A stretch of 64,000 nucleotides of DNA, taken from IMG/VR virus record IMGVR_UViG_3300042514_000542, positions 1-64,000 of that record, one strand, 5' to 3'. The stretch's first letter is position 1; each line of letters starts with the position of its first letter. A program made the position numbers and the translations under genes. Below are positions 1 to 64,000 of the stretch, in pieces. The notes under the pieces are model-generated. The model searched no databases. It was given only the letters and a program-made list of their open reading frames with translations, and was not told the origin of the DNA.

Positions 1-3000
1 ATTGATAACGAGGTTACAAGACTTCGTAAATATATTGCGGTATATTCGGGTGGTGGTTCCGTAGCAATGCAATTTGCTGATGGGGGAACCATGAATGGTG
101 ATCTAAATGTTAGTGGTAATTTAACAGTGGTTGGAACCATCAGTGCATCCCAATATCTTGGAATTCCTTATCCATCAGAAAATGATACATTAGATATTGT
201 CACATCTAGGGGTAATATCACCAATAATTCAATAAAGGTTAATACTCTTTCCGCCAACTCGGCTCATCTCACATCAGTAATAGAGGCATCTGCATTCGTT
301 ACCACAGGTGGCACATCTTCGGATTTTGTGAAAGGAGATGGATCTCTGGATAGTAATACTTATATAACAGAAGAAGCCTTTTTATCAAATCTTGTTTTAT
401 ATCCCACAACGGCAGCGAGTGACATAGCTGGTTATTCTAAAATGGTTGCGAGTGTTACAGATATTGACTATAATGCAGTGGCGGTAGATGTATCCACGGG
501 GGATATAACGGGGACTGATGTATTTATATCCAGCTTGATTTCCGCACCTGATCTGATCGTAGGTGAAGTTGATACGATTAATTTAACCGTTATCGGTAAT
601 ATTAAAAAGGTGTCTGGTGGCACTAATAAAAATGCATCTTTTCACTTCCATGCTTATAAAAGATCTATAGGTGGTGTTGAAACTTTATTGGGGGTGAGTT
701 CCAATACCGCAACAGTTGCATCGGCAATATATGAAGAATATGACGCATCGCTTTTACTGAACACCAGCGATTGGATTGATACTGACAGACTTGTATTGAA
801 ATTATATGGAACTCTGGTAGGTTCTGGTGGTGGAAGTAGTCCTGTATTCAATTTTATGTTTGGGGGCGATACACCCGTGCGAGTGTTATTACCTCTACCA
901 ACTAATGTTCAGCTAACCAATTATATACCTTATGTTGGAGCATCCAAAGACATCAATCTTGGAACGCATGATGTCACTACAACGGGTAGTATTAGTGCTA
1001 ATAATATATCCTTACAAGGAGATTTAACTTCCGACGCTAATCGTTTTAACGATTCGACCAGTTTCCTTCGACCTTCAAATGATGTTAGAAACTGGTATCT
1101 AACTGGCAAAACATTTTCAGTTGCGGTAGAAGAATCAAGCCCAACAGGTATATTCTTTAAGCCTGATGGAACTTTGATGTATATCATTGGATCGGGTGGA
1201 GATCGCATAAATGTTTATACTTTAGGAACTCCTTGGGATGTAACAACCGCAGTGTTTTCGTATGGTAATCTCTCTGTTGCCGCACAGGACAATGCTCCAA
1301 ATGATCTATATATATCTCCAGACGGGATGAAGCTATACATGCTTGGCAGTCAAGGTGATGATGTCAACGAATACAATTTGGTGTCTCCTTGGGTTCTTAC
1401 TGGAATGACCTTTGTTACCAGTCGTTTGGTTGGACAAGGAGAGACTACACCATCAGGTCTAGATTTTAAACCAGATGGAACAAAGATGTATGTTGTTGGA
1501 TCTACTATTGATACTGTGCTTGAATACACATTATCGACACCTTGGAGTGTCGCAACCGCGACTTATATTCAAGGATTTTCCGTTGTGTTACAAGAAACAG
1601 TTCCAACAGGATTAAGCTTCAATAGTGACGGCACTCGACTATATATCATAGGTGCAACAGGGGACGATATCACAGAATATCGTTTGTCATCACCATACGA
1701 TATTTCGACAGCGGTTTTTTTCACCACTGGATTTACATTTACTGCTGAAACTGCTCCGCAAGGTATCTATTTTAACGGTAATCAAAATAAAGCTTATGTG
1801 GTTGGTTCTGCGAGAGTTGTTTATGAACTTGGAACAGATCCACAATTAAAATACCATGGAGACTCCTTTACCGTTGATTCTCAAATGTTTGTCGGTGGTC
1901 GCTCAGAATTTTCTGAAGAGGCTTATTTTAACTCAACCGTGAGAACCAACGGTTCACTTATTATCAACGGAACCATATCTGGAGCGGGTAGTATCACCAG
2001 TAACAACACGTTCACACTTACTCGAAACCTTGCAAACGTTTCGTCTGACGGTTTTATAAGCACAAACACGACTGTCGCAACTAACCTTATACCTGTTCAG
2101 CGTTCTCCTAGAAGTAGGTGGTCTGGAACCGTATGGGATACTGGTGCGGCAGCTTCACGCACGGTAAACTGGACGGCAGAAGCAATACCAACCAGTGGCA
2201 ACCCAGCTTCTTCAAGACTTGCGTTTTCCTATGATTTAAATGCTGGTGGTTATTCAGAACTGCTGTGTTTCAATTCAGATGGGAATGTGGGTATTGGAAC
2301 GACAACACCTTCCGCGAGACTTCACAGCTTAGGAACCACAGAACAACTACGTGTAGGTTTTGATGCTTCCAATTACCTAAGCACCACGGTCAATTCGTCG
2401 GGTCTGGTTACTTTTGATGCTGTTGGTGCTGGTGCTGGGTTCAGGTATAATGACAATATTGGCATTGGAACCAATCCAACAACAGGAACCAAACTTGTGG
2501 CTAGAAGCACCTTTGGTATCACAAATACACTCTTAGACTTACAATCCTCTAATGGAACATCCACATTTCAAGTGGATAGCGCAGGAAGACTTGGTATAGG
2601 TATAACTCCTTCTTATACACTAGACCTAGCGGGGGCTAGTGCTGGTATTCGCGTAGACCGTGCGGGTGCGGAGGGCTTTATTGCATTATTCAACTCTGGT
2701 GTTGGCGGTCAGATTCGTGCTGTGAGCGGTGGTGGATTAAAATTCACTGATAGTGGCGGTGGAACCTCTTGGGGATATTTTAGCTCTACAGGAAATCTAG
2801 GCATAGGAACCACATCACCTTCCGCCAAACTCCACACCATATCCACAACAGAACAACTACGTGTAGGTTTTGATGCTTCCAATTACCTAAGCACCACGGT
2901 CAATTCGTCGGGTCTGGTTACTTTTGATGCTGTTGGTAGTGGTGCAGGGTTTGCTTTTAGTGATCCTATTACTGCTACGGCACAACCTGTCTTAAGTGCA

Positions 3001-3969
3001 TCATCTGGAAATGATGTGGTGACTAGAAGCACTTTCTGGGATTCGTTATTTGATTACAGGGGTGTTGCAACTCTCACCTCGATACAGGCGGGAGGTAGTC
3101 AAACCAATGCACAACAAGCTAATGCGAATGGATCTCTATATTTTGGAACAACACCTTTGAGCGGTGATGCTGGTATTTACGTCCAGTTCGTTATGTGGAA
3201 CAACTCACCACACGGCACGAGCCAAGCACCGAATAATGCTGGGGGTGCGCCATTTATAGATCACAGGGTTAATAGCATTATTAATTTTGACCTGACTACT
3301 CCATCCAACTCTATCGCTAGAGACATTATTGTTAGGGCATTTATGGGGAATATGGGGGTGAGTGGGACGAATAATGCTAGGCTTGGCGCAAGTCAAACTA
3401 CATTCGGATACGGTATTAGAATGGACAAACATCCTATCAACAATACTTACCGTGTGAGGTTGGTTGGTCGAACAGCGACGGGAGCAAACATCACGGGAGC
3501 TACAAACACAACTCCGATTGTGGTAACACAAAACGCACACGGACTCCAGAATGGTGACGAAGTGGAAATTACCAATATCGTGGGTAATACCGCAGCAAAT
3601 GGTATCTTTACGGTAGCTAATAGAACTACAAATACGTTTGAGCTTTCTGGAAGCGTTGGAAACGGTGCTTATGTGTCGGGGGGAAATGCACAGAAAATAT
3701 CAACCACTAGCATTGAGGTTGACCCATTTACTTTTTACAAATTTTTCCTAAATTGGAATTATTCAACCCGCACTGTGACACTTCACTTGGGTAGTTACAG
3801 TAGTCCAGCAGTCTTAACTTTGAGCGGGTTGGTGGTGGGAACTGTCATCACAACAAATCAGTTGGGAACGAATTTCAAAATTGGGATGATGGCAGGAGCA
3901 GATATCACTGGTCTTGGATTTCTTGGGATTAATTATAACGCTCCCGTTATGATAACAAACAGATATTAA
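1..3969 (+). CDS. Large virion fibre/adhesin-like protein, 5'-truncated by the window edge
   Basis: Frame is open from base 1 (IDNEVTRLRKYIAVYSGGGSVA-MQF...). G/T/S-rich, with beta-propeller-like repeats (FKPDGT.MY..G...D.V.EY.L..PW), GNVGIGTT.P repeats and a C-terminal HGLQNGDEV module. Confidence 0.7.
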   Translation: MDNEVTRLRKYIAVYSGGGSVAMQFADGGTMNGDLNVSGNLTVVGTISASQYLGIPYPSENDTLDIVTSRGNITNNSIKVNTLSANSAHLTSVIEASAFVTTGGTSSDFVKGDGSLDSNTYITEEAFLSNLVLYPTTAASDIAGYSKMVASVTDIDYNAVAVDVSTGDITGTDVFISSLISAPDLIVGEVDTINLTVIGNIKKVSGGTNKNASFHFHAYKRSIGGVETLLGVSSNTATVASAIYEEYDASLLLNTSDWIDTDRLVLKLYGTLVGSGGGSSPVFNFMFGGDTPVRVLLPLPTNVQLTNYIPYVGASKDINLGTHDVTTTGSISANNISLQGDLTSDANRFNDSTSFLRPSNDVRNWYLTGKTFSVAVEESSPTGIFFKPDGTLMYIIGSGGDRINVYTLGTPWDVTTAVFSYGNLSVAAQDNAPNDLYISPDGMKLYMLGSQGDDVNEYNLVSPWVLTGMTFVTSRLVGQGETTPSGLDFKPDGTKMYVVGSTIDTVLEYTLSTPWSVATATYIQGFSVVLQETVPTGLSFNSDGTRLYIIGATGDDITEYRLSSPYDISTAVFFTTGFTFTAETAPQGIYFNGNQNKAYVVGSARVVYELGTDPQLKYHGDSFTVDSQMFVGGRSEFSEEAYFNSTVRTNGSLIINGTISGAGSITSNNTFTLTRNLANVSSDGFISTNTTVATNLIPVQRSPRSRWSGTVWDTGAAASRTVNWTAEAIPTSGNPASSRLAFSYDLNAGGYSELLCFNSDGNVGIGTTTPSARLHSLGTTEQLRVGFDASNYLSTTVNSSGLVTFDAVGAGAGFRYNDNIGIGTNPTTGTKLVARSTFGITNTLLDLQSSNGTSTFQVDSAGRLGIGITPSYTLDLAGASAGIRVDRAGAEGFIALFNSGVGGQIRAVSGGGLKFTDSGGGTSWGYFSSTGNLGIGTTSPSAKLHTISTTEQLRVGFDASNYLSTTVNSSGLVTFDAVGSGAGFAFSDPITATAQPVLSASSGNDVVTRSTFWDSLFDYRGVATLTSIQAGGSQTNAQQANANGSLYFGTTPLSGDAGIYVQFVMWNNSPHGTSQAPNNAGGAPFIDHRVNSIINFDLTTPSNSIARDIIVRAFMGNMGVSGTNNARLGASQTTFGYGIRMDKHPINNTYRVRLVGRTATGANITGATNTTPIVVTQNAHGLQNGDEVEITNIVGNTAANGIFTVANRTTNTFELSGSVGNGAYVSGGNAQKISTTSIEVDPFTFYKFFLNWNYSTRTVTLHLGSYSSPAVLTLSGLVVGTVITTNQLGTNFKIGMMAGADITGLGFLGINYNAPVMITNRY
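2338..2937 (+). repeat. Identical ~90-bp direct repeat (2338-2427 and 2848-2937) inside the fibre gene
   Basis: ACAGAACAACTACGTGTAGG...GATGCTGTTGGT occurs twice, 510 bp apart. Confidence 0.9.
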
Positions 3970-3974
3970 TCATT

Positions 3975-4346
3975 ATGTATAACGTAATCAAAACAACAGA
4001 ACTAAAGGCCGTTGAAGAAGTCAACGCCATGAACACTCATGCCGAAAACGCATTGAGACAATTACAATCCTTTGCAAAACAAGCTTATGATGTTTTTTGG
4101 TTTGGCGAAACCAGTCCTACCGTTAAGGTAAAACTATTAGGAGAACAAGCAATACGAATATTTACCGACTCCTCGCAAGTGCAGGGATTTTTGGCGAGTA
4201 AAGTGGATGGATATGTGCCATTGGGTGTTCCTGAAGGGTATAGTGTTTCATTTAAAGAAGACGGTAGTGCGGAGATAACTTATACACCACCAGTCGTCGA
4301 AGAAATAGAAGTTGTTGAAGAAGAAGTAGATTTAGGTGGTGTGTGA
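3975..4346 (+). CDS. Hypothetical protein, possibly a fibre accessory/chaperone
   Basis: 123-aa ORF starting 5 nt after the fibre gene; acidic C-terminus. Confidence 0.6.
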   Translation: MYNVIKTTELKAVEEVNAMNTHAENALRQLQSFAKQAYDVFWFGETSPTVKVKLLGEQAIRIFTDSSQVQGFLASKVDGYVPLGVPEGYSVSFKEDGSAEITYTPPVVEEIEVVEEEVDLGGV

Positions 4347-4804
4347 TGGGATTATTAGGACTTAAAAAAAATCCAAAATTTTACCAAGGGTTTTATAACC
4401 CTCAAAACCCATCCAAATATATAGGTAAGGGTGATATTATATATCGTTCAGGATTGGAATTAAAGTTCATGAAATGGTGCGATAAGACAGATACTATATT
4501 GAGATGGTCGTCTGAAACTATAGTTATACCATATTGGGATAGTGTTCAAAAAAAGAATCGCAAATATTATGTGGATAACTTTGTGGAAATACTAGAGGGG
4601 GATATAATTAAAAAGTATCTAGTTGAAATCAAACCACATAAACAGACTTTAGAACCCAAATCAACAAAAGGGAAGCGAAAGGCCAATCTATTATATGAGA
4701 CTGTCATGTATCAGAATAATCTCGATAAGTGGAAGTATGCCAAGGACTTCGCCAAAAAACATGACATGGAATTCATTATTATAACTGAAAAAGAATTAAA
4801 TTAG
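4346..4804 (+). CDS. gp4: T4 gp4-like head completion nuclease
   Basis: NPSKYIG...YRSGLELKFMKWCD...WSSE...IPY...YYVD...EIKP...ITEKEL motif pattern. Confidence 0.85.
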   Translation: MGLLGLKKNPKFYQGFYNPQNPSKYIGKGDIIYRSGLELKFMKWCDKTDTILRWSSETIVIPYWDSVQKKNRKYYVDNFVEILEGDIIKKYLVEIKPHKQTLEPKSTKGKRKANLLYETVMYQNNLDKWKYAKDFAKKHDMEFIIITEKELN

Positions 4805-4836
4805 TAGATTTACAATATTATTCTATAAATATATAT

Positions 4837-5505
4837 ATGGCGTTAAAATTGAAACTCATATCCGAGAATCCACAAGCATTTGATAACTTCGAATACTTGG
4901 AAGAACAGGCTAACCTAAAGGGACAATCCACTCTATACATCAAGGGTCCATTCATAGGTTGTGACCAAATCAATAAGAACAAAAGAATGTATGGTCTTGA
5001 TGATACCCGTAAAGATGTTCAGAGGTATATTCAAGAAATGGTTATTCCGGGTAGAGCAATGGGAGAACTCAATCACCCATCAAGCGCAGATGTTAATTTA
5101 GAAAGAGCTTGTCATATGGTGACTGAACTATATGAAGCTGATGGTGGATTTCATGGTAAATCAAAAGTTTTATCAACTCCTTGTGGGCAAATTTTAAGAT
5201 CGCTTATTAATGATGGTGTCAAAATTGGTGTATCCACTAGGGCATTAGGATCACTTAAGGAATCGAGTGATTATAACTTGGTTCAGAATATGTATCTGGT
5301 TGCTATTGATGCTGTTGCCGATCCATCATATCCAAAAGCTTTCGTTAATGGTATTTTAGAATCTAAAAGTTTCGTTGTTGATGGGGAAGGTAGATTTGAA
5401 GAATTGTATGACAATTTCGAAAAAACAATCTCAAAACTTCCAAAGAAAGACGTTGATTCGTTCCTTCGTGAACAAGTAATACGTTTTATTAACGCTTTAG
5501 GATAA
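4837..5505 (+). CDS. gp21: Prohead core protease (T4 gp21-like)
   Basis: NKNKRMY, GELNHP, GVSTRALGSL and DAVADPS motifs; lies upstream of the scaffold and capsid genes. Confidence 0.93.
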   Translation: MALKLKLISENPQAFDNFEYLEEQANLKGQSTLYIKGPFIGCDQINKNKRMYGLDDTRKDVQRYIQEMVIPGRAMGELNHPSSADVNLERACHMVTELYEADGGFHGKSKVLSTPCGQILRSLINDGVKIGVSTRALGSLKESSDYNLVQNMYLVAIDAVADPSYPKAFVNGILESKSFVVDGEGRFEELYDNFEKTISKLPKKDVDSFLREQVIRFINALG

Positions 5506-5513
5506 ATATAGTT

Positions 5514-5960
5514 ATGCCATCTAAAACGGAAAAACAAAAAAAATTCTTTGGTGCTGCTATGGGTGCTAAAAAGGGACAGTCTAATGTTTCTGGTGCTGCT
5601 AAGAAAGTAGCCAAAGAAATGCCAAAGAAAGAAATTAAGAAATTTCTTAAGACAGAGGGTGAAGAAGACGAGCAATCAGTCAAAAAAGCTATGGATAAGA
5701 ATGGGGGAAAAGTGTCATACGATGCACCAAAAGTGAAACAACGAAAACATTTCGCACCAGCAACTAAAACTGAAAAACCAAAAAAAAGTAAGGGTTCTTA
5801 CGAAAGGTCGAAAACTTTTGATGAAAATGTTAACATTGAGAAGTTTATTGAGAGTATTTTAACAAAAAACTATGCTGCTGCTGATAAATATATAAAGCAA
5901 GCGGTTGAGTGTAAACTTCAAAGTAAAATTGAACAAGAACTTTCAACACCTTTATTCTAA
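5514..5960 (+). CDS. Basic late protein in the head module (possible core protein)
   Basis: Lys-rich ORF between gp21 and gp22, with TAAATA 5 nt before the ATG. Confidence 0.6.
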   Translation: MPSKTEKQKKFFGAAMGAKKGQSNVSGAAKKVAKEMPKKEIKKFLKTEGEEDEQSVKKAMDKNGGKVSYDAPKVKQRKHFAPATKTEKPKKSKGSYERSKTFDENVNIEKFIESILTKNYAAADKYIKQAVECKLQSKIEQELSTPLF

Positions 5961-5968
5961 ATACTATT

Positions 5969-6853
5969 ATGAAGAAAAATCTAAAAAGTTTATTCAGTGA
6001 AGACGTTCAGAAAGTTCTGACCGAAGAAACCCTTACTGCTATCGAAGAAGCATTTAATGACAAGGTTAAATTGTCCGTTGATGCTGCCCTTATCGAACAG
6101 GATGATATCTATGCGGAAAAGCTCGAAACTCTTGTAACCACTCTCGATACCGATAGAGCGAAGAAGATGAAGAGAGTTGTTGAAGCTGTCGATAAATCAA
6201 ATGCATCTAAACTAGTTAAAATTGTTAAGATGTATGAAAGAGATTCTAAGGTTGAAGCTAAGAAGTTTAAAAAAGTTATGGTTGAATCTATCAGCGCATA
6301 TCTTGATGAATTTCTTAAAGAATCTGTCAATCAAAAAGATATCGAACAGGCAGTTAAAAATAAGACCGCATTTAATGTTCTAGAAAATTTACGCAATGTT
6401 CTCGCGGTTGATTCTGTCATGATGAAAGAATCCGTTCAAGAGGCTGTGATTGATGGTAAATCACAAATCACAAAACTTCAAAAAGAAAATGCTGAACTCA
6501 AGAAACAGTTCAAAGCACTTTATGAGCAAAATCAAAAAACTGAAGTTGGATCATTACTTGAATCCAAAATCTCCAAGTTCCCAGAATCTAAAAAAGGATT
6601 CCTTAAGAGAGCATTAGCTGATAAGTCAGTGAAGTTCATTGAAGAGAACTTTGATTATACCGTTCGCCTCTTTGATAAACAAGAAAAATCAAAACTTCAA
6701 ACCTTAAAAGAAGACGCTATTAATAAGCGTGAAATTAAACCCGATTTTGTAACTTCCTTCAAAAAAGAAAAAGTTATAGAAGAAAAGGTAAATAATAACA
6801 GTCTTAAGAATGATTACCTTAGTGTCCTCTCTCGCGGGAAAGGTACTAAATAA
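5969..6853 (+). CDS. gp22: Prohead core scaffolding protein (T4 gp22-like)
   Basis: Coiled-coil, E/K-rich, 294 aa, immediately upstream of the major capsid gene. Confidence 0.8.
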   Translation: MKKNLKSLFSEDVQKVLTEETLTAIEEAFNDKVKLSVDAALIEQDDIYAEKLETLVTTLDTDRAKKMKRVVEAVDKSNASKLVKIVKMYERDSKVEAKKFKKVMVESISAYLDEFLKESVNQKDIEQAVKNKTAFNVLENLRNVLAVDSVMMKESVQEAVIDGKSQITKLQKENAELKKQFKALYEQNQKTEVGSLLESKISKFPESKKGFLKRALADKSVKFIEENFDYTVRLFDKQEKSKLQTLKEDAINKREIKPDFVTSFKKEKVIEEKVNNNSLKNDYLSVLSRGKGTK

Positions 6854-6913
6854 TTTCACCAAGAACTATGAGGTCGCAAGACCTGAACTAATATATAGAA
6901 AGAAAACTATCAT

Positions 6914-8365
6914 ATGAAAATTCCTCAAAGTATTGACCCAAAGAATGTCAACGCAATCGTTGATAAATGGAAAGACATTTTGGACTACAGCTCGAAAGAT
7001 GTTGCAGAAATCCAAAACGAACACGTTTATCGCACGACTGCTATTCTTATGGAAAACCAAGAGAGATGGTGTTTAGAAGAAGCTGGCACATCTGCTGGTA
7101 TCTTTGGCGCAACGACTGCTGCGGGTTCAGGCCCAGGTGCAATGGTTAATGGCGACAATTATGCTGCTGGAGATTCCCGTCTTCCAAAAATCCTCATTCC
7201 TATGATCAGACGTACTTTCCCCGAATTAATCTCCAATGAGATTTGCGGTGTTCAACCTATGGGTGGACCTGTCGGTTTGGCTTTTGCCCTTCGTTATCAA
7301 TATCAATCTGAGTTTCTCAGCGATGTTGACGGTGTTGGTAAAACTGCTGCTGCTGGCGGAACTTCTCCCGGTTTAGGATATACAGGTAATGCTAATGCTG
7401 TTACCAATGAATTAGGTTATCAATTACTTGATACCCGTTTCACTGGTGTTTCATCTAGTGCGCTATCTGGACATGCTGAATGGTTGTTTGCTAACCAAGA
7501 TCGTGGTGTCGCTCAATTACTTGAGAACTACGAAGCTACTGGACGCATTCCTCAAATTGAGATGAAATTCGAAAAAACCTCTGTTGAGGCTGGGACTCGT
7601 AGATTAGCTACACGTTGGAGTATCGAACTTGAACAAGACATTAAAAATATGCAAGGCATCGACATCGATGGCGAGCTTACTAATGCAATGTCTTACGAAA
7701 TTCAAGCCGAAATCGACCGTGAAGTTGTTATGCGTATGCTTCAAGCCGCATTCAATGCAGGTTTTGGGGCTGGATACTCCTTCTGGAGTCCGGTAAGTGC
7801 TGATGGTCGTTGGACCGCTGAAAGAAATCTTACATTCTATCAAAAACTTATTATCGAAGCTGGTCGTATGGCTGCTCGTAACCGTAGAGGTGCTGCTAAC
7901 TTTGTTATCGCAACTCCGCGTGTATGTAGCATTCTCGAAATGCTTCCTGATTTTAAGGTTTACGAAATCAATGGCACAGTCTCGACTGCTGGTGTTGGTA
8001 TCGCAAAGGTAGGAACCGTTGGATCTCGCTTCACCGTCTATCGTGATACAAGAACTGAAGTTCAGAATACTACTTACTATCCTGCTAACAACTACTACAC
8101 ACCGACTCGTACTGAGCCTGTTGAGTATGCGCTGATGGGTTATAAGGGTTCTGAATATTATGATACTGGTATTATCTATTGCCCATATATCCCGATCATG
8201 GTACAACGTGCTATCGATCCTATTAACTTCACCCCTCGCGTTGGTCTAATGACCCGTTACGGTATCGTTAATAATATTTTTGGTGCTAATCTTTATTACC
8301 ATTTAATTATCGTTAAAGGACTTGGTGTTGCCTTTACACCGGGATCAGTAAGTGTCTATCTGTAA
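6914..8365 (+). CDS. gp23: Major capsid protein (T4 gp23-like)
   Basis: LMENQE, IPMIRRTFPELISNEICGVQPMGGPVGLAFALR, ELEQD, EIDRE, YCPYIP and PRVGLMTRYG motifs. Confidence 0.97.
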   Translation: MKIPQSIDPKNVNAIVDKWKDILDYSSKDVAEIQNEHVYRTTAILMENQERWCLEEAGTSAGIFGATTAAGSGPGAMVNGDNYAAGDSRLPKILIPMIRRTFPELISNEICGVQPMGGPVGLAFALRYQYQSEFLSDVDGVGKTAAAGGTSPGLGYTGNANAVTNELGYQLLDTRFTGVSSSALSGHAEWLFANQDRGVAQLLENYEATGRIPQIEMKFEKTSVEAGTRRLATRWSIELEQDIKNMQGIDIDGELTNAMSYEIQAEIDREVVMRMLQAAFNAGFGAGYSFWSPVSADGRWTAERNLTFYQKLIIEAGRMAARNRRGAANFVIATPRVCSILEMLPDFKVYEINGTVSTAGVGIAKVGTVGSRFTVYRDTRTEVQNTTYYPANNYYTPTRTEPVEYALMGYKGSEYYDTGIIYCPYIPIMVQRAIDPINFTPRVGLMTRYGIVNNIFGANLYYHLIIVKGLGVAFTPGSVSVYL

Positions 8366-8415
8366 TTTATTACAATAGCAGTTACGATTTCTAAGTAAAG
8401 CTGATAAATCAAAAC

Positions 8416-8450
8416 AAAAAGGAGGGGAACCGAAGATCCCCTCCTTTTTT
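8416..8450. terminator. Bidirectional intrinsic terminator
   Basis: AAAAA-GGAGGGGA-accgaaga-TCCCCTCC-TTTTTT between convergent genes. Confidence 0.85.
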
Positions 8451-8467
8451 ACGTACTAAAATATGGA

Positions 8468-10432
8468 CTAAATCTTAATCTCGCCCATATACCCTATACA
8501 TTTTTCAATGTGATTGATAACTTTACCCTGTTCTTCTCTGATATCCAGCAACAATTCACTTTTTTCTATATTTGATGGTTCGCCAGATTCCCTTAATTTT
8601 CGGACCAATTCAAATACATCAGTAATTTTCCACAATCTTTTTGTTTCATTTTTATAGTTCACTAAATCTACATTGAATGTTCTCTTAAACCATTCGTAGA
8701 AAATCTTAAATTTAGCATCTGTATACCTTTCATCCCTCTTGAAATAATATGTGTTGTTATCTCCAGCCATTATAATAAATCTATATATTCTCTCGAATGC
8801 ATTAACTGTAGATCTTAGATCGTAAAACAGACCTCCAATCGCTAAGTTTTCCCACTCCACAACCTTCAGTGGAGTTATAACCTCTAAAGATTGTAAATGT
8901 ATATTTGCACTAGAATTCCAAGTCGTAAAAGAATTAAGAGCCGATTTATATAATTCTAATGCTTCATTAATGTCATTTATTTTTTTAGTATCATATGCTT
9001 GCCAATCATAAGTGGAACATATTTTATATAAATTATATCTTAATACTTTATAGTCTATATTCTGTAACCATGGTAATGAATACTTAATAGTGTCGTATAT
9101 GTAGTCTTCATCTGGTTCATATTTATCTTCATATCCATGAATCTGAATATTCGCATCAATTTCAATCTCAATACCATCACCCAATGAATTAACCGTAACC
9201 CTCGGTGAACCGTCGTTGAAATTTCTACCCATATTACCCTTTAAGTGTGAAAATATTCCATGTGCTACAAGTTTCTCATACTCAGATGGGATATTATCTG
9301 ATGATGAATATATATCGTTTAAATATTCAAAAGGTTTGACTATATCTTTACCGAAATCGATTGTAATTTTCAACTCCACATTTACAACATGTCCATTATT
9401 GGTAGTGTCAAATGTTATTTGATTTCCTAATTCCTTTTCATTGTTTTGATTCAATAGTTCACTAACCACTTCGTCTGTTATTTCACTCCCAGTATTGAAC
9501 TCGAAATCAACTGGAGTATCTCCGTCATTATATAATTTTGGGTTCTTATATACTCTTTCACCACCAGTTAATTTTCTATTTAAATTTATAGACACCCACT
9601 CTTTTATATGCTGGTAAAATTCTGGATAATTAGATCCATATCTAGTTCCTACTGTATAAACCTTCCCTACATCAGAATTATGGGGTTTCATCAAAATCCT
9701 AGATAATGGTTTTTGAAGTTTACATTTAGGTTCCCCATTCGCAATATACATTTCATCTTCTGTTACAACATAAGCGACTAATGTTCCCTCATCAATATCT
9801 TGAGGTATATACTTTTTGTTTATTCCGGCCTTTTGTGCCGTCTTAGGATAATTAATTCGTTCTAGACCTAAATCCATACACGATGTCCAACTCCTGTCCG
9901 TAGATGCTCCAGCAATATCATATGGATGTCTGGAGATGACAATCACAAAATCCCCGTTAGATGATCGTATAGGATCATTTTTGAATTCGTGTAGTAATGG
10001 TTTACCTGTAACTGTTTTAGTTGTCTTTTTACCATCAACTCTGTGGGTGACTTCGATCTCCCCATCTTCTTCAAATTTTTGTAAAAGTTTTCCTATTTTA
10101 AGTGGATTTTTTCTGTCAACTTCTGTAGCGAAAGAAATCTCATCCACTATTTTATATTTATATGCAATACCCTTTATATAATCTTCCATACTATCTATTT
10201 GGTATTTTTTTTGGATTAAAAAATTTTCTATTTTTCTCTTTAATGGACTATCGATATTACTATAATCAATCTTCAAATTTCGAAATATTCTGTTTTTACC
10301 CTTAAAAATTTCATCTAATCTATCATTATATGCCCCAGAATACTTCTTGGATAGCATTTTTTTCTTGGCGTTTTTTAGGGAAATCGCTTCTGCTATAATA
10401 TAATGGTTTAATAATTCCTTGAATGAATCCAT
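8468..10432 (-). CDS. Large late protein with internal-protein-like N-terminus (MDSFKELLNHYIIAE)
   Basis: Start reassigned to ATG 10432, which lies 5 nt after TTAAATA. Contains ISRHPYDIAGAST..SWTSCM motif. Confidence 0.7.
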   Translation of the reverse strand: MDSFKELLNHYIIAEAISLKNAKKKMLSKKYSGAYNDRLDEIFKGKNRIFRNLKIDYSNIDSPLKRKIENFLIQKKYQIDSMEDYIKGIAYKYKIVDEISFATEVDRKNPLKIGKLLQKFEEDGEIEVTHRVDGKKTTKTVTGKPLLHEFKNDPIRSSNGDFVIVISRHPYDIAGASTDRSWTSCMDLGLERINYPKTAQKAGINKKYIPQDIDEGTLVAYVVTEDEMYIANGEPKCKLQKPLSRILMKPHNSDVGKVYTVGTRYGSNYPEFYQHIKEWVSINLNRKLTGGERVYKNPKLYNDGDTPVDFEFNTGSEITDEVVSELLNQNNEKELGNQITFDTTNNGHVVNVELKITIDFGKDIVKPFEYLNDIYSSSDNIPSEYEKLVAHGIFSHLKGNMGRNFNDGSPRVTVNSLGDGIEIEIDANIQIHGYEDKYEPDEDYIYDTIKYSLPWLQNIDYKVLRYNLYKICSTYDWQAYDTKKINDINEALELYKSALNSFTTWNSSANIHLQSLEVITPLKVVEWENLAIGGLFYDLRSTVNAFERIYRFIIMAGDNNTYYFKRDERYTDAKFKIFYEWFKRTFNVDLVNYKNETKRLWKITDVFELVRKLRESGEPSNIEKSELLLDIREEQGKVINHIEKCIGYMGEIKI

Positions 10433-10473
10433 GTTTATATTTAATAATTTAAACGAAATAACTAAATAATAGT

Positions 10474-10923
10474 ATGTTATATACATTCAGTACACAACTC
10501 CTTTCTGCTCAAAAAACAGGAACACCTAATTTAATCGGAACAACGTTATCAGCAGTTGGTGTAACATTCCTATCTGGTGCGAATGTACCTTTTGCAACAC
10601 AAAAAGTCGTAGTATTATCTCTATCCACAACTGAAGAGGGAATCGCTTTCAATCCGGTGAGTATTTCGATTGCTTCCAATAACCTTTCAACATTTAACTT
10701 ATCGTCATATCCTTTATCGACTGTTAATGTTTTAGGATCTAGATTTGTAATTCCAACAGCACTCCATAGCTCAACATTTGCATTACTTGAAGTCGTGCCA
10801 AAAACATACACAATATTTACATGGTTATCAACATCAGCCGTTATTGATCCTCTAAGTACTACCAACACTCAAAACGTTATGACACCCGATAGACGTAGAT
10901 TGAGATTACTAGGATACGCATAA
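10474..10923 (+). CDS. Hypothetical late structural protein (S/T-rich)
   Basis: CTAAATA-N5-ATG; 149 aa. Confidence 0.65.
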   Translation: MLYTFSTQLLSAQKTGTPNLIGTTLSAVGVTFLSGANVPFATQKVVVLSLSTTEEGIAFNPVSISIASNNLSTFNLSSYPLSTVNVLGSRFVIPTALHSSTFALLEVVPKTYTIFTWLSTSAVIDPLSTTNTQNVMTPDRRRLRLLGYA

Positions 10924-11022
10924 ATAGACACTTTTCGTCCATTTTTTAATATTTAAACACATCAGAATTCATTTTCTGATGTGTTTTTTGTTGACAACAT
11001 CATCTATCCCGTTAATTACACC

Positions 11023-11562
11023 ATGCACATGTCCGATAAGAACTATATAGCAACACCAGAAGATGTAGAATTTGTAAAACAATGGATTGATAAATTTGAA
11101 AAAAGTTGTTTTGCAACACAAAAAGTGGAGGAAGTGCAAGATTGGTCTAAATTTAGAGAAGCACAGGAAACTTATATGTTTAAAGGTTCAATACCATCAC
11201 TTTATAAACCTCAAACATTTTATCAATCAAAGAATTTTACATTTTATTTAGAGAGTGGTGATCGTGTATATATACCAAACGTGAAAATCGTAAAATCTGA
11301 AAAAGAGTTTAAAGAATTTATAAACAATAGTGGATATCTAATCTATAGATGCTTAGTTGGTGAGGATGGGTCCACTGGTGTTAGAAGTGGTTTCGCGGTT
11401 TATTACCATAAAGATTTTGGTAAAGTTGGGTGGTTGAAAGGTAGATTACAATTCCAATTACAAAAATTTTGTAGTGAAAGCTTCATTCATTGGTTCTATG
11501 GTATCAAAAAGTTCCAATTTCCCAATATTCAGATTAATGGGACAAACAAATCTTGTGATTAA
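11023..11562 (+). CDS. Hypothetical protein
   Basis: ORF with TTGACA upstream at 10991; start codon uncertain. Confidence 0.55.
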   Translation: MHMSDKNYIATPEDVEFVKQWIDKFEKSCFATQKVEEVQDWSKFREAQETYMFKGSIPSLYKPQTFYQSKNFTFYLESGDRVYIPNVKIVKSEKEFKEFINNSGYLIYRCLVGEDGSTGVRSGFAVYYHKDFGKVGWLKGRLQFQLQKFCSESFIHWFYGIKKFQFPNIQINGTNKSCD

Positions 11563-11570
11563 ATACTATT

Positions 11571-12317
11571 GTGTTTGTTAGAGGAAGCGGAAGTGGTAAT
11601 GAGTATCGTAGAGTTGATAACTCTTTTTATCGAGGAATTGTGGTCAAGAATAATGACCCAGCCAAACTTAATAGAGTTAAGGTATATATCCCAGAACTCA
11701 CTAATCAACCATATGATGACTGGTTTGAGAAATTTGAAACTTTTATATTAAAGTCACCGGGAACTAATTCTAATCCGAAAACAGAAAGTGAGAAAAAAAC
11801 CAATGGTGATTGGGAAGATACTAAACTATTTGAAGAAGTTTGTAAAGGTATTCCATGGGCTGAACAATGTTCACCCCTAGTAGGTGAATCTGGAAGTTTT
11901 CGATATTATAAGGATGGTGAAATATCAACCATCTCCGATTGTAATTACGTGGATGGATTTGAAGTTATAAACAAAGAATCACCAACCATAGATATCGGAT
12001 CGTTTTCCCCTGCATATTTATATGAAAATATAGCAACTACACTTGGAGATGCCTTCTCAAATCCTATCGGTAACTTTTCAGTTAAATGTAATCCATATTC
12101 CTTCTCATATAGACCTTCAAACCATGTCAATAAATCCAAAGGATTATTTGGTGTTCCTGAAGTTGGGTCTAAGGTTTGGGTATTTCACTATGAGGGTGAT
12201 CTAAACTTTCCCATTTATTTTGGTGTTTATAGGGATTATAGAGAGATGTCTATGATTAATAATACGGACAATGAAGAAATGATTAGTTCTAAGTATCCAT
12301 TAGATTTCGATAACTAA
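11571..12317 (+). CDS. Baseplate hub gp5-like N-terminal OB-fold protein
   Basis: FYRGIVVKNNDPAKLNRVKVYIP ... GVPEVGSKVWVF...GD.NFPIYFG is the gp5/VgrG OB signature, here with a large insertion. Confidence 0.8.
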   Translation: MFVRGSGSGNEYRRVDNSFYRGIVVKNNDPAKLNRVKVYIPELTNQPYDDWFEKFETFILKSPGTNSNPKTESEKKTNGDWEDTKLFEEVCKGIPWAEQCSPLVGESGSFRYYKDGEISTISDCNYVDGFEVINKESPTIDIGSFSPAYLYENIATTLGDAFSNPIGNFSVKCNPYSFSYRPSNHVNKSKGLFGVPEVGSKVWVFHYEGDLNFPIYFGVYRDYREMSMINNTDNEEMISSKYPLDFDN

Positions 12318-12332
12318 TACTTAAATATTTTA

Positions 12333-14018
12333 ATGGGATTAGTATATAAAAATCGACTTATAATTAGCCAAAGAGGTGGTGGTCTGGATATAGACAACAC
12401 AACCGAACAGGAAAAGGTTAAATTATCACATAGAAGTGGATCTAGTATTAACATAACGAATGTTGTAACTTCGGAGTTAGCAACCAATAATAAACAGACA
12501 AATGTTGTCCACGACTTATTTGAAACTGTGGGTAACGATAAAACTACATTCACTGGTGGTGATGTAAGTGAAAGAGTTGTAGGTAATTCTTTTTCTATAA
12601 GAGGAGTGGCATCACAGGCAGAATTAGATGCCTATAAATTATGGAAAGATACTTATTCTGAAGTAGCCAAACTTAACAGTGAATTTAAAATAAAGCGTGG
12701 TGGTTCGGGATATCCCAATGGTAATGATACCGACTTATCGGGAACCAGAGATGACAATCCAGTAATAGGATCTAAGACATATACGGTGGAGAATAAATTC
12801 TCTGGATATACCGGTATACCTCTACGAAATAAAGATGTTGATCAAGTTGTTGATTATACAACAGTTCCAGATAAGGGTAAAACTAAACCAGCAGAAGAGA
12901 GAACGATTAAAGAAAGAGATATTAATCAATCCGCTGGAAGTAGCGGATCTAATGCACCCGGTGTATTAGAATTTGGTGCATCGAAGTCTGCCGCAACCGA
13001 AAATGGTGATTGGGCTGATAACGATCCAGCTAAGAAAATTAACGAAGCTATATTAGCTATTCAAGATAAGCTTTTAGCTATTGAACAAAAAATGGGCTTG
13101 GGTGATGACGTATCTTATGTGAAAAGAAATAAGATAGAACAAGTTGGTGCAGAATTTAATGATTATCCATCTATAAGAATTGACGAAAAAGGTAGAAGTC
13201 AACCATTTGAAATGTTGGTATCCGAAACCGGAACATATAAAAATCATGATTATATCCCCCATGTGGAGGAAGTAGATAATTCATCTAACTTCCCATGTGG
13301 TAATGATGATGCAGTTATAGGTAATAAATTTTCCAGAACTGTTGGTAGTGGTGGTATAGGTTTAAAGACTACAGGACCAATGGAACTTGGTGGAACTACT
13401 CTAAAGGCTGGATTTAAAAAGATTAACATTAACTCATCTCATGGTATTCAAATAGCGTCTGAGAATTCTTTAGAATTACAATCATTAAAGACAATTACCC
13501 TAAGAACTAATAGACAGGTGTATGTGGAATCCTCCCTTGGGGTTAAGGGTAATGTTATTGTTGGGGGTGGTTTAAGTGTTGAAGGGGAGACTTATCTACA
13601 ACACGTTACAGCACCACTTGAGGTTCAGCAAACGCAGGATACGATCATTATGGGTAAATTTGCAGCAGATGAAAATCGTAAGTTAGTTATAGGAGAAGCT
13701 AATGTAGGGGGTGCTTGGTATCCCGTGTATGCTAATAAGACGGATAATCTTATTGTGAATTACCCACATAGTCACCACTTCAATAATATACCTTTGAGAT
13801 TAACTAAATCGAATAAGGATGTTCGCAATATGGCTGCATCCGAAAAGATCAATACGCATAATAACGTATCCCAAGCGTTGCCACAGTTACATGAGAGGAA
13901 GACCCCGAAGAATGATGAGTCAGCGGCGAAAGATAGCATTTTGTCTACCATAAATGGAGAAAGTTCAGTAGTATCATACAAACTTTCTAATGGACTTACG
14001 ATTAACATATATAAATAA
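12333..14018 (+). CDS. Baseplate spike, gp5 C-terminal beta-helix-like protein
   Basis: DNT.EQEKVKLSHRSGS, ETVGNDKTTFTGGDVSERVVGN beta-helix repeats and an HSHH motif; follows the OB-domain gene. Confidence 0.7.
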   Translation: MGLVYKNRLIISQRGGGLDIDNTTEQEKVKLSHRSGSSINITNVVTSELATNNKQTNVVHDLFETVGNDKTTFTGGDVSERVVGNSFSIRGVASQAELDAYKLWKDTYSEVAKLNSEFKIKRGGSGYPNGNDTDLSGTRDDNPVIGSKTYTVENKFSGYTGIPLRNKDVDQVVDYTTVPDKGKTKPAEERTIKERDINQSAGSSGSNAPGVLEFGASKSAATENGDWADNDPAKKINEAILAIQDKLLAIEQKMGLGDDVSYVKRNKIEQVGAEFNDYPSIRIDEKGRSQPFEMLVSETGTYKNHDYIPHVEEVDNSSNFPCGNDDAVIGNKFSRTVGSGGIGLKTTGPMELGGTTLKAGFKKININSSHGIQIASENSLELQSLKTITLRTNRQVYVESSLGVKGNVIVGGGLSVEGETYLQHVTAPLEVQQTQDTIIMGKFAADENRKLVIGEANVGGAWYPVYANKTDNLIVNYPHSHHFNNIPLRLTKSNKDVRNMAASEKINTHNNVSQALPQLHERKTPKNDESAAKDSILSTINGESSVVSYKLSNGLTINIYK

Positions 14019-14028
14019 TATCATAACA

Positions 14029-15087
14029 ATGAATAGTGAAAATATCGAAATTCCAGCACCAGAGAAGCCATATATGGTTCTACCAAAAGGGTTGAGACTC
14101 CCACCACCTGAAAATATCATATTGGAGAACTCCCGTATAGTGAGCATTGCTGGTTGGTCTGATGAGGAAATTACCAATGTGATCTTAGAATACGAAAAAT
14201 ATAACAAGGCTGATGATACTAATACTAATACTGATACTGTTGCGAGAGAGTTGGTTTTACATTACGTAAGATCAAAACGACCAATAACCTACACACTTTT
14301 GGAGGGACTTAAGATTTACATAAATGACTATAAAGAAAGTATAACGCTTTTAAACAGTGTTGGTAAACTGATTCAAGCACCACCAGGATTATACATGACA
14401 CTACCCGCTGGGTTGAAACTCCCACAATCACCAGAATACCTCACCTCCGATGCTTTTGCCATCGAAGGCAAGAAATGGTCAGAGGAGTTCGAAAACGGTT
14501 TTATCACATTGGTATCTACCCGTTGGATGAACATTGATGGTTGGTCTGATGAGGAAATTGCCGATGTGATCTTAGAATACGAAAAATATAATCGTGGTGT
14601 TAAATGGGCTGAGAAGGTTGCTGAGGCTGCTGCTGAGGCTGCTGCTGAGGCTGCTGAGAAGGTTGCTGCTGAGGCTGCTGAGAAGGTTGCTGCTGAGAAG
14701 GTTGCTGCGAGAGATAAGATGTTGCCTTTCGTAAGAGGAAAACGACCACTATTGTACAAACTGTCTGGTGGGCTTAAGATTTACATAGATGACTCGTATG
14801 AAGGTCAAATGATGACCAACCATTTCGATGACCTGGTTCCAATGCCGTTGGGGCCATATATGATACTACCCAAAGGGTTGAGACTCCTACCACCGCCCGG
14901 AACATATCAAAAGAAAAGCCAATACGATGATTACTTTCCAGAAGTTATGGCTAGTGGATTAATAATTGAGACATTCCTCGATCCAAGCGGTTATTGGATA
15001 CTGGAGAAACCCCGTGTAGTATTCATTAATGGTTGGTCTGATGAGAAACTTGCTGATACACTCGTAGAACACGAAAAACATAATTAA
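14029..15087 (+). CDS. Hypothetical protein with three internal repeats and an Ala/Glu tract
   Basis: Repeats of PYMxLPKGLRLPPP...GWSDEEIxxVILEYEKYN. Confidence 0.7.
   Translation: MNSENIEIPAPEKPYMVLPKGLRLPPPENIILENSRIVSIAGWSDEEITNVILEYEKYNKADDTNTNTDTVARELVLHYVRSKRPITYTLLEGLKIYINDYKESITLLNSVGKLIQAPPGLYMTLPAGLKLPQSPEYLTSDAFAIEGKKWSEEFENGFITLVSTRWMNIDGWSDEEIADVILEYEKYNRGVKWAEKVAEAAAEAAAEAAEKVAAEAAEKVAAEKVAARDKMLPFVRGKRPLLYKLSGGLKIYIDDSYEGQMMTNHFDDLVPMPLGPYMILPKGLRLLPPPGTYQKKSQYDDYFPEVMASGLIIETFLDPSGYWILEKPRVVFINGWSDEKLADTLVEHEKHN
14608..14709 (+). repeat. GCTGCTGAG / GAGAAGGTT minisatellite encoding an (AEKVA/AAE)n linker
   Basis: Tandem 9-nt units read directly from the sequence. Confidence 0.85.
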
Positions 15088-15247
15088 AGGACTTACATCC
15101 TGCTCTATGATGTTGTATTCTATGTCGAATAATCCAACCACTAATCTCTTCAACGTTGTGACGTTTGGGTATCTACCGAAAATATCAACACCCACAATAA
15201 TATCTCTCAAGCGTTGCCACAAACGCATGAGAGAAAATTGGCAACTA

Positions 15248-15886
15248 TCAAAGAATCTGATCAATAATTCCATATTCAAGACATTCTTGAGCCGTGAGAT
15301 ATATATCTCGTTTCATAAGTTCATCTAATCTCTTCATTGGGATTTTAGTATATTCTTTGTAGATGTTCTTCAAACACTTCATCAGTGCTGTGGCACTTTC
15401 CATAGCGTCTTCCATCTCAGAAAACTTACCATACATATCACCAGATAGTTGATGTATGAGTAGTGTCGCATGTCTACCCATAAATCTTTTATGTCCTGCA
15501 ATAGTTATAAGTGTTCCAGCAGATGCTACACAGCCATCGACATATGTATAAATTTTGGATTTTAGACTGGATAGTTTATCTAGTGTTGATAACGCTGAAT
15601 ATATCTCACCACCATTTGTTTTTATATGTAGATGGATGATTGGTGTGAATGAATCACCCAAAACATTCTTAGTATTTTGTAACTTTAGATCAACCTCCAA
15701 TAGTAGTTTATTAAGCTCTAAAATAGATCCATCATTAACATCTTCATAGAAGAAGATATTATTTTCAACTAATTTTAAGGATGATCCCCCATCCGTGTTA
15801 ATCATTATAGTTTGTGGGTCGTCCATAGTGTCCATAGACATTCTTTGTTTATTTGTTTGTTTCCAATTCATAATATTATCCTTCAC
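15248..15886 (-). CDS. clpP: ClpP-family protease subunit
   Basis: IKTNGG, DGCVASAGTLI (catalytic Ser), LLIHQ (His), RDIYLTAQECLEYGIIDQI. Confidence 0.85.
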   Translation of the reverse strand: MKDNIMNWKQTNKQRMSMDTMDDPQTIMINTDGGSSLKLVENNIFFYEDVNDGSILELNKLLLEVDLKLQNTKNVLGDSFTPIIHLHIKTNGGEIYSALSTLDKLSSLKSKIYTYVDGCVASAGTLITIAGHKRFMGRHATLLIHQLSGDMYGKFSEMEDAMESATALMKCLKNIYKEYTKIPMKRLDELMKRDIYLTAQECLEYGIIDQIL

Positions 15887-17603
15887 ATGATTTACATGTC
15901 ATAATTGACCTAGCCAACATTTGTGATGGGTTGGTGCTTCTCTGATAATAGAGACTCTTAATTCCTTGCTCCCAAGCAAAGATCATAAGCTCATTAACAT
16001 CCTTTGGTTTGATATCTGGTGGTATCATTAGATTTATAGATTGCCCTTGGTCGATGAACTTCTGTCTTTGTGCTGCTTGAATTATAATTTCCTTTTGAGG
16101 AATCTCTCCAAAAGTTTTAAACACATCCTTTTCATCTTGAGTTAGGAAATCTAAATGTTGGACAGAACCTCCATGAATTAGGATGTCTTTCCAAACTGCT
16201 TGTGTATTTTGCCCCTTAGTTTCTAGGAATGATACCAAATATGGATTCTTGAAAGTGAATTTACCCTTAGCCAAATCCTTGGTAAAGTAATTACTATTCA
16301 ATGGTTCGATACTTGGAGATACTTGACCTAGAATGAATGAGCTACTTGTAGTGGGTGCAACTGCCATAGTTGTGACATTCCTTCTACCATAACCCTGTAA
16401 TAAAGGTGGTTCTCCGAATTCAGAGGATAATTTAGAAGTGGCTGAATCACTTTTATTCTTAATAAAACTCCAAACTTCAGTATTTAGAAACTTAGCATCC
16501 ATCGATTCGAATGCAATCATTTTAGATTGTAGTAAAGAATGCCATCCCAAAATTCCAATACCTAATGCTCTCTGATTGAATGCGAAGGCTCTAGGTGCTT
16601 CCATGAAGGGCTTCCCTTCAGTTTTAGTAATGAATTCTGACATTACTGCATCTAGAAAATAAACAAGTGTTTCAACTGCATCCGTTTCTTTCCACTCGTC
16701 CCAAGTTTCCAAGTTCACAGACGAAAGATCGCACACAAAGGATTCTTCATTTGAATTAGATAACATAATCTCAGAACATAAGTTTGAGTTATGAATTGTT
16801 AATCCCTTATCCTTATAAACTTGTGGTGCTTGATTATTAGCATTATCTGAGAAGAAGATATATGGATATCCAGTTTCAAAACGCTTCTTAATAACTAGAC
16901 CCCAAATCTTACGTGCGTGTTTATCCCCATCAATCATGGATTTCATCCATTCATCAGATACACAAACACCGATGGACATGTTTTGAATCGAATGTCCATC
17001 TGATTTAATTTTTAGAAATTCCTCAATATCTGGATGATCGATTGGTAGATATCCAGCGAATGAACCTCTACGAACATTCCCTTGAGAAACGATATCCATC
17101 ATCTTCTCATAAAGTTCCATGAAGTGAACCGCACCAGTTGAAGTGCCACCAGTAGAGATTTCAGAGCCTCTACCACGTAATTTCCCAAAGTATGCACTGG
17201 TTCCACCACCATACTTTGTCATCATAGAGACTTCGGCTAATTTATAGCCTGTAATAGCCTCCAGAGTATCATCTACATAACTTCCGAAGCAACTGATAGG
17301 TAGACCCCTATCCCTTCCAAAATTGCTCCATATGGGGCTAGAAAGGGAGTAATACCCCCTCTTCATATATCCGACGAATTTATTAGAAAAATTTCTAATA
17401 TGTTCAGGATATGTTAAATCGTCCCACTCATCCCATTTTGATGTTGGAACTAAATTCTTCTCCCAATACGCAATCTTTAGATATTTCTCTGCTGCTTTTG
17501 CAATATCTTTTATTCTACCCTCTGCGGTTTCACCCTCTAATAAATACCCACGTTCTAGGAATTTCCTAGAGTCCTTGTTTAACCAATAATAGTCTTCTCT
17601 CAT
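15876..17603 (-). CDS. nrdA: Ribonucleotide reductase class I alpha subunit (short, no ATP cone)
   Basis: PISCF, SQGNVRRGS, NSNLCSEI, VCDLSS, AVAPTTSSS, DQGQSIN and C-terminal CKSCEG. Confidence 0.95.
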   Translation of the reverse strand: MREDYYWLNKDSRKFLERGYLLEGETAEGRIKDIAKAAEKYLKIAYWEKNLVPTSKWDEWDDLTYPEHIRNFSNKFVGYMKRGYYSLSSPIWSNFGRDRGLPISCFGSYVDDTLEAITGYKLAEVSMMTKYGGGTSAYFGKLRGRGSEISTGGTSTGAVHFMELYEKMMDIVSQGNVRRGSFAGYLPIDHPDIEEFLKIKSDGHSIQNMSIGVCVSDEWMKSMIDGDKHARKIWGLVIKKRFETGYPYIFFSDNANNQAPQVYKDKGLTIHNSNLCSEIMLSNSNEESFVCDLSSVNLETWDEWKETDAVETLVYFLDAVMSEFITKTEGKPFMEAPRAFAFNQRALGIGILGWHSLLQSKMIAFESMDAKFLNTEVWSFIKNKSDSATSKLSSEFGEPPLLQGYGRRNVTTMAVAPTTSSSFILGQVSPSIEPLNSNYFTKDLAKGKFTFKNPYLVSFLETKGQNTQAVWKDILIHGGSVQHLDFLTQDEKDVFKTFGEIPQKEIIIQAAQRQKFIDQGQSINLMIPPDIKPKDVNELMIFAWEQGIKSLYYQRSTNPSQMLARSIMTCKSCEG

Positions 17604-17609
17604 AATAAT

Positions 17610-18611
17610 TTAAAATAAATCTTCCTCACCGAATGATTGGTTTTTCTTCGAATATTCCGTGGGTCTACCATGGAAAAAATCAACCATATTGTTTCCCAAC
17701 AATTCTTCATCGAACCATTCTGTCGGACTAAGAAGATCATAGTCTATCTCGAATACTTTGTCAAGTCCTATTTGGGTTAACGATTCGTTGATTCTATTTT
17801 TAATGAATTCCTTCAAGATTGGAGCAGACAGTCCGGGTTCATTAATACCATTAACCATCCAATCTACGATTTTACTTTCGGATTCAAAAGCTTGTTCAGC
17901 TTCATGTGCGATTCTCCCCAAAAGTTCTTGATCAAAAAGTTCTGGATATTCTTCTCTAATTGTATTAATAAGTTTAATTCCAACTAGTGCATGAATGTTT
18001 TCTTCGTTTCTAGTATACTTTACTTGTTGATCGGTATCTTTTAATACATTCTTCTCACGGGCAAACCAATTAATAATATAAAATTGTGAAAATAACGATA
18101 CGTTTTCTACAAATAGTGTGAATAGTATAAGCGCATACAAGTATTGTTTCTTAGAATCCTTGTAAAATTTATGTGTATACTTTCTAAGATACTTAACTCT
18201 ACCTTGAATCCATTCAAGTTTTAGATTCTCCTCAAAAATATCCTCAATATCCAATACTGATAGAAGACGTTCATATGCATTGTTGTGAATAACTTCAACA
18301 TTCGCCATAACATAACCAAGGTCCTGTAAAGATGGGTGTGGTAAATTCTCGCCAAGTTTAGCCCAAAAGGTTTTCACTGCGACTTCAATCTGTCCAATTG
18401 CGGATAGTGTTCGAATTATGATTTCTTTTTCTTGTTCTGTTAGAACAGTTTTAAATTGGTGTAGATCGGATTTGAATGAGAACTCCTTATCCGTCCAGAA
18501 GCCATTATGCATTGCTTCTATAAATGTCTCAGTCCATGGATATCTGTTTGGTTTGCGGCTAATCTGTTCATCGAAAAGTTTGAGTTGTGCTGGTGCTGGT
18601 TCAATTATCAT
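17610..18611 (-). CDS. nrdB: Ribonucleotide reductase class I beta subunit
   Basis: FW...E, EVIHNNAY, VENVSLFSQF, EENIH and DFF..RPTEYSK motifs. Confidence 0.95.
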   Translation of the reverse strand: MIIEPAPAQLKLFDEQISRKPNRYPWTETFIEAMHNGFWTDKEFSFKSDLHQFKTVLTEQEKEIIIRTLSAIGQIEVAVKTFWAKLGENLPHPSLQDLGYVMANVEVIHNNAYERLLSVLDIEDIFEENLKLEWIQGRVKYLRKYTHKFYKDSKKQYLYALILFTLFVENVSLFSQFYIINWFAREKNVLKDTDQQVKYTRNEENIHALVGIKLINTIREEYPELFDQELLGRIAHEAEQAFESESKIVDWMVNGINEPGLSAPILKEFIKNRINESLTQIGLDKVFEIDYDLLSPTEWFDEELLGNNMVDFFHGRPTEYSKKNQSFGEEDLF

Positions 18612-18625
18612 AGTTATCTAAAGTT

Positions 18626-18654
18626 GATTGTAGGGGAAGGTAGATCAAAGTCAA
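18626..18654 (-). promoter_or_regulatory. Sigma70-like promoter for nrdB-nrdA-clpP
   Basis: Minus strand reads TTGACT-tgatctaccttcccc-type spacer-TACAAT. Confidence 0.6.
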
Positions 18655-18760
18655 TCCATTCGCCTGAGTTATTTATCCTCAAAATTTTGAATTATCGGAA
18701 CTGAAAAGATCATATCCATGGAACTAAATATAAGTAATTGCCAATCTATTAAATAGTAAT

Positions 18761-19102
18761 ATGTGGATTAATGACATAGGTAAATTATATACGGAATCTT
18801 GGGGTCTGGGTAGTCCAAATAGACCTGGTGATGCCCGTGGGATGTTACCAGCAAGGGAAACTAAGGATAGTGTAAGAATGAAGGGTATCTTCGGTGCTGG
18901 CGACTCACCATCTAATGCCTTAGCTGTAAGTCAAGCGAGCGGTCAAAATCCATTTGAACAGGAAGAGGATCAAATGATTAGTAAAAATACTGTATTAAAA
19001 ATGATTGAGACACACATAGGACATCTGGATTCGAAGAATCGTCTAGATCAATCAGGTATATTACATTTAGGAAAATTAAAACAAGAAATAAAAGGATTAT
19101 GA
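18761..19102 (+). CDS. Hypothetical late protein
   Basis: TTAAATA-N5-ATG; first gene of an overlapping three-gene operon. Confidence 0.65.
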   Translation: MWINDIGKLYTESWGLGSPNRPGDARGMLPARETKDSVRMKGIFGAGDSPSNALAVSQASGQNPFEQEEDQMISKNTVLKMIETHIGHLDSKNRLDQSGILHLGKLKQEIKGL

Positions 19103-19428
19103 GAAAAAGTTTAACAAGTTTGTATGAGAAGATGCTCGATTCGGGTATAGAGGAAACTATTGTCGAAGAATCTAATACGTTTTCTAAATTTGATTTAAAG
19201 GATTATACTGAAATAATTTATGAAGGTAAGTCGGGTCATGGTGATGTAAAAGCGGTTACTAATATGATGAAGGATGCTGAGTCTAAAGGGTTGATTAAAA
19301 TAAAAGATACCAAAAAAGGATGGATGTTATTTTCGACTCAAAACCCACAAATGAAAGAAACCATTGATCGTGGTGAGAGGGCATTACACTATCTTAGGAG
19401 ATTTCTTCAGAAAGTGGGATATAAATGA
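19099..19428 (+). CDS. Hypothetical late protein
   Basis: ATGA overlap with the upstream gene. Confidence 0.65.
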   Translation: MRKSLTSLYEKMLDSGIEETIVEESNTFSKFDLKDYTEIIYEGKSGHGDVKAVTNMMKDAESKGLIKIKDTKKGWMLFSTQNPQMKETIDRGERALHYLRRFLQKVGYK

Positions 19429-20489
19429 AATCCTTTAAAGAATTTTATCTTTCAGAGAACACCTTCAAAAGTGTTGATGACAGTATTAATTACGATCCTG
19501 AACAACTTAGGATGGGGATAGCCATTGAGAAGGAACATACTACGGATGCTAAGACTGCTGAAATTATTGCAAAGCATCATTTGGCGGAAGACCCGAAGTA
19601 TTATACTAAACTCAAGAAGATGGAATCGGGATTTAAAGAATCCTACCTATCCGAAATGGCACTATCCAACTTACAAAAGATTGGACAGTGGGATAATAAG
19701 AAAAATCGACATGGGTATGATAAACAATCCATTGGAATTCTAAGTTCGCCATCTGGACTTAGAAAGTTAGAGCAAAAATTTAATAGAATTGGTAATTGGG
19801 ATTTTAATTTATATTTTCTAAAAAATACCAATGCTTGGAAAGAAAATGAAACTGGGATGGTTACACCCCAAGAGTTAGAGAGACGATTGGGTTTAACGGT
19901 CGGTAAAGATTTTCCAACACCAGACGAGAATGATATTACAATTATCTTCACTGGTAATGCTGCTGCGGAAAGAGTTCCCCTAACACCTTGGACTATTGCT
20001 CATAGGATCGGACATTCTTTTGCAGCAACCTTTCGTAGAAAATATAATGATAACTCTATAGAATACTTTGAAAAAGAAATCAACAATTCCCTAATAGGTA
20101 TTTTAAAAGCTTATGGAGTTGACACTGATAGATATAGAGGATTTAGTTCAAGAGATATAATTTATAGTAATGACTACGTAGTTAGAAATTTATTAGAGTC
20201 TATTGGTAAGTTTCGTAGTGCTAGAATGAAGAAGTTACCCAGAACAGGTGAGTTCATATATGAATGTTTTGCTCAGTATCTATTATCCGATGGCGAACTT
20301 TCGTTCAACGATCCCCCAAGATTTTTAAAATCTAGTAATAAAAAAGCTTGGGGAAATGAAATCGGGGGAACTTACAGACTTCAGGATGAAGATACTGCCA
20401 ACGAATACATTCAACAATTAGGAATTAATTATTCGGAATTATTCAACTACTATCTAGGTTCTCACATCGAAACTATTTCGATAATGTGA
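19425..20489 (+). CDS. Putative internal head protein (MKSFKEFYLSE) with DUF5661-like domain
   Basis: QLRMGIAIEKEHT....A.IIA.HHL.EDP.YYTKL motif; N-terminus resembles the T4 IP capsid-targeting sequence. Confidence 0.65.
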   Translation: MKSFKEFYLSENTFKSVDDSINYDPEQLRMGIAIEKEHTTDAKTAEIIAKHHLAEDPKYYTKLKKMESGFKESYLSEMALSNLQKIGQWDNKKNRHGYDKQSIGILSSPSGLRKLEQKFNRIGNWDFNLYFLKNTNAWKENETGMVTPQELERRLGLTVGKDFPTPDENDITIIFTGNAAAERVPLTPWTIAHRIGHSFAATFRRKYNDNSIEYFEKEINNSLIGILKAYGVDTDRYRGFSSRDIIYSNDYVVRNLLESIGKFRSARMKKLPRTGEFIYECFAQYLLSDGELSFNDPPRFLKSSNKKAWGNEIGGTYRLQDEDTANEYIQQLGINYSELFNYYLGSHIETISIM

Positions 20490-20526
20490 GTTGACAATCC
20501 AAAAATGTGTGGTAAATTTCTTGTGT

Positions 20527-21207
20527 ATGGATTCAAATTACACACACATCAGTATGGTCATCGACAGAAGCGGAAGTATGTCTTCTTGTTGGAGTGACGT
20601 TAAAGGAGGATACGCAGAACTCGTAAAACAGAATAAAGAAGCTGAAGGTAAATGCACATTTACTGTAGCGGCATTTGACACTCAATACGATCTATTGGAG
20701 GATTTTACAGACATTAAAGATGTCAAGGAAACTTTATCAGTGAATCCTAGAGGTGGTACGGCACTATTAGATGCTATTGGAAAGACCATTGTATCCGTTG
20801 GTGAGAAGCTTGCTAAACTCGATGAGAAAGATCGCCCTATGAAAGTTCTTATGGTTATTCAGACTGACGGTTATGAGAATGCATCTACAGAATTTAAAAA
20901 AGATCAAATTAAGAAACTTATTGATGAACAATCCAATACGTATAAATGGGAATTCCAATTCATTGGTGCAAGTCTGGAATCTGTGGAAGAGGCTGAATCA
21001 TGGGGTATTAAGGGATGTAATACGTCAACTGTAACACTGGTTGAAAACCAAGAGGCTTGGCACACACTAGGATCTAAAATGAAAAACATGAGGGCTGCTA
21101 CCACTATGGATTCATATTCTAGGGCTGCAACCTTTACGGAAGATGATAAAAAAGTATTAAATGCTCAGTCTGCAACAGAGAAATGGTCTAAAATTTTAGA
21201 AAAATAA
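20527..21207 (+). CDS. von Willebrand factor A domain protein
   Basis: MIDAS motif DRSGSM, GGTALLDAIG, IQTDGYENAS. Confidence 0.85.
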   Translation: MDSNYTHISMVIDRSGSMSSCWSDVKGGYAELVKQNKEAEGKCTFTVAAFDTQYDLLEDFTDIKDVKETLSVNPRGGTALLDAIGKTIVSVGEKLAKLDEKDRPMKVLMVIQTDGYENASTEFKKDQIKKLIDEQSNTYKWEFQFIGASLESVEEAESWGIKGCNTSTVTLVENQEAWHTLGSKMKNMRAATTMDSYSRAATFTEDDKKVLNAQSATEKWSKILEK

Positions 21208-21335
21208 ATCCATTAAGACTAAATAACTTTAACAAAAATGTCACGAACAGAACAAAAAGGAATGTATATCGGCAATAACCCGTTTGATGGTTGTTGAGGA
21301 AGTCGTATTTTTGTATTAATTAAAACCGAAATATA

Positions 21336-21363
21336 AAGGCTTCCACAAAACGGAAGCCTTTTT
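21336..21363 (+). terminator. Intrinsic terminator
   Basis: AAGGCTTCC-acaaaac-GGAAGCCTT-TTT. Confidence 0.7.
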
Positions 21364-21429
21364 CGTTACAATGGTGAAACTAAGATTACCAGAAAATCTT
21401 GAAAGTGGTGAAAGACTAATAAAAAACGA

Positions 21430-21457
21430 TTGACATTAATTAAAACCGGAGTAAAAT
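21430..21457 (+). promoter_or_regulatory. Phage repeat promoter driving the tRNA cluster
   Basis: TTGACA-TTAATTAAAACCGGAG-TAAAAT. Confidence 0.75.
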
Positions 21458-21469
21458 CCGGTTTGTAAA

Positions 21470-21541
21470 GCTCCTATCGTCTAACGGTTAGGACATTTGG
21501 TTTTCATCCAAAAAATCGGGGTTCGATTCCCCGTGGGAGTG
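21470..21541 (+). tRNA. tRNA-Glu(TTC), no encoded CCA
   Basis: Cloverleaf; TTTGG-TT-TTC-AT-CCAAA; GGTTCGATTCC T arm. Confidence 0.9.
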
Positions 21542-21544
21542 CTT

Positions 21545-21618
21545 CGCATATAAGAAGTCGGTGACTTCGCCAGCCACTTAAACGGTTGGAGAGACTAGTT
21601 AAACTCTAGTATATGCCA
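21545..21618 (+). ncRNA. Atypical tRNA-like RNA with an 8-nt anticodon loop (ACTTAAAC)
   Basis: Stems GCATAT/ATATGC, GAAG/CTTC, CCAGCC/GGTTGG and ACTAG/CTAGT; degenerate T loop TTAAACT. Confidence 0.6.
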
Positions 21619-21624
21619 CATAAT

Positions 21625-21695
21625 CGCGGTGAGGTAGTCTGGTGACTACGGTAGGCTCATAACCTACAGAGATGTGTTCGATTCCATCGCTGCAA
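21625..21695 (+). tRNA. tRNA-Met(CAT), C1:A72 initiator-like, irregular T arm
   Basis: GTAGG-CT-CAT-AA-CCTAC. Confidence 0.75.
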
Positions 21696-21703
21696 CATAT
21701 AAT

Positions 21704-21777
21704 CGCAGGTAAGTGGTCTGGTTTGACCATTCGGCCCTCATAAGGCTGAGAGGTAGGTTCGATTCCTACACCCGCAT
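21704..21777 (+). tRNA. tRNA-Met(CAT), C1:A72 initiator-like
   Basis: CGGCC-CT-CAT-AA-GGCTG; GTAGG-TTCGATT-CCTAC. Confidence 0.8.
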
Positions 21778-21785
21778 CATATAAC

Positions 21786-21861
21786 TGGAGGGTGGCCAAG
21801 TGGTTAAGGCAACGGCTTCATACGCCGAAGATCGTGGGTTCGACTCCCACCCCTCCTACCA
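21786..21861 (+). tRNA. tRNA(CAT), elongator Met or Ile2, with CCA
   Basis: CGGC-TT-CAT-AC-GCCG; canonical D and T arms. Confidence 0.85.
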
Positions 21862-21864
21862 TAA

Positions 21865-21938
21865 TGCGTGTTAACGATGGGATTATGATTTTTCCGTAAA
21901 GTGAATCATAGAGGTTTCGATTACCTTTAGCCGCACCA
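21865..21938 (+). ncRNA. D-armless tRNA-like RNA ending in ACCA
   Basis: T arm GAGGT-TTCGATT-ACCTT, a TATGATT/AATCATA stem and a bulged acceptor stem. Confidence 0.6.
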
Positions 21939-21956
21939 AAATTTTAAAATATATAT

Positions 21957-22283
21957 ATGACACTAAATGAATACCAACAAAAAGCATTAACCACCAAAGG
22001 TTATGGTGCAGGAAATAATATAATTTATCCAACATTAGGACTTACAGGTGAATCCGGTGAAGTTGCTGACAAGGTTAAGAAAGTCCTACGTGATAACAAT
22101 GGAGAATTTACCGATGAAATTAAATTAGAGATTGCCAAAGAGCTTGGTGATACAGTTTGGTATATTGCAGCACTAGCGGATGATCTTGGATTCACTTTCC
22201 AAGAAATTGCTGAGATGAATCTAGCTAAGTTATCCTCTAGAAAAGCTAGAGGTGTTATTAGTGGAAGTGGAGATAATAGATGA
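21957..22283 (+). CDS. mazG: MazG-like nucleotide pyrophosphohydrolase
   Basis: LGLTGESGEVADKVKK...KELGDTVWY...N..KL..R. Confidence 0.9.
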   Translation: MTLNEYQQKALTTKGYGAGNNIIYPTLGLTGESGEVADKVKKVLRDNNGEFTDEIKLEIAKELGDTVWYIAALADDLGFTFQEIAEMNLAKLSSRKARGVISGSGDNR

Positions 22284-22483
22284 AATATTGCAGTGTTGTC
22301 GATGTAGTTCAATGGGTGTGGAAAACTGTTTGGGATATAGATAAATCTAAAGCACAAATTCGAAGAGATTTGGTGCAAGGTGCTATACGATTAAACGATA
22401 GAAAACTGAAAATTGATGATGTATTTATCTTGAATGATGAGGAAGCATTGGTCTATGACGTTAAGAAAACAGGCTTAAAATGA
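22280..22483 (+). CDS. Small S4-like RNA-binding domain protein
   Basis: SKAQIRRDLVQGAIRLNDRK resembles the S4 motif of the TyrRS C-terminus. Confidence 0.55.
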   Translation: MKYCSVVDVVQWVWKTVWDIDKSKAQIRRDLVQGAIRLNDRKLKIDDVFILNDEEALVYDVKKTGLK

Positions 22484-22803
22484 ACGAAAAAATTAAAAAT
22501 CTTTATAATCTATTAATAGTATTATTCCAATGGGTTGAGGGTGGAGATTTTATTATCTACACAACAATTAATGGTGATAGATTACTTACAAAAGTTTCAT
22601 GTTCCAAATATGCTAAATTTGTAATAAATGATTTTAAAGCATTGGAAAACAAATATGGGAAGAGTATTTACACAATGCTTGAACCAGAAAAGATTAAAAC
22701 ACTTTTTGCGATTTCTGATCAATACGAATGGTTTTCCAGAAAAGAATTGGTTGAATTTTTAGAGAGTGAGTTTAGTAATAAGTTATTTATTATGGGTGAG
22801 TAA
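22480..22803 (+). CDS. Hypothetical protein; 3' end overlaps tRNA-Tyr
   Basis: ATGA-coupled ORF. Confidence 0.6.
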   Translation: MNEKIKNLYNLLIVLFQWVEGGDFIIYTTINGDRLLTKVSCSKYAKFVINDFKALENKYGKSIYTMLEPEKIKTLFAISDQYEWFSRKELVEFLESEFSNKLFIMGE

Positions 22804-22875
22804 AGTCGGCGGCTCCGACAGCAGGACTGTAAATTCTGTCCCTTCGGGGGAGTGGATCGACACCACACTTACCCA
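22794..22875 (+). tRNA. tRNA-Tyr(GTA)
   Basis: CAGGA-CT-GTA-AA-TTCTG; long variable arm CCC-TTCG-GGG. Confidence 0.8.
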
Positions 22876-23033
22876 CATTGTTTTCTCCTATTATTCAAGC
22901 AATCATAAACAAATACAACAATTTCTTTGGATTGTGGATTATACACAGTGTTATGAGTTGGATGAAAGGTTAGGATGGATATGAGCATTAGTAATAAAAG
23001 GTTCATAAACCTCTTACAATGTCAAAATATATA

Positions 23034-23105
23034 GGGGCGACCGTAAGCGGAAAGGGTCTGGTTGTAACTCAACGAGATGAGGGTTCGAATCCCATAGCTC
23101 CACCA
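23034..23105 (+). ncRNA. tRNA-Ala-like acceptor (G3:U70, A73, CCA) with non-canonical anticodon arm
   Basis: GGGGCGA...GGGTTCGAATCCC-ATAGCTCC-ACCA; central stem GTTG/CAAC with a 5-nt loop. Confidence 0.55.
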
Positions 23106-23114
23106 ATTAAAATT

Positions 23115-23408
23115 ATGACACATTATATAAGAACAAAAAACAATACTACCATTGTTGATCTTGAAGAGGGAAAAAATGATTTCCACACCGCAATAAATAT
23201 AGAAAATTACTCAAAGGGTTTATTATTATTGCCTGATAATTCTTTGAAACAGGAATTTATAAAAGATTTTTCATACTTATCAGAACTTAGGGGGGTTTGG
23301 TTTGAAGTTATTGAGCCAAATAATCCAGATAAAACAATGCGAGAATTTATCAAGGCTAGTTTCAATTTTGTTTGTGAAAGATGGGATTTATGTTACATTA
23401 CAGATTAA
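23115..23408 (+). CDS. Hypothetical protein
   Basis: Start moved to the ATG after the tRNA-like RNA. Confidence 0.6.
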   Translation: MTHYIRTKNNTTIVDLEEGKNDFHTAINIENYSKGLLLLPDNSLKQEFIKDFSYLSELRGVWFEVIEPNNPDKTMREFIKASFNFVCERWDLCYITD

Positions 23409-23422
23409 ATAAGAATGTCGTT

Positions 23423-23902
23423 ATGAAAAACACATAGGTAGCTGATGCCGCAACATCAGCATATAAAGACGGTGCATTCCTTCGTGGATTGCGTGTAAGA
23501 GTTAAGGAACTAGCGCAAGAGGCGAAATATATACGCCTTGAAGAGACTAGAATAAAATCCAAACAGAAGATCTATTCTAGATCGTGGAGTGACGAATGCC
23601 GAAAGGTTGAATTACCATGTGGAATTAAAGAATGGAATAATTCAATGGATTTTAGGAAATTACAAGCTCATAGAACTGTAGAGGTGAGATATGCGGCGAG
23701 AGCAGCACAACTTGCTTATGGATTTCTAAGAGGAGTTCCTTATAAAGTTATTGAATCCAAGACATATACCGATGTCTACAAGATGAACCAAATTAAAAAA
23801 GAGGTGAAGAGGTTGGCTACGAAATTTGGTGGACTAGGATATGGTAAGACTTTCGATGAGGAAGTTGAAAAATGGTTCAATCAGGTTGAAGTTAGTGCTT
23901 GA
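23423..23902 (+). CDS. Phage protein with an in-frame amber codon at codon 5 (MKNT*VADAATSAYKDGAFLRGLRVRVKELAQEAK...)
   Basis: ATG 23423, TAG 23435-23437, then an open frame continuous with the track ORF 23489-23902, which otherwise has only a TTG start. Confidence 0.7.
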
Positions 23903-23926
23903 CATTAATTAAAACCGAGTTATCCT
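23899..23926 (+). promoter_or_regulatory. Phage repeat promoter for the suppressor tRNA
   Basis: TTGACA-TTAATTAAAACCGAGT-TATCCT; overlaps the TGA stop of the upstream gene. Confidence 0.7.
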
Positions 23927-23940
23927 TCGGGATAGCTAAA

Positions 23941-24012
23941 GCTGAGTTGGCAGAGTGGTTATGCGGTTGTCTCTAAAACAACTTTACATGGGTTCGAATC
24001 CCATACTTAGCA
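23941..24012 (+). tRNA. Amber suppressor tRNA (anticodon CTA)
   Basis: Acceptor GCTGAGT/ACTTAGC+A; anticodon arm GTTGT-CT-CTA-AA-ACAAC; T arm ATGGG-TTCGAAT-CCCAT. Confidence 0.88.
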
Positions 24013-24015
24013 CAT

Positions 24016-24197
24016 GATAAAGTGGCTACTTGGAGTAGTTGGTTCCTGATTCCCACTTGAAAATCAGGATCTCGAAAGGGATTAATTAATGGGTAAAATG
24101 ACATTCAACGTAATGCACGAATGAAGTCTCAAACGCCAACAGGAAAAGGGTAGCCTGAAACAAAAGACCTTACCATGTTCGAATCATGGCTTTATCA
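24016..24197 (+). ncRNA. ~182-nt RNA with tRNA acceptor, D-like arm and T arm around a multi-hairpin core
   Basis: GATAAAG/CTTTATC+A acceptor, CCATG-TTCGAAT-CATGG T arm and several internal hairpins. Confidence 0.7.
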
Positions 24198-24202
24198 ACA
24201 GT

Positions 24203-24475
24203 ATGTTTAGATTCAAAATGACACATTTAACTTTTGGAACATCTAAAGAGTTTTCTGAAGATGATGCACCAGATTGGTTAAAGTATGGTGGTATAAAAGG
24301 ATCTACTATGGATGCTAGATGGTTCTGGAATGATCATGTAATGAAATTAGAAGTAGGAGAAACGATAGATACAGATTTTCAAAGAATTGAGAGATTAGAA
24401 GACTGTGACCATGAATGGGAAGCTACATACAGCGAAGCATGGTGCAAAAAATGTGATAAAATTGAAAGGTATTGA
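24203..24475 (+). CDS. Hypothetical protein with C-terminal Cys/His (Zn-ribbon-like) motif
   Basis: CDHEW...WCKKCD. Confidence 0.6.
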   Translation: MFRFKMTHLTFGTSKEFSEDDAPDWLKYGGIKGSTMDARWFWNDHVMKLEVGETIDTDFQRIERLEDCDHEWEATYSEAWCKKCDKIERY

Positions 24476-24560
24476 TAAAAGGCTGTTGGGTAGCTCCCAA
24501 CTGATTTGGATAACAAAAGCGTGATAAGTCCAAAGAGAATAAAAATAAAACGCGCACAAA

Positions 24561-24632
24561 TGACGAGTAGCACAGCGGCAGTGCGGGTGACTGTTAATCA
24601 CTAGGTCGTAGGTTCGATCCCTACCTTGTCAG
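24561..24632 (+). tRNA. tRNA-Asn(GTT)
   Basis: GGTGA-CT-GTT-AA-TCACT; canonical arms. Confidence 0.9.
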
Positions 24633-24656
24633 CATAAGAAATAATCAATTGGTGTT

Positions 24657-25001
24657 ATGTATATAGAAAATAAAATATTCACTGAAATGATTTCGGATTA
24701 TTATAAGTGTGGGGATTTAAATCCCAAACTTCTTATATTCTTTAAAGAAATTACTTTAGGTTTATTAGAAACGGAAAGATTCAGAGGATATTCAAAACAT
24801 TGGAAAGATGAAATGGTATTCGAAAGTATCTTTCATATGAAGAGAGCATTAGTCGAAAGAAAGTTCAACTTGGATAGAGAAACTAATCCATTCTCATATT
24901 TTAATAGAATTGCTAATACTTCTTTTAGAGAATGGATTAGAAAAGAAAATGGTCATAACGAAAAATGTTTTGACTATTATGAATATATAAACGGGAGATA
25001 A
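24657..25001 (+). CDS. Short T4 gp55-like late sigma factor homolog
   Basis: FRGYSKHWKDEMV...KFN....NPFSYFNRIANTSF..WIRKE resembles the gp55 region-2 core. Confidence 0.7.
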   Translation: MYIENKIFTEMISDYYKCGDLNPKLLIFFKEITLGLLETERFRGYSKHWKDEMVFESIFHMKRALVERKFNLDRETNPFSYFNRIANTSFREWIRKENGHNEKCFDYYEYINGR

Positions 25002-25046
25002 ATTGGGTCGTCATTACACAGCGACATGAAATAATTGTGTTGATAA

Positions 25047-25122
25047 CGGGAATTGATGTAACTTGGTAGCATGAGACATTTGGATTGTTTTTGTTCGGAT
25101 TCAAATTCCGAGTTCCCGACCA
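25047..25122 (+). tRNA. tRNA-Pro(TGG) with CCA
   Basis: AGACA-TT-TGG-AT-TGTTT; acceptor CGGGAAT/GTTCCCG. Confidence 0.85.
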
Positions 25123-25719
25123 CTATCTTTTAATTCTGCTAGATTTATCATTCAGAAACTTATAATTTTCAGTTAAAGAATGACAGTTTGGACATAGTAG
25201 CGTTAAATTATCCTCTATACAGTTAGATGCATCACCGTCTATATGGTGTATTTCTAAATAAGAAATATCAGAATACGGATTCTTTTCACTCCAACCACAT
25301 TCGACACACTCGTTGTTAAATTTATTTTTAATATATCTTCTGACAAATGATGAGATGTTTAGATTCTTATTCAGCACATATCCACAATGCTTTCCTGATT
25401 TCCAATCATTAAGTAATGTATTCTCTTTATGATTTAATTCACATTCCTTATTGCAAAATTTTCTATTATTCTTTGACCAATTTCTCCTTTTCATTACAAT
25501 GCTATTACAATTCAAGCAATAACAATTCACATCATTAGATGATTTCGTTGGTAAATTCTCCCTTTTTCTACTTTTATATTCCACAGCATCTCTAATCGCT
25601 TTATTTCTGACGTTTGGATTGCAGTGATAAGACACAGTAGATTTGGAACATCCTAATATATTCACAATTTCATCATAACTTTTTCCAGATTCTCTAAGTT
25701 CTAAAATTTCATTCTTCAT
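25123..25719 (-). mobile_element. Free-standing HNH homing endonuclease with N-terminal HTH
   Basis: CVECGW...LEIHHIDGD..N...NL.LLCPNCH; antisense within the tRNA cluster; TTAAATA-N5-ATG. Confidence 0.85.
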
Positions 25720-25786
25720 AATAGTATTTAATACTTAGAACCCATTTTACAAATTTAAAATATTCAATTCGGAGTTCGAATATCAA

Positions 25787-25814
25787 TTGACATTAATTAA
25801 AACCGAACTATAAT
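25787..25814 (+). promoter_or_regulatory. Full-consensus phage repeat promoter
   Basis: TTGACA-TTAATTAAAACCGAAC-TATAAT-acgcat-ATG. Confidence 0.85.
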
Positions 25815-25820
25815 ACGCAT

Positions 25821-26051
25821 ATGAACGATAATATACTACATGTCGCAAAGACACTTTATATGTTCCATGAAGAAGAACCTGAATGGAATGAACAGATGGA
25901 ACGTATGTGGAATAATCTACAACCAAAGAGAAATTATAGTAATCCGTATTCAGTTGCTCAAGATGAATATATCAGAATGGCTAAGGGTATTATGGTGTTA
26001 ATCAATGAAGAACTTTATAATAATCATTATAAAGACATTCCTTATGATTAA
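25821..26051 (+). CDS. Hypothetical protein (leaderless cassette)
   Basis: Starts 6 nt after TATAAT; its stop lies inside the next repeat. Confidence 0.7.
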   Translation: MNDNILHVAKTLYMFHEEEPEWNEQMERMWNNLQPKRNYSNPYSVAQDEYIRMAKGIMVLINEELYNNHYKDIPYD

Positions 26052-26160
26052 AACCGAACTATAATAATTCAACCTTCCGCGCCTCTCTAAATTGTAGGTA
26101 TTGAATTGAGTGATCATAAATTTAATATTGTTTTATGAAGCGTAATTCGGAAGGTGTTAT

Positions 26161-26237
26161 GAGAGTGAAGCTTATTAGGTAAAGCCCCAGACTTTTAATC
26201 TGGTGTCTTTCCGGTTCAAATCCGGGGACTCTCACCA
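26161..26237 (+). tRNA. tRNA-Lys(TTT) with CCA
   Basis: CCAGA-CT-TTT-AA-TCTGG. Confidence 0.88.
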
Positions 26238-26241
26238 AAAA

Positions 26242-26313
26242 CCGAGTATAGCTTTAATGTAGAAGTCTCCGACTGTGAATCGGACTGTTCTGGTTCAAGT
26301 CCAGATGCGCGGA
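26242..26313 (+). tRNA. tRNA-His(GTG), atypical acceptor end
   Basis: TCCGA-CT-GTG-AA-TCGGA; lacks the usual G-1/C73. Confidence 0.75.
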
Positions 26314-26322
26314 TATAAAATT

Positions 26323-26478
26323 ATGAACCTAGAAAACTTAAACACATTCAAACAAATGATGGACATACTAGAAAGTATGTATGATATGGCTCAATCAGAA
26401 AGTTGGGATGAATCTGACGCACAGGATCTAATTATGTGTGGTGCTAAACTATACTTAGAAATTAAAAATAATACTTAA
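26323..26478 (+). CDS. Hypothetical protein
   Basis: Start moved to the ATG after tRNA-His. Confidence 0.55.
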   Translation: MNLENLNTFKQMMDILESMYDMAQSESWDESDAQDLIMCGAKLYLEIKNNT

Positions 26479-26479
26479 T

Positions 26480-26668
26480 ATGATAGTTCAACTCAACCCA
26501 ACGATCCCGTTGATAACACCAAAGGGAAAAGGATTTGCACATTTGGTTATTGATTATTCACAGGAGCATGATCTAATGTGGGTAGTGTTCATTAACGAAA
26601 GTGGTGAATGCTGGACTTTTAAAAATAGTGAAGTAAGAATAGTAGATAATCTATCTTTGGGTAGGTGA
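26480..26668 (+). CDS. Hypothetical small protein
   Basis: QLNPTIPLITPKGKGFAHLVIDYSQEHDLMWVVF...GECW. Confidence 0.65.
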   Translation: MIVQLNPTIPLITPKGKGFAHLVIDYSQEHDLMWVVFINESGECWTFKNSEVRIVDNLSLGR

Positions 26669-26675
26669 AGATAAA

Positions 26676-26749
26676 GCGGGTGTAGCTTAATGGTAAAGCG
26701 ACTGACTTCCACTCAGTATACCTCAGTTCGATTCTGAGTATCCGCTCCA
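26676..26749 (+). tRNA. tRNA-Gly(TCC) with CCA
   Basis: ACTGA-CT-TCC-AC-TCAGT; GCGGGTG acceptor, U73. Confidence 0.9.
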
Positions 26750-26751
26750 CA

Positions 26752-27192
26752 ATGAAAAATCAATATCCAATAGCATTTGAAAGAGGAAAGTTAGTGAAAT
26801 ATCTAAAGCCTCACAAGTATACCAAAAAATATGAGGAATATTCATTAGAATTATACGAAGATCAAACACTTCTTGAATTGATTGGTTGGGTTGAAGAACA
26901 TGGTGGTGAATTTAAAAATGCTCTCGTAAGACATGAATATGGTGGATATGGTGATGATGGTCACATGGAACTGTATTTGAAAATACCCTTGAGTGAAAAG
27001 GAAATAGAAGATCAAGAAAAAGAATACGAAAAACTGTTATCCGAATGGAACGAGTGGAAAGAACTTTCCAAAACAGCTAAGGATACCGAAGAAGCTAAAA
27101 ATAAAGCCACCAGAGCAAAAGCCCTAAAGACTCAAGAAAATAATCTTTTAGCTAAATTGAGAAAAATCAGAGAACAACAAAATAAATTATGA
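26752..27192 (+). CDS. Hypothetical protein
   Basis: 146-aa ORF with coiled-coil C-terminus. Confidence 0.65.
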   Translation: MKNQYPIAFERGKLVKYLKPHKYTKKYEEYSLELYEDQTLLELIGWVEEHGGEFKNALVRHEYGGYGDDGHMELYLKIPLSEKEIEDQEKEYEKLLSEWNEWKELSKTAKDTEEAKNKATRAKALKTQENNLLAKLRKIREQQNKL

Positions 27193-27398
27193 CATTAGAA
27201 AAATACATAAAAAATTTACAAGAATTTGTAGAGGAAAATCCAGAAATGAAAGATGCGTTGGTGGTGACATCAGCAGATGCAGAGGGTAACAGTTTTGAAC
27301 CTGTGTATCATACACCTAGTTCTGGACGCTACCAAGACTGCGAATTTCGACAAGAGTTATATGAAGATGAAAAATTTAATGCAGTTTGTGTAAACTAA
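27189..27398 (+). CDS. Hypothetical protein
   Basis: ATGA-coupled; DAEGNSF motif. Confidence 0.65.
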   Translation: MTLEKYIKNLQEFVEENPEMKDALVVTSADAEGNSFEPVYHTPSSGRYQDCEFRQELYEDEKFNAVCVN

Positions 27399-27401
27399 AT
27401 T

Positions 27402-27590
27402 ATGATAATTACAATAGGAGTATGGGTAATACCAGTAGTGGTGAATGTAGTGTGGATTTTACTTATGGTAAGATCCGTGATGGAGTGTAGTAGTGGGTGG
27501 TTTACTGGATTGGCTGAAATGATATTTGGAACAATTGGAACACTTATCATATGGTTAGTTTTCTTCGCAGTAATGTATTTTTGTAAGTAG
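27402..27590 (+). CDS. Small membrane protein
   Basis: Two hydrophobic segments. Confidence 0.6.
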   Translation: MIITIGVWVIPVVVNVVWILLMVRSVMECSSGWFTGLAEMIFGTIGTLIIWLVFFAVMYFCK

Positions 27591-27660
27591 CCTTGTTAGT
27601 TTAATGGTAAAACGTGGGATTTGTAACCCCTTGACGAGAGTTCGATTCTCTCACTCGGCT
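27590..27660 (+). tRNA. tRNA-Thr(TGT)
   Basis: Anticodon loop TT-TGT-AA; GAGAG-TTCGATT-CTCTC T arm. Confidence 0.75.
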
Positions 27661-27681
27661 CCGTAACTCATTGATTGTAAA

Positions 27682-27758
27682 TGTGGTGTAACTCAGTTGG
27701 TTAGAGTATCCGCCTGATAAGTGGAAAGTCGTTGGTTCGAGTCCAACCATCACAACCA
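27682..27758 (+). tRNA. tRNA-Ile(GAT) with CCA
   Basis: TCCGC-CT-GAT-AA-GTGGA. Confidence 0.9.
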
Positions 27759-27760
27759 TA

Positions 27761-27832
27761 GGGAGATTAGTAGAATGGATATAACGTCAGAATACGAATC
27801 TGGAAAAAGTGGTTCGATCCCATTATCTCTCA
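27761..27832 (+). tRNA. tRNA-Arg(ACG)
   Basis: TCAGA-AT-ACG-AA-TCTGG. Confidence 0.8.
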
Positions 27833-27837
27833 CAAAA

Positions 27838-27908
27838 GGGGCTATAATTTAGCGGTAAAATAGCGGTTTTGCAAATCGTTTTCGTCAGTTCGACTCTGAC
27901 TAGCTCCA
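27838..27908 (+). tRNA. tRNA-Ala(TGC)
   Basis: GGGGCTA/TAGCTCC (G3:U70); GCGGT-TT-TGC-AA-ATCGT. Confidence 0.88.
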
Positions 27909-27923
27909 CATAAGATTTCTATT

Positions 27924-27996
27924 GGGCATGTATTCCAACGGTAGAGAAAGTGCGCTTAGAACGCATAAAGTGTCAGTTCGAATCTGACCATGCCCA
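27924..27996 (+). tRNA. tRNA with Leu anticodon (TAG) but a short variable loop
   Basis: GTGCG-CT-TAG-AA-CGCAT; variable region only AAAGT. Confidence 0.8.
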
Positions 27997-28001
27997 CACA
28001 A

Positions 28002-28075
28002 CCCATGGTAGCTGATTTGGTTCAAGCGGCAGATTGAAGATTTGCAGTAGGTCGGTTCGATTCCGACACATGGGA
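28002..28075 (+). tRNA. tRNA-Phe(GAA)
   Basis: GCAGA-TT-GAA-GA-TTTGC. Confidence 0.85.
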
Positions 28076-28081
28076 CACATT

Positions 28082-28270
28082 ATGAAACAGAAAATTCCAA
28101 CAATTGAAATCCAGTTGGAAAAGGTTATAGTAAGTTCAGAAGGTAAGATAAAACTGGACGGTGATTGGAAAATGGAAATAGATCCCAATATCATTGTCGA
28201 TTGGGGAGAAGACATTGATCCAGAATTATCCGAACTAATGTTTTACGAATTACATAGAGATTATAGATAA
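28082..28270 (+). CDS. Hypothetical protein
   Basis: Start moved to the ATG after tRNA-Phe. Confidence 0.55.
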   Translation: MKQKIPTIEIQLEKVIVSSEGKIKLDGDWKMEIDPNIIVDWGEDIDPELSELMFYELHRDYR

Positions 28271-28274
28271 AGAA

Positions 28275-28652
28275 TCACCAATCATTACAGGCAGCTTGCT
28301 GTGGACTTCCCTTTTTAGCATTATCGCAATTATGTCTAGCCCTAAAAGATTTCTTACGTTTTGTATTACCACTTTTACCAGTTACTTTTACACCAGCTTG
28401 ACCCCAATGAATTCTCTTAACACTTCCATCTGGTTGTGTTGCACACTTAGTCCATTTCTTACCCTTACGATCAGATGATGTTTTCCCAGTAGCTTTGGTG
28501 CATTCTTCTGCATCCTCTTCTCCTACTTCTTCCTCTTCAACACAGTTATTAACGGTCTTACCATCTTTAATTTTTGTGCCACGTTTAACATACCCATCCC
28601 AGCACATCTTTTCATATAACAGGGAAATATTTTCTCGATCTTTTGAATACAT
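28275..28652 (-). CDS. Small basic, Cys-containing late protein
   Basis: TTAAATA-N5-ATG; CWDGY...NNCV and RKKSFRARHNC...ACNDW motifs. Confidence 0.65.
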   Translation of the reverse strand: MYSKDRENISLLYEKMCWDGYVKRGTKIKDGKTVNNCVEEEEVGEEDAEECTKATGKTSSDRKGKKWTKCATQPDGSVKRIHWGQAGVKVTGKSGNTKRKKSFRARHNCDNAKKGSPQQAACNDW

Positions 28653-28680
28653 GTTATTATTTAATCTAAACATAAATAAC

Positions 28681-28708
28681 TTGACTTTAATTAAAACCGA
28701 ATTATAAT
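28681..28708 (+). promoter_or_regulatory. Phage repeat promoter for tRNA-Asp/Gln
   Basis: TTGACT-TTAATTAAAACCGAAT-TATAAT; the tRNA starts 5 nt later. Confidence 0.8.
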
Positions 28709-28713
28709 ATAAA

Positions 28714-28787
28714 GGAACATTAGCATAGTGGTTTAATGCACCCGCCTGTCGAGCGGGTTATCGTCGGTTCGAATCCGTCATGTTCCG
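28714..28787 (+). tRNA. tRNA-Asp(GTC)
   Basis: CCCGC-CT-GTC-GA-GCGGG. Confidence 0.88.
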
Positions 28788-28796
28788 CATGTAAAT

Positions 28797-28872
28797 TGAG
28801 GGGTAGTGTAATGGTCTAGCACTGGTGGTTTTGATCCACCCAGAGAGGTTTCGAATACCTCTCCCTCTACCA
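28797..28872 (+). tRNA. tRNA-Gln(TTG) with CCA
   Basis: GGTGG-TT-TTG-AT-CCACC. Confidence 0.88.
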
Positions 28873-28903
28873 TATTAATTAAAACCGAAGTATAATACAG
28901 TAT

Positions 28904-29248
28904 ATGTCCGACTATCCAAAAGCCTATACAAGCAAAGACAGAATATCCAGAAAACCTCATACCTGTTGTGAGTGTGGTGGTAGAATTTTCTATAAAGAAA
29001 AGTATCATTACTTCACAGCCATATGGGATGAAAGATGGGGAACTTTTAAAACTTGTATGGATTGTGTTGAACTAAGGAAAACCTTTGAATCTGGTTTAAA
29101 ATATGATGAAAGACCTTGTGTTGGTGATTTATTTGAACATATTTTTGAAGGTAATTATAAACCTGATATCCAAACAGCGATTGACATTATGGATAAGCGT
29201 GGTAAATTTGTTCAACCTTGGATGAGAGATCGTTTAAAGAAAAAATAA
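28904..29248 (+). CDS. Hypothetical Zn-finger protein
   Basis: RKPHTCCECG...KTCMDC; preceded by the repeat promoter. Confidence 0.7.
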   Translation: MSDYPKAYTSKDRISRKPHTCCECGGRIFYKEKYHYFTAIWDERWGTFKTCMDCVELRKTFESGLKYDERPCVGDLFEHIFEGNYKPDIQTAIDIMDKRGKFVQPWMRDRLKKK

Positions 29249-29251
29249 CAT

Positions 29252-29337
29252 GGGTGATAGCGTCAAGGCGACAAACGGGATTTGAACTCCCGGCATACTC
29301 TAAAAGGTATAGGGTTCGATTCCTTTATCACCCGCCA
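29252..29337 (+). tRNA. tRNA-Ser(TGA) with CCA
   Basis: CGGGA-TT-TGA-AC-TCCCG; long variable arm; G73. Confidence 0.8.
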
Positions 29338-29349
29338 CATTTTAAAATT

Positions 29350-29748
29350 ATGAAGACAGATCAAGAACTATTAGATAAATGGAAACGTGTTGTAAATTTC
29401 TCCAGTGGATATCTGGAAGACACCCCAACAGAATTGAAATTATATGTATCCCAAAAATTGGAAGAATATGAGGACATGTGTTTTAGATGGGGTGACGAAG
29501 GAAAAATTAAGGATAACTCTAAATTCCCTAAATGTTTTATTCCTCAAGTTAGAGCTACACTTGGTAATCCAATAATTACATATGATGTCATGATTAACGG
29601 TAGGTTAGGTCTTGTTGTCGAAAATGGTAAGTGTTGGGACAAATATCAAGGTAGAGTAGGTATCCATTACGAACCAGAAGATATACACTGCCATACATCA
29701 CCAATGGGTGTATATAAGTGGGTTGATGAAAAATGGGAATATTGCTAA
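29350..29748 (+). CDS. Protein whose N-terminal half resembles the gp23 N-terminus
   Basis: LLDKWKRVVNFSS...LEEYE...FPKCFIPQVRAT versus gp23 IVDKWKDILDYSS...MENQE...LPKILIPMIRRT. Confidence 0.6.
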   Translation: MKTDQELLDKWKRVVNFSSGYLEDTPTELKLYVSQKLEEYEDMCFRWGDEGKIKDNSKFPKCFIPQVRATLGNPIITYDVMINGRLGLVVENGKCWDKYQGRVGIHYEPEDIHCHTSPMGVYKWVDEKWEYC

Positions 29749-29755
29749 AAGTATT

Positions 29756-29845
29756 GGAAGTGTGACAGAGTATGGTTATTGTGCTAATTTGCTAAATTAA
29801 GGCTATCCCTCAAAGGATACGGAGGTTCAAATCCTTTCACTTCCG
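29756..29845 (+). tRNA. tRNA-Ser(GCT)
   Basis: GGAAGTG/CACTTCC+G; anticodon loop TT-GCT-AA; long variable arm. Confidence 0.85.
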
Positions 29846-30017
29846 CATGACACATAGAACGAAATTAAAATGTATTGTAAATCCTATTCTAAGATTTATT
29901 CAATATAATAGTGATGAACCTTATGTAATTACATCAAAATTTAAAGATGGTGTATTCTTGGGTTATTCATTTCAAAGAGTCAAATACCGTTAATTAAAAC
30001 CGAAATACAATACGAAC

Positions 30018-30557
30018 ATGTGGTATCCATTAAACATTCATACAAACAATAGAGGTCTTCCAATTAACGCACATCCGGGTTCTTTTGGACACGCTAGAAA
30101 ATATAACTTCCACGAAGGAATTGATTTATACGGCAACGAAGGAGATTGGGTTTATGCCATGAAGGATGGTGTGGTAATATCCAATGAACGCTTCACAGGA
30201 CCATCTGTGGGTCATGATTGGCATCTGTCTCAAGCCGTAACAATCAAATCCGATACTGAATATTTTGTATATGGCGAACTTAAAAGTGATCTAAAGATTG
30301 GTGAATTCGTTAAAATGGGTACTAAGATTGGAGAACTTGTTCCTGTATTACCTAAAGAGAAAATCAGACCAGATATTCCAGAACATAGTAACGTGATGTT
30401 ACATCTTGAGAAATGGAATTTTAAATATGATCCAGTCGTTGGGTGGAAACCTTGGAAGACTAGATATGATAGACCAGAGTGGTTGGAAGATCCCACAAAT
30501 GATTTAATTGAAGCACTTAGAAATAAGCATCATCCTGTAAAACTATTAACAATGTAA
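30018..30557 (+). CDS. M23-family metallopeptidase
   Basis: HEGIDLY (HxxxD) and LHLE motifs; preceded by the repeat promoter. Confidence 0.75.
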   Translation: MWYPLNIHTNNRGLPINAHPGSFGHARKYNFHEGIDLYGNEGDWVYAMKDGVVISNERFTGPSVGHDWHLSQAVTIKSDTEYFVYGELKSDLKIGEFVKMGTKIGELVPVLPKEKIRPDIPEHSNVMLHLEKWNFKYDPVVGWKPWKTRYDRPEWLEDPTNDLIEALRNKHHPVKLLTM

Positions 30558-30559
30558 TT

Positions 30560-31252
30560 ATGAAAGTATTAATAACAAGCGGCGGTTGCAAAGTTCCAAT
30601 TGACGATGTAAGACATATTGGGAATTTTTCCAGTGGAAGATATGGTAAGGAATTATGCAACGAATTTACAAAAAATGGGAATGATGTAATCTTCTTCCAC
30701 GAAAAGGGAAGCGATAGACCTGAATATTTATATGTAAAAGATAATGTGGTGAATCCTACATACGTTGCATATAAAGATTACTATGACTATTTAAAAGTTA
30801 AAGATCTTATCAAAGAGGAACAACCCGATTTGATTCTTTCTGCTGCTGCAATATCTGATTATATTGTGGATAAGACAGAAGGTAAAATTTCTTCCGATAA
30901 TGATGAACTTACTATAAAACTCAAGAAAGGTGAAAAGGTGCTTCAATCGTTTAGAGAACTAGCACCCAAAGCCTTTATAGTCGGTTTCAAATTACTTGTA
31001 AGTCCGACTTATGAAGAGAAATATGAAGCAGTAAAGAAACAGTTGAAATATGTTGACGCTGTGGTTTACAATGATCTTACAGAACTTCGAAAGGGAAATG
31101 ATAAAAGAGAGTTAATATTCCAAGCCGATGATGGTAACATAGTCTCTGCTAAGAATATGACGGTTTCTGAAATCGTTGAAGAGTTATCTATATCTTCAAA
31201 GGTTTCAAAAGTATTTAAACACTATGAAATATTACTTAGGGAATTGACATGA
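30560..31252 (+). CDS. coaB: Phosphopantothenate-cysteine ligase (CoaB)
   Basis: VLITSGG...PIDDVRHIGNFSSGRYG, SAAAISDY, GKISS, VGFKL. Confidence 0.88.
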   Translation: MKVLITSGGCKVPIDDVRHIGNFSSGRYGKELCNEFTKNGNDVIFFHEKGSDRPEYLYVKDNVVNPTYVAYKDYYDYLKVKDLIKEEQPDLILSAAAISDYIVDKTEGKISSDNDELTIKLKKGEKVLQSFRELAPKAFIVGFKLLVSPTYEEKYEAVKKQLKYVDAVVYNDLTELRKGNDKRELIFQADDGNIVSAKNMTVSEIVEELSISSKVSKVFKHYEILLRELT

Positions 31253-31770
31253 ATGTATTATTAGGAGTAACAGGAAGTATAGCTGCAAAGCTGACACGCA
31301 AATTATCACAAAGCATCAAAGATTCTGGTCACGAAATAAAAACTGTTTATACTAATTCAGCTTATCATTTCACCCAGAGAACGATATATGGTGGTTATGG
31401 TGATGATGAAGAATGGGAATATTATCATGATAATGATAGTGTCCTCCACATCGACCTAGTAAAATGGGCGGATGTATTTGTAATAGCACCATGCACAGCA
31501 AATACATTAGCAAAAATAGCCAATGGGATTTGTGATAATCTTTTAACATCTTGTGTTAAAGCTTGGCCTAGAGATAAAACAAGAAATATAATACTAGCTC
31601 CAGCTATGAATTCAGAGATGTGGTATAATAAAATTACACAAGATCACATCAATACATTATCGTATGATAGGTTCGATATAATTGAACCTATCGAAAAAAA
31701 ATTATATTGTGGTGATACTGGTATTGGTGCTATGGCACATATTGACGATATAGTAAATAGTATTGAGTGA
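31249..31770 (+). CDS. coaC: Phosphopantothenoylcysteine decarboxylase (CoaC, HFCD flavoprotein)
   Basis: LLGVTGSIAA, HIDL..WAD..VIAPCTANTLAKIANGICDNLLT, APAMN..MW, LYCGDTGIGAM. Confidence 0.9.
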   Translation: MNVLLGVTGSIAAKLTRKLSQSIKDSGHEIKTVYTNSAYHFTQRTIYGGYGDDEEWEYYHDNDSVLHIDLVKWADVFVIAPCTANTLAKIANGICDNLLTSCVKAWPRDKTRNIILAPAMNSEMWYNKITQDHINTLSYDRFDIIEPIEKKLYCGDTGIGAMAHIDDIVNSIE

Positions 31771-31771
31771 T

Positions 31772-32005
31772 ATGAAAGATAAAGTAGAAGGAATTTTAGA
31801 AAACATGAAAAAACTTCAATGTACCTTGGAAAAGGAACAGAATCAATGTAGTCATGATAATGTTAAGGTAGAGAAGAATTCAAATACTGGCAACTATGAT
31901 CCTAGTGATAATCAGTATTGGGTGAATGTAGAATGTCTAGATTGTGGAAAATATATGATCTTTGATTATGAAAAAGATAGAGAACAGTATCTAAAATATT
32001 GTTGA
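31772..32005 (+). CDS. Hypothetical Zn-ribbon protein
   Basis: CSH...NTGNYDPSD..YW...ECLDCGK. Confidence 0.6.
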   Translation: MKDKVEGILENMKKLQCTLEKEQNQCSHDNVKVEKNSNTGNYDPSDNQYWVNVECLDCGKYMIFDYEKDREQYLKYC

Positions 32006-32011
32006 TGTAAA

Positions 32012-32083
32012 AGACCCATCGTATAATGGTTAATACCTCGGATTCCAAATCCGAAGATCTGCGTTCGATTCGTAGTGGGTCTG
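32012..32083 (+). tRNA. tRNA-Trp(CCA)
   Basis: TCGGA-TT-CCA-AA-TCCGA. Confidence 0.85.
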
Positions 32084-32089
32084 CTTAAT

Positions 32090-32160
32090 GTCTCGTTGGT
32101 CAAATGGTAAGGCGGCGGATTGCAAATTCGCAGTTGGGGGTTCGATTCCCTCACGGGACT
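32090..32160 (+). tRNA. tRNA-Cys(GCA)
   Basis: GCGGA-TT-GCA-AA-TTCGC; U73. Confidence 0.85.
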
Positions 32161-32849
32161 CACAAAATAGTTATAGCACTTCTAACAACATTAATGTTTC
32201 TAGACTTAGCATATACACCATCACCATCTCTACCACCACTAGCACCAGTATTTGCCTCGACAGTTGAAAACACACCTGACGCATTACTATCCGATGTAGC
32301 GATTCCTATATGGGAAAATGAAAACACAACCAATTGACCCTTTTTAATTTTTTTGGGTTTACGAATTATATCAGTTTTATTGGGAAGATTATCAGCCCAA
32401 GATTCAAATCCAAATGCTGCTGCTGTTTTTGGTCTTTCTGCTTCTGTGAAAATTCCAGCCTCTTTAATACACCAGCACATACATGCTGCGCAATAAGGTT
32501 CCCTGTTCTTATATCCATCTGGATAATTTGTAGCCGTCCAATATTTAGCGATACCATCTCCGTGATTTCTACCAGCATTCTCATATATACCGACTTGTGT
32601 TTTTGCTATATCGACAACTTTAATGCTGTTATTGGATACTGTTGGGGTTATATTAAACTTATCTAATATAGCACCGATTGTGATCGGACCAACTTCACCA
32701 TCGGGAGTAACCTTTAGAAACGTTTGAATACTTTTAATACTATTTAAAGTTCCCAATTTATCTGCAACTGCCTTTGTAGTGATTGGTCCAAATACACCAT
32801 CATCTTTAATTTTCAGGAATTGTTGTATCTTCTGTATTTGTGCTTTCAT
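32160..32849 (-). CDS. Endolysin: peptidoglycan-binding repeats plus CHAP domain
   Basis: DGVFGPIT and DGEVGPIT repeats; PYCAAC, SHIGI, EANT. Confidence 0.85.
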   Translation of the reverse strand: MKAQIQKIQQFLKIKDDGVFGPITTKAVADKLGTLNSIKSIQTFLKVTPDGEVGPITIGAILDKFNITPTVSNNSIKVVDIAKTQVGIYENAGRNHGDGIAKYWTATNYPDGYKNREPYCAACMCWCIKEAGIFTEAERPKTAAAFGFESWADNLPNKTDIIRKPKKIKKGQLVVFSFSHIGIATSDSNASGVFSTVEANTGASGGRDGDGVYAKSRNINVVRSAITIL

Positions 32850-33078
32850 TATTTTTTCTTCGTTTTGATTTTGCAGCATTTATTTTCATTACGGAATCTA
32901 CTGATCCACCTAAAATGAATAATGAACCTATAGTTAGAGCGAATTGGATATATGGTGTAGGATCTACAGTATATTTAATTTGAAAAATAATCATGATTAT
33001 ACTATAGCCGAGTAAAACACCCATCCATTTTTGGCGATTTCCACCCATGAACTTTTCTTTATCTAAAGGATCTCTCAT
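32806..33078 (-). CDS. Putative holin
   Basis: Two hydrophobic helices and a basic tail; next to the endolysin. Confidence 0.55.
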   Translation of the reverse strand: MRDPLDKEKFMGGNRQKWMGVLLGYSIIMIIFQIKYTVDPTPYIQFALTIGSLFILGGSVDSVMKINAAKSKRRKNNESTNTEDTTIPEN

Positions 33079-33782
33079 TACCAACGTAATCTTGCTAAGG
33101 GGTTTACAGACATCCAAATATTTTTCACCACAAGCAGAAGGATATAAATACCTATAGCATACCAGAAAAGTTTCTTATATACCATAGCATCGGACTTTTC
33201 TTTAATTAATTTTTCCTTTTCTTTTTGGACTGCTATAACTTCTATATTTTTATTTTCCAAACTAACCTTTACCTGAGTTAGCTTTTCTTGTGCTTCTTTA
33301 GCCTCCGCTTCTTTTTTATCTGATTTCTCTAAGGCATCTGCTGCTAATTTCTTTGCATCCGCTAGGGTTTTCGCTTGTTGTTTTGTGAGATTATCTAATT
33401 CATTGGCTTTTGTTTCCAAAAATAAATTACGGGTTTCCACCTTTTTAACTTGATTGATCAAATTAATCGCTTCCAATTCTGTGATTGCTACCTTGGCGAG
33501 TGCTTTCTCTTTGATCTTCTCTGCTTGGGCTAATGCTTCTGAAATTTCAATTTTCTGCTCAATAAGTGCAGCAACAGTTTCATTGACCTTGCCTTGTTGT
33601 TGGGTATTTTCATTTATACCTTTATCAATATTATCTTGTGCTGCACGAATGTCAGGTCGCGCACTTTCTTCAACTTTAGGATTATTAGGAATATCAGATG
33701 GGGTTATATTCCGTAAACCACATCCAGAAATTATAATGGATGTGATTATTAAAAATAGAATATTGGTTTTCAGTTGTTTCAT
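33078..33782 (-). CDS. Lipoprotein with coiled coil and C-terminal TM helix (spanin-like)
   Basis: Lipobox IISG-C; long heptad region; TM helix LFWYAIGIYILLLVV. Confidence 0.6.
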   Translation of the reverse strand: MKQLKTNILFLIITSIIISGCGLRNITPSDIPNNPKVEESARPDIRAAQDNIDKGINENTQQQGKVNETVAALIEQKIEISEALAQAEKIKEKALAKVAITELEAINLINQVKKVETRNLFLETKANELDNLTKQQAKTLADAKKLAADALEKSDKKEAEAKEAQEKLTQVKVSLENKNIEVIAVQKEKEKLIKEKSDAMVYKKLFWYAIGIYILLLVVKNIWMSVNPLARLRW

Positions 33783-33783
33783 A

Positions 33784-34074
33784 TTAATTAATTAACTTAA
33801 GTATAACCCCCAATAAAGCACCCCCAATAAGTTGAATCGCTATTAGGAATCCAATAAGTTTCGATTTATCATTCTGTAGAATAGATATATCTATAGAATT
33901 CTTCTTAATATCATCTTCAATATTTTTAAGATCGGCAGCAGTTGCATAATTTTGCTTCATTTCACTCAATGAAGCTTGTATAGCACTACCTTGCGCTCTA
34001 AGCTCTTTCAAAGTCTCACCCACTTCTCTCCTCCATTCTTTATGAAGCTCATTTAATTCAGATCTCTCAGTCAT
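33784..34074 (-). CDS. Coiled-coil protein with C-terminal TM helix (lysis-associated)
   Basis: First gene of the lysis operon; TAAATA upstream. Confidence 0.55.
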   Translation of the reverse strand: MTERSELNELHKEWRREVGETLKELRAQGSAIQASLSEMKQNYATAADLKNIEDDIKKNSIDISILQNDKSKLIGFLIAIQLIGGALLGVILKLIN

Positions 34075-34138
34075 GTCACTAATATTATTTAGTGATAACT
34101 TGACAATATCGGTTCCTGTGATATAAATAAAACTCGCT

Positions 34139-34561
34139 ATGAGAAAAATAATTACACTACTAGCATTTTTAACAATAGTTGGCTGCTATCCAACACCAAC
34201 TTTGGCAAACAATTCAGATTCTAAAATGGAAATTATGGCAAGAGTGACCTACTATTGGCCTGGAAATGGTGGTCAGAGTGGTCGTAAGACTGCCACTGGT
34301 AATATCGCCACTGGTGGTAAGACTGCCGCTGTAGACCCAAAGATCATTCCATATGGAAGTAAGATCATTATACCTAAAATGGAAAAGGTTTTTGTAGCCC
34401 ACGATACAGGTTCGGCAGTGGTTTCGAGAAAAGCTTCCAAAAATTTAGGAAAGAATAATGTCGTGATTGATATTTTTTGTGAAAATAGAGCAGAAGCTCA
34501 AAGAAAAATCAAATCATATCCAATGTTTATGAAGATTCAAATAGAAAAACCGAAAAAATGA
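34139..34561 (+). CDS. Secreted 3D-domain protein (MltA-like peptidoglycan enzyme)
   Basis: TATG...AAVDPKIIPYGSKI...AHDTGSA...IDIF; N-terminal signal/lipobox. Confidence 0.85.
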   Translation: MRKIITLLAFLTIVGCYPTPTLANNSDSKMEIMARVTYYWPGNGGQSGRKTATGNIATGGKTAAVDPKIIPYGSKIIIPKMEKVFVAHDTGSAVVSRKASKNLGKNNVVIDIFCENRAEAQRKIKSYPMFMKIQIEKPKK

Positions 34562-35355
34562 AATGTATTATATGTAGACCATTCGATGGCCTATGTGATG
34601 TGTTATCTAGAATATATGCTTGTATAGAATATTGTGAAAAATATGATTGTATAATGTGTATAGATACTATGACTAGTAGGGGTTATGATTTTCATCACTA
34701 TTTTGAATTTATAAATCAGAATGATAAAATAATTAATTATTCTGATATATCATCAAACTTAGATGATTATCATATAATAGAAGTTGATAAGTTTATACAT
34801 ATAGATAACAGTGATCATAATAATATTTCGTATCATCATGATCGAGGTGGTGATCATGAATATGCTTTGGAGTTATTGAAGATTGTGAAATTGACTAAAG
34901 AAACGCGAGAATTCGTGAAATCTAAATTAAAAATATTACCCGAACATTATGATTCTTTACATGTTCGAAACACTGATATATTATCAGATTGGGAGTCTGC
35001 ATTCAAGAATATATCGAAAGATGTAGATGGTCGTAATCTGCTAGTTTGTAGTGATCACCAATACATATTAGATGTATCTGATGCGTATTTTGATAAATCT
35101 GTGGTATATCACACGACGGAAAATGCAAGTGTTGATGGTCGTCCCATACATAACCGTAGATATATAAGAAATGATGAGATACAATCACAGTTATTATCAG
35201 CTATTGTGGACTTGTTAGCTTTGGGGATGAGTGATAAGATGCATTGCCCCATCATTGAATATAACCCAAAAACCAGTCATAGATCAGGGTTTAATCACCT
35301 AGCGGAAGATTTAACCAAAAATAAATGGATAGTGAAACAATTATTAGATAGATAA
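34558..35355 (+). CDS. Fucosyltransferase/NodZ-like glycosyltransferase
   Basis: GLCDVL, SLHVRNTD, LVCSD, AIVDLLAL...SGF. Confidence 0.65.
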   Translation: MKCIICRPFDGLCDVLSRIYACIEYCEKYDCIMCIDTMTSRGYDFHHYFEFINQNDKIINYSDISSNLDDYHIIEVDKFIHIDNSDHNNISYHHDRGGDHEYALELLKIVKLTKETREFVKSKLKILPEHYDSLHVRNTDILSDWESAFKNISKDVDGRNLLVCSDHQYILDVSDAYFDKSVVYHTTENASVDGRPIHNRRYIRNDEIQSQLLSAIVDLLALGMSDKMHCPIIEYNPKTSHRSGFNHLAEDLTKNKWIVKQLLDR

Positions 35356-35385
35356 TAGTCAAAATCAATATAAATAATACATATA

Positions 35386-36786
35386 ATGGAAAATATTCAA
35401 TACAGCACACCAATTATACTGACAGCATCTATAGATCCACACGGATGTTGGTATCTAGAAAGAAATGATCCAAAAACGAGAGAAAATGATTATATAGAAT
35501 CTCTCAAAGGATGGTTAACCGAAACGGATTTCAATATTGTATTCTGTGAGAATTCTGGATATGATTTATCCAACATTAAAAAATGTATCGAAGGGTATGA
35601 ACATAGGGTGGAGATATTACAATTTTTCGGACAAGATTATCCTAGACATCTCGGTAAAGGATATGGAGAAAATAGAATTTTGGAATATACACTGAATAAT
35701 TCGGTATTCATTAAAAATTCTCATCATGTCGCTAAGGTCACGGGAAGATTGTTTGTGGAGAATATGAAAAATATTTTTGATGAATATGTCGAGTGTGACA
35801 TCTTAACTCAAGATGGTTGGTCGTCTGAGGTGTTTATATCATCCAAAGAATTTCTTTCAGATTTTGTAACTAATTATAATAATATAGATGATAGAATTGG
35901 GCGATATTTCGAACATGCGCTCGGAGAATGTTCACGTAAATATAAGGCAAAACATATGACAGAATGCTCCATCATTGGCATCCGAGGTACTAATGGAATA
36001 CCACATGAAAAAAAAAAAACTGATATAGAGACATTTATATTCATTCATAACCAAGACATTATTCTTAAATTTGAGCAGACCAAAAAGTTCTCAGATCTTT
36101 CATGTTATACCTACGTATTTCTTGGTAATGGGCCAACCGATAAATTGAAAAATATTGAGAATTTAATTATAGCTACCGATTTTGAAGATAATCTAGAACA
36201 ATACCCAAATATGTGTGCTTATTCGGGATGGTATCTATTATATCGAAATAAGTTAATTAAAACGAAATACGTAACACTATTAGAATATGATGTAGTCTTA
36301 ACGGTAGACTTTGAAAAAAGACTCAAAGAGTCTTTAACTGATGATATCAATATCTATGGATATGTTCCGGTAGGAATGGATGGCCAGTTACTTTATGGTA
36401 GTGGTGCGAAAAGTATAATAAATTATTATAATTCAAACTTTAATATTGATTTAAGAGACAATATCACCAAAATCTGCATTAGAAAAAATATTGATAGGTG
36501 GATTTCTACAAGTAATGTCACACTAAATTCAGACTTTTTTCACAAGTATATGGATGAAAATGTAAAACTTTTTCAAAGTATAGCATATCATAAATTAGTA
36601 GGACATGCTATAGAAAGACTACTATCAATGTATTATATAATCAATGATATCCCAGTTCTAATTATTGATAGAGTGTTATACCATTACCAATTAGACTCAC
36701 ATTTCACTCAGCCAATTATTAGTAAAAAATTTTACGATTTAAATGTTGATCTAATCAGTGAAAATATAATCACAGCGCGACGTTGA
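35386..36786 (+). CDS. Two-domain glycosyltransferase-like protein joined at an A12 tract
   Basis: Domain 1: LTASI...VFCENS...GKGYGE...KVTGR. Domain 2: LLEYD...HAIER. Confidence 0.65.
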   Translation: MENIQYSTPIILTASIDPHGCWYLERNDPKTRENDYIESLKGWLTETDFNIVFCENSGYDLSNIKKCIEGYEHRVEILQFFGQDYPRHLGKGYGENRILEYTLNNSVFIKNSHHVAKVTGRLFVENMKNIFDEYVECDILTQDGWSSEVFISSKEFLSDFVTNYNNIDDRIGRYFEHALGECSRKYKAKHMTECSIIGIRGTNGIPHEKKKTDIETFIFIHNQDIILKFEQTKKFSDLSCYTYVFLGNGPTDKLKNIENLIIATDFEDNLEQYPNMCAYSGWYLLYRNKLIKTKYVTLLEYDVVLTVDFEKRLKESLTDDINIYGYVPVGMDGQLLYGSGAKSIINYYNSNFNIDLRDNITKICIRKNIDRWISTSNVTLNSDFFHKYMDENVKLFQSIAYHKLVGHAIERLLSMYYIINDIPVLIIDRVLYHYQLDSHFTQPIISKKFYDLNVDLISENIITARR

Positions 36787-36859
36787 TATCGTAACACCAA
36801 TGAGCTAGTTGGTGATATATATTTGACAAATAATAATTTTAACACTAAATATAGATTGT

Positions 36860-37057
36860 ATGATTAAACGAGAAAGTTCAAATATGGTACGATTATGTTG
36901 CGGGAAAAAAGGATGCCCGACTATCGAAGATCTTGGAAATGGAATGGTTAGGATCACTGATGATTTCGGTAAGGATGTGACGATGACAAAGGAAGAAGCT
37001 GAAATTGTTTCTGATGGTGTTAAAGTCTTAAACGGTGAAAAATTAATTCTTGGTTGA
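36860..37057 (+). CDS. Small Cys-rich late protein
   Basis: LCCGKKGCP; CTAAATA upstream. Confidence 0.65.
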   Translation: MIKRESSNMVRLCCGKKGCPTIEDLGNGMVRITDDFGKDVTMTKEEAEIVSDGVKVLNGEKLILG

Positions 37058-37340
37058 ATTCATCATACAAAGCTTCGCTTTAATAGGTTGTTGCTTTATA
37101 ATAAAATATGGGACCATATTAGACTTTATAAGAAACCCCATAAAAAAATACAAATTTTTTAACGATTTATTTAATTGCTCATTATGTATAGGTTTTCACG
37201 TTGGATTTTGGACACAAACCCTTTCCACATCATTCTCATTGGGTGCTGCATTACAGCTTGGATTTTATTCATCGGCAATATGTTGGTTCGCTGATCACAT
37301 TATTGATGTGATGCAAACATACATTTATGGCCGAAATTAA
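37050..37340 (+). CDS. Small membrane protein with CxxC (DUF1360-like)
   Basis: LFNCSLCIGFHVG flanked by hydrophobic helices. Confidence 0.6.
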   Translation: MVEFIIQSFALIGCCFIIKYGTILDFIRNPIKKYKFFNDLFNCSLCIGFHVGFWTQTLSTSFSLGAALQLGFYSSAICWFADHIIDVMQTYIYGRN

Positions 37341-37524
37341 ATTAATAATTATATGGAATGATCTAAGGGTTTGGGAAGATGTATATGACACTACAAACCC
37401 TCATGAGACTGCATGGATGAGTAAAAACTATAAAAAATCTACATATTCCATATTAGAGATCCCCAAAAATTTAGAAGTGTTTAAGCAAACACCAGAAGAT
37501 GATATATTAGATAGCTTGATCTAA
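37327..37524 (+). CDS. Hypothetical protein
   Basis: Overlapping operon member. Confidence 0.55.
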   Translation: MAEIKLIIIWNDLRVWEDVYDTTNPHETAWMSKNYKKSTYSILEIPKNLEVFKQTPEDDILDSLI

Positions 37525-37535
37525 TAAATAATATA

Positions 37536-38174
37536 GTGGAATCATTCGCACTATATTATGAAAAATTTTCTCTAAATCCAAGAAATTGGTTTATGAGTAA
37601 AGAAGAGAAGTTGAGGATAAGAGAACAAGATATTGAAATGCGTAAAGTCGCAATGCGACACGCTAGAGAAAACTTCAAAAAGATGAAAGACCTTTTGGCT
37701 TCAAAAGGTTATAGAATTCACAAGCACGACTTTTCTTATACTGTTAGGGGTGATAAGAAGGTGGGGATGGAACCTCCAAGACGAGATAAAATTAAGATTG
37801 GTGATCGTCAACTAGACATCCCATATCTCAAAACATTGTTTACAATGGCACATGAAGTTGGACATGTCTTACAATGGGATGATTCGACTAATAATAAACA
37901 TAAATTTGATGAGTTTTATTTATCTCAACTACGTGCTGAAATAGATAATGGTTATAATCATAGATTAAATCTGGAACATATACACAAAGTTTGGTATGAA
38001 TTAGATGCTTGGATTCAGGGTATGCAATTTATACCTATGGAATATAAACAAATATATAAAAAGTATGCATTTGATGCATATAAAACATATATGAATAGAG
38101 GTCCGAAGTATTATTATAATGATATGCTTCTTAGAACCCTATTAATTAAATTGAATGCTAAAGACCACTTTTAA
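37536..38174 (+). CDS. HExxH zinc metallopeptidase-like late protein
   Basis: TMAHEVGH...ELDAW; ATAAATA-N5-GTG; N-terminus MESFALYYE. Confidence 0.65.
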   Translation: MESFALYYEKFSLNPRNWFMSKEEKLRIREQDIEMRKVAMRHARENFKKMKDLLASKGYRIHKHDFSYTVRGDKKVGMEPPRRDKIKIGDRQLDIPYLKTLFTMAHEVGHVLQWDDSTNNKHKFDEFYLSQLRAEIDNGYNHRLNLEHIHKVWYELDAWIQGMQFIPMEYKQIYKKYAFDAYKTYMNRGPKYYYNDMLLRTLLIKLNAKDHF

Positions 38175-39660
38175 CATTCGGTATCATCTGTTTGGCTTTC
38201 TTATAAACCATCTGTTCCGTAATCTCTCTATTACTAAGTAACATTTCCGCAACCCAATCCTGTAATTTAGGAAGGTATAATCCCAATTGCTTTCTATCCG
38301 TTTGGAACTGTGGAAACCATTGCATTAACATATTCCCATTAATGATCGAGGAGATTCTCTTTTTGAGTTCTTCACCACCACCGGGAATAACATTTAATTT
38401 AGCCTCGGCTCTTTCAATCTTATCTAAGAACTCCTGCTTATTGAAAAGACCTGGACCACGGGAGGCTTCATCGCAATATCCAACAGCTTTAATGGTTTCC
38501 CAAGCTGGGTTATGTATAATTCTTCTTAGAACTTTAAGACTTAGTTTATCCAGTCCATGAACATGCATATGGTTTGCTACCGCAGCTAAAATATTCTTCT
38601 TATCATCTGGCCCAAGTTTAGCAAAACGTAATCTCTTAAAGATATTCTCAACAATGGGAACACCAGCAGATTCATGGGAGTGATAATTGCTAAAACCATT
38701 TGGTTTGATCCCCCTAGTTGTAGCCTTTCCAAAATCGTGGAATAATACAGCGAGATTTATAACTGGATCTGTATATGGTGATACTCTTAAGCATTCATGT
38801 ATATGACCCAGAACTTGCGAATCTCCTTCTGGATGATGTGCTGGATCATGGTCAAAACCTTCCATATCTGTAAATTCTGGAAGAATATCATGTAGGATTC
38901 CTGCGTCTTGTAATTTTTTCAGGAAGTTTGATAGGGTTGGTCCAGACTTAGCAGCCTTATACATTTCTTGGGAAATGCTCTCCTGTGAAATTAATTTAGG
39001 ATTTAATAATAGGTGTTTTAATTCCTTGGCAGCTTCCAATGTATCTGGTTCAATATCAAAGTCCATCTTGGCAGCAAATCTAAAGACTCTAAGAAGTCTG
39101 GTAGCGTCTTCCTTAAATCTTTCCTTGGCATTGCCAACAGCACGGATTACCTTATTCTCAAGATCCTTTAAACCTCCTTGGTAGTCAACGATACGACCAT
39201 GATAATCCAGACCAAAACTATTGATTGTAATATCACGCCTTTTTGTATCAGTCTCAAAACTATCAACTTCTGTGGATATGTTTTGTTGTCTACCCATTGC
39301 CGTTTGAGCATCTTCTCTAAACTTTGCTAAATCGAATGCATAATTATTATATAAAATGGTGTATACTGGTTGAGTATCATTCTTTGATATGTTTCTCAAC
39401 TCGAAATGATTAGATAAATCATCAAAGGAAATATTAGTTGCCATATCGACATCATCGATCTCATTACCCATAAGAAGATCCCTTGGAACACCACCAACAA
39501 TATATATCTCCCCTGTTGGAAATAATCCCATGATTTTGGTCATTAGTTCAAGACCAACACGTAATTCCTCAGATGAAGCTAAGGCTTGCTCCCATTTATC
39601 GGAAAAGTCTTCTACATTGTAGTTTACACTCTCTTTAAAGAATTTTGAAAAGGTTATCAT
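38158..39660 (-). CDS. cca: Class II tRNA nucleotidyltransferase (CCA-adding type) with HD domain
   Basis: YIVGGVPRDLL...DVDMAT, RRDITINS, EDATRLLR (EDxxR template motif), HHPEGD and LFHDFGK; no obvious poly(A)-polymerase G[RK]RF signature. Confidence 0.88.
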   Translation of the reverse strand: MITFSKFFKESVNYNVEDFSDKWEQALASSEELRVGLELMTKIMGLFPTGEIYIVGGVPRDLLMGNEIDDVDMATNISFDDLSNHFELRNISKNDTQPVYTILYNNYAFDLAKFREDAQTAMGRQQNISTEVDSFETDTKRRDITINSFGLDYHGRIVDYQGGLKDLENKVIRAVGNAKERFKEDATRLLRVFRFAAKMDFDIEPDTLEAAKELKHLLLNPKLISQESISQEMYKAAKSGPTLSNFLKKLQDAGILHDILPEFTDMEGFDHDPAHHPEGDSQVLGHIHECLRVSPYTDPVINLAVLFHDFGKATTRGIKPNGFSNYHSHESAGVPIVENIFKRLRFAKLGPDDKKNILAAVANHMHVHGLDKLSLKVLRRIIHNPAWETIKAVGYCDEASRGPGLFNKQEFLDKIERAEAKLNVIPGGGEELKKRISSIINGNMLMQWFPQFQTDRKQLGLYLPKLQDWVAEMLLSNREITEQMVYKKAKQMIPNVKSGL

Positions 39661-39688
39661 ATAGTATTCTTATTTAATAAATAATAAG

Positions 39689-40090
39689 GTGAGGACAATC
39701 GAAGAAAGTAATAAAACTATGGGGAACTTGGTGGAAGAGGCTATGTTTTTTGGGAAAACAGGTTCTAAATCTAAAAATTCAGTATTGCGTAAAATTGAAA
39801 AGGATACCGAAAATTATTTAACGGATGGTGGTAGATTCCCATTAACGGACGAATTAAAAATCGAAGTCAATGATGCTCATGGTTTGGCTGGGGTATTATC
39901 CCCTAGTGGACAGAAGGCTAGTTTAAGACTCATAGATGAATTACAGGGGGGTGTTTCTTTGGAGCTTAAGATTAGCACGGATGGGGCATGGAGAATACTC
40001 AACAAGGGTCAAGTTGTTGGTGGTGGGGAAGACCTAGACGAACGTGTGGTGTGGGATGCTTGGCTTGGGGAATTACTAAAGAATTACTAA
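39689..40090 (+). CDS. Hypothetical late protein
   Basis: ATAAATA-N5-GTG; divergent from cca. Confidence 0.6.
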   Translation: MRTIEESNKTMGNLVEEAMFFGKTGSKSKNSVLRKIEKDTENYLTDGGRFPLTDELKIEVNDAHGLAGVLSPSGQKASLRLIDELQGGVSLELKISTDGAWRILNKGQVVGGGEDLDERVVWDAWLGELLKNY

Positions 40091-40626
40091 TGATAACATT
40101 TAAAGCATTTTTTGAGTCTTTCAAGAGTTCGGGCATCGACATGAATCGTGCCTATGAGGTCTTCAACCAAGAATACCAAAAGTCAACAGGTAAATCTTGG
40201 GATAAGGGTAAATTTTTAAGCAGGGCGCAGAATTGGGACTTCTATGGCGATGATAATGGATTTATAACTGCTCGCCAACAAAAGAGTGGATTTGTTAAAC
40301 TTGTTGGTGCTGCTGGTTCCGATAAATCAAAATATAAAGGATTTAAGGAACTTGCATCAAAACATCTACCAGTTTGGGGTATGGTAGATGATAAACTATT
40401 TGAACTTCTCACTAAGTTGGGATATCGGGGTCCAAACAAAATCGAACTCTTTATGTTTAAGAAGATGATGACACCTGAAAAGATGGCTAGTGTTTTGGGT
40501 GGTGCTGTCATCAATAATATTGAAGGAAATAAAGTTACACTCACATATCCTGATATTGGAACTGTTACAAAATATTATATAGCTTCTCCCGAATATTGGA
40601 AGAAGGTTAGAGGTAATATTATTTAA
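40090..40626 (+). CDS. Putative internal head protein (MITFKAFFES)
   Basis: Start reassigned to the TAATG-coupled ATG at 40090. Confidence 0.65.
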   Translation: MITFKAFFESFKSSGIDMNRAYEVFNQEYQKSTGKSWDKGKFLSRAQNWDFYGDDNGFITARQQKSGFVKLVGAAGSDKSKYKGFKELASKHLPVWGMVDDKLFELLTKLGYRGPNKIELFMFKKMMTPEKMASVLGGAVINNIEGNKVTLTYPDIGTVTKYYIASPEYWKKVRGNII

Positions 40627-43600
40627 ATTTTTACATCATGGAACATAGTTCCCGCCTTTGCTGTGTCGGCCACCCATTGGTCAAATCCTTTTATTGTGTC
40701 TGTATATGGCTCATCGTAAACTTGCCAACCATTAGTATCTTTAGAATATTCTTGAATCTTATAATTTGATGAGTTAACATCTAATACAACGTATTTTATA
40801 TCACCGGATGTCGTCAAAAAGGTATCACCAATTGAATACTTTGGTTTATATGCTGCTTGCTTTTTAGCTGCCACTTTTACCTTGGCGAATCTTGAGATTT
40901 TGAACATCGATGTTACACCATTATCACCTTGTAATTCTACCAAATCAGAGAGGAGTAGTATTTTTCGAATAGTATATACCGCGCCAACAGTTAGTAAGTC
41001 CATCAACCCACTATTATCTAGACATTTAATCTTATCGCCAACAGATAACCCCTCCGTAGTTTGCAATGGTTTGGGTTTAGGTTGAGTAGGAAGAGGTTTT
41101 TGGCTTCCTATATCTGCCCCTGCCGTAAGCTGTTTGAGTTGTGCTTTTAAGTCTTCAAGGTCAGCTTCATGATCTTCATTATCGGTTTCTAATGGTTCTG
41201 AGTGAGAACCTTCATCATTTGTATCTGTTGGTGATTCTAATTTTTTTGCGAACCTATAGAATTCAAATCCACCCACATTACCAGTATTTGATATTACTCT
41301 TATATATTTATTGGAAGTAGATTGCACAATGTATGATTTTCCCTTGGATAAGAGATTCTCATAATCTTCGTTATCTACACATATAACAGTATCACCAACA
41401 CTGAGATCAATAGTTGATTCGAGAGGTGTAAGGTTTAACTCATTCATTATATCTTCTATGGGTTCCCATTCTGTATCATCGGAGGGTTTTGGAATTTCTT
41501 TACCTAGAACAGATTCATCCTTTTCGATCTTTTCAACATAGTTGAAATCTTCATATCTTGTAACACCACCCTGATCCTGATCCTGATCCATTTTGATCGT
41601 AACTTCTTTATAGAAATTGTTTACCGCTATAAGTGTTCCCCTTTTACCTTTAAATGATCCCTTAATGATTTTAACGTAATCCCCCACTTTGAAAGGTATT
41701 TCCTTCATAGGATTGTTATAATCATACTTGATTAGATCATTTGGATCAATACTTTTGTATTTACCAGTAATACTATCGTATACAGTAACATGGCCGGGGG
41801 TTTCGGAACTATCCTTGTAATATTCATACACATTACCATCTGGGTCTTCAACCTTATCATACCTTTCGAAAGGTTTATGAACAATCTTGATATCTTCTTT
41901 TAATTCGCTTTGACGAATCGGTGATATATCACCATCTTCCCATTCCACAGAATATATAGGATCGGTACGTTTCGCTCTTAATACATCACGAATAGATCCC
42001 ACTCTCCCATCTTGAGTTTTCACACTTGCGCCAACTTTAAATTTAGGTTTCCCACGGAAAACTGTCTTTAAAGTCTTTGATTTATTCATCACATCCGTTT
42101 GCGAATATTCATCCTTATATACTGTGGTTCCAAAATATTTAAACCAAATACCATCAAGTTTATCTTGAAATGATATTGGTATCTCTTTTCTATTATCAAT
42201 TAAAGACTCCTTAATAAATGATGCTAAATCACTATTTTCTCCATATAGAGAAAGAAGGGTATCTAAAAAAATCTCTTTACTTCCACGATATATATGGCTA
42301 TTCCACATAATTGGCATAATAGCAGCGACATATTCATTTCTACCCTTCATCATAGGTAATAATCGAATCAGTTGTTCTATGATGAGGTCTTCTTCATATA
42401 TATAGTTGTCAGTTCCTATTCCCAAGGATAGATAAACTACAAACTCATGTAACTTGTCCTTAATATATTCATCAGGTAATTTTTTCATCACCCTTGACAT
42501 AACACCCATCGTATTGGTGGGGGAATTTCTTCTTGTTGATGACACATGTAATATCTCTTCAAAGTGCCTCAAAGTTGAGGGACTTATATTATATGCAAGT
42601 TTCTGTAATATTGTTGATAGGTTTTCGTCAGTTAGAGACGATATATAAGTATGATCTAGAACATAATCCATATGTGTACCTAAGTAGTTATTGGTGATAA
42701 ACTCGAATACATCATTACCTATAAACTTATCATCAATTTCTGGCTCTTTTGATAAAAAAATACCTATGAGTTTGGCTATATCACCACCTCCCAATCCCGA
42801 GCGGGGTAGCTCAATCATGAGATCAGGGTTCCCCTCATATGCCATCATGATAAGTCTAAATGTCTTACTATCCTTGATTGCTTCCCTCACATTGGGTTTG
42901 ATCTTATCTTCATTACCCTTTTGAAACCTATCTAAGAGATATGCACGGAGAGTGGCATTTTTTTGAACTACGTCACCACTGTCTTCGTGACCCCAATCAA
43001 CATATGAAGATAAACGTTTCGATTTTTCGATTTTTCGTCTATCGACATGATCCAGTTCTACAATCAAGGAATTGACCCAAATAACACCCTGCCACGGCTC
43101 GTTTTCATGGATTGTCGATTCTCCCAAGTCGTCTATCATACCATCATAGAATCTCATTAGGATTCTTGTCCACATAATGGGTGGTCTGGTTTTGGTTTCC
43201 CTTAGTTTTCCATCATCGTCAGGAAATACTTGGGTTCGATTAAAGCTTTGAGCCAATGCTCTAGTGACCGTCCAAAACTTTTGGAAAGGGGTTTTCTGAT
43301 AAGATAATGGTGTGTCCAAGAGAATACCTTCAGGATCATATTTATATTCTGGAAACATCTCTCTCAATTTTTCAAAATCTCTTTCTAGATCCTGTTCAGA
43401 GTAGGTTGATGATCTGGCACATCTTTCTGGATTCCTTGGTTTATATATCCAAATGATGGGACGTTCAATGGCAAAGTGCGCTTTCCCCACACTTAACCAA
43501 TTATCCCAATAAACCTTTAAAGGAAACCCATAAATTCCAATTGGTGTACTAAAGCTTGAGTGGGGGTTAATACCTAATCTCTTAGTCTTTTTATCAAAAG

Positions 43601-43787
43601 ACTTTTTACGATTTAATTTTCGTTTATCACCATATGGAAGGGGTTCAGGTTCTTTCATAACCCTTGGCTCCAGAATATTAGCAAATGATACCAATACATC
43701 AGGGTCATCCTTGTATTTGGATAGAACAGCAAAGGGACTTTGGTTCCTTTCACATATGACTTCGAATATATCCTCAAAACGGGGCAT
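40623..43787 (-). CDS. Large late protein with multiple C-terminal SH3/KOW-like modules
   Basis: TPIGIYGFPL and IHENEPWQ motifs; repeated (F/L)xVGDxV modules; GTAAATA-N5-ATG. Confidence 0.7.
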   Translation of the reverse strand: MPRFEDIFEVICERNQSPFAVLSKYKDDPDVLVSFANILEPRVMKEPEPLPYGDKRKLNRKKSFDKKTKRLGINPHSSFSTPIGIYGFPLKVYWDNWLSVGKAHFAIERPIIWIYKPRNPERCARSSTYSEQDLERDFEKLREMFPEYKYDPEGILLDTPLSYQKTPFQKFWTVTRALAQSFNRTQVFPDDDGKLRETKTRPPIMWTRILMRFYDGMIDDLGESTIHENEPWQGVIWVNSLIVELDHVDRRKIEKSKRLSSYVDWGHEDSGDVVQKNATLRAYLLDRFQKGNEDKIKPNVREAIKDSKTFRLIMMAYEGNPDLMIELPRSGLGGGDIAKLIGIFLSKEPEIDDKFIGNDVFEFITNNYLGTHMDYVLDHTYISSLTDENLSTILQKLAYNISPSTLRHFEEILHVSSTRRNSPTNTMGVMSRVMKKLPDEYIKDKLHEFVVYLSLGIGTDNYIYEEDLIIEQLIRLLPMMKGRNEYVAAIMPIMWNSHIYRGSKEIFLDTLLSLYGENSDLASFIKESLIDNRKEIPISFQDKLDGIWFKYFGTTVYKDEYSQTDVMNKSKTLKTVFRGKPKFKVGASVKTQDGRVGSIRDVLRAKRTDPIYSVEWEDGDISPIRQSELKEDIKIVHKPFERYDKVEDPDGNVYEYYKDSSETPGHVTVYDSITGKYKSIDPNDLIKYDYNNPMKEIPFKVGDYVKIIKGSFKGKRGTLIAVNNFYKEVTIKMDQDQDQGGVTRYEDFNYVEKIEKDESVLGKEIPKPSDDTEWEPIEDIMNELNLTPLESTIDLSVGDTVICVDNEDYENLLSKGKSYIVQSTSNKYIRVISNTGNVGGFEFYRFAKKLESPTDTNDEGSHSEPLETDNEDHEADLEDLKAQLKQLTAGADIGSQKPLPTQPKPKPLQTTEGLSVGDKIKCLDNSGLMDLLTVGAVYTIRKILLLSDLVELQGDNGVTSMFKISRFAKVKVAAKKQAAYKPKYSIGDTFLTTSGDIKYVVLDVNSSNYKIQEYSKDTNGWQVYDEPYTDTIKGFDQWVADTAKAGTMFHDVKI

Positions 43788-43819
43788 ATGATTATTTACC
43801 CAAATTATTAAATATGTAT

Positions 43820-44269
43820 ATGGTTTTTAACAAGACTTATAGAAAATTAATGGAATATTACGAACCATCGGGAATTCTTCTAGAAGGTGTTCTTAATTCT
43901 GTTCCAAGAGATCTTTTAGGTATGGAAACCTCCTATGAGAACTTTCCCATAAAAGCACCTTATGGTTTCTGGGTAGATCGTAGTGGTAACTGGATAACTG
44001 TTCCATATATCGGTCACAGTCCAACGGCTCTCGGCATTATAAGAAAGGCCAATAAATACCTAGTGGAAAAAGGTATGGAACGAGTGGAAGATTATAGTCC
44101 CTATAAACCTCTTTATAGTGAAGGTTGGATGAGAGTTCAGTTGACAACAGGCACAGTCTTCTACGAATTCAAACCAGCAAACCAGATAGCAACGACACCC
44201 CAAAACAGATTTTTGGAGATGTGTAAGGAGATGTATAATATTCCAAATGCTGAAAATGATAGCGATTAA
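43820..44269 (+). CDS. Hypothetical late protein
   Basis: TTAAATA upstream; PYGFWVD.SG...H...GWMRV. Confidence 0.65.
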   Translation: MVFNKTYRKLMEYYEPSGILLEGVLNSVPRDLLGMETSYENFPIKAPYGFWVDRSGNWITVPYIGHSPTALGIIRKANKYLVEKGMERVEDYSPYKPLYSEGWMRVQLTTGTVFYEFKPANQIATTPQNRFLEMCKEMYNIPNAENDSD

Positions 44270-44276
44270 TTCCAAT

Positions 44277-45350
44277 ATGATAACATTTAAACATTACATA
44301 ATACGAGAGGGTAAGCTCAAGGATTCAAAGAAAGTATTGAAATTGGGTGATTATCCAATGTTTACCGTTTTTATCGCCAAGGGGGATAATATCTCTGAAA
44401 GACTTATGGCATATAAAGAAAACGAGGATTATTATTCCAAGGCATTTGAACTTGCTAGAGAGAGAATTACGAGGCTGGGTCTTCCCTCCATGCATGTCAA
44501 TGTGGTGTTTAAGGACACGCCCGATGCTTATGGATTGGCTCATGGAAATCCAGACACTAAAACGAGTGTGGTTAGGTCTGTATCATTGAGTGTAAGATTT
44601 ATTGATTTTGGATCAAGACCGAGCATGGACAATATAAAGTATTCATTCTCTGCGTTGGTAGATACGATAGTTCATGAATGGGCGCATATGTGGATGTTCA
44701 ATAATGGAAAGGCTTTTCGTGATGCAATCAAACAGTATCACGAAGCATTGGTATATTCGAACATAGATAAAATACCATATAACTATGGTGATACTGAAAG
44801 AATATTCACCACATTCTATAAAGATATTGCAATTCTTTTTAAGACATATAAATTTAATCTTAAAGAAAACCCACAATATATGTCCCTAAAGAGCGTCAGA
44901 AAGGATATGCAACGTATTTTCTTAGACACTCTAAATGAATATGGTATGTATGCTCTTGCCGTAGATAAGGATGTATTGAATCCATATATAGATAAAATAT
45001 CTGATATAGTTTACCATAATGTGGGGAAGAATCCCAAATCTGTTTTTAAGTATATTGAAAGTTTAAATTTGGAAAAAGTGTTTGAGGGACAGATTAAACA
45101 GGAGACACAACGAAGCATTTCCAAGAGATCCGATATTAGAAAACAATTATCAGATATGATTAAATTTACTGGAGCATATGGAATGACAAATCCCGATGAA
45201 GCATGGGCAACCGCTATTGAAAAATTCAAGATACTAGATCCATACCATAAAAAAAGAATTCGTGAACTGATGCAAGTAAAAGGTCAAAGAGAACTCCCCA
45301 ATAGAAGAATGCAGAAACATCTTAATATGGTGAATAATCTTGACAACTAA
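44277..45350 (+). CDS. HExxH metallopeptidase-like putative internal protein (MITFKHYIIRE)
   Basis: IVHEWAH ... YGMTNPDEAWA zincin-type pattern. Confidence 0.7.
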   Translation: MITFKHYIIREGKLKDSKKVLKLGDYPMFTVFIAKGDNISERLMAYKENEDYYSKAFELARERITRLGLPSMHVNVVFKDTPDAYGLAHGNPDTKTSVVRSVSLSVRFIDFGSRPSMDNIKYSFSALVDTIVHEWAHMWMFNNGKAFRDAIKQYHEALVYSNIDKIPYNYGDTERIFTTFYKDIAILFKTYKFNLKENPQYMSLKSVRKDMQRIFLDTLNEYGMYALAVDKDVLNPYIDKISDIVYHNVGKNPKSVFKYIESLNLEKVFEGQIKQETQRSISKRSDIRKQLSDMIKFTGAYGMTNPDEAWATAIEKFKILDPYHKKRIRELMQVKGQRELPNRRMQKHLNMVNNLDN

Positions 45351-45365
45351 TATAGTCATGGTATC

Positions 45366-45689
45366 ATGTTACACATGACTACAGTGGTTCACATCAATGA
45401 TCCATACGACATCTATATAGGTCGTCCTTCAATTTGGGGCAATCCGCATAGTCATTTACCCGAAAGTGCCGCAGAATACATCGTAGCGACTCGAAAAGAA
45501 GCCATAGAGAAGTATCGGGAATACATTCTAAACAGTAACTATCTAATGTCAAGGTTACACGAACTCGATGGAAAGGTTCTTGGATGCCACTGTAAACAAA
45601 AAGGTAAAAATGTTCCTTGCCACGGAGACGTATTAGTAGAGCTTATCGAAAAAATGAACTATACTAAGGTTGATTTGGAAGATTTTTAA
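45366..45689 (+). CDS. DUF4326-like protein
   Basis: YIGRPSIWGNP...LDGKVLGCHC...CHGDVL; TTGACA...TATCAT promoter upstream. Confidence 0.8.
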   Translation: MLHMTTVVHINDPYDIYIGRPSIWGNPHSHLPESAAEYIVATRKEAIEKYREYILNSNYLMSRLHELDGKVLGCHCKQKGKNVPCHGDVLVELIEKMNYTKVDLEDF

Positions 45690-47464
45690 ATCCTCAGTTC
45701 TTGGGTGAAGTAATCTATAGCAGCCTCACTATCGTAGTCATCAAATCCATAATATGGAACATCCATATCACCTTCAATTTCGGGGTCGGGATCGAATGGG
45801 TCACTATCATGCTCAATAGACAACCCAATTGAATCTATACTAAATTTAGCAAGCAGAGGACTATCATACCAATGATCACTATTTTCAAAGACCACACTGA
45901 AAGAATGGTCTATTGTATCTGATAAAACATCCGTTTCTTGTGGAATAAATATCAAAGACTCTATACCGGATTTAAAATACTTAACCAGTTGTGAGTATGT
46001 TCCACTTTCATACCCAGCACGGATAGCATCCCTTAACGTATCAATCGTATCAGGATCATTTACTTTCAGAAGAGTATATACATCCTTTATAGTTATATCT
46101 GACGGGTCGATATCCAATTCTTCTAATAAGTCTGGATATTCAGTAATCCATTCTTTTACTGCTTCCATTATTCTAAAATTGACAACATTGTTTCCCATCA
46201 CACGTTCCAACAAATCTATTAAATCTTCTTCTGGCGCACGGTAATCCATATCCTCAGTTAAATTTTTATCCCCCGATATATAGTCACCATATGAATATAG
46301 ATTTGGTGGTTGGTAGGTGTCAACAAGCTCATTCCAATTTTCCCATACCCTATAATAGATAAAATTATCTTTCAATTGAATTTTAGCCATAATCTCTTCG
46401 GGAGTGCTATACTGAGCATGTCCCCCGCCCGATCCCGATATGAAAAGGTTTGCAATTTCTCTTTTAATATCATCCTCTCCCATTAATCCCAATTTTACCT
46501 TTTCGGTAAATGGAAGTAGGTCTGGTCTTAATTCACGTATCTTTTGTTGTCTTTCCTCTGATAGTTCTCTGAATTTAAATAATTCTGGTCTTAGTCTAAA
46601 TAACATTTCCGATTGTTCTTCAGAGAGATCGGATATATCGAAGTTGTTATCGGCGGCATAACCACCCCCAACAATACGTTTAATTAAATAGTCTTCACCA
46701 TCACCTCTACTACTGGTATTAACCTTATATGTTAATAATTTTAGAATGTGTGGATGATACTTTGGATTGGGCTTTTCATTTGCCCTCCCCTTCATTTCCC
46801 CAAGGGTGCTATTATCATTCAGAATGAAGGTCAGGGATGGTCTAGCAAAAACCCTACCACCCTGTTTCACCACCTTCCTCAAAGATAATACAGTATCCGT
46901 ATCTCTGGCACTGGCGGTATTACCACAATGACCCATAGCACCTCCCTCGATCTTACAAGACCTTCTATCCAAATCAAACCAAACAAATCCATCATCAAAC
47001 TTTATAAGTTCAGAAATGGAGCCATCCACCAATTCATCAGTAATATCGATCCATTGTTCCCTATCAGTCTTCCACTCACTCTCCCAATCTCTAAACTTTA
47101 AGAGTGCTTCAGTTACACCATCTCTATAATCATATCTTTGAATCTTATTTATGGGTAAAGAGAGATAATGTTCTAAGCTATTTAGAGTCTGCCTAGCTAG
47201 ATTTATTTGCTGTGTGGGGAAAGAATCAGCCCTCGTCAATTCTTTTAATATGGAAGTCCTTACAGATTTGAGAAACCAAACCACAATATTATCCTTCTTA
47301 AGAACTCCAATACTTCTCTGAACGATATCGTTCAGATTTTTCGAAAGTGTATCGTCCTGTTCCAATACTTTCCCGAACATTTGCATATATCTCTCAGTTC
47401 TAGCTTTGACACCCTCTTCCAGAACATGGAGATATATTTGATAGAATTTCGAAAATGTTAACAT
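45686..47464 (-). CDS. Putative internal protein (MLTFSKFYQIYLHVLEE) with PcfJ-like motif
   Basis: EGGAMGHCG...LSLR...EMKGRAN.KP; TTAAATA upstream. Confidence 0.65.
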   Translation of the reverse strand: MLTFSKFYQIYLHVLEEGVKARTERYMQMFGKVLEQDDTLSKNLNDIVQRSIGVLKKDNIVVWFLKSVRTSILKELTRADSFPTQQINLARQTLNSLEHYLSLPINKIQRYDYRDGVTEALLKFRDWESEWKTDREQWIDITDELVDGSISELIKFDDGFVWFDLDRRSCKIEGGAMGHCGNTASARDTDTVLSLRKVVKQGGRVFARPSLTFILNDNSTLGEMKGRANEKPNPKYHPHILKLLTYKVNTSSRGDGEDYLIKRIVGGGYAADNNFDISDLSEEQSEMLFRLRPELFKFRELSEERQQKIRELRPDLLPFTEKVKLGLMGEDDIKREIANLFISGSGGGHAQYSTPEEIMAKIQLKDNFIYYRVWENWNELVDTYQPPNLYSYGDYISGDKNLTEDMDYRAPEEDLIDLLERVMGNNVVNFRIMEAVKEWITEYPDLLEELDIDPSDITIKDVYTLLKVNDPDTIDTLRDAIRAGYESGTYSQLVKYFKSGIESLIFIPQETDVLSDTIDHSFSVVFENSDHWYDSPLLAKFSIDSIGLSIEHDSDPFDPDPEIEGDMDVPYYGFDDYDSEAAIDYFTQELRI

Positions 47465-47545
47465 ATAGAGTATTTAATTCAAAATCGAGCCTATGGGGAA
47501 ATTCTCGAAAAATTACTAAAAAATTTTTTGTATTTGAAAAAGCCT

Positions 47546-47617
47546 TATAGGAAAAATTGGAAAAAATGGTAATAAAATTTTTATAGTAAAAATTGGTAAA
47601 AATGGTAATAAAATTTT
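47546..47617 (+). repeat. Two tandem 36-bp near-identical AT-rich repeats
   Basis: TATAG(G/T)AAAAATTGG(A/T)AAAAATGGTAATAAAATTTT twice. Confidence 0.9.
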
Positions 47618-47642
47618 CCATGGGGGCCTAGGCGAAAAAAAA

Positions 47643-47699
47643 GCTGTTAGATATATATACCAATTCCTAACAGGAACATATATATATATATCTAACAGC
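47643..47699. repeat. 17-bp inverted repeat with (TA)n
   Basis: GCTGTTAGATATATATA ... TATATATATCTAACAGC. Confidence 0.85.
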
Positions 47700-47718
47700 A
47701 GTAGAAAATGATATATAA

Positions 47719-47755
47719 AAGAGTTGGGAATGTTATATATACATTCCCAACTCTT
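47719..47755 (-). terminator. 15-bp hairpin, probable terminator of the early array
   Basis: AAGAGTTGGGAATGT-loop-ACATTCCCAACTCTT; T-rich tail on the minus strand just after ORF 47764-48132. Confidence 0.7.
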
Positions 47756-47763
47756 ACTATCAC

Positions 47764-48132
47764 TTATTCACCCGTTAGGGCTGCGAGCTTGGCGCGAAGC
47801 TCCGCAAGCTCCGCTTGCGCGTCCTTGAGCTTGGCGGCGGCTGTATTGACTCGCACTGTTTCCAAACGCTCCGCAAGCACTTCCATCACCACCACCTCGA
47901 AAGCATCGAAGCTTTCGCTCCCCGTGATGTTTCCTTCCTCGTCGATGACGGGGCGGGTCTGCTCGCGGTTTGCCTCAACGAAGCGGTGCATAGCGTCCAC
48001 AATCTCACGATTGCTTGCGGTGGTGATGTCCCCGCCCTTATTAGGCGCGGAAAAGCTTGCGGCCTCATCCTTCACAAATTGGATTGCACTTTCGGAGGTG
48101 GCGATGACGTTTTGTTTTTTCGTGGTTTGCAT
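47764..48132 (-). CDS. Hypothetical protein (GC-richer codons, C-terminal coiled coil)
   Basis: 122-aa ORF with a structured 5' leader downstream of a variant repeat promoter. Confidence 0.7.
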   Translation of the reverse strand: MQTTKKQNVIATSESAIQFVKDEAASFSAPNKGGDITTASNREIVDAMHRFVEANREQTRPVIDEEGNITGSESFDAFEVVVMEVLAERLETVRVNTAAAKLKDAQAELAELRAKLAALTGE

Positions 48133-48354
48133 ACTATCTAATTGTTTTCTACTTTGTTTTTCCGTGTCTCACTTAGAAGAGCATCGCAAGTTTCAACGGA
48201 CTAACTTGCGATGCTCAAATTCTCATTCTGTTTTAATTAGACCCTTGCGATTTGATCCACTCGGCAATATCTGCCGCCAAGTCAATATCTTCGGTGCTAA
48301 CAACAATAGACATATTTTGTTTTTCCATGCGTCCTTAGTCTAAGTCTGTTTTAA

Positions 48355-48552
48355 TTAGACTTGAAAGATGCGTTTTTTAGTAAGATCTTGAAAAGTATTA
48401 CCACGCTTGGCAACCCTTTCTTCTAACCTTTCCAGGAATTCATTGCGCAAGCTAATGATCGCGCCCCTTGTAGCTTGTGGGTAGGGACGGGCGGCACGCT
48501 TGGCAAGCTTGTTAGCGCGCTCAATGACGGTATCGTGTGTGTATGTATTCAT
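48355..48552 (-). CDS. Small basic hypothetical protein (cassette)
   Basis: Starts 6 nt after a variant -10; its TAA lies in the next repeat. Confidence 0.65.
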   Translation of the reverse strand: MNTYTHDTVIERANKLAKRAARPYPQATRGAIISLRNEFLERLEERVAKRGNTFQDLTKKRIFQV

Positions 48553-48830
48553 GACTCCCCCAGTCTCATTCTGTTTTAATTACAGCCCCCCCCCTCTCAT
48601 GGAAAACATGAGACATAATGACACACACGCGCACCCATGCGTAAATTCTCATTCTGTTTTAATTATACATTCATCCCCTTCATAAGATTTCCTTATGATC
48701 TTTTCCTTATAGTCCTAAGACTTAGTAGTATCGGTATCACTACTATCTTCCGGTGAGGCTACCCACGCTTATGCCTTGATAACATATTGTTATTCTACTT
48801 CGGTTTTAATTACACCCATTCCCTCTATTA

Positions 48831-49055
48831 CTATTGGGAAATCTTTGCTTGAAGAGCTTCAATCTCTTGATGAAGAGCAATCTTCTTAAGTTCTACGATG
48901 ATTGTCTTAAGAACATCGAAAGGATAAACCAGTATGGAATAGTTTCCATATACAAAGTTCACAATCCTGTTATTAAGGTTTGCTTGGTTTGATGCACGCT
49001 TGGCAGCATCTATAAGTGTTTCGGAATTGTTCTTAGTAATGTTGATCGGTTTCAT
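48831..49055 (-). CDS. Hypothetical protein (cassette)
   Basis: Repeat promoter directly upstream. Confidence 0.65.
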   Translation of the reverse strand: MKPINITKNNSETLIDAAKRASNQANLNNRIVNFVYGNYSILVYPFDVLKTIIVELKKIALHQEIEALQAKISQ

Positions 49056-49423
49056 GATACCCTAATTCTAGTTCGGTTTTAATTAATGAGATTTGGTATG
49101 TGTGACAATTTGACGCACTGTATATGTTTTATAACACTTAGATAAGTTTATCAAATCAAATTGTTTGTCATATCGACAAAGTTATACTGGTGATAATGAT
49201 ATAATTATATCAATGAGTAATGGGATTAATTAGTTGGAGTATGTATGACTTGCTCACCAGACTTCTCACAAAGAACTACGGTAACATCATAAGACTTCTT
49301 AGCCTTAAATGTTGTAGCAGCTTTTTGTTGAGCTTCATAAGAAGTGTTGGCATAGACTTCAATCGACTTACCTTTATAGAATGCTTTGTATCCGTTCATG
49401 TTACTATTCTAGTTCGGTTTTAA

Positions 49424-49879
49424 TTACATGTGGTTCCAATCAATGGATACCAACTTACCATTCTTCAATCCCATATTGAAATCATGGGTATCACATACAT
49501 CAAATTTATTATGTAAGAACTTAACAAACTTGACATACTTCTTATATATCTTAGTCTCCATCTTTTCTGAAGTCTCAAAAGGCCATAGATCTACCTTAAA
49601 CTTCTCACACTTCTCTTGAATCATGACATTAAATTCATGATTACCTTTGAAGTATTGTAGGTTAGCAAAATGTTTATCACATGGGACTTCCTTAATCTCA
49701 TTATAACTACGTTGAATCTTAATGACATACTCATATCCCTTACGAGAATATACAGTTGATTCACAACCTCTTCCAATCACATTAAATCCTTTTGATTCAA
49801 GATACTCATAAGCCTTCTCAATATCAGTCATTTGAAGAAGTTTATTAACCAAAAACATTGTAACGCTGTTCAGTTTCAT
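49424..49879 (-). CDS. Minimal protein-kinase-like protein
   Basis: IGRGCESTVY (Gly loop), VIKI, DTHDFNMG (catalytic loop), VSID. Confidence 0.65.
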   Translation of the reverse strand: MKLNSVTMFLVNKLLQMTDIEKAYEYLESKGFNVIGRGCESTVYSRKGYEYVIKIQRSYNEIKEVPCDKHFANLQYFKGNHEFNVMIQEKCEKFKVDLWPFETSEKMETKIYKKYVKFVKFLHNKFDVCDTHDFNMGLKNGKLVSIDWNHM

Positions 49880-50003
49880 GCTATAAGTCTAGTTCGGTTT
49901 TAATCACTAAAAAGTTCAGATTTTCTCTAGGGAAAAATCACTTATATCCCTTACAGTATATAGGATTTCTCAAAACATCATTTCTGTTAGATTTAATCGT
50001 TTT

Positions 50004-50261
50004 TCAATCAAATTCTTTCCTAATACCATCCTTTTCATAGTCTCCATAACCCTTCATATATTCTTCTATCTCTTTAGGAGTTAGATTAGTCTCTCTTTCT
50101 CCCATAGAATCATAATAATGAGGTTTTGGACTTCTACTATAATAGTAATCAGCTTCACCTCTTTCTTTAGGTGTTTGAGTATATCTTGACTTAGTTACAT
50201 TCTTATTACAGAAGTGAACACTCATTGACATGATACTCTCATTACATTTCGGGCAGTTCAT
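50004..50261 (-). CDS. Hypothetical protein (cassette)
   Basis: MNCPKC...RGEADYYYSR.PKPHYY...EY.KGY. Confidence 0.65.
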   Translation of the reverse strand: MNCPKCNESIMSMSVHFCNKNVTKSRYTQTPKERGEADYYYSRSPKPHYYDSMGERETNLTPKEIEEYMKGYGDYEKDGIRKEFD

Positions 50262-50443
50262 AACCCTATTCTAGTTCGGTTTTAATTAATCTATGTATGT
50301 AATAAAAGACATGAATAATATAAGACCAGCACATATACCAGTAGCACCTGCTGCATCATTTAAATTTACTTGTAATAGGATTCCCATTACCATAATAAGT
50401 AAGAGTGATATAATGAATGAATAAAGTGGTTTCATTGTATTGT

Positions 50444-50944
50444 TTAATCAATAGTAAGTTCCTTCTTAGCCTTCACAAGATCATCAATGATACTGATAGG
50501 GAATGTTTGACATCCCACTTTAATAGTATTCTCTGTTACAGTTGCATTATGAGCTTCATTAAGTTTTACTTCTACTTCCTTTGGTTTTTCAATGATTCTA
50601 CCATAGTCAAGATAAGTTCCAGATGTTCTATTCCACAACCTGATAGTATTAGACTCGATTATGATACTTTGAACTTTATGCTGTAGGATTTTATTATTAT
50701 TATTTCTCCAATATACAGAAGTTCCAATCATCTTATAAGCTTTTACAATCTTATCTTCGAATGTTTCTGTTTCCACAAGTTCAAAGTAATCCGGATCCCA
50801 TGAAGAAGATATTTCTTCAAACCTAATACATGTTGGATTTATACTTTCAACGGTTAGAACTTTATCTTTATGATCCCAATTATTTTTAAATTGATATTTT
50901 TTGATTCTACGAACTTTATCTCCTACTTTAAATTTAACTTTCAT
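50444..50944 (-). CDS. Hypothetical modular protein (FKVGD..FELV and VGCQTF modules)
   Basis: Shares modules with 51088-51963 and 59763-60194. Confidence 0.7.
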   Translation of the reverse strand: MKVKFKVGDKVRRIKKYQFKNNWDHKDKVLTVESINPTCIRFEEISSSWDPDYFELVETETFEDKIVKAYKMIGTSVYWRNNNNKILQHKVQSIIIESNTIRLWNRTSGTYLDYGRIIEKPKEVEVKLNEAHNATVTENTIKVGCQTFPISIIDDLVKAKKELTID

Positions 50945-51087
50945 ATTATTATTCTACTTCGGTTTTAATTAATCCTATATTCTCCTATCTTCCTATTACT
51001 ATAAAACTTTTACCAATTCATTACTTGTGTTATTATGACATACTTATACTGTGTCATTTTGTCCCATCATATAAGTTTATTGGGGTC

Positions 51088-51963
51088 TTATTGAACTAAT
51101 TCAAACGTATTATTAATGATGTAAGATGTTTTTTCATTGTAACCGGGAATATTAATAAATATCACTTCACCGTCTTTATGCATCACTTCATACTTCATAC
51201 CCTTCTTTCTAATGGGTGTGTCAACAAGATTAATAACCCAATCACCAACTTTTACATCATAAATAGTTCTATGAATTTTAGGTTTTTCGTCTTGTAATAG
51301 TTTATTAAGAATATCCAGTGTAAATTCCCCTGCACCAATTTTTACTGATTCAATTTTACGATCACCATTAGCATAGTTATTCTCATTAGCCTTTAGAAAC
51401 TTCCTAGCTGATTGTAGAATACTATTATCAATTTTGGCACAACCAAAGTCATAACCATAAGAAGTCTTCTTTGCTGAATAACCATTAATCTTCACATCTT
51501 CCCAAGGTTCTGGTTTATATTCCTCAATAGGGAGAATAACGGGATATAACATCCTATTAGTATTATCCCATCTTCCTACAAGACATATAACAATACCATA
51601 CTTGTCCAAGGTATCATTGAAATCTTTAATGAGTGTTTGAGTTGGGTTGTTAAGTTCATTGACATTTGTATAACATTGAACGCCAGCTACCAGACCCGAT
51701 TTTGAGGTGTTTTCTTTGTTAAAAGGTTTGATTCTTTTACCAATATAGGACTTTGCCAGTTTGATTTGTTCTTCAATGGTGAGAGTTTTATTCACCAATT
51801 CAAACCTATATGGATACCAGAAACTAGGAACACCTTCAAGATATACATAGCTATCACTAACAGTGCTAATGGTATGAATAGATCCCAGAGGTAATAGATA
51901 CTCTCCACCCCTATCCATATTAATAACCTTTACTTTATCTCCAACCTTAAATGTGTGTGTCAT
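51088..51963 (-). CDS. Hypothetical modular protein
   Basis: Two KVGD...FELV modules flank a GY.AK...FGC module. Confidence 0.7.
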   Translation of the reverse strand: MTHTFKVGDKVKVINMDRGGEYLLPLGSIHTISTVSDSYVYLEGVPSFWYPYRFELVNKTLTIEEQIKLAKSYIGKRIKPFNKENTSKSGLVAGVQCYTNVNELNNPTQTLIKDFNDTLDKYGIVICLVGRWDNTNRMLYPVILPIEEYKPEPWEDVKINGYSAKKTSYGYDFGCAKIDNSILQSARKFLKANENNYANGDRKIESVKIGAGEFTLDILNKLLQDEKPKIHRTIYDVKVGDWVINLVDTPIRKKGMKYEVMHKDGEVIFINIPGYNEKTSYIINNTFELVQ

Positions 51964-52026
51964 ATTGTTATTCTATTTCGTTTTAATTACGAGCCTTTTT
52001 ATGTCTTGCTCAGGACGTTTGTTATA

Positions 52027-53544
52027 TTAGTCTTCCTTGTTCCTACGGGTAGGGCAATCTGTGATATGAACCAATTGTTTCATGGCACGGGTTGTCGCAA
52101 CGTATTGTAAGTTTTGTTCTTGTTCCAATTGCCAAGGTTGAACTGCATACTTGCTAGGGCTAAACTGTGCATCCCCAAGCCAATATACTCTTTCCCATTC
52201 CAATCCCTTAGCCTTATGAATGCTTGAGAGAGTGACAATATCAGGACAGTTCTTATCATCCGCATCAGTGAACATCTCTGTGATAAGTTTTTCCAAAGAA
52301 CCCAAGTCATTTTGTCCCAAGGACTGACAACGTTCAATAAGAATAATCATGGTATCCATCTTATCTTCAAGCAATTGAAGCTTGGCATAGGATGCTTTCT
52401 CAAACTCTTTGTTAAAGAACTCCACAAGCTTTTGAGTGAAGTCTGTAAGATCAGTAACCCTTTTCCACTTACGAACAAGCTTCTTAAGATCATTACCAAT
52501 ATCCCTACCTTCAATGCGGCATCCAATACCTTGTCTAATAAGAGCAAAGGCCAATGCTACGTTAGGTGCATTATTCCTACAAATAATACCATCTTTACCG
52601 CTGAAATTCATTGTAGGAACTTCATCCAAGAACTTATCATAAGTAGTTGAGAGAATTTCACCATCAGGGGATTGATCCCAAGCTTCAATATCCTCGAAAT
52701 ACTTCTTAGCTTCTGTGATGATATTCTTACCGCAACGATAGCAGGTTGTAAGAGGAAGTTCCGTGCAATTGAACATATCCTTAATAAGATTCATGGAATC
52801 ATTCTCAGCACCAGTAAAGCCATAGATAGCTTGTCCTTCATCACCGATAGACATAAGACGACCGGAAGGCTTAAGAAGAACCTTAAGAAGAAGTTTGCGG
52901 CATACATTAGTATCCTGTGCTTCGTCAATGATTACCCAATCATATTGTGTTCCCTGAATCTTATAGATCAAAGGAAGATATTGCATATCATCAAAGTCAA
53001 TGACCTTGGCATCACGATTGGAGTCCTTAAGAACATCCTTGGCAATCTCAATAACTTGTCCAAGGTCTGCATCAAAGTTCATCTCAATATCATGATGTTG
53101 AATAATGTCCATCCATGCTTTAGTATCATCAATAGATGTTTGTCCTTCAACTCCAAAGGCATTCTGCTTTGCAAAGCCTACAAGCTTTGTAATGAAGTTA
53201 CGAGTAACTCCAAGTTCAGGAGTATTACAATACTTATCTGTAATCCAAAAGACCTTAGAACCATCAACCTTGTGCCATCCAAGAGCCTTATAAAGAAGTT
53301 CTTTACCAGCGGAATGAACTGTGGCAGCTTTGGCATTAGGTAATGCCATGTTGGAAAGCTTATTCTGAAGTTGCACACTTGCTTTCTTATTAAAAGCCAT
53401 TGCAAGAACATTACCCTTCATATATTGAATGGAATGAACCGCAGTAGTTGTCTTACCACTTCCTGCACGGGCTTTGATAATAAGATTACCATTACCATTA
53501 AGAACCCAATCGTAAATGTCTTGCTGTTGTTTGCTTGCTTGCAT
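52027..53544 (-). CDS. UvrD/Rep-like superfamily 1 helicase
   Basis: ARAGSGKT, IIDEAQD, IGDEGQAIYGFTGA, CYRC, SIHKAKGLEW, YVATTRA. Confidence 0.92.
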   Translation of the reverse strand: MQASKQQQDIYDWVLNGNGNLIIKARAGSGKTTTAVHSIQYMKGNVLAMAFNKKASVQLQNKLSNMALPNAKAATVHSAGKELLYKALGWHKVDGSKVFWITDKYCNTPELGVTRNFITKLVGFAKQNAFGVEGQTSIDDTKAWMDIIQHHDIEMNFDADLGQVIEIAKDVLKDSNRDAKVIDFDDMQYLPLIYKIQGTQYDWVIIDEAQDTNVCRKLLLKVLLKPSGRLMSIGDEGQAIYGFTGAENDSMNLIKDMFNCTELPLTTCYRCGKNIITEAKKYFEDIEAWDQSPDGEILSTTYDKFLDEVPTMNFSGKDGIICRNNAPNVALAFALIRQGIGCRIEGRDIGNDLKKLVRKWKRVTDLTDFTQKLVEFFNKEFEKASYAKLQLLEDKMDTMIILIERCQSLGQNDLGSLEKLITEMFTDADDKNCPDIVTLSSIHKAKGLEWERVYWLGDAQFSPSKYAVQPWQLEQEQNLQYVATTRAMKQLVHITDCPTRRNKED

Positions 53545-53713
53545 GATACTATTCTAGTTCGGTTTTAATTAGGCTCAACTTCTACTGTAACACCGTGCAT
53601 ATATACCCAAGTTTTCTTATGGTAATATGCTTGTGATCTACACCACGAAGTTCTACCACGAAAGTCCATATATGCCACTATACCATTAGGGTATGTAATC
53701 TTTAGAGAGTATT

Positions 53714-53911
53714 TCATATGGCACTTACAGTCATTGTATCGAAATCCACTTTTGTAGGAAATGTATTAGCGATTTCACCAGCCCATTTCTTACACACTCC
53801 AAAGAATACTTCTTCCCCCTTGTTGAAGTATGCCCACTTCTTATCAATAGGATCGAAGAACTTATAATCAAATAGAATGTTTTTACTTTCGATTAGAATT
53901 TTTACTTTCAT
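53714..53911 (-). CDS. Hypothetical protein (cassette)
   Basis: Repeat promoter upstream. Confidence 0.6.
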   Translation of the reverse strand: MKVKILIESKNILFDYKFFDPIDKKWAYFNKGEEVFFGVCKKWAGEIANTFPTKVDFDTMTVSAI

Positions 53912-54129
53912 AACCCTATCGTAGTTCGGTTTTAATTATTCACAGTAATTTATATATCCATTTATAATAAAGCTCTGTACTTTACATTGACATCAACAAT
54001 GTCATCATCATCAAATTCACCAGATAGAACTTTTTCTTCGGCATCTTCTTGTGAATCTGCTTCGATTTCAAATTCTGTATATTTTTCTTGATATAGTGTT
54101 ACTGAGTATTTCATATTATTAATTAAAGA

Positions 54130-54203
54130 TGGGAAGGAACTATAAGACTCGAACTTATACCACCGCGATCAACGGCATTCTATCCAGTTAAACTAAGTCC
54201 TTC
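54130..54203 (-). tRNA. Atypical or degenerate tRNA-Ile(GAT)-like gene with CCA
   Basis: GCCG-TT-GAT-CG-CGGT; ATAAG-TTCGAGT-CTTAT; bulged acceptor; C37. Confidence 0.55.
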
Positions 54204-54209
54204 GTTATA

Positions 54210-54395
54210 TTAATACATGTTGGAGTTGGAAGTAGAACTCGTAGCCATAAGACCACGATCTTTAATGATAGCAGTTGGACGACTACCAATAGACTTCTTA
54301 ATAACAATTCCAACATTCTTAGCTTTGGTGAAGCTGATTTGTGGAAAAGAACTCTTAAGTTGCTTTTGTGGGGCGCGGAAGTAATTGTTGCTCAT
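54210..54395 (-). CDS. Small basic hypothetical protein (cassette)
   Basis: Repeat promoter upstream. Confidence 0.6.
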   Translation of the reverse strand: MSNNYFRAPQKQLKSSFPQISFTKAKNVGIVIKKSIGSRPTAIIKDRGLMATSSTSNSNMY

Positions 54396-54422
54396 TGTAG
54401 TGTAATTGTAGTTCGGTTTTAA

Positions 54423-54710
54423 TTAGTTACTAGCCATCTTAACTAGAAGAGTGATTTCAGTATCCTCATCTTCTGAATCTTTCATATAGATAGTTGTTCC
54501 ATCAAAGTAAATCTCTTGTTCTTCTTCAATGAATGCCACACTATATTCATTGAAGTCTGAATCATCCCAAGAGCAATACAACCATTGATGATCTGAATCA
54601 CCAGTAAGTTCATCAACAGATGGATAACAAAGACCATCACGATCAATAATAACAGCCCAAGACTTCTCAATAAGATCAAAGGCTTCCTGTAATGTAATTA
54701 GTTTCTTCAT
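54423..54710 (-). CDS. Acidic hypothetical protein (cassette)
   Basis: TACAAT-N6-ATG; stop inside the next repeat. Confidence 0.7.
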   Translation of the reverse strand: MKKLITLQEAFDLIEKSWAVIIDRDGLCYPSVDELTGDSDHQWLYCSWDDSDFNEYSVAFIEEEQEIYFDGTTIYMKDSEDEDTEITLLVKMASN

Positions 54711-54899
54711 GTCGTAATTGTAGTTCGGTTTTAATTAATCAAAACAGCCTAATAATACATGCAAATATGATATTACCACATATGATGAATACCCAAGTTT
54801 CCCATTCATCGAGGGTGCATCCAATTATACCTAGAAATAAACCCCAAAAGAATCCAAATATAATTTGTAGTAGTAGTAGTAGTATAAGCATATTTTTAA

Positions 54900-55469
54900 T
54901 TAGTTACTTGCCAGTCGAAAACCCTTAAGGTATTGCCTAAGCTTTTCTTGATAAGATGATTCATTGAAATCACCATCCTTTGCACCATAGATTGTTTCTG
55001 GAACAATGAATGCAATGGCACTAAGAGAGTTATTAAGATCAGGCTCATAAAAGCCTGTATGATTAATACCAAATTCCCACAACTCTGTTTTACGTTGGAT
55101 CATATCATTAGAACCACCACCATCCAATAGAATGAATGTCTTATGATAAGCTGCAAACATTTTATATTGTTCGATATGCCCATAGGTAAGACTGTATTCG
55201 ACAGCAGCATGACCCGCCTGAATACCTTTTTGTATGCCTGAAAGGTTATACATAACAAAAAAATACATTCTAAGTCCGTTATGTTTAGGGCTTCCTACCA
55301 CTGGTTCGATTTCATGGGGATTAAACCCTACAAAATCACTATCATGTTCCTTGATCAGAACACCAAGACTACCATTTCCATAAGCCCCGACCTCTTTAAT
55401 AAGACCGCTTTTAAGAACTTTAAACTTAGAACCAATAGGATATTTTTTTACCACTTCTTCTCTTGTCAT
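54900..55469 (-). CDS. Peptidyl-tRNA hydrolase Pth2-like protein
   Basis: MYFFV..NLS..QKGIQAGHAA...ILLDGG...FYEPDLNNSLSAIA resembles the Pth2 fold motifs. Confidence 0.65.
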   Translation of the reverse strand: MTREEVVKKYPIGSKFKVLKSGLIKEVGAYGNGSLGVLIKEHDSDFVGFNPHEIEPVVGSPKHNGLRMYFFVMYNLSGIQKGIQAGHAAVEYSLTYGHIEQYKMFAAYHKTFILLDGGGSNDMIQRKTELWEFGINHTGFYEPDLNNSLSAIAFIVPETIYGAKDGDFNESSYQEKLRQYLKGFRLASN

Positions 55470-55501
55470 AATACTATTGTATTTCGGTTTTAATTAAGAA
55501 A

Positions 55502-55593
55502 TGGTAGGGACGGTCGGAATTGAACCGACAAAGGAGTTATCCACTCCATACCCGATTATGAGTCGGAACCATTACCATTCTGGCCACATCCCT
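55502..55593 (-). tRNA. tRNA(CAT) with a long variable arm and CCA
   Basis: AGGGATG/CGTCCCT+ACCA; TCCGA-CT-CAT-AA-TCGGG; variable arm GGAGT-GGATA-ACTCC. Confidence 0.8.
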
Positions 55594-55599
55594 TTTAAT

Positions 55600-55631
55600 A
55601 TACCTGCTCTAACCAATTGAGCTACAAGCAC
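55600..55631 (-). pseudogene. 5' tRNA fragment (acceptor 5' strand and D arm only)
   Basis: GTGCTTGTAGCTCAATTGGTTAGAGCAGGTA, then truncated. Confidence 0.65.
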
Positions 55632-55725
55632 TTATGTATTTATTTAAATATAACATCGCATATTGCGTATCCTATAACAGCACCTATGAATAATAGTATT
55701 AGAAGTATTAGAAGTTCCATAATGT

Positions 55726-55932
55726 TTATTCGTATTTCTTAAAGATAACTTTATCCCTTCCATATTTATAACATAGTCCAATAATTAATATAAAAATACC
55801 CATGAATGATAACATCACACACATCAAAAGATCCATGAGTGTGACATATGAATGGCATCGAAATAGAGTTAAACATCCATAGAATCCTGATAGAAACCAG
55901 AGGATGATTGAAATGATAATGATTGATTCCAT
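55726..55932 (-). CDS. Small membrane protein (cassette)
   Basis: Two hydrophobic segments; TATAAT-N6-ATG. Confidence 0.6.
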   Translation of the reverse strand: MESIIIISIILWFLSGFYGCLTLFRCHSYVTLMDLLMCVMLSFMGIFILIIGLCYKYGRDKVIFKKYE

Positions 55933-55964
55933 GTTATTATTATAGTTCGGTTTTAATTAATAAG

Positions 55965-56048
55965 TGCCGCCACCCGGACTCGAACCGGGATACCCATAAG
56001 GGCGACGGATTTTAAATCCGTAGTGTCTACCAATTCCACCATGGCGGC
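55965..56048 (-). tRNA. tRNA-Leu(TAA)
   Basis: ACGGA-TT-TAA-AA-TCCGT; long variable arm; A73. Confidence 0.92.
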
Positions 56049-56058
56049 ATTATACTAC

Positions 56059-56271
56059 TTAATCAACAATCTCATATTCGTAATTTTCAATCTTTTCAAA
56101 TGCTACTTCCCATCCATCAAGTTGTATGATTTGTGCCATTTCCATCATATCATACTTCTCCAAAGAGTCAAACTTATCCTCAAACTCTTGTGCGACTTTT
56201 TCCGCCAGTTCTTCCGATTCATTAGTCCTAAGAGTATAGAACCTAAGATCATTGTGCATCTTTGCTGTCAT
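56059..56271 (-). CDS. Hypothetical protein (cassette)
   Basis: Repeat promoter upstream. Confidence 0.65.
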   Translation of the reverse strand: MTAKMHNDLRFYTLRTNESEELAEKVAQEFEDKFDSLEKYDMMEMAQIIQLDGWEVAFEKIENYEYEIVD

Positions 56272-56462
56272 ACCTAAATTATAGTTCGGTTTTAATTACA
56301 GAATGCTTGCTGCCTTATCCCACATAACATCAACTAGTGGTTGAATTGTCTCATGTTTTCCGGGTGTTGATGTAATAGTAAGTTCTCCATCTTCTTCCCT
56401 TTGAATACGAAAGATATAAATCTCACCATCAACTTCAATAGTTGTAGTAATTTCCCTTTTCA

Positions 56463-56735
56463 TTAGAGATATTTCTTAAGGATTTCAAAATCATCAGTAG
56501 ATACTTCTACCACTTTGGAAACTTTATACATAAGTTGCCCACCAGCATCTTCATACCAACCATATTCATTAGGGGGAGTATTATCTTCTCTATCATGACT
56601 TTCCCCTTGAATAGCATATTCGATAGCGTCCTCCACATTATCCACAGAATGAATAAGATGTTTGGAACCTTTCCCAAATTCTCCATCTTGAATTTTAAGA
56701 TGGACTAGGTAGTTTTTAGGTGTTTCGTCTTTCAT
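56463..56735 (-). CDS. Hypothetical protein (cassette)
   Basis: Repeat promoter upstream. Confidence 0.65.
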   Translation of the reverse strand: MKDETPKNYLVHLKIQDGEFGKGSKHLIHSVDNVEDAIEYAIQGESHDREDNTPPNEYGWYEDAGGQLMYKVSKVVEVSTDDFEILKKYL

Positions 56736-56886
56736 AACCTAATTATAGTTCGGTTTTAATTAATGGGCTTTGCCTTTATCTTCTTTGCGTTTTTTATAAT
56801 TACATCTTTGTTCTGAATAATGAATGGGAGAATGATAGGAATAGCATCAACAAAAGCATTCCATAGAAAGATAAGAATTTTACTTT

Positions 56887-57228
56887 TCATTTTCTAAATC
56901 CTTGAAATCCAATTAGACCTAAGAATAATCCACCAACAGTTCTTAGAACAAACAGTGTCCCGAAACTACATGCAATGAAAGGATCGATAAATCGTTCATT
57001 GACGAACCACATAATAAATGCGATCAGGGGAATACATACAATAGCCATAGTAGCATCGGCATATTCATCAATCTTTAATAGTTTGGAGAATGTCCAACAT
57101 CCAAACAAACTTATAATAAGTCCAATGATATATCCGAAAAGACCAAATGGTACTAAAAGATTTCCAAATAGAAAGATTGGAAGTCCTACCCACCAAGGTA
57201 AGTCAAATATGTATCTTATATATCTCAT
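56887..57228 (-). CDS. Multi-pass membrane protein
   Basis: About four hydrophobic helices. Confidence 0.6.
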   Translation of the reverse strand: MRYIRYIFDLPWWVGLPIFLFGNLLVPFGLFGYIIGLIISLFGCWTFSKLLKIDEYADATMAIVCIPLIAFIMWFVNERFIDPFIACSFGTLFVLRTVGGLFLGLIGFQGFRK

Positions 57229-57458
57229 TTAATTACAAAGTTTTAAATTACTTATTAATCAATACTCCTTATCGTGGGTCAACCTAGGATAAATGCCCCA
57301 CACATTTCACATTTATACGCTATTGAAGTAGACATGACTAAACTCGAATACGTCCTTATATAAGGAATACTGATTGATAAGTAATTTAATTGGTAAACCC
57401 CTATCCTACTTAACCATGTCATCAACACTGTTAGAGGTAGGATAGGGTTATAACCTTT

Positions 57459-57785
57459 TTATGCAGCAACTTCTTCAGTTGCTTCTTCAGCGGAATCATA
57501 TACAACTTCTTCGGTAGGAGTTGCAGTAGCTTCTGCTTTTGCAGCGACAAGTTGTGCTTCAATCTTAGCGATCTTAGCAATAATCTTAGCCTTTTGCTTC
57601 TCAATGGTAACTGTAGTTACCGCTTTAGTGAAGTCCTCATCAGAGGTGTCACCAAGGACAATAAGGGCAGCAGCAATGAACTCTTTATCAGAGACATTGA
57701 ACTTTTCCTTAAGGGTTGTGATGGTCGCCTTTGATTCGTCAGAGACATTCACAACGATTTGTTTCGTTTTTTGTTTCGTTTCCAT
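57459..57785 (-). CDS. Hypothetical protein (possible ribbon-helix-helix plus coiled coil)
   Basis: KQIVVNVSDESKATI..LK......KEFI..AL pattern; repeat promoter upstream. Confidence 0.6.
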   Translation of the reverse strand: METKQKTKQIVVNVSDESKATITTLKEKFNVSDKEFIAAALIVLGDTSDEDFTKAVTTVTIEKQKAKIIAKIAKIEAQLVAAKAEATATPTEEVVYDSAEEATEEVAA

Positions 57786-57816
57786 AACAGCTTTATTATA
57801 TTTCGGTTTTAATTAA

Positions 57817-58044
57817 TCAGAAATCCTCTTCTTCAATTTGTTCTTTGATTTCGTCAATATATTCTTGAAGAGAATCGTCAAATCCTACTACGATAGCAGC
57901 CTTATAAAGAACATGATCTTTTGGATCATTCCCATCCTTTATAAATTGTTTCAAATCTTCATATTCAGAATCGGATTCATCTATATAATTTCCAAGTTCC
58001 ATAGCAGCATCAAAGAACTCTTGACTTACAGTAATTGTTTTCAT
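57817..58044 (-). CDS. Acidic hypothetical protein (cassette)
   Basis: Flanked by repeats on both sides. Confidence 0.65.
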   Translation of the reverse strand: MKTITVSQEFFDAAMELGNYIDESDSEYEDLKQFIKDGNDPKDHVLYKAAIVVGFDDSLQEYIDEIKEQIEEEDF

Positions 58045-58064
58045 ATCGTAATTGTATTTCGGTT

Positions 58065-58322
58065 TTAATCAATGTCAATTTTATGAACACTCATAACCAT
58101 ATCTTCTTTGAGGTCTGGTTTAGGTTTATAGTTAGCTATAAGTGATTCCAGAAATGTTACATCCTTGGTCATATAATGATCAGTGTATATCCTACTGAAA
58201 TCGCTCCACCAATATACACTTCTACTAAACTTCATATCGTTAATGTCTGCGTATTCTGGGAAAAATATCCCCTTTCTAATAGCAAACATTCCATTATTAA
58301 ATTTTACGATTTTTACTTTCAT
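58065..58322 (-). CDS. Hypothetical protein
   Basis: Stop lies inside a repeat. Confidence 0.6.
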   Translation of the reverse strand: MKVKIVKFNNGMFAIRKGIFFPEYADINDMKFSRSVYWWSDFSRIYTDHYMTKDVTFLESLIANYKPKPDLKEDMVMSVHKIDID

Positions 58323-58642
58323 TGATCTTTATTTTCAATTTTATTGTGAAGTATAACTGCCATCAAAAGAGTGGTAGTAAGGAGATATGTGAATCCGAAC
58401 GCTTGGATATTATGTGTATAGAGAATCCAATAGTTGATACCCCATATCATAAGTTGTGGGATATGACTACTGAAATTAAATTTGGATAGTTTAACCATGT
58501 TTTTCTTCACAGTCATACCTACAACTATCAGAGATACTAACATCCAAGCCAAGACTTTAAAGAGTGTAATATCTAACACGAATGCAGTGTATACTATTAG
58601 AACTTCTATACCTAGAACTATTAATGTGTAAATTAGTTTCAT
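58319..58642 (-). CDS. Membrane protein
   Basis: Hydrophobic helices; likely start MKLIYTL. Confidence 0.55.
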   Translation of the reverse strand: MKLIYTLIVLGIEVLIVYTAFVLDITLFKVLAWMLVSLIVVGMTVKKNMVKLSKFNFSSHIPQLMIWGINYWILYTHNIQAFGFTYLLTTTLLMAVILHNKIENKDQ

Positions 58643-58643
58643 A

Positions 58644-58874
58644 TTATTCTTCGTATCCAAGTTTATGTGTTTCAATCCAACGATAGACAACCTCATCATC
58701 CTTAGTGATTTCCTTTGTCATAAGACCATGTTCAAATGCTTCCTTATAAGTATCAGATACACCTAGATTATATGGTCTTGTGTACTTAGGGAAACACGCA
58801 ACCGATACAAACATAAATGCAATGATTGCAAGTAGGAAAAGAACACCTAAAATGTTTTTAATTTCTTCTAACAT
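58644..58874 (-). CDS. Membrane-anchored hypothetical protein
   Basis: N-terminal TM helix; likely start MLEEIK. Confidence 0.55.
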   Translation of the reverse strand: MLEEIKNILGVLFLLAIIAFMFVSVACFPKYTRPYNLGVSDTYKEAFEHGLMTKEITKDDEVVYRWIETHKLGYEE

Positions 58875-59219
58875 AATATTCTTTCGGTTTTTATCAACGG
58901 GATAAGTTACTTGACAGCATGATAATACATACAATGATGGTTATCAATACTCCCATAAGAAGTGACCACATAGTTGATTCTGACATAATGTTAATAGATT
59001 AGTGATAGGGAAACCGCAGTAACAATAGCACCAACTAAGGCTCCAAGGAAGAATGTGATTATAATTTCTTTCATGTTGCTATTGTAGTTCGGTTTTAATT
59101 AAATGGATTAGGGTGATAGAATTATTCTTTGAAAGATCTAGATGGGAAGCCTAGATAAGTGTCGGGAACAATTCCCGTCTTTTATTCTCTATACTTTTGA
59201 GCGTTTACCCTAAATTATT

Positions 59220-59735
59220 TCAATCTACATCAGATGGTAGGTCAAGAAGATTGTCTAGCTTAATAGTAAAGCACAGAAGATCTTTCTCTGGTTCAAGAAG
59301 TTTTTTAGCATCACTATTGGTAAGATAGGTAGCAAACTCATCCTTGGTAACTTCCTTACCATCAGCATAGAATACTGTTTGAGTCTTATGGTTATTACCT
59401 TGACTTGGATATAGGCGAAGATACAGTTCATCTTTGTGTTCAATGACATAGGGGAACCAAGACTTCTTAGTAAGCTTATCCTCATACCATTGACCCCATG
59501 GTAGTTCTTGAACTTCACCACGTTCACCAGCAGCAATAGCATCCTTTACAGCAGAGAGGTTAGCATAATTAACTCCAGCTTGAACAACAGCAACAGAACG
59601 TTTTTCAAGTAGAACATTCTTATGTTCAGCTTTAGGTTTAGGATTAGACTTCCATGCAGCCTTAACAAAGTTACCCTTTGCATTAAGGATTTTATCACGG
59701 ACGGATGCAGCATCTAGTTTAGTATTCGTTTTCAT
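59220..59735 (-). CDS. Hypothetical protein (cassette)
   Basis: GVNYAN...LPWGQW...FPYVIEHK..YLRLY motif. Confidence 0.7.
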   Translation of the reverse strand: MKTNTKLDAASVRDKILNAKGNFVKAAWKSNPKPKAEHKNVLLEKRSVAVVQAGVNYANLSAVKDAIAAGERGEVQELPWGQWYEDKLTKKSWFPYVIEHKDELYLRLYPSQGNNHKTQTVFYADGKEVTKDEFATYLTNSDAKKLLEPEKDLLCFTIKLDNLLDLPSDVD

Positions 59736-59762
59736 TGTAGTAGTAGTATAGTTCGGTTTTAA

Positions 59763-60194
59763 TTAATGTTTATCCTTCTTAAACTCATCAACCTTATCCG
59801 AAATCTCTTGGAATTTTTCAAAGGTAATGGTTTGACAGCCCACAGCAATACCCACATTATTAATTTTAGCTGTATATCCAGCCACATCGTTGACTTCATA
59901 AACCTTTGGAGGATTAGGATTAGTGAAAAAATCAATAATCTTTGAAATATCTTCTGGATACTCGAAAGGATATTTACTTTCTTCTCGAACGCGAGATCCA
60001 ATGGTATAATCATGTTTGATATACAGAACCGGATAATCCATATCCATTTGATGTAGCCTAGGGTTTGGTTCCTTAAACCCCATAACAGTAATGGGACATT
60101 GGGTGAAGTTGTGTAACAGATGATAAACGGCAAGTTTATCTTCTTTGGTGTGTGTTTTGATTGACAGTTCTTTATATTCGTTTTTCATATTCAT
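59763..60194 (-). CDS. Hypothetical protein with VGCQTI module
   Basis: TATAAT-N6-ATG; stop inside the next repeat. Confidence 0.7.
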   Translation of the reverse strand: MNMKNEYKELSIKTHTKEDKLAVYHLLHNFTQCPITVMGFKEPNPRLHQMDMDYPVLYIKHDYTIGSRVREESKYPFEYPEDISKIIDFFTNPNPPKVYEVNDVAGYTAKINNVGIAVGCQTITFEKFQEISDKVDEFKKDKH

Positions 60195-60218
60195 GTTTAT
60201 ATTATATTTCGGTTTTAA

Positions 60219-60425
60219 TTAAGGGTTGTTTAAATTATCAATAAACTTCCAAGCATCTTTCTCGGAATTGAAACAGATATGGCTACCACCGGAATATATA
60301 AACTTGAACCAGAAAGGCCACCACTTATATCTTTCTTCGGGATAATAGAAATACACACCCGGAATCCATATAGTAGTCTTCTTGGTGACTCGATACCTAC
60401 GGTTATTGATTGTTTTCTCTTTCAT
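60219..60425 (-). CDS. Hypothetical protein (cassette)
   Basis: Flanked by repeats. Confidence 0.6.
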   Translation of the reverse strand: MKEKTINNRRYRVTKKTTIWIPGVYFYYPEERYKWWPFWFKFIYSGGSHICFNSEKDAWKFIDNLNNP

Positions 60426-60472
60426 ATCAGAACCTTATCTATTTTCATAACCAAATTATACTTCGGTTTTAA

Positions 60473-60646
60473 TTAATACTCCCAACCTTCATACTTCTTA
60501 TAGGTTGGTTGACATTCTGGATCAAGTTTAGCCTTACGTCTTTCTTCCCTCTTCTTGGACTTCTTTAGAAAGTCTCTATACCTTGATCGTTTATGTGAAC
60601 CATCCTTCTTGGGAAAGTCCATATACCTTTCGATTTGTTCATTCAT
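60473..60646 (-). CDS. Small highly basic protein
   Basis: K/R-rich; stop inside a repeat. Confidence 0.6.
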   Translation of the reverse strand: MNEQIERYMDFPKKDGSHKRSRYRDFLKKSKKREERRKAKLDPECQPTYKKYEGWEY

Positions 60647-60703
60647 AATGAGATAATTGTTCAATCTTATCAAAAAGTTAAGTCTGTTCCGATAAATAAT
60701 ATT

Positions 60704-61399
60704 ATGGCAAAGAAGATAAATTTAGATGTTGAGAAGTTGAAAAGTTTAAATGATGAGGGTATGACGATAACGGAAATAAAATTACATTTTGGAGTCTCGG
60801 ATGACTTAATTAGAAATTATTTCAAATTATATAATTTAATACCTAATCGAAAGAAGAGGAAATGGTCTGAAGACGAAAAGTTAAAAATTTCTAAAAGAAG
60901 AAAGATTTTCCTAAAGGAGAATCCCGATAAACATCCTTGGAGGTCTAAGGATAAGTTTAAATCAGTTCCATGTGAGAAGGTTAAAGATTTTTTGAATAAT
61001 TTAGGTGTGAAGTTTATTGAAGAATATGATCCAAATATACACAATAGAACATTTTCTATTGATATTGCCATGCCCGATAAGTTAATAGCATTAGAGATTA
61101 ATGGTAATCAACATTACGAGAGTGATGGTAGTTTGAAACCATACTATCAAGAACGTCACGATCTATTAGAATCCAACGGATGGACTGTATATGAAATACA
61201 TTATAGTGCTTGCTTCAATCTCGATAAGTGGAAAAATTTTGTCGATGAATTAAAGTCATCTAATAATAAGATTAATTTCAATTACTTCGAATATACACCT
61301 AACGAAATCAAAAAATGGATATGCTCTGATTGTGGTTGTGATGTTAGCCGTGGATCAATTAGATGTAAATCTTGTTATTATATTTCTCGAATAAAATAA
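60704..61399 (+). mobile_element. Free-standing DUF559/Vsr-like (PD-(D/E)xK) putative homing endonuclease
   Basis: SIDIAMPDKLIALEINGNQHY...RHDLL...GW.V; N-terminal HTH and C-terminal CxxC...CxxC; antisense to neighbours; GATAAATA late promoter. Confidence 0.78.
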
Positions 61400-61479
61400 T
61401 GGTAGCCCCGACACGATTCGAACGTGCATATATCCAATTACCCTTTTTCCTCGTTAGAAGCGAGAGGGGATACAAGGCC
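61400..61479 (-). ncRNA. D-armless tRNA-Arg(TCT)-like RNA with CCA
   Basis: GGCCTTG/CGGGGCT+ACCA; CTCG-CT-TCT-AA-CGAG; GCACG-TTCGAAT-CGTGT; TATCC/GGATA stem in place of the D arm. Confidence 0.7.
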
Positions 61480-61494
61480 ATTGAAAGTTATTTA

Positions 61495-61737
61495 TTATAG
61501 AGTCTCATTAATTACACTATACAGTTCCTTCTTCAACTTAATAGCATCCTTAATAATATTATAAGAAAACATAATGTCAACCATGCTTACACAAACACTA
61601 TGAGCATCACGAAGGTCTAGGTTATTATCAAGACAATACTTTGTAGCCTGATTAGAAGCATCTTGCATGATGCGTTCAAGATCGGTAACATCATCACCAA
61701 TGGCAGCACCATATTTGTTATAGAGTCTCTTTTTCAT
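61495..61737 (-). CDS. Hypothetical protein
   Basis: Follows 61739-62062; likely start MKKRLYN. Confidence 0.6.
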   Translation of the reverse strand: MKKRLYNKYGAAIGDDVTDLERIMQDASNQATKYCLDNNLDLRDAHSVCVSMVDIMFSYNIIKDAIKLKKELYSVINETL

Positions 61738-61738
61738 A

Positions 61739-62062
61739 TTACCAAATCTTTCCAAGTGTTTCCATCACTTTTTCTTTAACTCTTTCGTCCCAGCCAGCAG
61801 TTCTATTAACACGACCATTCTTAATAACACCACGATTGGTCTTAGTATTAACAGCAGCAATCCTTATGGCATCAGCACCCACTTTTCTTGATACACCATT
61901 AGGAGTAACAGAAGAGAACACCTTGATTAGAATGTCTGTATTCTTTTTGACTACAAGAGTATATACATACTCACCACCTTCGATTACCTTGTTCCAACCC
62001 TTATCAGGTTTGAAGAGTGTATCGGTTTCAATTTCTGTAACGGTAACGTATGTTGCAGCCAT
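61739..62062 (-). CDS. Hypothetical protein (cassette)
   Basis: TATAAT-N6-ATG at 62062; SRKVGADAIR...RVNRTAGW motif. Confidence 0.7.
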   Translation of the reverse strand: MAATYVTVTEIETDTLFKPDKGWNKVIEGGEYVYTLVVKKNTDILIKVFSSVTPNGVSRKVGADAIRIAAVNTKTNRGVIKNGRVNRTAGWDERVKEKVMETLGKIW

Positions 62063-62082
62063 ACACAAATTATAGTTCGGTT

Positions 62083-62322
62083 TTAATTAATCTCTTCCCA
62101 CAAGTTTTCCAAAGCCTCAAGCATTTCACCTTCATTTCCCTTATAGTATTTCTCAAGATATGTAAAGAATCCCGTGAAACCATATTCCTTAAAAGTTTCC
62201 CTAAGATTATTCTTATCCCTCCAACGTGTTCCAGACTTTATTTCCTCTAATACACATTTGAAAGCAGCATCCTTAAAGTCTTCCATAGCTTTAACTTCTT
62301 CTGGAGATAATGTGATCTTCAT
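62083..62322 (-). CDS. Hypothetical protein (cassette)
   Basis: Flanked by repeats. Confidence 0.65.
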   Translation of the reverse strand: MKITLSPEEVKAMEDFKDAAFKCVLEEIKSGTRWRDKNNLRETFKEYGFTGFFTYLEKYYKGNEGEMLEALENLWEEIN

Positions 62323-62513
62323 AACAGTATTATAGTTCGGTTTAATTATCCCTGTTTCTAAGTTCTTCTAGAATTTCTTCTTGAAGCTGTATTTGACGTT
62401 GTTGTGGCGTAATAACAATATCACGGGACACGACATAATATACTCCATAATATACTCCAATTGCTAATGCAATAGCAAATACAACAGCTACTAAAATTTC
62501 AGATGATTTCATA

Positions 62514-62915
62514 TTAGTCTAAGCTCCAATCAATTTCCTCTTCCAATTCACCCACACACTCTTCCGCCCATTGAGACTCTCGAAAATTCCTATAAGACAT
62601 ACCAACCCATAAGGAAAGCATAGCCAATAGTGCCAGTTCCAAAGTCTTGTGTTTGGAATGTTCTACATAGTCTGTAGTGGGAGGTTCCAAATAAGAACCA
62701 CTATCATACGCCTCATGTCCAACTTCAAACTCCGTGAAGTCTTCATTCGCCATGATAGTAATGCCATCAAAGTTCATACCCCAATATCCATCCATGTCTT
62801 GATAGAACTCATTGGGGAATACACTAATCTTTTGCTTGAGATTACTCTCAACAAATTTTAGAAATACTTCCACTTCTTTATTAGCGAACTTAATCTGTCT
62901 TTCTAGGTTATCCAT
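62514..62915 (-). CDS. Acidic hypothetical protein (cassette)
   Basis: TATAAT-N6-ATG. Confidence 0.65.
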   Translation of the reverse strand: MDNLERQIKFANKEVEVFLKFVESNLKQKISVFPNEFYQDMDGYWGMNFDGITIMANEDFTEFEVGHEAYDSGSYLEPPTTDYVEHSKHKTLELALLAMLSLWVGMSYRNFRESQWAEECVGELEEEIDWSLD

Positions 62916-63189
62916 GATAGTATTATAGTTCGGTTTTAATTATTGACAAATAACCAAATTCCCACAATTATACATAAAGCAGCCAACAATGAAATTAGTG
63001 ATAAAATAATTACCAACCAACCACATGTGATTATAATATCTATAATCACCAAAACTGGCAGAAAGATGAGAAACAATCCTAGATATTTTTTAAATATATT
63101 TGACATATTTCTATTAACTAACTTTTATATATTGTGCTATCACTATCAGAATACCAATAATAATCGCAGCTATTACCATATCATTCATA

Positions 63190-63387
63190 TTAAAAATTTC
63201 CAAATTTTTCGTCAGAGGGAAAATCAGATTTGATTAGTTCCTGTATATCCTTCCTAAATTCATAATATTTGTCAAGAAGTTGACTCGCAACATTATCGGA
63301 AAAATATTCTGTATCGAATAATTCGTGAGCAACATTATCGAAGACACTTTCCAGTTCTTCGATAATGTTCTTTCTATTAGCGTTCAT
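63190..63387 (-). CDS. Hypothetical protein
   Basis: Overlaps the upstream ORF. Confidence 0.55.
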   Translation of the reverse strand: MNANRKNIIEELESVFDNVAHELFDTEYFSDNVASQLLDKYYEFRKDIQELIKSDFPSDEKFGNF

Positions 63388-63619
63388 ATTTAAGAATTAG
63401 AGGATTGGTTGGTAAAACATTAGAAAACTTTGCGGGACGTTTATAGTAACCACGAATTTGTTCACCTTTTTTATTATAGAAATGATTAAGCCTTCCATTA
63501 GTGGATGCTACAATCATTTTATGAGTCTTCTTAGCCGATTCAAGCTTCCTATCAAAGTCCTTAATGAATAAGCTATAGAAGAATTGTTTAAATGTTCGTT
63601 TGTCTTTCTCGTCTTTCAT
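63377..63619 (-). CDS. Basic hypothetical protein (cassette)
   Basis: TACAAT-N6-ATG. Confidence 0.6.
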   Translation of the reverse strand: MKDEKDKRTFKQFFYSLFIKDFDRKLESAKKTHKMIVASTNGRLNHFYNKKGEQIRGYYKRPAKFSNVLPTNPLILKYER

Positions 63620-63643
63620 ATTGCTATTGTAGTTCGGTTTTAA

Positions 63644-64000
63644 TTACGTAAATCCTACGGTTCCCATCAAACATTCTGGACGTTCAATGATCTTATATCC
63701 ATAATCGGACATATCATACTTAAACCAGACCTCATTACTATAATCCTCACCCCACTTAAGTCCATCAATACAATCTAAGTAATGGGTTTCGATCAGTAGG
63801 TATTCATAGTATCCTTCACAGATACCATACGGATCATTGGACTTCTTAACAGTCCCAATAAGTTCATCTTTGTCTAGGAATGATCCACGATACTTTCCAC
63901 CAGATTGCCAAGCATGATAAAGTTCTTTATCTTCTCTCCACTTATCCTTAGCAACACTATCACGATTTTTCTCGCATTCCCTATATACTTCCCAAGACTT
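63644..64000 (-). CDS. Hypothetical protein, 5' end outside the window
   Basis: Frame is open from the window edge to a TAA inside the repeat at 63644. Confidence 0.6.
   Translation of the reverse strand, partial: KSWEVYRECEKNRDSVAKDKWREDKELYHAWQSGGKYRGSFLDKDELIGTVKKSNDPYGICEGYYEYLLIETHYLDCIDGLKWGEDYSNEVWFKYDMSDYGYKIIERPECLMGTVGFT

What the first reader, a model, noticed from the sequence alone, without database searches (positions are those of the whole stretch)
48219..63646. Gene-cassette array delimited by one repeat acting as stop codon, promoter and leaderless start
Seen: about 29 minus-strand copies of TAATTAAAACCGAAN-TANAAT, plus about 8 plus-strand copies at 21.3-30.0 kb, spaced roughly 0.1-1.6 kb apart. 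In many cases the upstream gene's stop is in or touching the repeat (48355, 49424, 54423, 57817, 58065, 59763, 60219, 60473, 62083, 63644, 26051). The next ATG usually follows the -10 box after exactly 6 nt, with no Shine-Dalgarno sequence. Only a few copies have TTGAC(A/T) 16 nt upstream, so the spacer is more conserved than the -35. Established analogue: PeSL promoter cassettes mediate modular shuffling in some T4-type phages. Inference: a minimal cassette system in which recombination between repeats excises or shuffles self-contained genes, and/or the AATTAAAACCG box binds a phage activator or sigma factor.
Basis: partly seen in the sequence, partly recalled or inferred. Interest (0 to 1): 0.8.

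Follow-up and report, generated by a model that had tools for sequence, protein, structure and literature searches.

The report
Phage early promoter driving leaderless genes
The repeat is the standard early-gene promoter of an uncultured freshwater T4-like phage, placed so that transcripts start on the ATG itself with no ribosome-binding site; I found no evidence that it acts as a gene-shuffling cassette.

Summary
TAATTAAAACCGAANTANAAT occurs 35 times in the window (0.17 expected). There are 62 copies in the first 99 kb of the source contig, all pointing the same way as the genes. ATG lies exactly 6 nt after TANAAT in 40 of 62 copies. The base before it is a pyrimidine in 92%. No Shine-Dalgarno sequences are used. 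Copies without an ATG precede tRNAs.

The element is a sigma-70-type -10 hexamer (A-11 and T-7 invariant) joined to a conserved box at -27 to -14. The box stands in for a -35 element. Five copies also carry TTGACA 16 nt upstream. The element drives rIIA, RNA ligases, a helicase, tRNAs and many small unknown genes, so it is the pre-replicative promoter class, giving leaderless mRNAs. A second, T4-late-type class (TAAATA-N5-ATG) is leaderless too.

Relatives keep the motif at orthologous genes. A more distant lineage keeps the layout with a different box (AAACACTA), which points to a lineage-specific, probably phage-encoded, reader.

The cassette idea is not supported. Synteny breakpoints are not enriched at motif-bearing junctions. 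Lineage-specific ORFs mostly lack their own motif. There is no stem-loop, so these are not PeSLs. Local homogenisation of variants does hint at some recombination between copies. No RNA data were available, so start sites are inferred.

The parts
48219..63646 (-). Window part of the early-gene array: 27 motif copies (up to 3 mismatches) plus 2 copies with a 1-nt deletion. The array continues beyond the window to at least 98.9 kb of the contig.
21317..30011 (+). Eight plus-strand copies inside the tRNA cluster, pointing the same way as the tRNA genes and ORFs.
21317..21337 (+). Copy with -10 TATAAA (T-7 lost). No ATG. A hairpin and T-run follow directly. Probably inactive, or overlapping a terminator.
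21437..21457 (+). Copy with TTGACA 16 nt upstream. tRNA-Glu starts 12 nt after the -10 (21470).
23906..23926 (+). Degenerate copy (3 mismatches) with TTGACA upstream. A tRNA with anticodon CUA starts at 23941.
25794..25814 (+). Exact copy with TTGACA upstream. ATG at +6 opens the 76-aa ORF 25821-26051.
26045..26065 (+). Copy (TGATT...). The upstream ORF stops at TAA, motif nt 5-7. tRNA-Lys lies 95 nt downstream.
28688..28708 (+). Exact copy with TTGACT upstream. tRNA-Asp begins 5 nt after the -10 (28714), so the predicted start is at or next to the mature tRNA 5' end.
28876..28896 (+). Exact copy. ATG at +7 opens the 114-aa ORF 28904-29248.
29991..30011 (+). Exact copy. ATG at +6 opens the 179-aa ORF 30018-30557 (peptidase/endolysin-like). 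The upstream ORF stops in motif nt 1-3.
48219..48239 (-). Last copy of the array, variant AAAACAGAATGAGAAT. No adjacent ATG. The transcript would begin with a 14-bp hairpin and an A-rich leader ahead of the 122-aa ORF 47764-48132.
48337..48357 (-). Variant copy (3 mismatches). ATG at +8 opens a 31-aa ORF. The upstream ORF stops in motif nt 1-3.
48562..48582 (-). Variant copy. ATG at +9 opens the 65-aa ORF 48355-48552.
48645..48665 (-). Variant copy. ATG at +6 opens only a 13-codon ORF.
48792..48812 (-). Exact copy (TAGAAT). ATG at +6 opens only an 8-codon ORF.
49065..49085 (-). Exact copy (TAGAAT). ATG at +9 opens the 74-aa ORF 48831-49055. The ortholog in the relative also has a 9-nt spacing.
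49406..49426 (-). Exact copy (TAGAAT). ATG at +6 opens a 57-aa ORF. The upstream 151-aa ORF stops in motif nt 1-3.
49886..49906 (-). Copy (TGATT...TAGACT). ATG at +6 opens the 151-aa ORF 49424-49879.
50268..50288 (-). Exact copy (TAGAAT). ATG at +6 opens the 85-aa ORF. The upstream stop is in motif nt 1-3.
50951..50971 (-). Exact copy (TAGAAT). ATG at +6 opens the 166-aa ORF 50444-50944, a paralog of the 291-aa ORF upstream.
51970..51990 (-). Copy with a 1-nt deletion (GTAATTAAAACGAAATAGAAT). ATG at +6 opens the 291-aa ORF 51088-51963.
53551..53571 (-). Exact copy (TAGAAT). ATG at +6 opens the 505-aa UvrD-type helicase 52027-53544. The upstream stop is at motif nt 5-7.
53918..53938 (-). Copy (TACGAT). 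ATG at +6 opens the 65-aa ORF.
54405..54425 (-). Exact copy. ATG at +9 opens the 61-aa ORF. The upstream 95-aa ORF stops in motif nt 1-3.
54717..54737 (-). Exact copy. ATG at +6 opens the 95-aa ORF 54423-54710.
55476..55496 (-). Exact copy, 5-8 nt after the 3' end of tRNA-Met. ATG at +6 opens the 189-aa hydrolase-like ORF 54900-55469.
55939..55959 (-). Exact copy, 4 nt after the 3' end of tRNA-Leu. ATG at +6 opens the 68-aa ORF.
56278..56298 (-). Exact copy. ATG at +6 opens the 70-aa ORF. The upstream stop is in motif nt 1-3.
56742..56762 (-). Exact copy. ATG at +6 opens the 90-aa ORF. The upstream stop is at motif nt 5-7.
57795..57815 (-). Exact copy. ATG at +9 opens the 108-aa ORF. The upstream ORF ends in a TGA touching the motif.
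58051..58071 (-). Copy (TGATT...) with TTGACA 16 nt upstream. ATG at +6 opens the 75-aa ORF. The upstream stop is at motif nt 5-7.
59081..59101 (-). Exact copy. ATG at +6 opens a 27-aa ORF.
59745..59765 (-). Copy (TATACT). ATG at +9 opens the 171-aa ORF 59220-59735 (90% identical ortholog in the relative, which also has the motif). The upstream stop is in motif nt 1-3.
60201..60221 (-). Exact copy. ATG at +6 opens the 143-aa ORF. The upstream stop is in motif nt 1-3.
60455..60475 (-). Exact copy. ATG at +6 opens only 8 codons. The 68-aa ORF 60219-60425 starts 30 nt after the -10 box (23 nt after the predicted +1). The upstream stop is in motif nt 1-3.
62069..62089 (-). Exact copy. ATG at +6 opens the 107-aa ORF (orthologs in 4 related contigs). 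The upstream stop is at motif nt 5-7.
62329..62349 (-). Copy with a 1-nt deletion in the A-run. ATG at +6 opens the 79-aa ORF 62083-62322.
62922..62942 (-). Exact copy. ATG at +6 opens the 133-aa ORF. The upstream stop is at motif nt 5-7.
63626..63646 (-). Exact copy. ATG at +6 opens the 80-aa ORF. The upstream ORF stops in motif nt 1-3.
47719..47755 (-). A 15-bp hairpin followed by a T-run, downstream of the last ORF of the array. Likely terminator of the whole early transcription block.

Best explanation
The 21-bp repeat is the core promoter of the pre-replicative (early/middle) genes of an uncultured freshwater T4-like phage.

Its 3' half, TAnAAT, is a sigma-70-family -10 hexamer. Its 5' half, TAATTAAAACCGAA at -27 to -14, takes the place of a -35 element. 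It is most likely the binding site of a lineage-specific, probably phage-encoded, specificity factor (an activator or a sigma-like protein). That last step is inferred, not shown.

Transcription starts on the 7th base after the hexamer, which is the A of the ATG. The first gene of each unit is therefore made from a leaderless mRNA with no Shine-Dalgarno sequence. Later genes in a unit are translated by stop/start coupling. There are no terminators between units, and the preceding ORF simply runs into the TAA codons of the next promoter.

The promoters are inherited together with their genes. They are not, on present evidence, preferred sites of gene gain or loss.
For: Shown by sequence:
- 35 copies in the window against 0.17 expected. 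62 copies in 99 kb, strictly co-oriented with the genes and absent from the structural-gene blocks.
- ATG exactly 6 nt after the hexamer in 40 of 62 copies.
- Anchoring only on the 9-mer ATTAAAACC (120 sites in two genomes), the hexamer reads T .97, A .98, N, A .86, A .86, T .97, the sigma-70 signature. The base before the ATG is a pyrimidine in 91% and +1 is A, the usual preference of RNA polymerase at start sites.
- Five copies have TTGACA/T at a 16-nt spacing, about 0.04 expected by my own base-frequency estimate. This fixes the register as -35/-10.
- Copies without an ATG precede tRNA genes. One ends 5 nt before tRNA-Asp.
- SD cores occur upstream of 6% of ORFs against 9.8% at random positions. 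28 of 57 non-first ORFs overlap the upstream stop or lie within 5 nt of it.
- Driven genes include rIIA, two RNA ligases, a PARP-like ADP-ribosyltransferase, a DNA methylase, a UvrD helicase, a ribose-phosphate pyrophosphokinase, tRNAs and many ORFans. Other early-type genes lie in the same block (Thg1; NAMPT, which has a late-type promoter; an rIIB-like gene, which has a TTGACA-type promoter). This is a T4-type early set.
- A second class, TAAATA-N5-ATG, has 17 sites against 0-4 at other spacings, and 16 of them open ORFs of at least 50 aa, including the head protease. Using the T4 numbering (TATAAATA at -13 to -6, PMC2988020), it puts +1 on the A as well.
- Relatives at about 70-75% DNA identity keep the motif at orthologous genes while the flanks diverge: both 17, neither 15, discordant 7.
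- A more distant lineage (helicase 67% identical) has the same layout with another box, AAACACTA-N3-(T/C)AnnAT-N6-ATG: 32 copies in 17.5 kb, 22 with ATG at +6.
- No bacterial genome among 185,579 species representatives holds more than one copy.

Established knowledge: a -10 motif 6-7 bp before the start codon, with no -35 and no SD, marks leaderless genes (PMC12340547).
Against: No transcription start site has been mapped. No RNA run holding this phage was listed.

No sigma, MotA, AsiA or other DNA-binding factor was found among about 80 proteins scanned. More than half of the genome was out of reach.

The host is unknown, so a host polymerase that reads the box by itself cannot be excluded.

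A few copies open only 8-27-codon ORFs (48792, 48645, 60455, 59081), so not every +6 ATG need be a real start.

Seven copies have a 9-nt spacing, which implies a 3-nt leader or a shifted start.
Confidence: 0.78

Rival explanations
1. PeSL-like mobile cassettes. Recombination between the repeats excises, inserts or swaps promoter-plus-gene units, so the repeat is mainly a recombination site that creates the variability of this region.
For: - The region is a typical hyperplastic block: a collinear backbone interrupted by many lineage-specific small ORFs.
- Variant forms of the motif are clustered along the array (p = 0.0003).
- The terminal sub-array is homogenised differently in two relatives, TAGAAT in this phage and AAAACCAAAnTAAGAT at orthologous genes in the other. 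This looks like gene conversion or local duplication.
- Tandem paralogs each carry a copy of the motif, whereas the relative has one gene without it.
- PeSL-mediated shuffling is documented in other T4-like phages (PMC2839356, PMC4122927).
Against: - Motif-bearing junctions are not enriched for synteny breakpoints: odds ratios 0.35-3.1 in 8 comparisons, none significant.
- Unique-ORF runs have a motif on both sides in 12 of 63 cases, against 12.1 expected. 49 of 63 do not start with a motif, so they are not self-contained promoter-gene units.
- In the closest pair available, the switch from 97% to 74% identity lies about 340 nt from a motif.
- The mosaic contig in run X2 changes identity inside genes.
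- The contig 'joints' at repeats have sides of only 20-36 nt.
- There is no stem-loop, -35 box or SD.
- The shared sequence is only 21-22 bp.
Confidence: 0.12
2. A promoter read by the host alone. The unmodified host RNA polymerase holoenzyme recognises the whole 21 bp. The box acts through the sigma domain 3/spacer contacts or through A-tract DNA shape. No phage factor is needed, making this a true immediate-early class.
For: - The driven genes include classic immediate-early functions, and there are more than 60 such promoters but only a handful of canonical TTGACA-type ones.
- TTGACA can sit directly next to the box, so sigma region 4 binding is compatible with it.
- -10-only promoters are enough in some phyla (PMC12340547).
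Against: - The box is nearly invariant (about 24 bits by my own estimate from the per-position values), far more than host promoter elements usually are.
- It changes as a unit between phage lineages while the layout stays the same.
- No bacterial genome holds more than a chance single copy.
- No base-specific contacts of sigma-70 holoenzyme at -18 to -27 are known (my own knowledge).
Confidence: 0.25
3. The box is an operator, not an activating element. The promoters are -10-only, and the conserved box between -27 and -14 binds a phage repressor that shuts the whole early class off later in infection.
For: - The box lies in the spacer, a classic operator position.
- It is extremely conserved across all early promoters.
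- Late genes use a different promoter.
- TAATTA within the box is palindromic.
Against: - The lineage-2 box (AAACACTA) has no palindrome.
- Promoters that carry TTGACA still keep the box, and no box-free -10-only copies of this class were seen.
- No repressor-like HTH protein was found.
Confidence: 0.1
4. Promoter of a phage-encoded single-subunit (T7-like) or other non-canonical RNA polymerase, with the whole contiguous 21 bp as its recognition site.
For: One contiguous block of about 21 bp is conserved, AT-rich upstream and TATA-like at the 3' end. It superficially resembles T3/T7-class promoters (resemblance from memory, a lead only).
Against: - The variable and invariant positions of the hexamer match sigma-70 rules (A-11 and T-7 fixed, -10 position free). 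In lineage 2, T-12 can be C.
- TTGACA occurs at the correct sigma-70 spacing in 5 copies.
- Nothing is conserved from +1 to +6 apart from the ATG.
- No RNA polymerase domain appears in the 10 largest window ORFs I submitted to Pfam (466-1300 aa).
- T4-like phages use the host polymerase (PMC2988021).
Confidence: 0.05
5. An RNA-level signal. The motif is transcribed and acts as an endonuclease processing site or as an AU-rich translation enhancer. Leaderless or short-leader mRNAs would then come from cutting long transcripts.
For: - There are no terminators between units, so read-through RNAs that contain the motif must exist.
- The motif is AU-rich and lies just 5' of start codons in a genome without SD.
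Against: - The same element precedes tRNA genes.
- TTGACA at -35 spacing and the sigma-70 pattern of the hexamer have no meaning for RNA.
- Internal cistrons do without the motif.
Confidence: 0.05

Closest known systems
T4 middle promoters (MotA box plus sigma-70 -10; sigma appropriation by MotA/AsiA; PMC2988021)
   Same: A host-type -10 hexamer is combined with a phage-specific upstream box that replaces the -35 element. There are dozens of copies ahead of pre-replicative genes, including rIIA. All point in one direction in a T4-like genome.
   Different: The box sequence is unrelated (TAATTAAAACCG against (a/t)3TGCTTtA). It ends 3 bp from the -10, not 12±1 bp, so it lies in the spacer rather than over -35. 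TTGACA can coexist with it. No MotA or AsiA homolog was found in the parts scanned. The transcripts are leaderless, whereas T4 mRNAs carry SD leaders.
PeSL / PmSL promoter-stem-loop cassettes of T4-like phages (PMC2839356, PMC4122927)
   Same: A repeated promoter element sits in the intergenic spaces of a hyperplastic region full of small ORFans in a T4-like phage. Some signs of exchange between copies exist.
   Different: There is no stem-loop, no conserved -35, no AT-rich upstream part and no SD. The element is 21 bp rather than a longer composite element made of AT-rich region, stem-loop, -35/-10 promoter and SD. Synteny breakpoints are not enriched at it. Excision was not demonstrated.
Leaderless genes with a -10 motif next to the ORF (Deinococcus-Thermus, Actinobacteria: PMC12340547, PMC3160421) and leaderless transcripts of Thermus phages (phiYS40, from my own knowledge of Sevostyanova et al. 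2007; paper not held)
   Same: A TAnnnT-type -10 lies 6-7 bp before the start codon, with no -35 and no SD.
   Different: Here the -10 is fused to a long invariant box. The arrangement serves two promoter classes of a T4-like phage with 35% G+C from lake water. The host is unknown.
T4 late promoters (TATAAATA at -13 to -6, gp55/gp33/gp45; PMC2988020)
   Same: The second class seen here, (C/T)TAAATA with no -35, lies ahead of head genes.
   Different: Only the TAAATA core is conserved. It sits exactly 5 nt before the ATG, so late mRNAs would also be leaderless.

Membership tests
PeSL cassette | Sigma-70-like early promoter with both -35 and -10 boxes (N17) | tested here: not met
   The -10 is present. 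There is no information at -35 in the logo. TTGACA occurs in only 5 of 62 copies.
PeSL cassette | Stem-loop (terminator) just upstream of the promoter | tested here: not met
   5 terminator-like sites in 17 kb against 7.3 expected, none next to a motif. No conserved sequence upstream of -28.
PeSL cassette | Shine-Dalgarno sequence and start codon at the 3' end | tested here: not met
   The start codon is at a fixed 6 nt, but no SD is present: 6% of ORFs against 9.8% at random positions.
PeSL cassette | Indels or replacements between close relatives coincide with the element | tested here: not met
   Junction tests were null. One recent breakpoint lies 340 nt away. The test is limited by crude ORF calls and by the scarcity of relatives above 95% identity.
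PeSL cassette | Minicircle excision between tandem copies | not testable with these tools
   Only assembled contigs were available. Joints with 20-36 nt sides are uninformative.
T4 middle promoter / sigma appropriation | Sigma-70-dependent -10 element TAtaaT | tested here: met
   T .97, A .98, N, A .86, A .86, T .97 when anchored on the box alone.
T4 middle promoter / sigma appropriation | MotA box (a/t)(a/t)(a/t)TGCTTtA 12±1 bp upstream of the -10 | tested here: not met
   The box is TAATTAAAACCG and ends 3 bp from the -10 (definition from PMC2988021).
T4 middle promoter / sigma appropriation | MotA and AsiA encoded by the phage | tested here: inconclusive
   Not found among about 80 proteins scanned with PHROGs or Pfam. 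About 105 kb of the genome was not available.
Leaderless gene with adjacent -10 | -10 motif 6-7 bp upstream of the start codon | tested here: met
   40 of 62 copies at exactly 6 nt and 3 at 7 nt. The same holds in two further lineages.
Leaderless gene with adjacent -10 | No Shine-Dalgarno sequence and no 5' UTR | tested here: met
   Absence of SD is shown. Absence of a UTR is inferred from the geometry only.
Leaderless gene with adjacent -10 | Transcription start mapped at the start codon | not testable with these tools
   No RNA run was listed.
T4-type late promoter (second class) | TATAAATA at -13 to -6, no -35, ahead of late genes | tested here: inconclusive
   The TAAATA core with N5 before the ATG occurs at 17 sites, 16 ahead of ORFs including the head protease. 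Only 6 of the 8 positions are conserved. gp55 and gp33 were not located.
T7-like single-subunit RNAP promoter | Phage RNAP gene, and conservation running through +1 to +6 | tested here: not met
   No RNA polymerase domain in the 10 largest window ORFs I submitted to Pfam (466-1300 aa). No conservation after -7 apart from the Y-ATG. The rest of the genome was not seen.

The most novel reading that the evidence does not exclude
A previously undescribed way for T4-like phages to redirect host RNA polymerase. A phage-encoded factor (an activator or a minimal sigma) would read a 12-14-bp box in the spacer, directly next to the -10, and co-evolve with it between lineages (AAAACCG against AAACACTA). 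This would be coupled to obligatory leaderless expression of both early and late genes, which implies a host or a phage-modified ribosome that starts efficiently on 5'-terminal AUG.
Probability: 0.4. Interest if true: 0.65.

Novelty: new variant of a known kind. Interest (0 to 1): 0.5.

Why it matters
Class-specific phage promoters, and leaderless mRNAs, are each well known. What stands out here is the combination in a T4-like phage:
- an almost invariant box fused to the -10, in place of a -35;
- start sites set on the ATG in two separate promoter classes;
- no Shine-Dalgarno use at all;
- the same layout with a different box in a sister lineage.

This gives a clean handle for three tasks. 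First, finding a new promoter-specificity factor, by looking for the protein that co-varies with the box. Second, calling gene starts in these abundant lake phages, using motif +6 as the start. Third, asking how fully leaderless expression works during infection.

It also cautions against reading every repeated intergenic promoter in a hyperplastic region as a recombination cassette.

Tried and rejected
1. Near-identical DNA in GenBank phages: none. The capsid protein is at most 33% identical to any isolate. rIIA and helicase searches gave no host clue, nor did the protein atlas.
2. RNA-seq evidence for start sites: no RNA run was listed.
3. Reads laid from four lake metagenomes: the 'joints' all fall at motif copies but have only 20-36 nt on one side. 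I rejected them as cross-matching of the repeat. The depth peak at 56010-56210 coincides with the tRNA-Leu gene and probably reflects other organisms' DNA.
4. Cassette model: junction test, flank test, close-pair breakpoint and stem-loop scan were all negative.
5. Search for a sigma, MotA, AsiA or HTH factor among about 80 proteins: nothing found. The 1054-aa late protein gave only sub-threshold KOW and polyvalent-protein hints and no PDB relative.
6. Motif in bacterial genomes: 21 single hits. Six of them are one conserved Flavobacteriaceae coding region. None is homologous to the phage. I rejected this as evidence for a host.
7. Stop-codon recoding, suggested by the CUA tRNA: reading through TAG or TGA fuses no convincing gene pairs.
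8. Literature search for the motif string, or for leaderless T4-like phages: nothing relevant.
9. Rfam: only tRNAs.

Full report
**What is there.** The pattern TAATTAAAACCGAANTANAAT matches 35 times in the window with up to 3 mismatches. There are 27 matches on the minus strand between 48219 and 63646 and 8 on the plus strand between 21317 and 30011. Shuffled sequence gives a mean of 0.17. Two further minus-strand copies differ by a 1-nt deletion.

The window is positions 1-64000 of a 206,590-bp IMG/VR contig, IMGVR_UViG_3300042514_000542. DNA runs that hold it are lake-water metagenomes. By joining the tiles fetched from the same contig, I followed the array to at least 98.9 kb. That gives 62 copies in 99 kb: all minus-strand copies lie between 48 and 99 kb, and all plus-strand copies between 21 and 30 kb.

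The phage is T4-like. It has a Gp23-type capsid protein, a head protease, a head-closure protein, NrdA/B, rIIA, an rIIB-like protein and RNA ligases. It is far from any isolate: the capsid is at most 33% identical, and there is no nucleotide match in GenBank phages.

**Geometry.** In 40 of the 62 copies an ATG follows TANAAT after exactly 6 nt. In 7 copies the distance is 9 nt, and in 5 it is 5, 7 or 8 nt. Copies without an ATG mostly lie in front of tRNA genes. tRNA-Asp begins 5 nt after the hexamer, tRNA-Glu 12 nt and the CUA tRNA 14 nt.

The preceding ORF ends inside the motif in 34 of the 62 copies: TAA at nt 1-3 in 21, TAA at nt 5-7 in 8, and further 3' in 5. I read it as a consequence of maximal packing against an AT-rich element that holds stops in two or three frames. 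I do not see it as a separate function.

**Why it is a promoter with the start on the ATG.** I anchored the alignment only on the 9-mer ATTAAAACC, which gives 120 sites in this phage and its closest large relative. The downstream hexamer then reads T .97, A .98, N, A .86, A .86, T .97. The two bases that sigma-70-family factors need most (A-11, T-7) are fixed, and the third position is free.

The base just before the ATG is a pyrimidine in 91-92% of sites, and the next is A. That is the usual preference at start sites and is not forced by the ATG. Five copies carry TTGACA or TTGACT exactly 16 nt upstream of the hexamer. From base frequencies I estimate about 0.04 expected. Four of these five are in the tRNA cluster. 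This fixes the register as -35/-10.

With the hexamer at -12 to -7, the A of an ATG that follows after 6 nt is +1. The same geometry (a -10 motif 6-7 bp before the ORF, no -35, no SD) is the accepted signature of leaderless genes in Deinococcus-Thermus (PMC12340547).

Shine-Dalgarno cores occur before 6% of the ORFs in the array, against 9.8% at random positions. Of the 57 ORFs that are not first in a unit, 28 overlap the upstream stop or lie within 5 nt of it, and 10 of these use the ATGA overlap. Terminator-like hairpins are not enriched in the array: 5 found, 7.3 expected. The only strong one closes the block at 47719-47755.

**A second class tells the same story.** TAAATA followed by exactly 5 nt and ATG occurs 17 times in the 99 kb, against 0-4 times at every other spacing. 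Sixteen of the 17 open ORFs of at least 50 aa. These include the head protease at 4837 and the ORFs after it. In T4 the late box TATAAATA occupies -13 to -6 (PMC2988020). By that numbering TAAATA-N5 again puts +1 on the A. The exact string CTAAATAATAGTATG is present in at least 120 other IMG/VR contigs, so leaderless late genes may be common among aquatic relatives.

**Which class of genes.** The motif stands before rIIA, two RNA ligases, a PARP-like ADP-ribosyltransferase, a DNA methylase, a UvrD-type helicase, a ribose-phosphate pyrophosphokinase, tRNAs and dozens of small ORFs without known relatives. Other early-type genes lie in the same block: Thg1, NAMPT (which has a late-type promoter) and an rIIB-like gene (which has a TTGACA-type promoter). 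That is the pre-replicative gene set of a T4-type phage. The motif is absent from the structural-gene blocks.

**The box.** The logo shows no information upstream of -28 and none at -35. Positions -27 to -14 are almost invariant. In T4, middle promoters combine a host -10 with a phage box that replaces the -35 (PMC2988021). That is the closest functional analogue. However, the MotA box has another sequence and lies 12±1 bp from the -10, whereas this box ends 3 bp from it and can sit beside a TTGACA.

**Comparison with relatives.**
- The 211-kb contig IMGVR_UViG_3300017780_003104 and smaller contigs have about 70-75% DNA identity to this phage. They keep the motif at orthologous genes while the 10 nt before it and the 6 nt after it have diverged. 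In ortholog pairs the motif is present in both 17 times, in neither 15 times and in one only 7 times.
- A somewhat more distant contig keeps TAATTAAAACCG but lets -15 to -13 vary. It also has box-free TTGACAA-N15-TAAAAT-N6-ATG promoters.
- Contigs whose helicase is 67% identical have no copy of the motif. They do have 32 and 27 copies in 17.5 kb of AAACACTA-N3-(T/C)AnnAT-N6-ATG, with the same A-11/T-7 rule, the same pyrimidine at -1 and ATG at +6 in 22 and 15 copies.

So the layout is conserved over a wider clade, and the box changes as a unit between lineages. No genome among 185,579 bacterial and archaeal species representatives has more than one copy. The 21 single hits include six from one conserved Flavobacteriaceae coding region, and none is related to the phage.

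From this I infer, without proof, that the box is read by a lineage-specific factor that is probably phage-encoded. I did not find such a factor among about 80 proteins scanned.

**The cassette hypothesis.** PeSLs are defined as an AT-rich stretch, a stem-loop, a -35/-10 early promoter, an SD and a start codon. They are found next to indels between close relatives, and excision as minicircles has been shown experimentally (PMC4122927, PMC2839356). Here the stem-loop, -35 and SD are absent.

The region is hyperplastic: a collinear backbone with many lineage-specific small ORFs. But in eight pairwise comparisons, gene junctions that carry a motif were not more often synteny breakpoints than junctions without one. 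Odds ratios ran from 0.35 to 3.1, and none was significant.

Of 63 runs of lineage-specific ORFs, 12 had a motif at both ends (12.1 expected), 26 only at the downstream end, 2 only at the upstream end and 23 at neither. The variable ORFs therefore mostly hang on the 3' end of an existing unit and are not self-contained promoter-gene modules. These counts rest on simple ATG-ORF calls of at least 35 aa, and reciprocal comparisons are not independent.

The only pair of contigs close enough to show a recent exchange switches from 97% to 74% identity about 340 nt from the nearest motif. A mosaic contig in one lake run changes identity inside genes. The many 'joints' reported at motif copies in that run have 20-36 nt on the shorter side. 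That is what the repeat alone would produce, and the tool itself warns about this.

**What does speak for some exchange between copies.** The free position of the hexamer is clustered along the array (31 of 53 neighbours identical, 18.6 expected, p = 0.0003). This is mainly because the last 11 copies (48.2-53.6 kb) all have G at that position, giving TAGAAT in most of them. In the relative, the orthologous end of the array, including the helicase and a 74-aa ORF, instead uses AAAACCAAAnTAAGAT throughout. In lineage 2 the same end uses TAGAAT/CAGAAT.

Either neighbouring promoters are homogenised by gene conversion or duplication, or this sub-class co-evolves with its reader. A tandem pair of paralogs (51088-51963 and 50444-50944) each has a copy, whereas the relative has one gene without the motif. 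This fits local spread of promoters. It does not show cassette mobility.

**Verdict.** The best explanation is a class-specific promoter that yields leaderless mRNAs. Its lineage-specific box replaces the -35. The recombination-cassette part is not.

I rate this a new variant of known kinds (phage class promoters, leaderless genes), of moderate interest.

Noticed in passing
window starts 4837, 5514, 5969, 10474, 12333, 18761, 43820, 60704 (+) and 10432, 25719, 28652, 43787 (-): A second promoter-like class, (C/T)TAAATA-N5-ATG, resembles the T4 late box and also places +1 on the ATG. There are 17 sites in 99 kb against 0-4 at other spacings. The exact string CTAAATAATAGTATG occurs in at least 120 other IMG/VR contigs.
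   Followed up: partly
window 23941-24013 (+): A tRNA with anticodon CUA (amber-suppressor type, labelled Pyl by ARAGORN) has its own TTGACA-plus-motif promoter. Reading through TAG or TGA did not fuse convincing gene pairs, so I saw no sign of stop-codon recoding.
   Followed up: partly
window 21470-32161 (+) and 55502-56048 (-): There are 23 tRNA genes: 21 in one plus-strand cluster and 2 embedded in the minus-strand early array. Each of those two ends 4-8 nt before the next motif copy.
   Followed up: partly
window 43787/43820 and 10432/10474: Back-to-back divergent late-type promoters. Two TAAATA-N5-ATG units on opposite strands lie within about 35-45 bp of each other.
   Followed up: no
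window 60704-61399 (+), 25123-25719 (-); contig 73391-74314 (-): Homing-endonuclease-like genes sit inside early or tRNA regions, each with a late-type TAAATA promoter: a weak hit at 60704, antisense to the array; an HNH type at 25123-25719 on the strand opposite the tRNA cluster; and a LAGLIDADG plus HNH type outside the window, co-oriented with the array.
   Followed up: partly
window 47764-48665 (-): The end of the array differs from the rest. It has four closely spaced variant copies (AAAACAGAATGAGAAT) 83-225 nt apart, visibly G+C-richer small ORFs, a G9 run, and a 14-bp hairpin at the 5' end of the last transcript. Relatives show a similar cluster of closely spaced promoter copies without ORFs at the same end (L165 12382-12666; L166 15055-17138).
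   Followed up: partly
window 50444-50944 and 51088-51963 (-): Tandem paralogs (both match phrog_4317 at the N-terminus), each with its own motif copy. The relative has a single gene there without the motif.
   Followed up: partly
contig 89024-90259 (-) (L013:98-1333): An early gene under the motif encodes a PARP-like ADP-ribosyltransferase with WGR and PARP-regulatory domains. It recalls the T4 Alt/Mod enzymes that modify RNA polymerase, but this was not tested.
   Followed up: no
contig 71724 and 80685 (-): Canonical TTGACA-N16-TAnAnT promoters without the box stand before a 552-aa DUF7788 protein and the rIIB-like gene. Their leaders are 30 and 15 nt long, A/C-rich and free of SD. So leadered mRNAs exist too, and they also lack SD.
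   Followed up: no
window 56010-56210: In all four lake metagenome runs, contig depth jumps to about 60-190 over the region next to tRNA-Leu, against 1-10 elsewhere. This is probably cross-mapping of other organisms' tRNA genes.
   Followed up: no
window 40623-43787 (-): A 1054-aa late-promoter protein has no family assignment. It gave only sub-threshold KOW and DNA-binding-protein hits and weak atlas similarity to polyvalent-protein ADP-ribosyltransferase modules, and it has no PDB relative.
   Followed up: partly

What the first reader, a model, noticed from the sequence alone, without database searches (positions are those of the whole stretch)
61400..61479. D-armless tRNA-Arg(UCU)-like RNA with rearranged core
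Seen: the acceptor, CCA, T arm and anticodon hairpin (CTCG-CTTCTAA-CGAG) are intact. The D arm is absent; instead TATCC-CCT pairs with a long 3' insert (AGG-GTAATT-GGATA). AGA is visibly a frequent Arg codon here and no canonical tRNA-Arg(TCT) was found in the window. Inference: a non-cloverleaf decoder, or a decoy for anticodon nucleases.
Basis: partly seen in the sequence, partly recalled or inferred. Interest (0 to 1): 0.6.

Follow-up and report, generated by a model that had tools for sequence, protein, structure and literature searches.

The report
Phage arginine tRNA with rewired core
This 80-base gene belongs to a large phage family of arginine tRNAs, for which I found no published description, in which the D arm is replaced by a helix that encloses the anticodon arm and the D-loop lies downstream; standard tRNA finders miss it, although it probably reads this phage's commonest arginine codon.

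Summary
The element is real. It lies on the minus strand at 61479..61400 and has a 7-bp acceptor stem, U8A9, an anticodon hairpin (UCU), a canonical T arm and an encoded ACCA. It has no D hairpin, and ARAGORN and Rfam's tRNA model miss it.

It is not a one-off or a pseudogene. Pattern scans plus a covariance model found 130 distinct sequences with the same architecture, in viral contigs and in cultured phages of Streptomyces, Microbacterium, Caulobacter, Vibrio, Pseudomonas and Alishewanella.

- **Location:** the genes sit in phage tRNA arrays.
- **Anticodons:** 127 of 130 carry arginine anticodons and 3 carry isoleucine anticodons. They rarely duplicate a canonical neighbour's anticodon.
- **New helix:** a short helix (here UCCC/GGGU) brackets the anticodon arm and covaries perfectly.
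- **D-loop:** that stretch (AAUUGGAUA) is an unpaired D-loop moved into the variable region. It keeps G18G19 and A20, the main ArgRS determinant.

The phage is 206.6 kb, 35% GC, from lake water. It uses AGA for 52% of its Arg codons and has no other tRNA-Arg(UCU).

My best reading is a working AGA decoder with rewired core connectivity. No expression or charging data exist. I found no prior description.

The parts
61473..61479 (-). Acceptor stem, 5' strand (RNA positions 1-7, GGCCUUG).
   Evidence: It pairs 7/7 (three G.U) with 61404-61410. The acceptor helix is paired in 99.6% of cells across 35 homologues, and all 7 pairs show double changes.
61471..61472 (-). U8 A9 connector.
   Evidence: 'TA' is present in 130/130 family members.
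61467..61470 (-). X helix, 5' strand (UCCC). It takes the place and length of D-stem strand 22-25 and runs straight into the anticodon stem.
   Evidence: It pairs with 61440-61443. The two central pairs are Watson-Crick in 35/35 and in 103/103 and 102/103 members of the main subtype. The outer pair is U.U in most members.
61466..61466 (-). Single nucleotide (C) between the X helix and the anticodon stem, equivalent to position 26.
   Evidence: 103 of 130 members have exactly 10 nt between U8A9 and the anticodon loop. By standard tRNA numbering this equals positions 22-31.
61449..61465 (-). Anticodon arm: stem UCUCG/CGAGG, loop CUUCUAA, anticodon UCU at 61458-61456, with U33 and A37.
   Evidence: Sequence. 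All 5 stem pairs show double changes across homologues. The family's anticodons are 127 Arg and 3 Ile.
61444..61448 (-). A-rich linker (AAAAA) between the anticodon stem and the 3' strand of the X helix.
   Evidence: The family linker is usually 4-5 nt (AGAA, UGAAA).
61440..61443 (-). X helix, 3' strand (GGGU). It takes the place of D-stem strand 10-13 and is followed directly by the D-loop.
   Evidence: The final U is invariant.
61431..61439 (-). Displaced D-loop, AAUUGGAUA (A14, A15, G18G19, A20, A21 equivalents).
   Evidence: It is the same 9-mer as the D-loop of the canonical tRNA-Arg(UCU) at the syntenic place in L002. All 17 Arg-anticodon members found by the covariance model alone have GG followed by A. 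Both Ile members found that way have GG followed by U. Identity rules are from PMC9976931.
61428..61430 (-). 3-nt connector (UAU) to the T stem. Its last U is the proposed partner of A15 (Levitt-pair equivalent).
   Evidence: The second D-loop nucleotide and the nucleotide before the T stem are A/U in 128 members and G/C in one.
61411..61427 (-). T arm: stem GCACG/CGUGU, loop UUCGAAU.
   Evidence: Sequence. The helix is 100% paired across homologues, and 4 of 5 pairs show double changes.
61400..61410 (-). Acceptor stem 3' strand (CGGGGCU), discriminator A (61403) and encoded CCA (61402-61400).
61553..61580 (-). Possible promoter (TTGACA, 16 nt, TATTAT) about 70 nt upstream of the tRNA's 5' end, inside the end of ORF 61495-61755.
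   Evidence: 11 of 12 consensus matches. This is a consensus match only and is not evidence of function.

Best explanation
It is a functional phage tRNA-Arg(UCU) that reads AGA, and probably AGG. It belongs to a widespread phage family of tRNAs that keep the parts of a tRNA but connect the core differently.

**Connectivity.** After U8A9 the chain enters a short helix strand (X5') and runs straight into the anticodon stem. After the anticodon stem, a 4-5 nt linker leads to the partner strand (X3'). This is followed by a normal D-loop sequence (A14, A15, G18G19, A20, A21), and a 3-nt connector then enters the T stem.

**Proposed fold (inferred).**
- The X helix stacks on the anticodon stem exactly as a D stem does, with the same 10-nt length.
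- The displaced D-loop still docks on the T-loop to form the elbow and presents A20 to ArgRS.
- The molecule is therefore L-shaped and is handled by RNase P, ArgRS, EF-Tu and the ribosome.
- Each new chain junction (9 to 22, 45 to 10, 21 to 46-48) links nucleotides that already touch in canonical tRNA. This rests on textbook tertiary interactions.

**Shown:** the architecture, its conservation and covariation, its place in tRNA arrays, its anticodon spectrum and its identity nucleotides.

**Inferred:** expression, processing, charging, decoding and the 3D fold.
For: 1. **Recurrence.** The same architecture is found in 17/19 hits of a first pattern scan and in 44 members after a second scan. 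A further 91 covariance-model matches come from 100 loci of a third scan. In all there are 130 distinct sequences.
2. **Covariation.** 92% of cells are paired, and the covariation score is 0.90 against 0.21 in shuffles. The X-helix pairs are Watson-Crick in 35/35 although they were not used to select members. In the main subtype they are paired in 103/103 and 102/103.
3. **Model separation.** Model R1 scores members 41.6-90.7 bits and canonical tRNAs at most 31.5 bits.
4. **Context.** 140 of 162 instances lie within 1.5 kb of another tRNA. Only 7 of 162 share an anticodon with a canonical tRNA of the same locus.
5. **Mildred21.** In this Streptomyces phage, the family supplies Arg TCG, ACG and TCT, while the only canonical Arg tRNA annotated across the tRNA region examined (72-97 kb) is CCT.
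6. **Anticodons.** TCT 55, ACG 41, TCG 21, CCT 7, GCG 3, GAT 2, TAT 1.
7. **Identity elements.** A20 follows G18G19 in all 17 Arg members found by the model alone. Both Ile members found that way have U20, A73 and A37; Mildred21_c also has A38, whereas L353 has U38. These match the bacterial ArgRS and IleRS determinants in PMC9976931, Table 1.
8. **Demand.** In this genome AGA is 51.6% and AGA+AGG 66% of Arg codons. The only other Arg tRNA has anticodon ACG.
9. **Synteny.** A related contig has a canonical tRNA-Arg(UCU) with the same D-loop 9-mer downstream of the homologous gene.
10. **Population.** The DNA is identical in three other lake metagenomes.
Against: - There is no RNA evidence. No run holding the stretch is on record as RNA, so transcription, 5'/3' processing and aminoacylation are untested.
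- The X helix is short. It has two strictly conserved Watson-Crick pairs (three here) plus a U.U pair.
- Thermodynamic folding of the single sequence prefers another pairing (-20.3 against -17.6 kcal/mol), and its z-score is unremarkable (-0.34).
- RNAalifold does not call the X helix on its own.
- Ascertainment is biased. The search patterns fixed GGA and GTTCGA, so A20 and T-loop conservation are partly imposed. Only the 19 members found by the model alone are free of this.
- Some phages carry a canonical tRNA with the same anticodon beside the rewired one, for example Zooman with ACG. Gap-filling is therefore not the whole story.
- The 3D model is reasoning from canonical tRNA, not a computation.
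Confidence: 0.72

Rival explanations
1. It is a defence-evading or decoy tRNA. Its main role would be in the phage-host conflict. It could be a replacement tRNA-Arg whose altered core escapes a host tRNA-directed nuclease or modifier that recognises the D arm or core. Alternatively it could be a sponge that soaks up such an enzyme. This overlaps with the best explanation if the RNA is also charged.
For: - The family is essentially phage-only. It appears in 42 of about 119 viral pattern hits against 1 of 120 hits in cellular genomes, and that one is a 3-kb contig identical to a viral one.
- It was found in 0 of 302 sampled cellular genomes.
- It sometimes sits beside a canonical tRNA with the same anticodon (Zooman), which pure supply does not explain.
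- One amino acid dominates the family, which would fit a threat specific to tRNA-Arg.
Against: - The anticodon stem-loops are ordinary (CUUCUAA, CUACGAA), so nucleases that read the anticodon loop would still cut them.
- No Arg-specific core-reading defence is known to me.
- Conserved ArgRS and IleRS identity nucleotides and complementary anticodon sets point to charging and decoding rather than mimicry.
- No nuclease or inhibitor gene is consistently adjacent in the loci inspected.
Confidence: 0.15
2. It is a non-translational tRNA-like element. It could be a processing or stability signal at the 3' end of the leftward operon, or a regulatory or priming mimic that is not aminoacylated for decoding.
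For: - It lies 15 nt after the stop codon of ORF 61495-61755, at the end of a run of minus-strand genes.
- No terminator-like site lies nearby.
- tRNA-like shapes are reused for other jobs in viruses (own knowledge).
Against: - Family members sit inside tRNA arrays, not at operon ends.
- The anticodon triplets are restricted to Arg and Ile and track identity nucleotides. A mere processing signal would not need this.
Confidence: 0.06
3. It is a decayed tRNA pseudogene, a tRNA-Arg(UCU) scrambled by a local rearrangement and no longer functional.
For: - tRNA finders reject it.
- A homing-endonuclease-like ORF abuts it.
- A relative has a canonical gene at the same place.
Against: - 130 distinct sequences from unrelated phages share the architecture.
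- Compensatory changes occur in all four helices.
- U8A9 is invariant, as are the D-loop and T-loop motifs within the 35-member alignment, though the search patterns partly imposed those.
- The sequence is identical across lake metagenomes.
Confidence: 0.02

Closest known systems
Canonical bacterial and phage class I tRNA-Arg (e.g. the tRNA-Arg(UCU) at L002:1757-1831)
   Same: - A 7-bp acceptor stem, a 5-bp T stem with a TΨC-type loop, and a 5-bp anticodon stem with a 7-nt loop.
- U8, and a D-loop sequence with G18G19 and A20 (an identical 9-mer in L002).
- A discriminator of A, G or U, a similar overall length, and a location in phage tRNA arrays.
   Different: - There is no D hairpin.
- The D-stem-like helix is made of two strands that flank the anticodon arm.
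- The D-loop follows the 3' strand of that helix and lies where the variable loop should be.
- Rfam's tRNA model gives no hit here, and at most 32 bits for other members against 40-69 bits for most of their neighbours.
Metazoan mitochondrial D-armless tRNAs (tRNA-Ser(AGY/UCU); review PMC7609411)
   Same: No D hairpin. The anticodon helix is effectively extended. They are missed by standard cloverleaf models.
   Different: - Those are shortened and flexible, and lack the G18G19/T-loop elbow contact. They also need adapted mitochondrial factors.
- This family is full length and keeps a canonical T-loop and a D-loop motif.
- It occurs in phages of bacteria.
- ARAGORN's mitochondrial mode does not find it.
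allo-tRNAs, tRNA-Sec and the (8/4) tRNA-Ser/His of bacteria and phages (PMC5389517)
   Same: They are natural non-canonical tRNAs, some in phage tRNA clusters, found by metagenome mining.
   Different: Those change stem lengths (8/4 or 9/3 acceptor/T) and have long variable arms, but they keep the normal order of arms. Here the stem lengths are canonical (7/5) and the order and connectivity of the core segments are changed.
tRNA-like structures of plant RNA viruses (TYMV-type TLS)
   Same: They reach a tRNA-like shape with non-tRNA connectivity and can be aminoacylated (own knowledge; PMC9976931 mentions valylatable TLSs).
   Different: Those are 3'-terminal parts of RNA genomes, with a pseudoknotted acceptor arm, and have no decoding role. 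This is a free-standing gene in a DNA phage's tRNA set, with a normal acceptor stem and anticodon loop.
Permuted or split tRNA genes (red alga Cyanidioschyzon, archaea; own knowledge)
   Same: The order of tRNA segments in the gene departs from the cloverleaf order.
   Different: In those, processing restores a canonical mature tRNA. Here no processing route would restore the canonical order, so the mature RNA itself would have the new topology.

Membership tests
Canonical cloverleaf tRNA (Rfam RF00005 / ARAGORN definition) | Reaches the family's detection score. | tested here: not met
   There is no RF00005 hit at the gathering score or at E<=10 in a 301-nt search. ARAGORN finds nothing in default, relaxed or mitochondrial modes.
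Canonical cloverleaf tRNA (Rfam RF00005 / ARAGORN definition) | A D-arm hairpin between position 9 and position 26. | tested here: not met
   Only 5 nt (UCCCC) separate U8A9 from the anticodon stem.
Canonical cloverleaf tRNA (Rfam RF00005 / ARAGORN definition) | A 7-bp acceptor stem, a 5-bp T stem with a UUCRANY loop, and a 5-bp anticodon stem with a 7-nt loop carrying U33 and R37. | tested here: met
   Sequence.
Rewired-core phage tRNA family (model R1, defined here) | Covariance-model score well above that of canonical tRNAs. | tested here: met
   79.7 bits, E 3e-18. The next best hit in the genome is 31.5 bits. The window sequence was in the seed alignment, so this match is partly by construction. 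Members not in the seed score 41.6-82.9 bits.
Rewired-core phage tRNA family (model R1, defined here) | U8A9, then a 4-nt X5' strand, 1 nt and the anticodon arm. Next come a linker, an X3' strand ending in U, a D-loop motif A-R-N(1-3)-GG, and a connector ending in U before the T arm. | tested here: met
   The window has UA, UCCC, C, the arm, AAAAA, GGGU, AAUUGGAUA, UAU and the T arm.
Bacterial ArgRS substrate (arginine identity set; PMC9976931) | A20 in the D-loop, C35, U/G36 and A/G/U73. | tested here: met
   The window has GG followed by A (61433), anticodon UCU (C35, U36) and discriminator A. Whether this A occupies the position-20 pocket in 3D is inferred.
Bacterial ArgRS substrate (arginine identity set; PMC9976931) | Actually aminoacylated with arginine. 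| not testable with these tools
   This needs an in vitro charging assay, or acid-gel or tRNA-seq analysis of infected cells.
Mitochondrial-type D-armless tRNA | A D-replacement loop with loss of the D-loop/T-loop elbow motifs, and a shortened molecule. | tested here: not met
   The element is full length (77 nt plus CCA), with the G18G19 motif and a canonical T-loop retained. ARAGORN -mt is negative.
Expressed, processed mature tRNA | A mature transcript with RNase P-cut 5' end and a CCA 3' end. | not testable with these tools
   No listed run that holds the stretch is on record as RNA. The contigs laid are DNA only.

The most novel reading that the evidence does not exclude
Phages of many bacterial phyla carry a natural 'topological isomer' of tRNA. 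The D-stem strands and D-loop are reconnected around the anticodon arm, yet the RNA still folds into an L-shape. It would then work with the ordinary bacterial RNase P, ArgRS or IleRS, EF-Tu and ribosome. This fold would have been overlooked because tRNA finders reject or mislabel it. It may exist because it is blind to some host system that recognises the canonical core of tRNA-Arg.
Probability: 0.55. Interest if true: 0.88.

Novelty: new variant of a known kind. Interest (0 to 1): 0.8.

Why it matters
- **tRNA structure.** If these RNAs are charged and decode, the cloverleaf order of arms is not required for a tRNA to work on bacterial translation machinery. The spatial arrangement of helices, elbow and identity nucleotides would be enough. 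That would be a natural experiment in tRNA architecture and a ready-made scaffold for engineering orthogonal tRNAs.
- **Annotation.** ARAGORN misses 156 of 162 instances. GenBank records leave them blank or call them tRNA-Phe, tRNA-Ser or tRNA-OTHER. Phage tRNA repertoires are therefore under-counted, and analyses of codon usage against tRNA supply are biased for arginine.
- **Biology.** The restriction to phages, and almost entirely to arginine, suggests either a property of ArgRS recognition or an unknown host pressure on tRNA-Arg.
- **Tractability.** The family occurs in cultured phages of Streptomyces, Microbacterium, Caulobacter, Vibrio and Pseudomonas, so all of this can be tested directly.

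Tried and rejected
**Searches that found nothing or little**
- ARAGORN in default, relaxed (-ps80) and metazoan-mitochondrial modes found nothing at the site.
- Rfam at permissive E-values gave only noise (snoR136, algC, ycf2 at E>4).
- An exact 24-mer search of viral contigs gave 0 hits.
- blastn of the surrounding 1.1 kb against named phages gave only a weak hit to an HNH endonuclease gene.
- Searching with the 86-aa upstream ORF found no relatives.
- Of three loci found with the 109-aa ORF, two (L003, L004) have no synteny and no tRNA.
- Salmonella Felix O1-like phages matched only in the T arm and are not members.

**Structure tests**
- Single-sequence folding is uninformative (z = -0.34).
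- RNAalifold recovers only the three classical helices.
- An alternative D-like hairpin (GCAU...AUGU) in one subfamily would consume part of the T stem and does not generalise, so I rejected it by inspection.

**Readings considered and rejected**
- An intron-containing, permuted or split gene: removing any segment does not restore a cloverleaf.
- An attP or tRNA fragment: both acceptor strands are present.
- A pseudogene: see the rival explanations.

**Other limits**
- Expression: no listed holder of the stretch is on record as RNA, and the laid contigs show DNA identity only.
- The surveys of cellular genomes are samples. 'Not found in those searched' is all that can be said. Two calls (69, 70) failed because of a wrong handle type.
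- Eight literature searches and four papers read gave no description of this architecture. That library lacks most subscription journals.
- I did not use the large protein searches, protein structure prediction, complex prediction or any alternative genetic code.

Full report
**What is at the site**

Read on the minus strand, window 61479..61400 is an 80-nt tRNA-like gene. In order it contains:
- a 7-bp acceptor stem (GGCCUUG with CGGGGCU, three G.U pairs);
- U8A9;
- five nucleotides, UCCCC;
- a 5-bp anticodon stem with loop CUUCUAA (anticodon UCU, U33, A37);
- AAAAA, then GGGU, then AAUUGGAUA, then UAU;
- a 5-bp T stem with loop UUCGAAU;
- the acceptor 3' strand, discriminator A and an encoded CCA.

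There is no D hairpin. ARAGORN finds 23 tRNAs in the window and in the whole 206,590-bp genome, but not this one, even in relaxed or mitochondrial mode. Rfam's tRNA model does not report it even at E<=10.

**It is a family, not an accident**

A contig whose neighbouring gene is 51% identical has an ordinary tRNA-Arg(UCU) downstream of that gene (separated by a different small ORF). Its D-loop is the same 9-mer, AAUUGGAUA, that in the window lies 3' of the anticodon arm.

I then searched viral contigs for the abnormal order: anticodon loop, then this 9-mer, then the T arm.
- The first scan gave 19 hits, 17 with exactly the window's architecture and different, complementary acceptor strands.
- Dropping the anticodon from the pattern brought the total to 44 members, the window included.
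- A third, looser pattern plus a covariance model (R1) gave 91 more matches in 100 loci.
- With copies in named phages there are 130 distinct sequences.

R1 scores members 41.6-90.7 bits and canonical tRNAs at most 31.5 bits. The window's element scores 79.7 bits and is the only copy in its genome.

**The structure that is conserved**

The first 35 distinct members were selected without reference to the new helix. On their alignment the acceptor, anticodon and T helices all show compensatory changes.

A fourth helix, which I call X, joins the four nucleotides after U8A9 to the four nucleotides before the D-loop motif.
- Its two central pairs are Watson-Crick in 35/35 sequences, with four pair types each.
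- Its outer pair is U.U in 32/35.
- Overall, 92% of cells are paired, against 57% in shuffles, and the covariation score is 0.90 against 0.21.
- Across the 103 members of the main subtype the central pairs hold in 103/103 and 102/103.

In the window X is UCCC (61470-61467) with GGGU (61443-61440).

Its pairs to the invariant GG form in only 19/35 and 21/35 sequences and never change on both sides. That stretch is an unpaired D-loop, not a helix strand.

Single-sequence thermodynamics does not decide the matter. The family structure is -17.6 kcal/mol and the MFE is -20.3 kcal/mol. RNAalifold alone recovers only the three classical helices.

**Why I read it as a working tRNA**

1. **Genomic context.** 140 of 162 instances lie within 1.5 kb of another tRNA gene, typically inside phage tRNA arrays.
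2. **Anticodons.** They are TCT 55, ACG 41, TCG 21, CCT 7, GCG 3, GAT 2 and TAT 1. That is 127 arginine and 3 isoleucine.
3. **Complementarity.** Only 7 of 162 instances share an anticodon with a canonical tRNA in the same locus, although those loci hold 76 canonical Arg tRNAs. In the tRNA region of Streptomyces phage Mildred21 that I examined (72-97 kb), the only annotated canonical Arg tRNA is CCT. The family supplies TCG, ACG and TCT.
4. **Identity nucleotides.** 19 members were found by the model alone, so no search pattern forced their sequence.
   - All 17 with Arg anticodons have A after G18G19 (A20).
   - The two with Ile anticodons have U there, plus A73 and A37; one also has A38.
   - These match the bacterial ArgRS set (A20 as main determinant, C35, U/G36, A/G/U73) and most of the IleRS set (U20, A73, A37, A38) tabulated in PMC9976931.
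5. **Levitt-pair equivalent.** The second D-loop nucleotide and the nucleotide before the T stem are A/U in 128 members and G/C in one. This fits a 15-48 pair.
6. **Demand in this phage.** AGA is 51.6% of Arg codons and AGA+AGG 66%. The only other Arg tRNA is ACG.

The phage is a 35% GC, distant T4-like myovirus-type genome. Its major head protein is about 32% identical to cyanophage gp23. It encodes its own CCA-adding enzyme and comes from lake water. The element's DNA is identical in three other lake metagenomes.

**Proposed mechanism (inferred)**

In 103 of 130 members exactly 10 nt lie between U8A9 and the anticodon loop. In a canonical tRNA this is the length of D-stem strand 22-25, position 26 and anticodon-stem strand 27-31.

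I therefore equate X5' with 22-25 and X3' with 10-13. X3' is followed, as in any tRNA, by A14, R15, G18G19, A20 and A21. The 3-nt connector stands for 46-48 and the A-rich linker for 44-45 plus a turn.

The three new chain junctions join nucleotides that are neighbours in the known tRNA core.
- Position 9 lies on the 12-23 pair.
- Position 45 lies on the 10-25 pair.
- Position 21 lies beside 8-14 and 46/48.

These are textbook tertiary interactions, from my own knowledge. The same L-shape could therefore form, with the D-stem-like helix stacked on the anticodon stem and the elbow and A20 pocket intact. This part is reasoning only. No RNA 3D tool was available.

**Distribution and prior knowledge**

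Members occur in cultured phages, mostly unannotated or mislabelled.

| Phage(s) | Status in the record |
|---|---|
| Streptomyces 130-kb phages (Mildred21, four copies; dozens of other Streptomyces phages gave blastn matches, not verified individually) | blank, 'tRNA-OTHER' or 'tRNA-Phe(gaa)' |
| Microbacterium phage Zooman, two copies (blastn matches in A3Wally, Pumpernickel and Magritte were not checked with the model) | unannotated or under a 'hypothetical protein' CDS |
| Caulobacter phage CcrColossus (relatives by blastn only) | unannotated |
| Vibrio phage D260 | unannotated |
| Pseudomonas phage vB_PsaM_M1 | unannotated |
| Alishewanella phage Slicko01 | 'tRNA-Ser' |

Rfam's tRNA model gives four members 29-32 bits, just at threshold, and misses the rest.

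That member is a 3-kb contig in a metagenome-assembled genome, identical to a viral contig. R1 found none in 302 sampled genomes of two phyla. These are samples, with stricter filters.

Eight full-text searches did not turn up this architecture. Nor did the 2020 review of non-canonical tRNAs (PMC7609411) or the allo-tRNA paper (PMC5389517). The library lacks most subscription journals, so a prior description cannot be excluded.

**Rivals**

- A pseudogene is excluded by the conservation and covariation.
- A processing signal or other non-decoding mimic does not explain the anticodon spectrum or the identity nucleotides.
It could explain phage exclusivity, the bias to arginine, and cases where a canonical tRNA with the same anticodon sits next door (Zooman). 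Nothing here tests it, and the anticodon loops are ordinary.

**Limits**

- There is no expression, processing, charging or structural data.
Family size, host range and amino-acid spectrum are therefore lower bounds and are biased.
- E-values from R1 are rough because calibration was short.
- A second subtype of 27 members, with a 6-bp anticodon stem, has an X helix in a slightly different register that I did not fully resolve.

**Verdict**

The element is one member of a widespread phage tRNA family with rewired core connectivity, for which I found no published description.

Noticed in passing
window 23941-24013 (+): A suppressor-type tRNA with anticodon CUA, which ARAGORN labels tRNA-Pyl (Rfam tRNA 63.8 bits). 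TAG ends only 11 of 206 long ORFs in the genome. This could mean amber read-through or recoding late in infection, or a counter-defence role.
   Followed up: partly
window 55502-55593 (-): A 92-nt tRNA with anticodon CAT and a long extra arm (Rfam 47.1 bits), which is unusual for a Met/Ile2-type tRNA. It lies next to tRNA-Leu(UAA), away from the main tRNA array.
   Followed up: no
window 21625-21861 (+): Three tandem tRNA genes with anticodon CAT, four in the window in all. They are presumably initiator, elongator and Ile2 (lysidine) types. One scores only 31.8 bits in Rfam.
   Followed up: no
window 60635-61399 (+): A 254-aa ORF with weak PD-(D/E)XK/RAP-type nuclease signals and an N-terminal region like a phage 'HNH endonuclease'. 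It is probably a homing endonuclease. Its stop codon ends 1 nt before the 3' end (CCA) of the rewired tRNA on the other strand. Endonuclease genes also flank family members in Mildred21 and Vibrio phage D260.
   Followed up: partly
window 61553-61580 (-): A near-consensus sigma-70-like promoter (TTGACA, 16 nt, TATTAT; 11/12) inside the end of ORF 61495-61755, about 70 nt upstream of the tRNA. It could give the tRNA its own transcript.
   Followed up: no
window 38158-39660 (-): The phage encodes a tRNA nucleotidyltransferase (CCA-adding enzyme; phrog_2244, E 5e-58). In Mildred21 the Ile-type rewired tRNA lies immediately after the homologous gene.
   Followed up: no
L273 (Mildred21 MF155946.1 91367-91442 and 86379-86453); L394 (Alishewanella phage Slicko01 OQ508956.1 17417-17495): Public records mislabel family members. 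An Arg(TCG) member is annotated tRNA-Phe(gaa), an Arg(TCT) member is annotated tRNA-OTHER, and another Arg(TCT) member is annotated tRNA-Ser.
   Followed up: yes
L266:1501-1577 (Mildred21 73703-73779); L353:7666-7742; L026:10605-10681: Three members carry isoleucine anticodons (GAU, UAU, GAU). Two have switched the D-loop position after GG from A to U and have A73, as IleRS requires. L026 keeps the Arg-type D-loop, so its identity is unclear.
   Followed up: partly
L252:1454-1673 (Zooman OK040793.1 89043-89262): A canonical tRNA-Arg(ACG) and a rewired tRNA-Arg(ACG) lie 70 nt apart in the same phage. This redundancy is not explained by simple tRNA supply.
   Followed up: no
L117 (viral contig; hit): A canonical-looking cloverleaf tRNA (anticodon loop CTAAGAA) carries the motif TAATTGGATA in its variable region as well as a normal D arm. 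It might be an evolutionary intermediate or an unrelated oddity.
   Followed up: no
loci, e.g. L326:723-802, L361:12349-12428: A second subtype of 27 members, about 80 nt long, has a 6-bp anticodon stem, the 5' segment (G/A)CCG-A, and D-loop AACUGGAGCUGAAAAU. Its X helix seems to use a different register with a conserved C.C opposition.
   Followed up: partly
window 61437-61482, metagenome run X6: A different, low-depth contig in another lake metagenome matches only the D-loop-to-anticodon part. It continues into a different T arm and acceptor. So a second family member from another phage is present in the same habitat.
   Followed up: no
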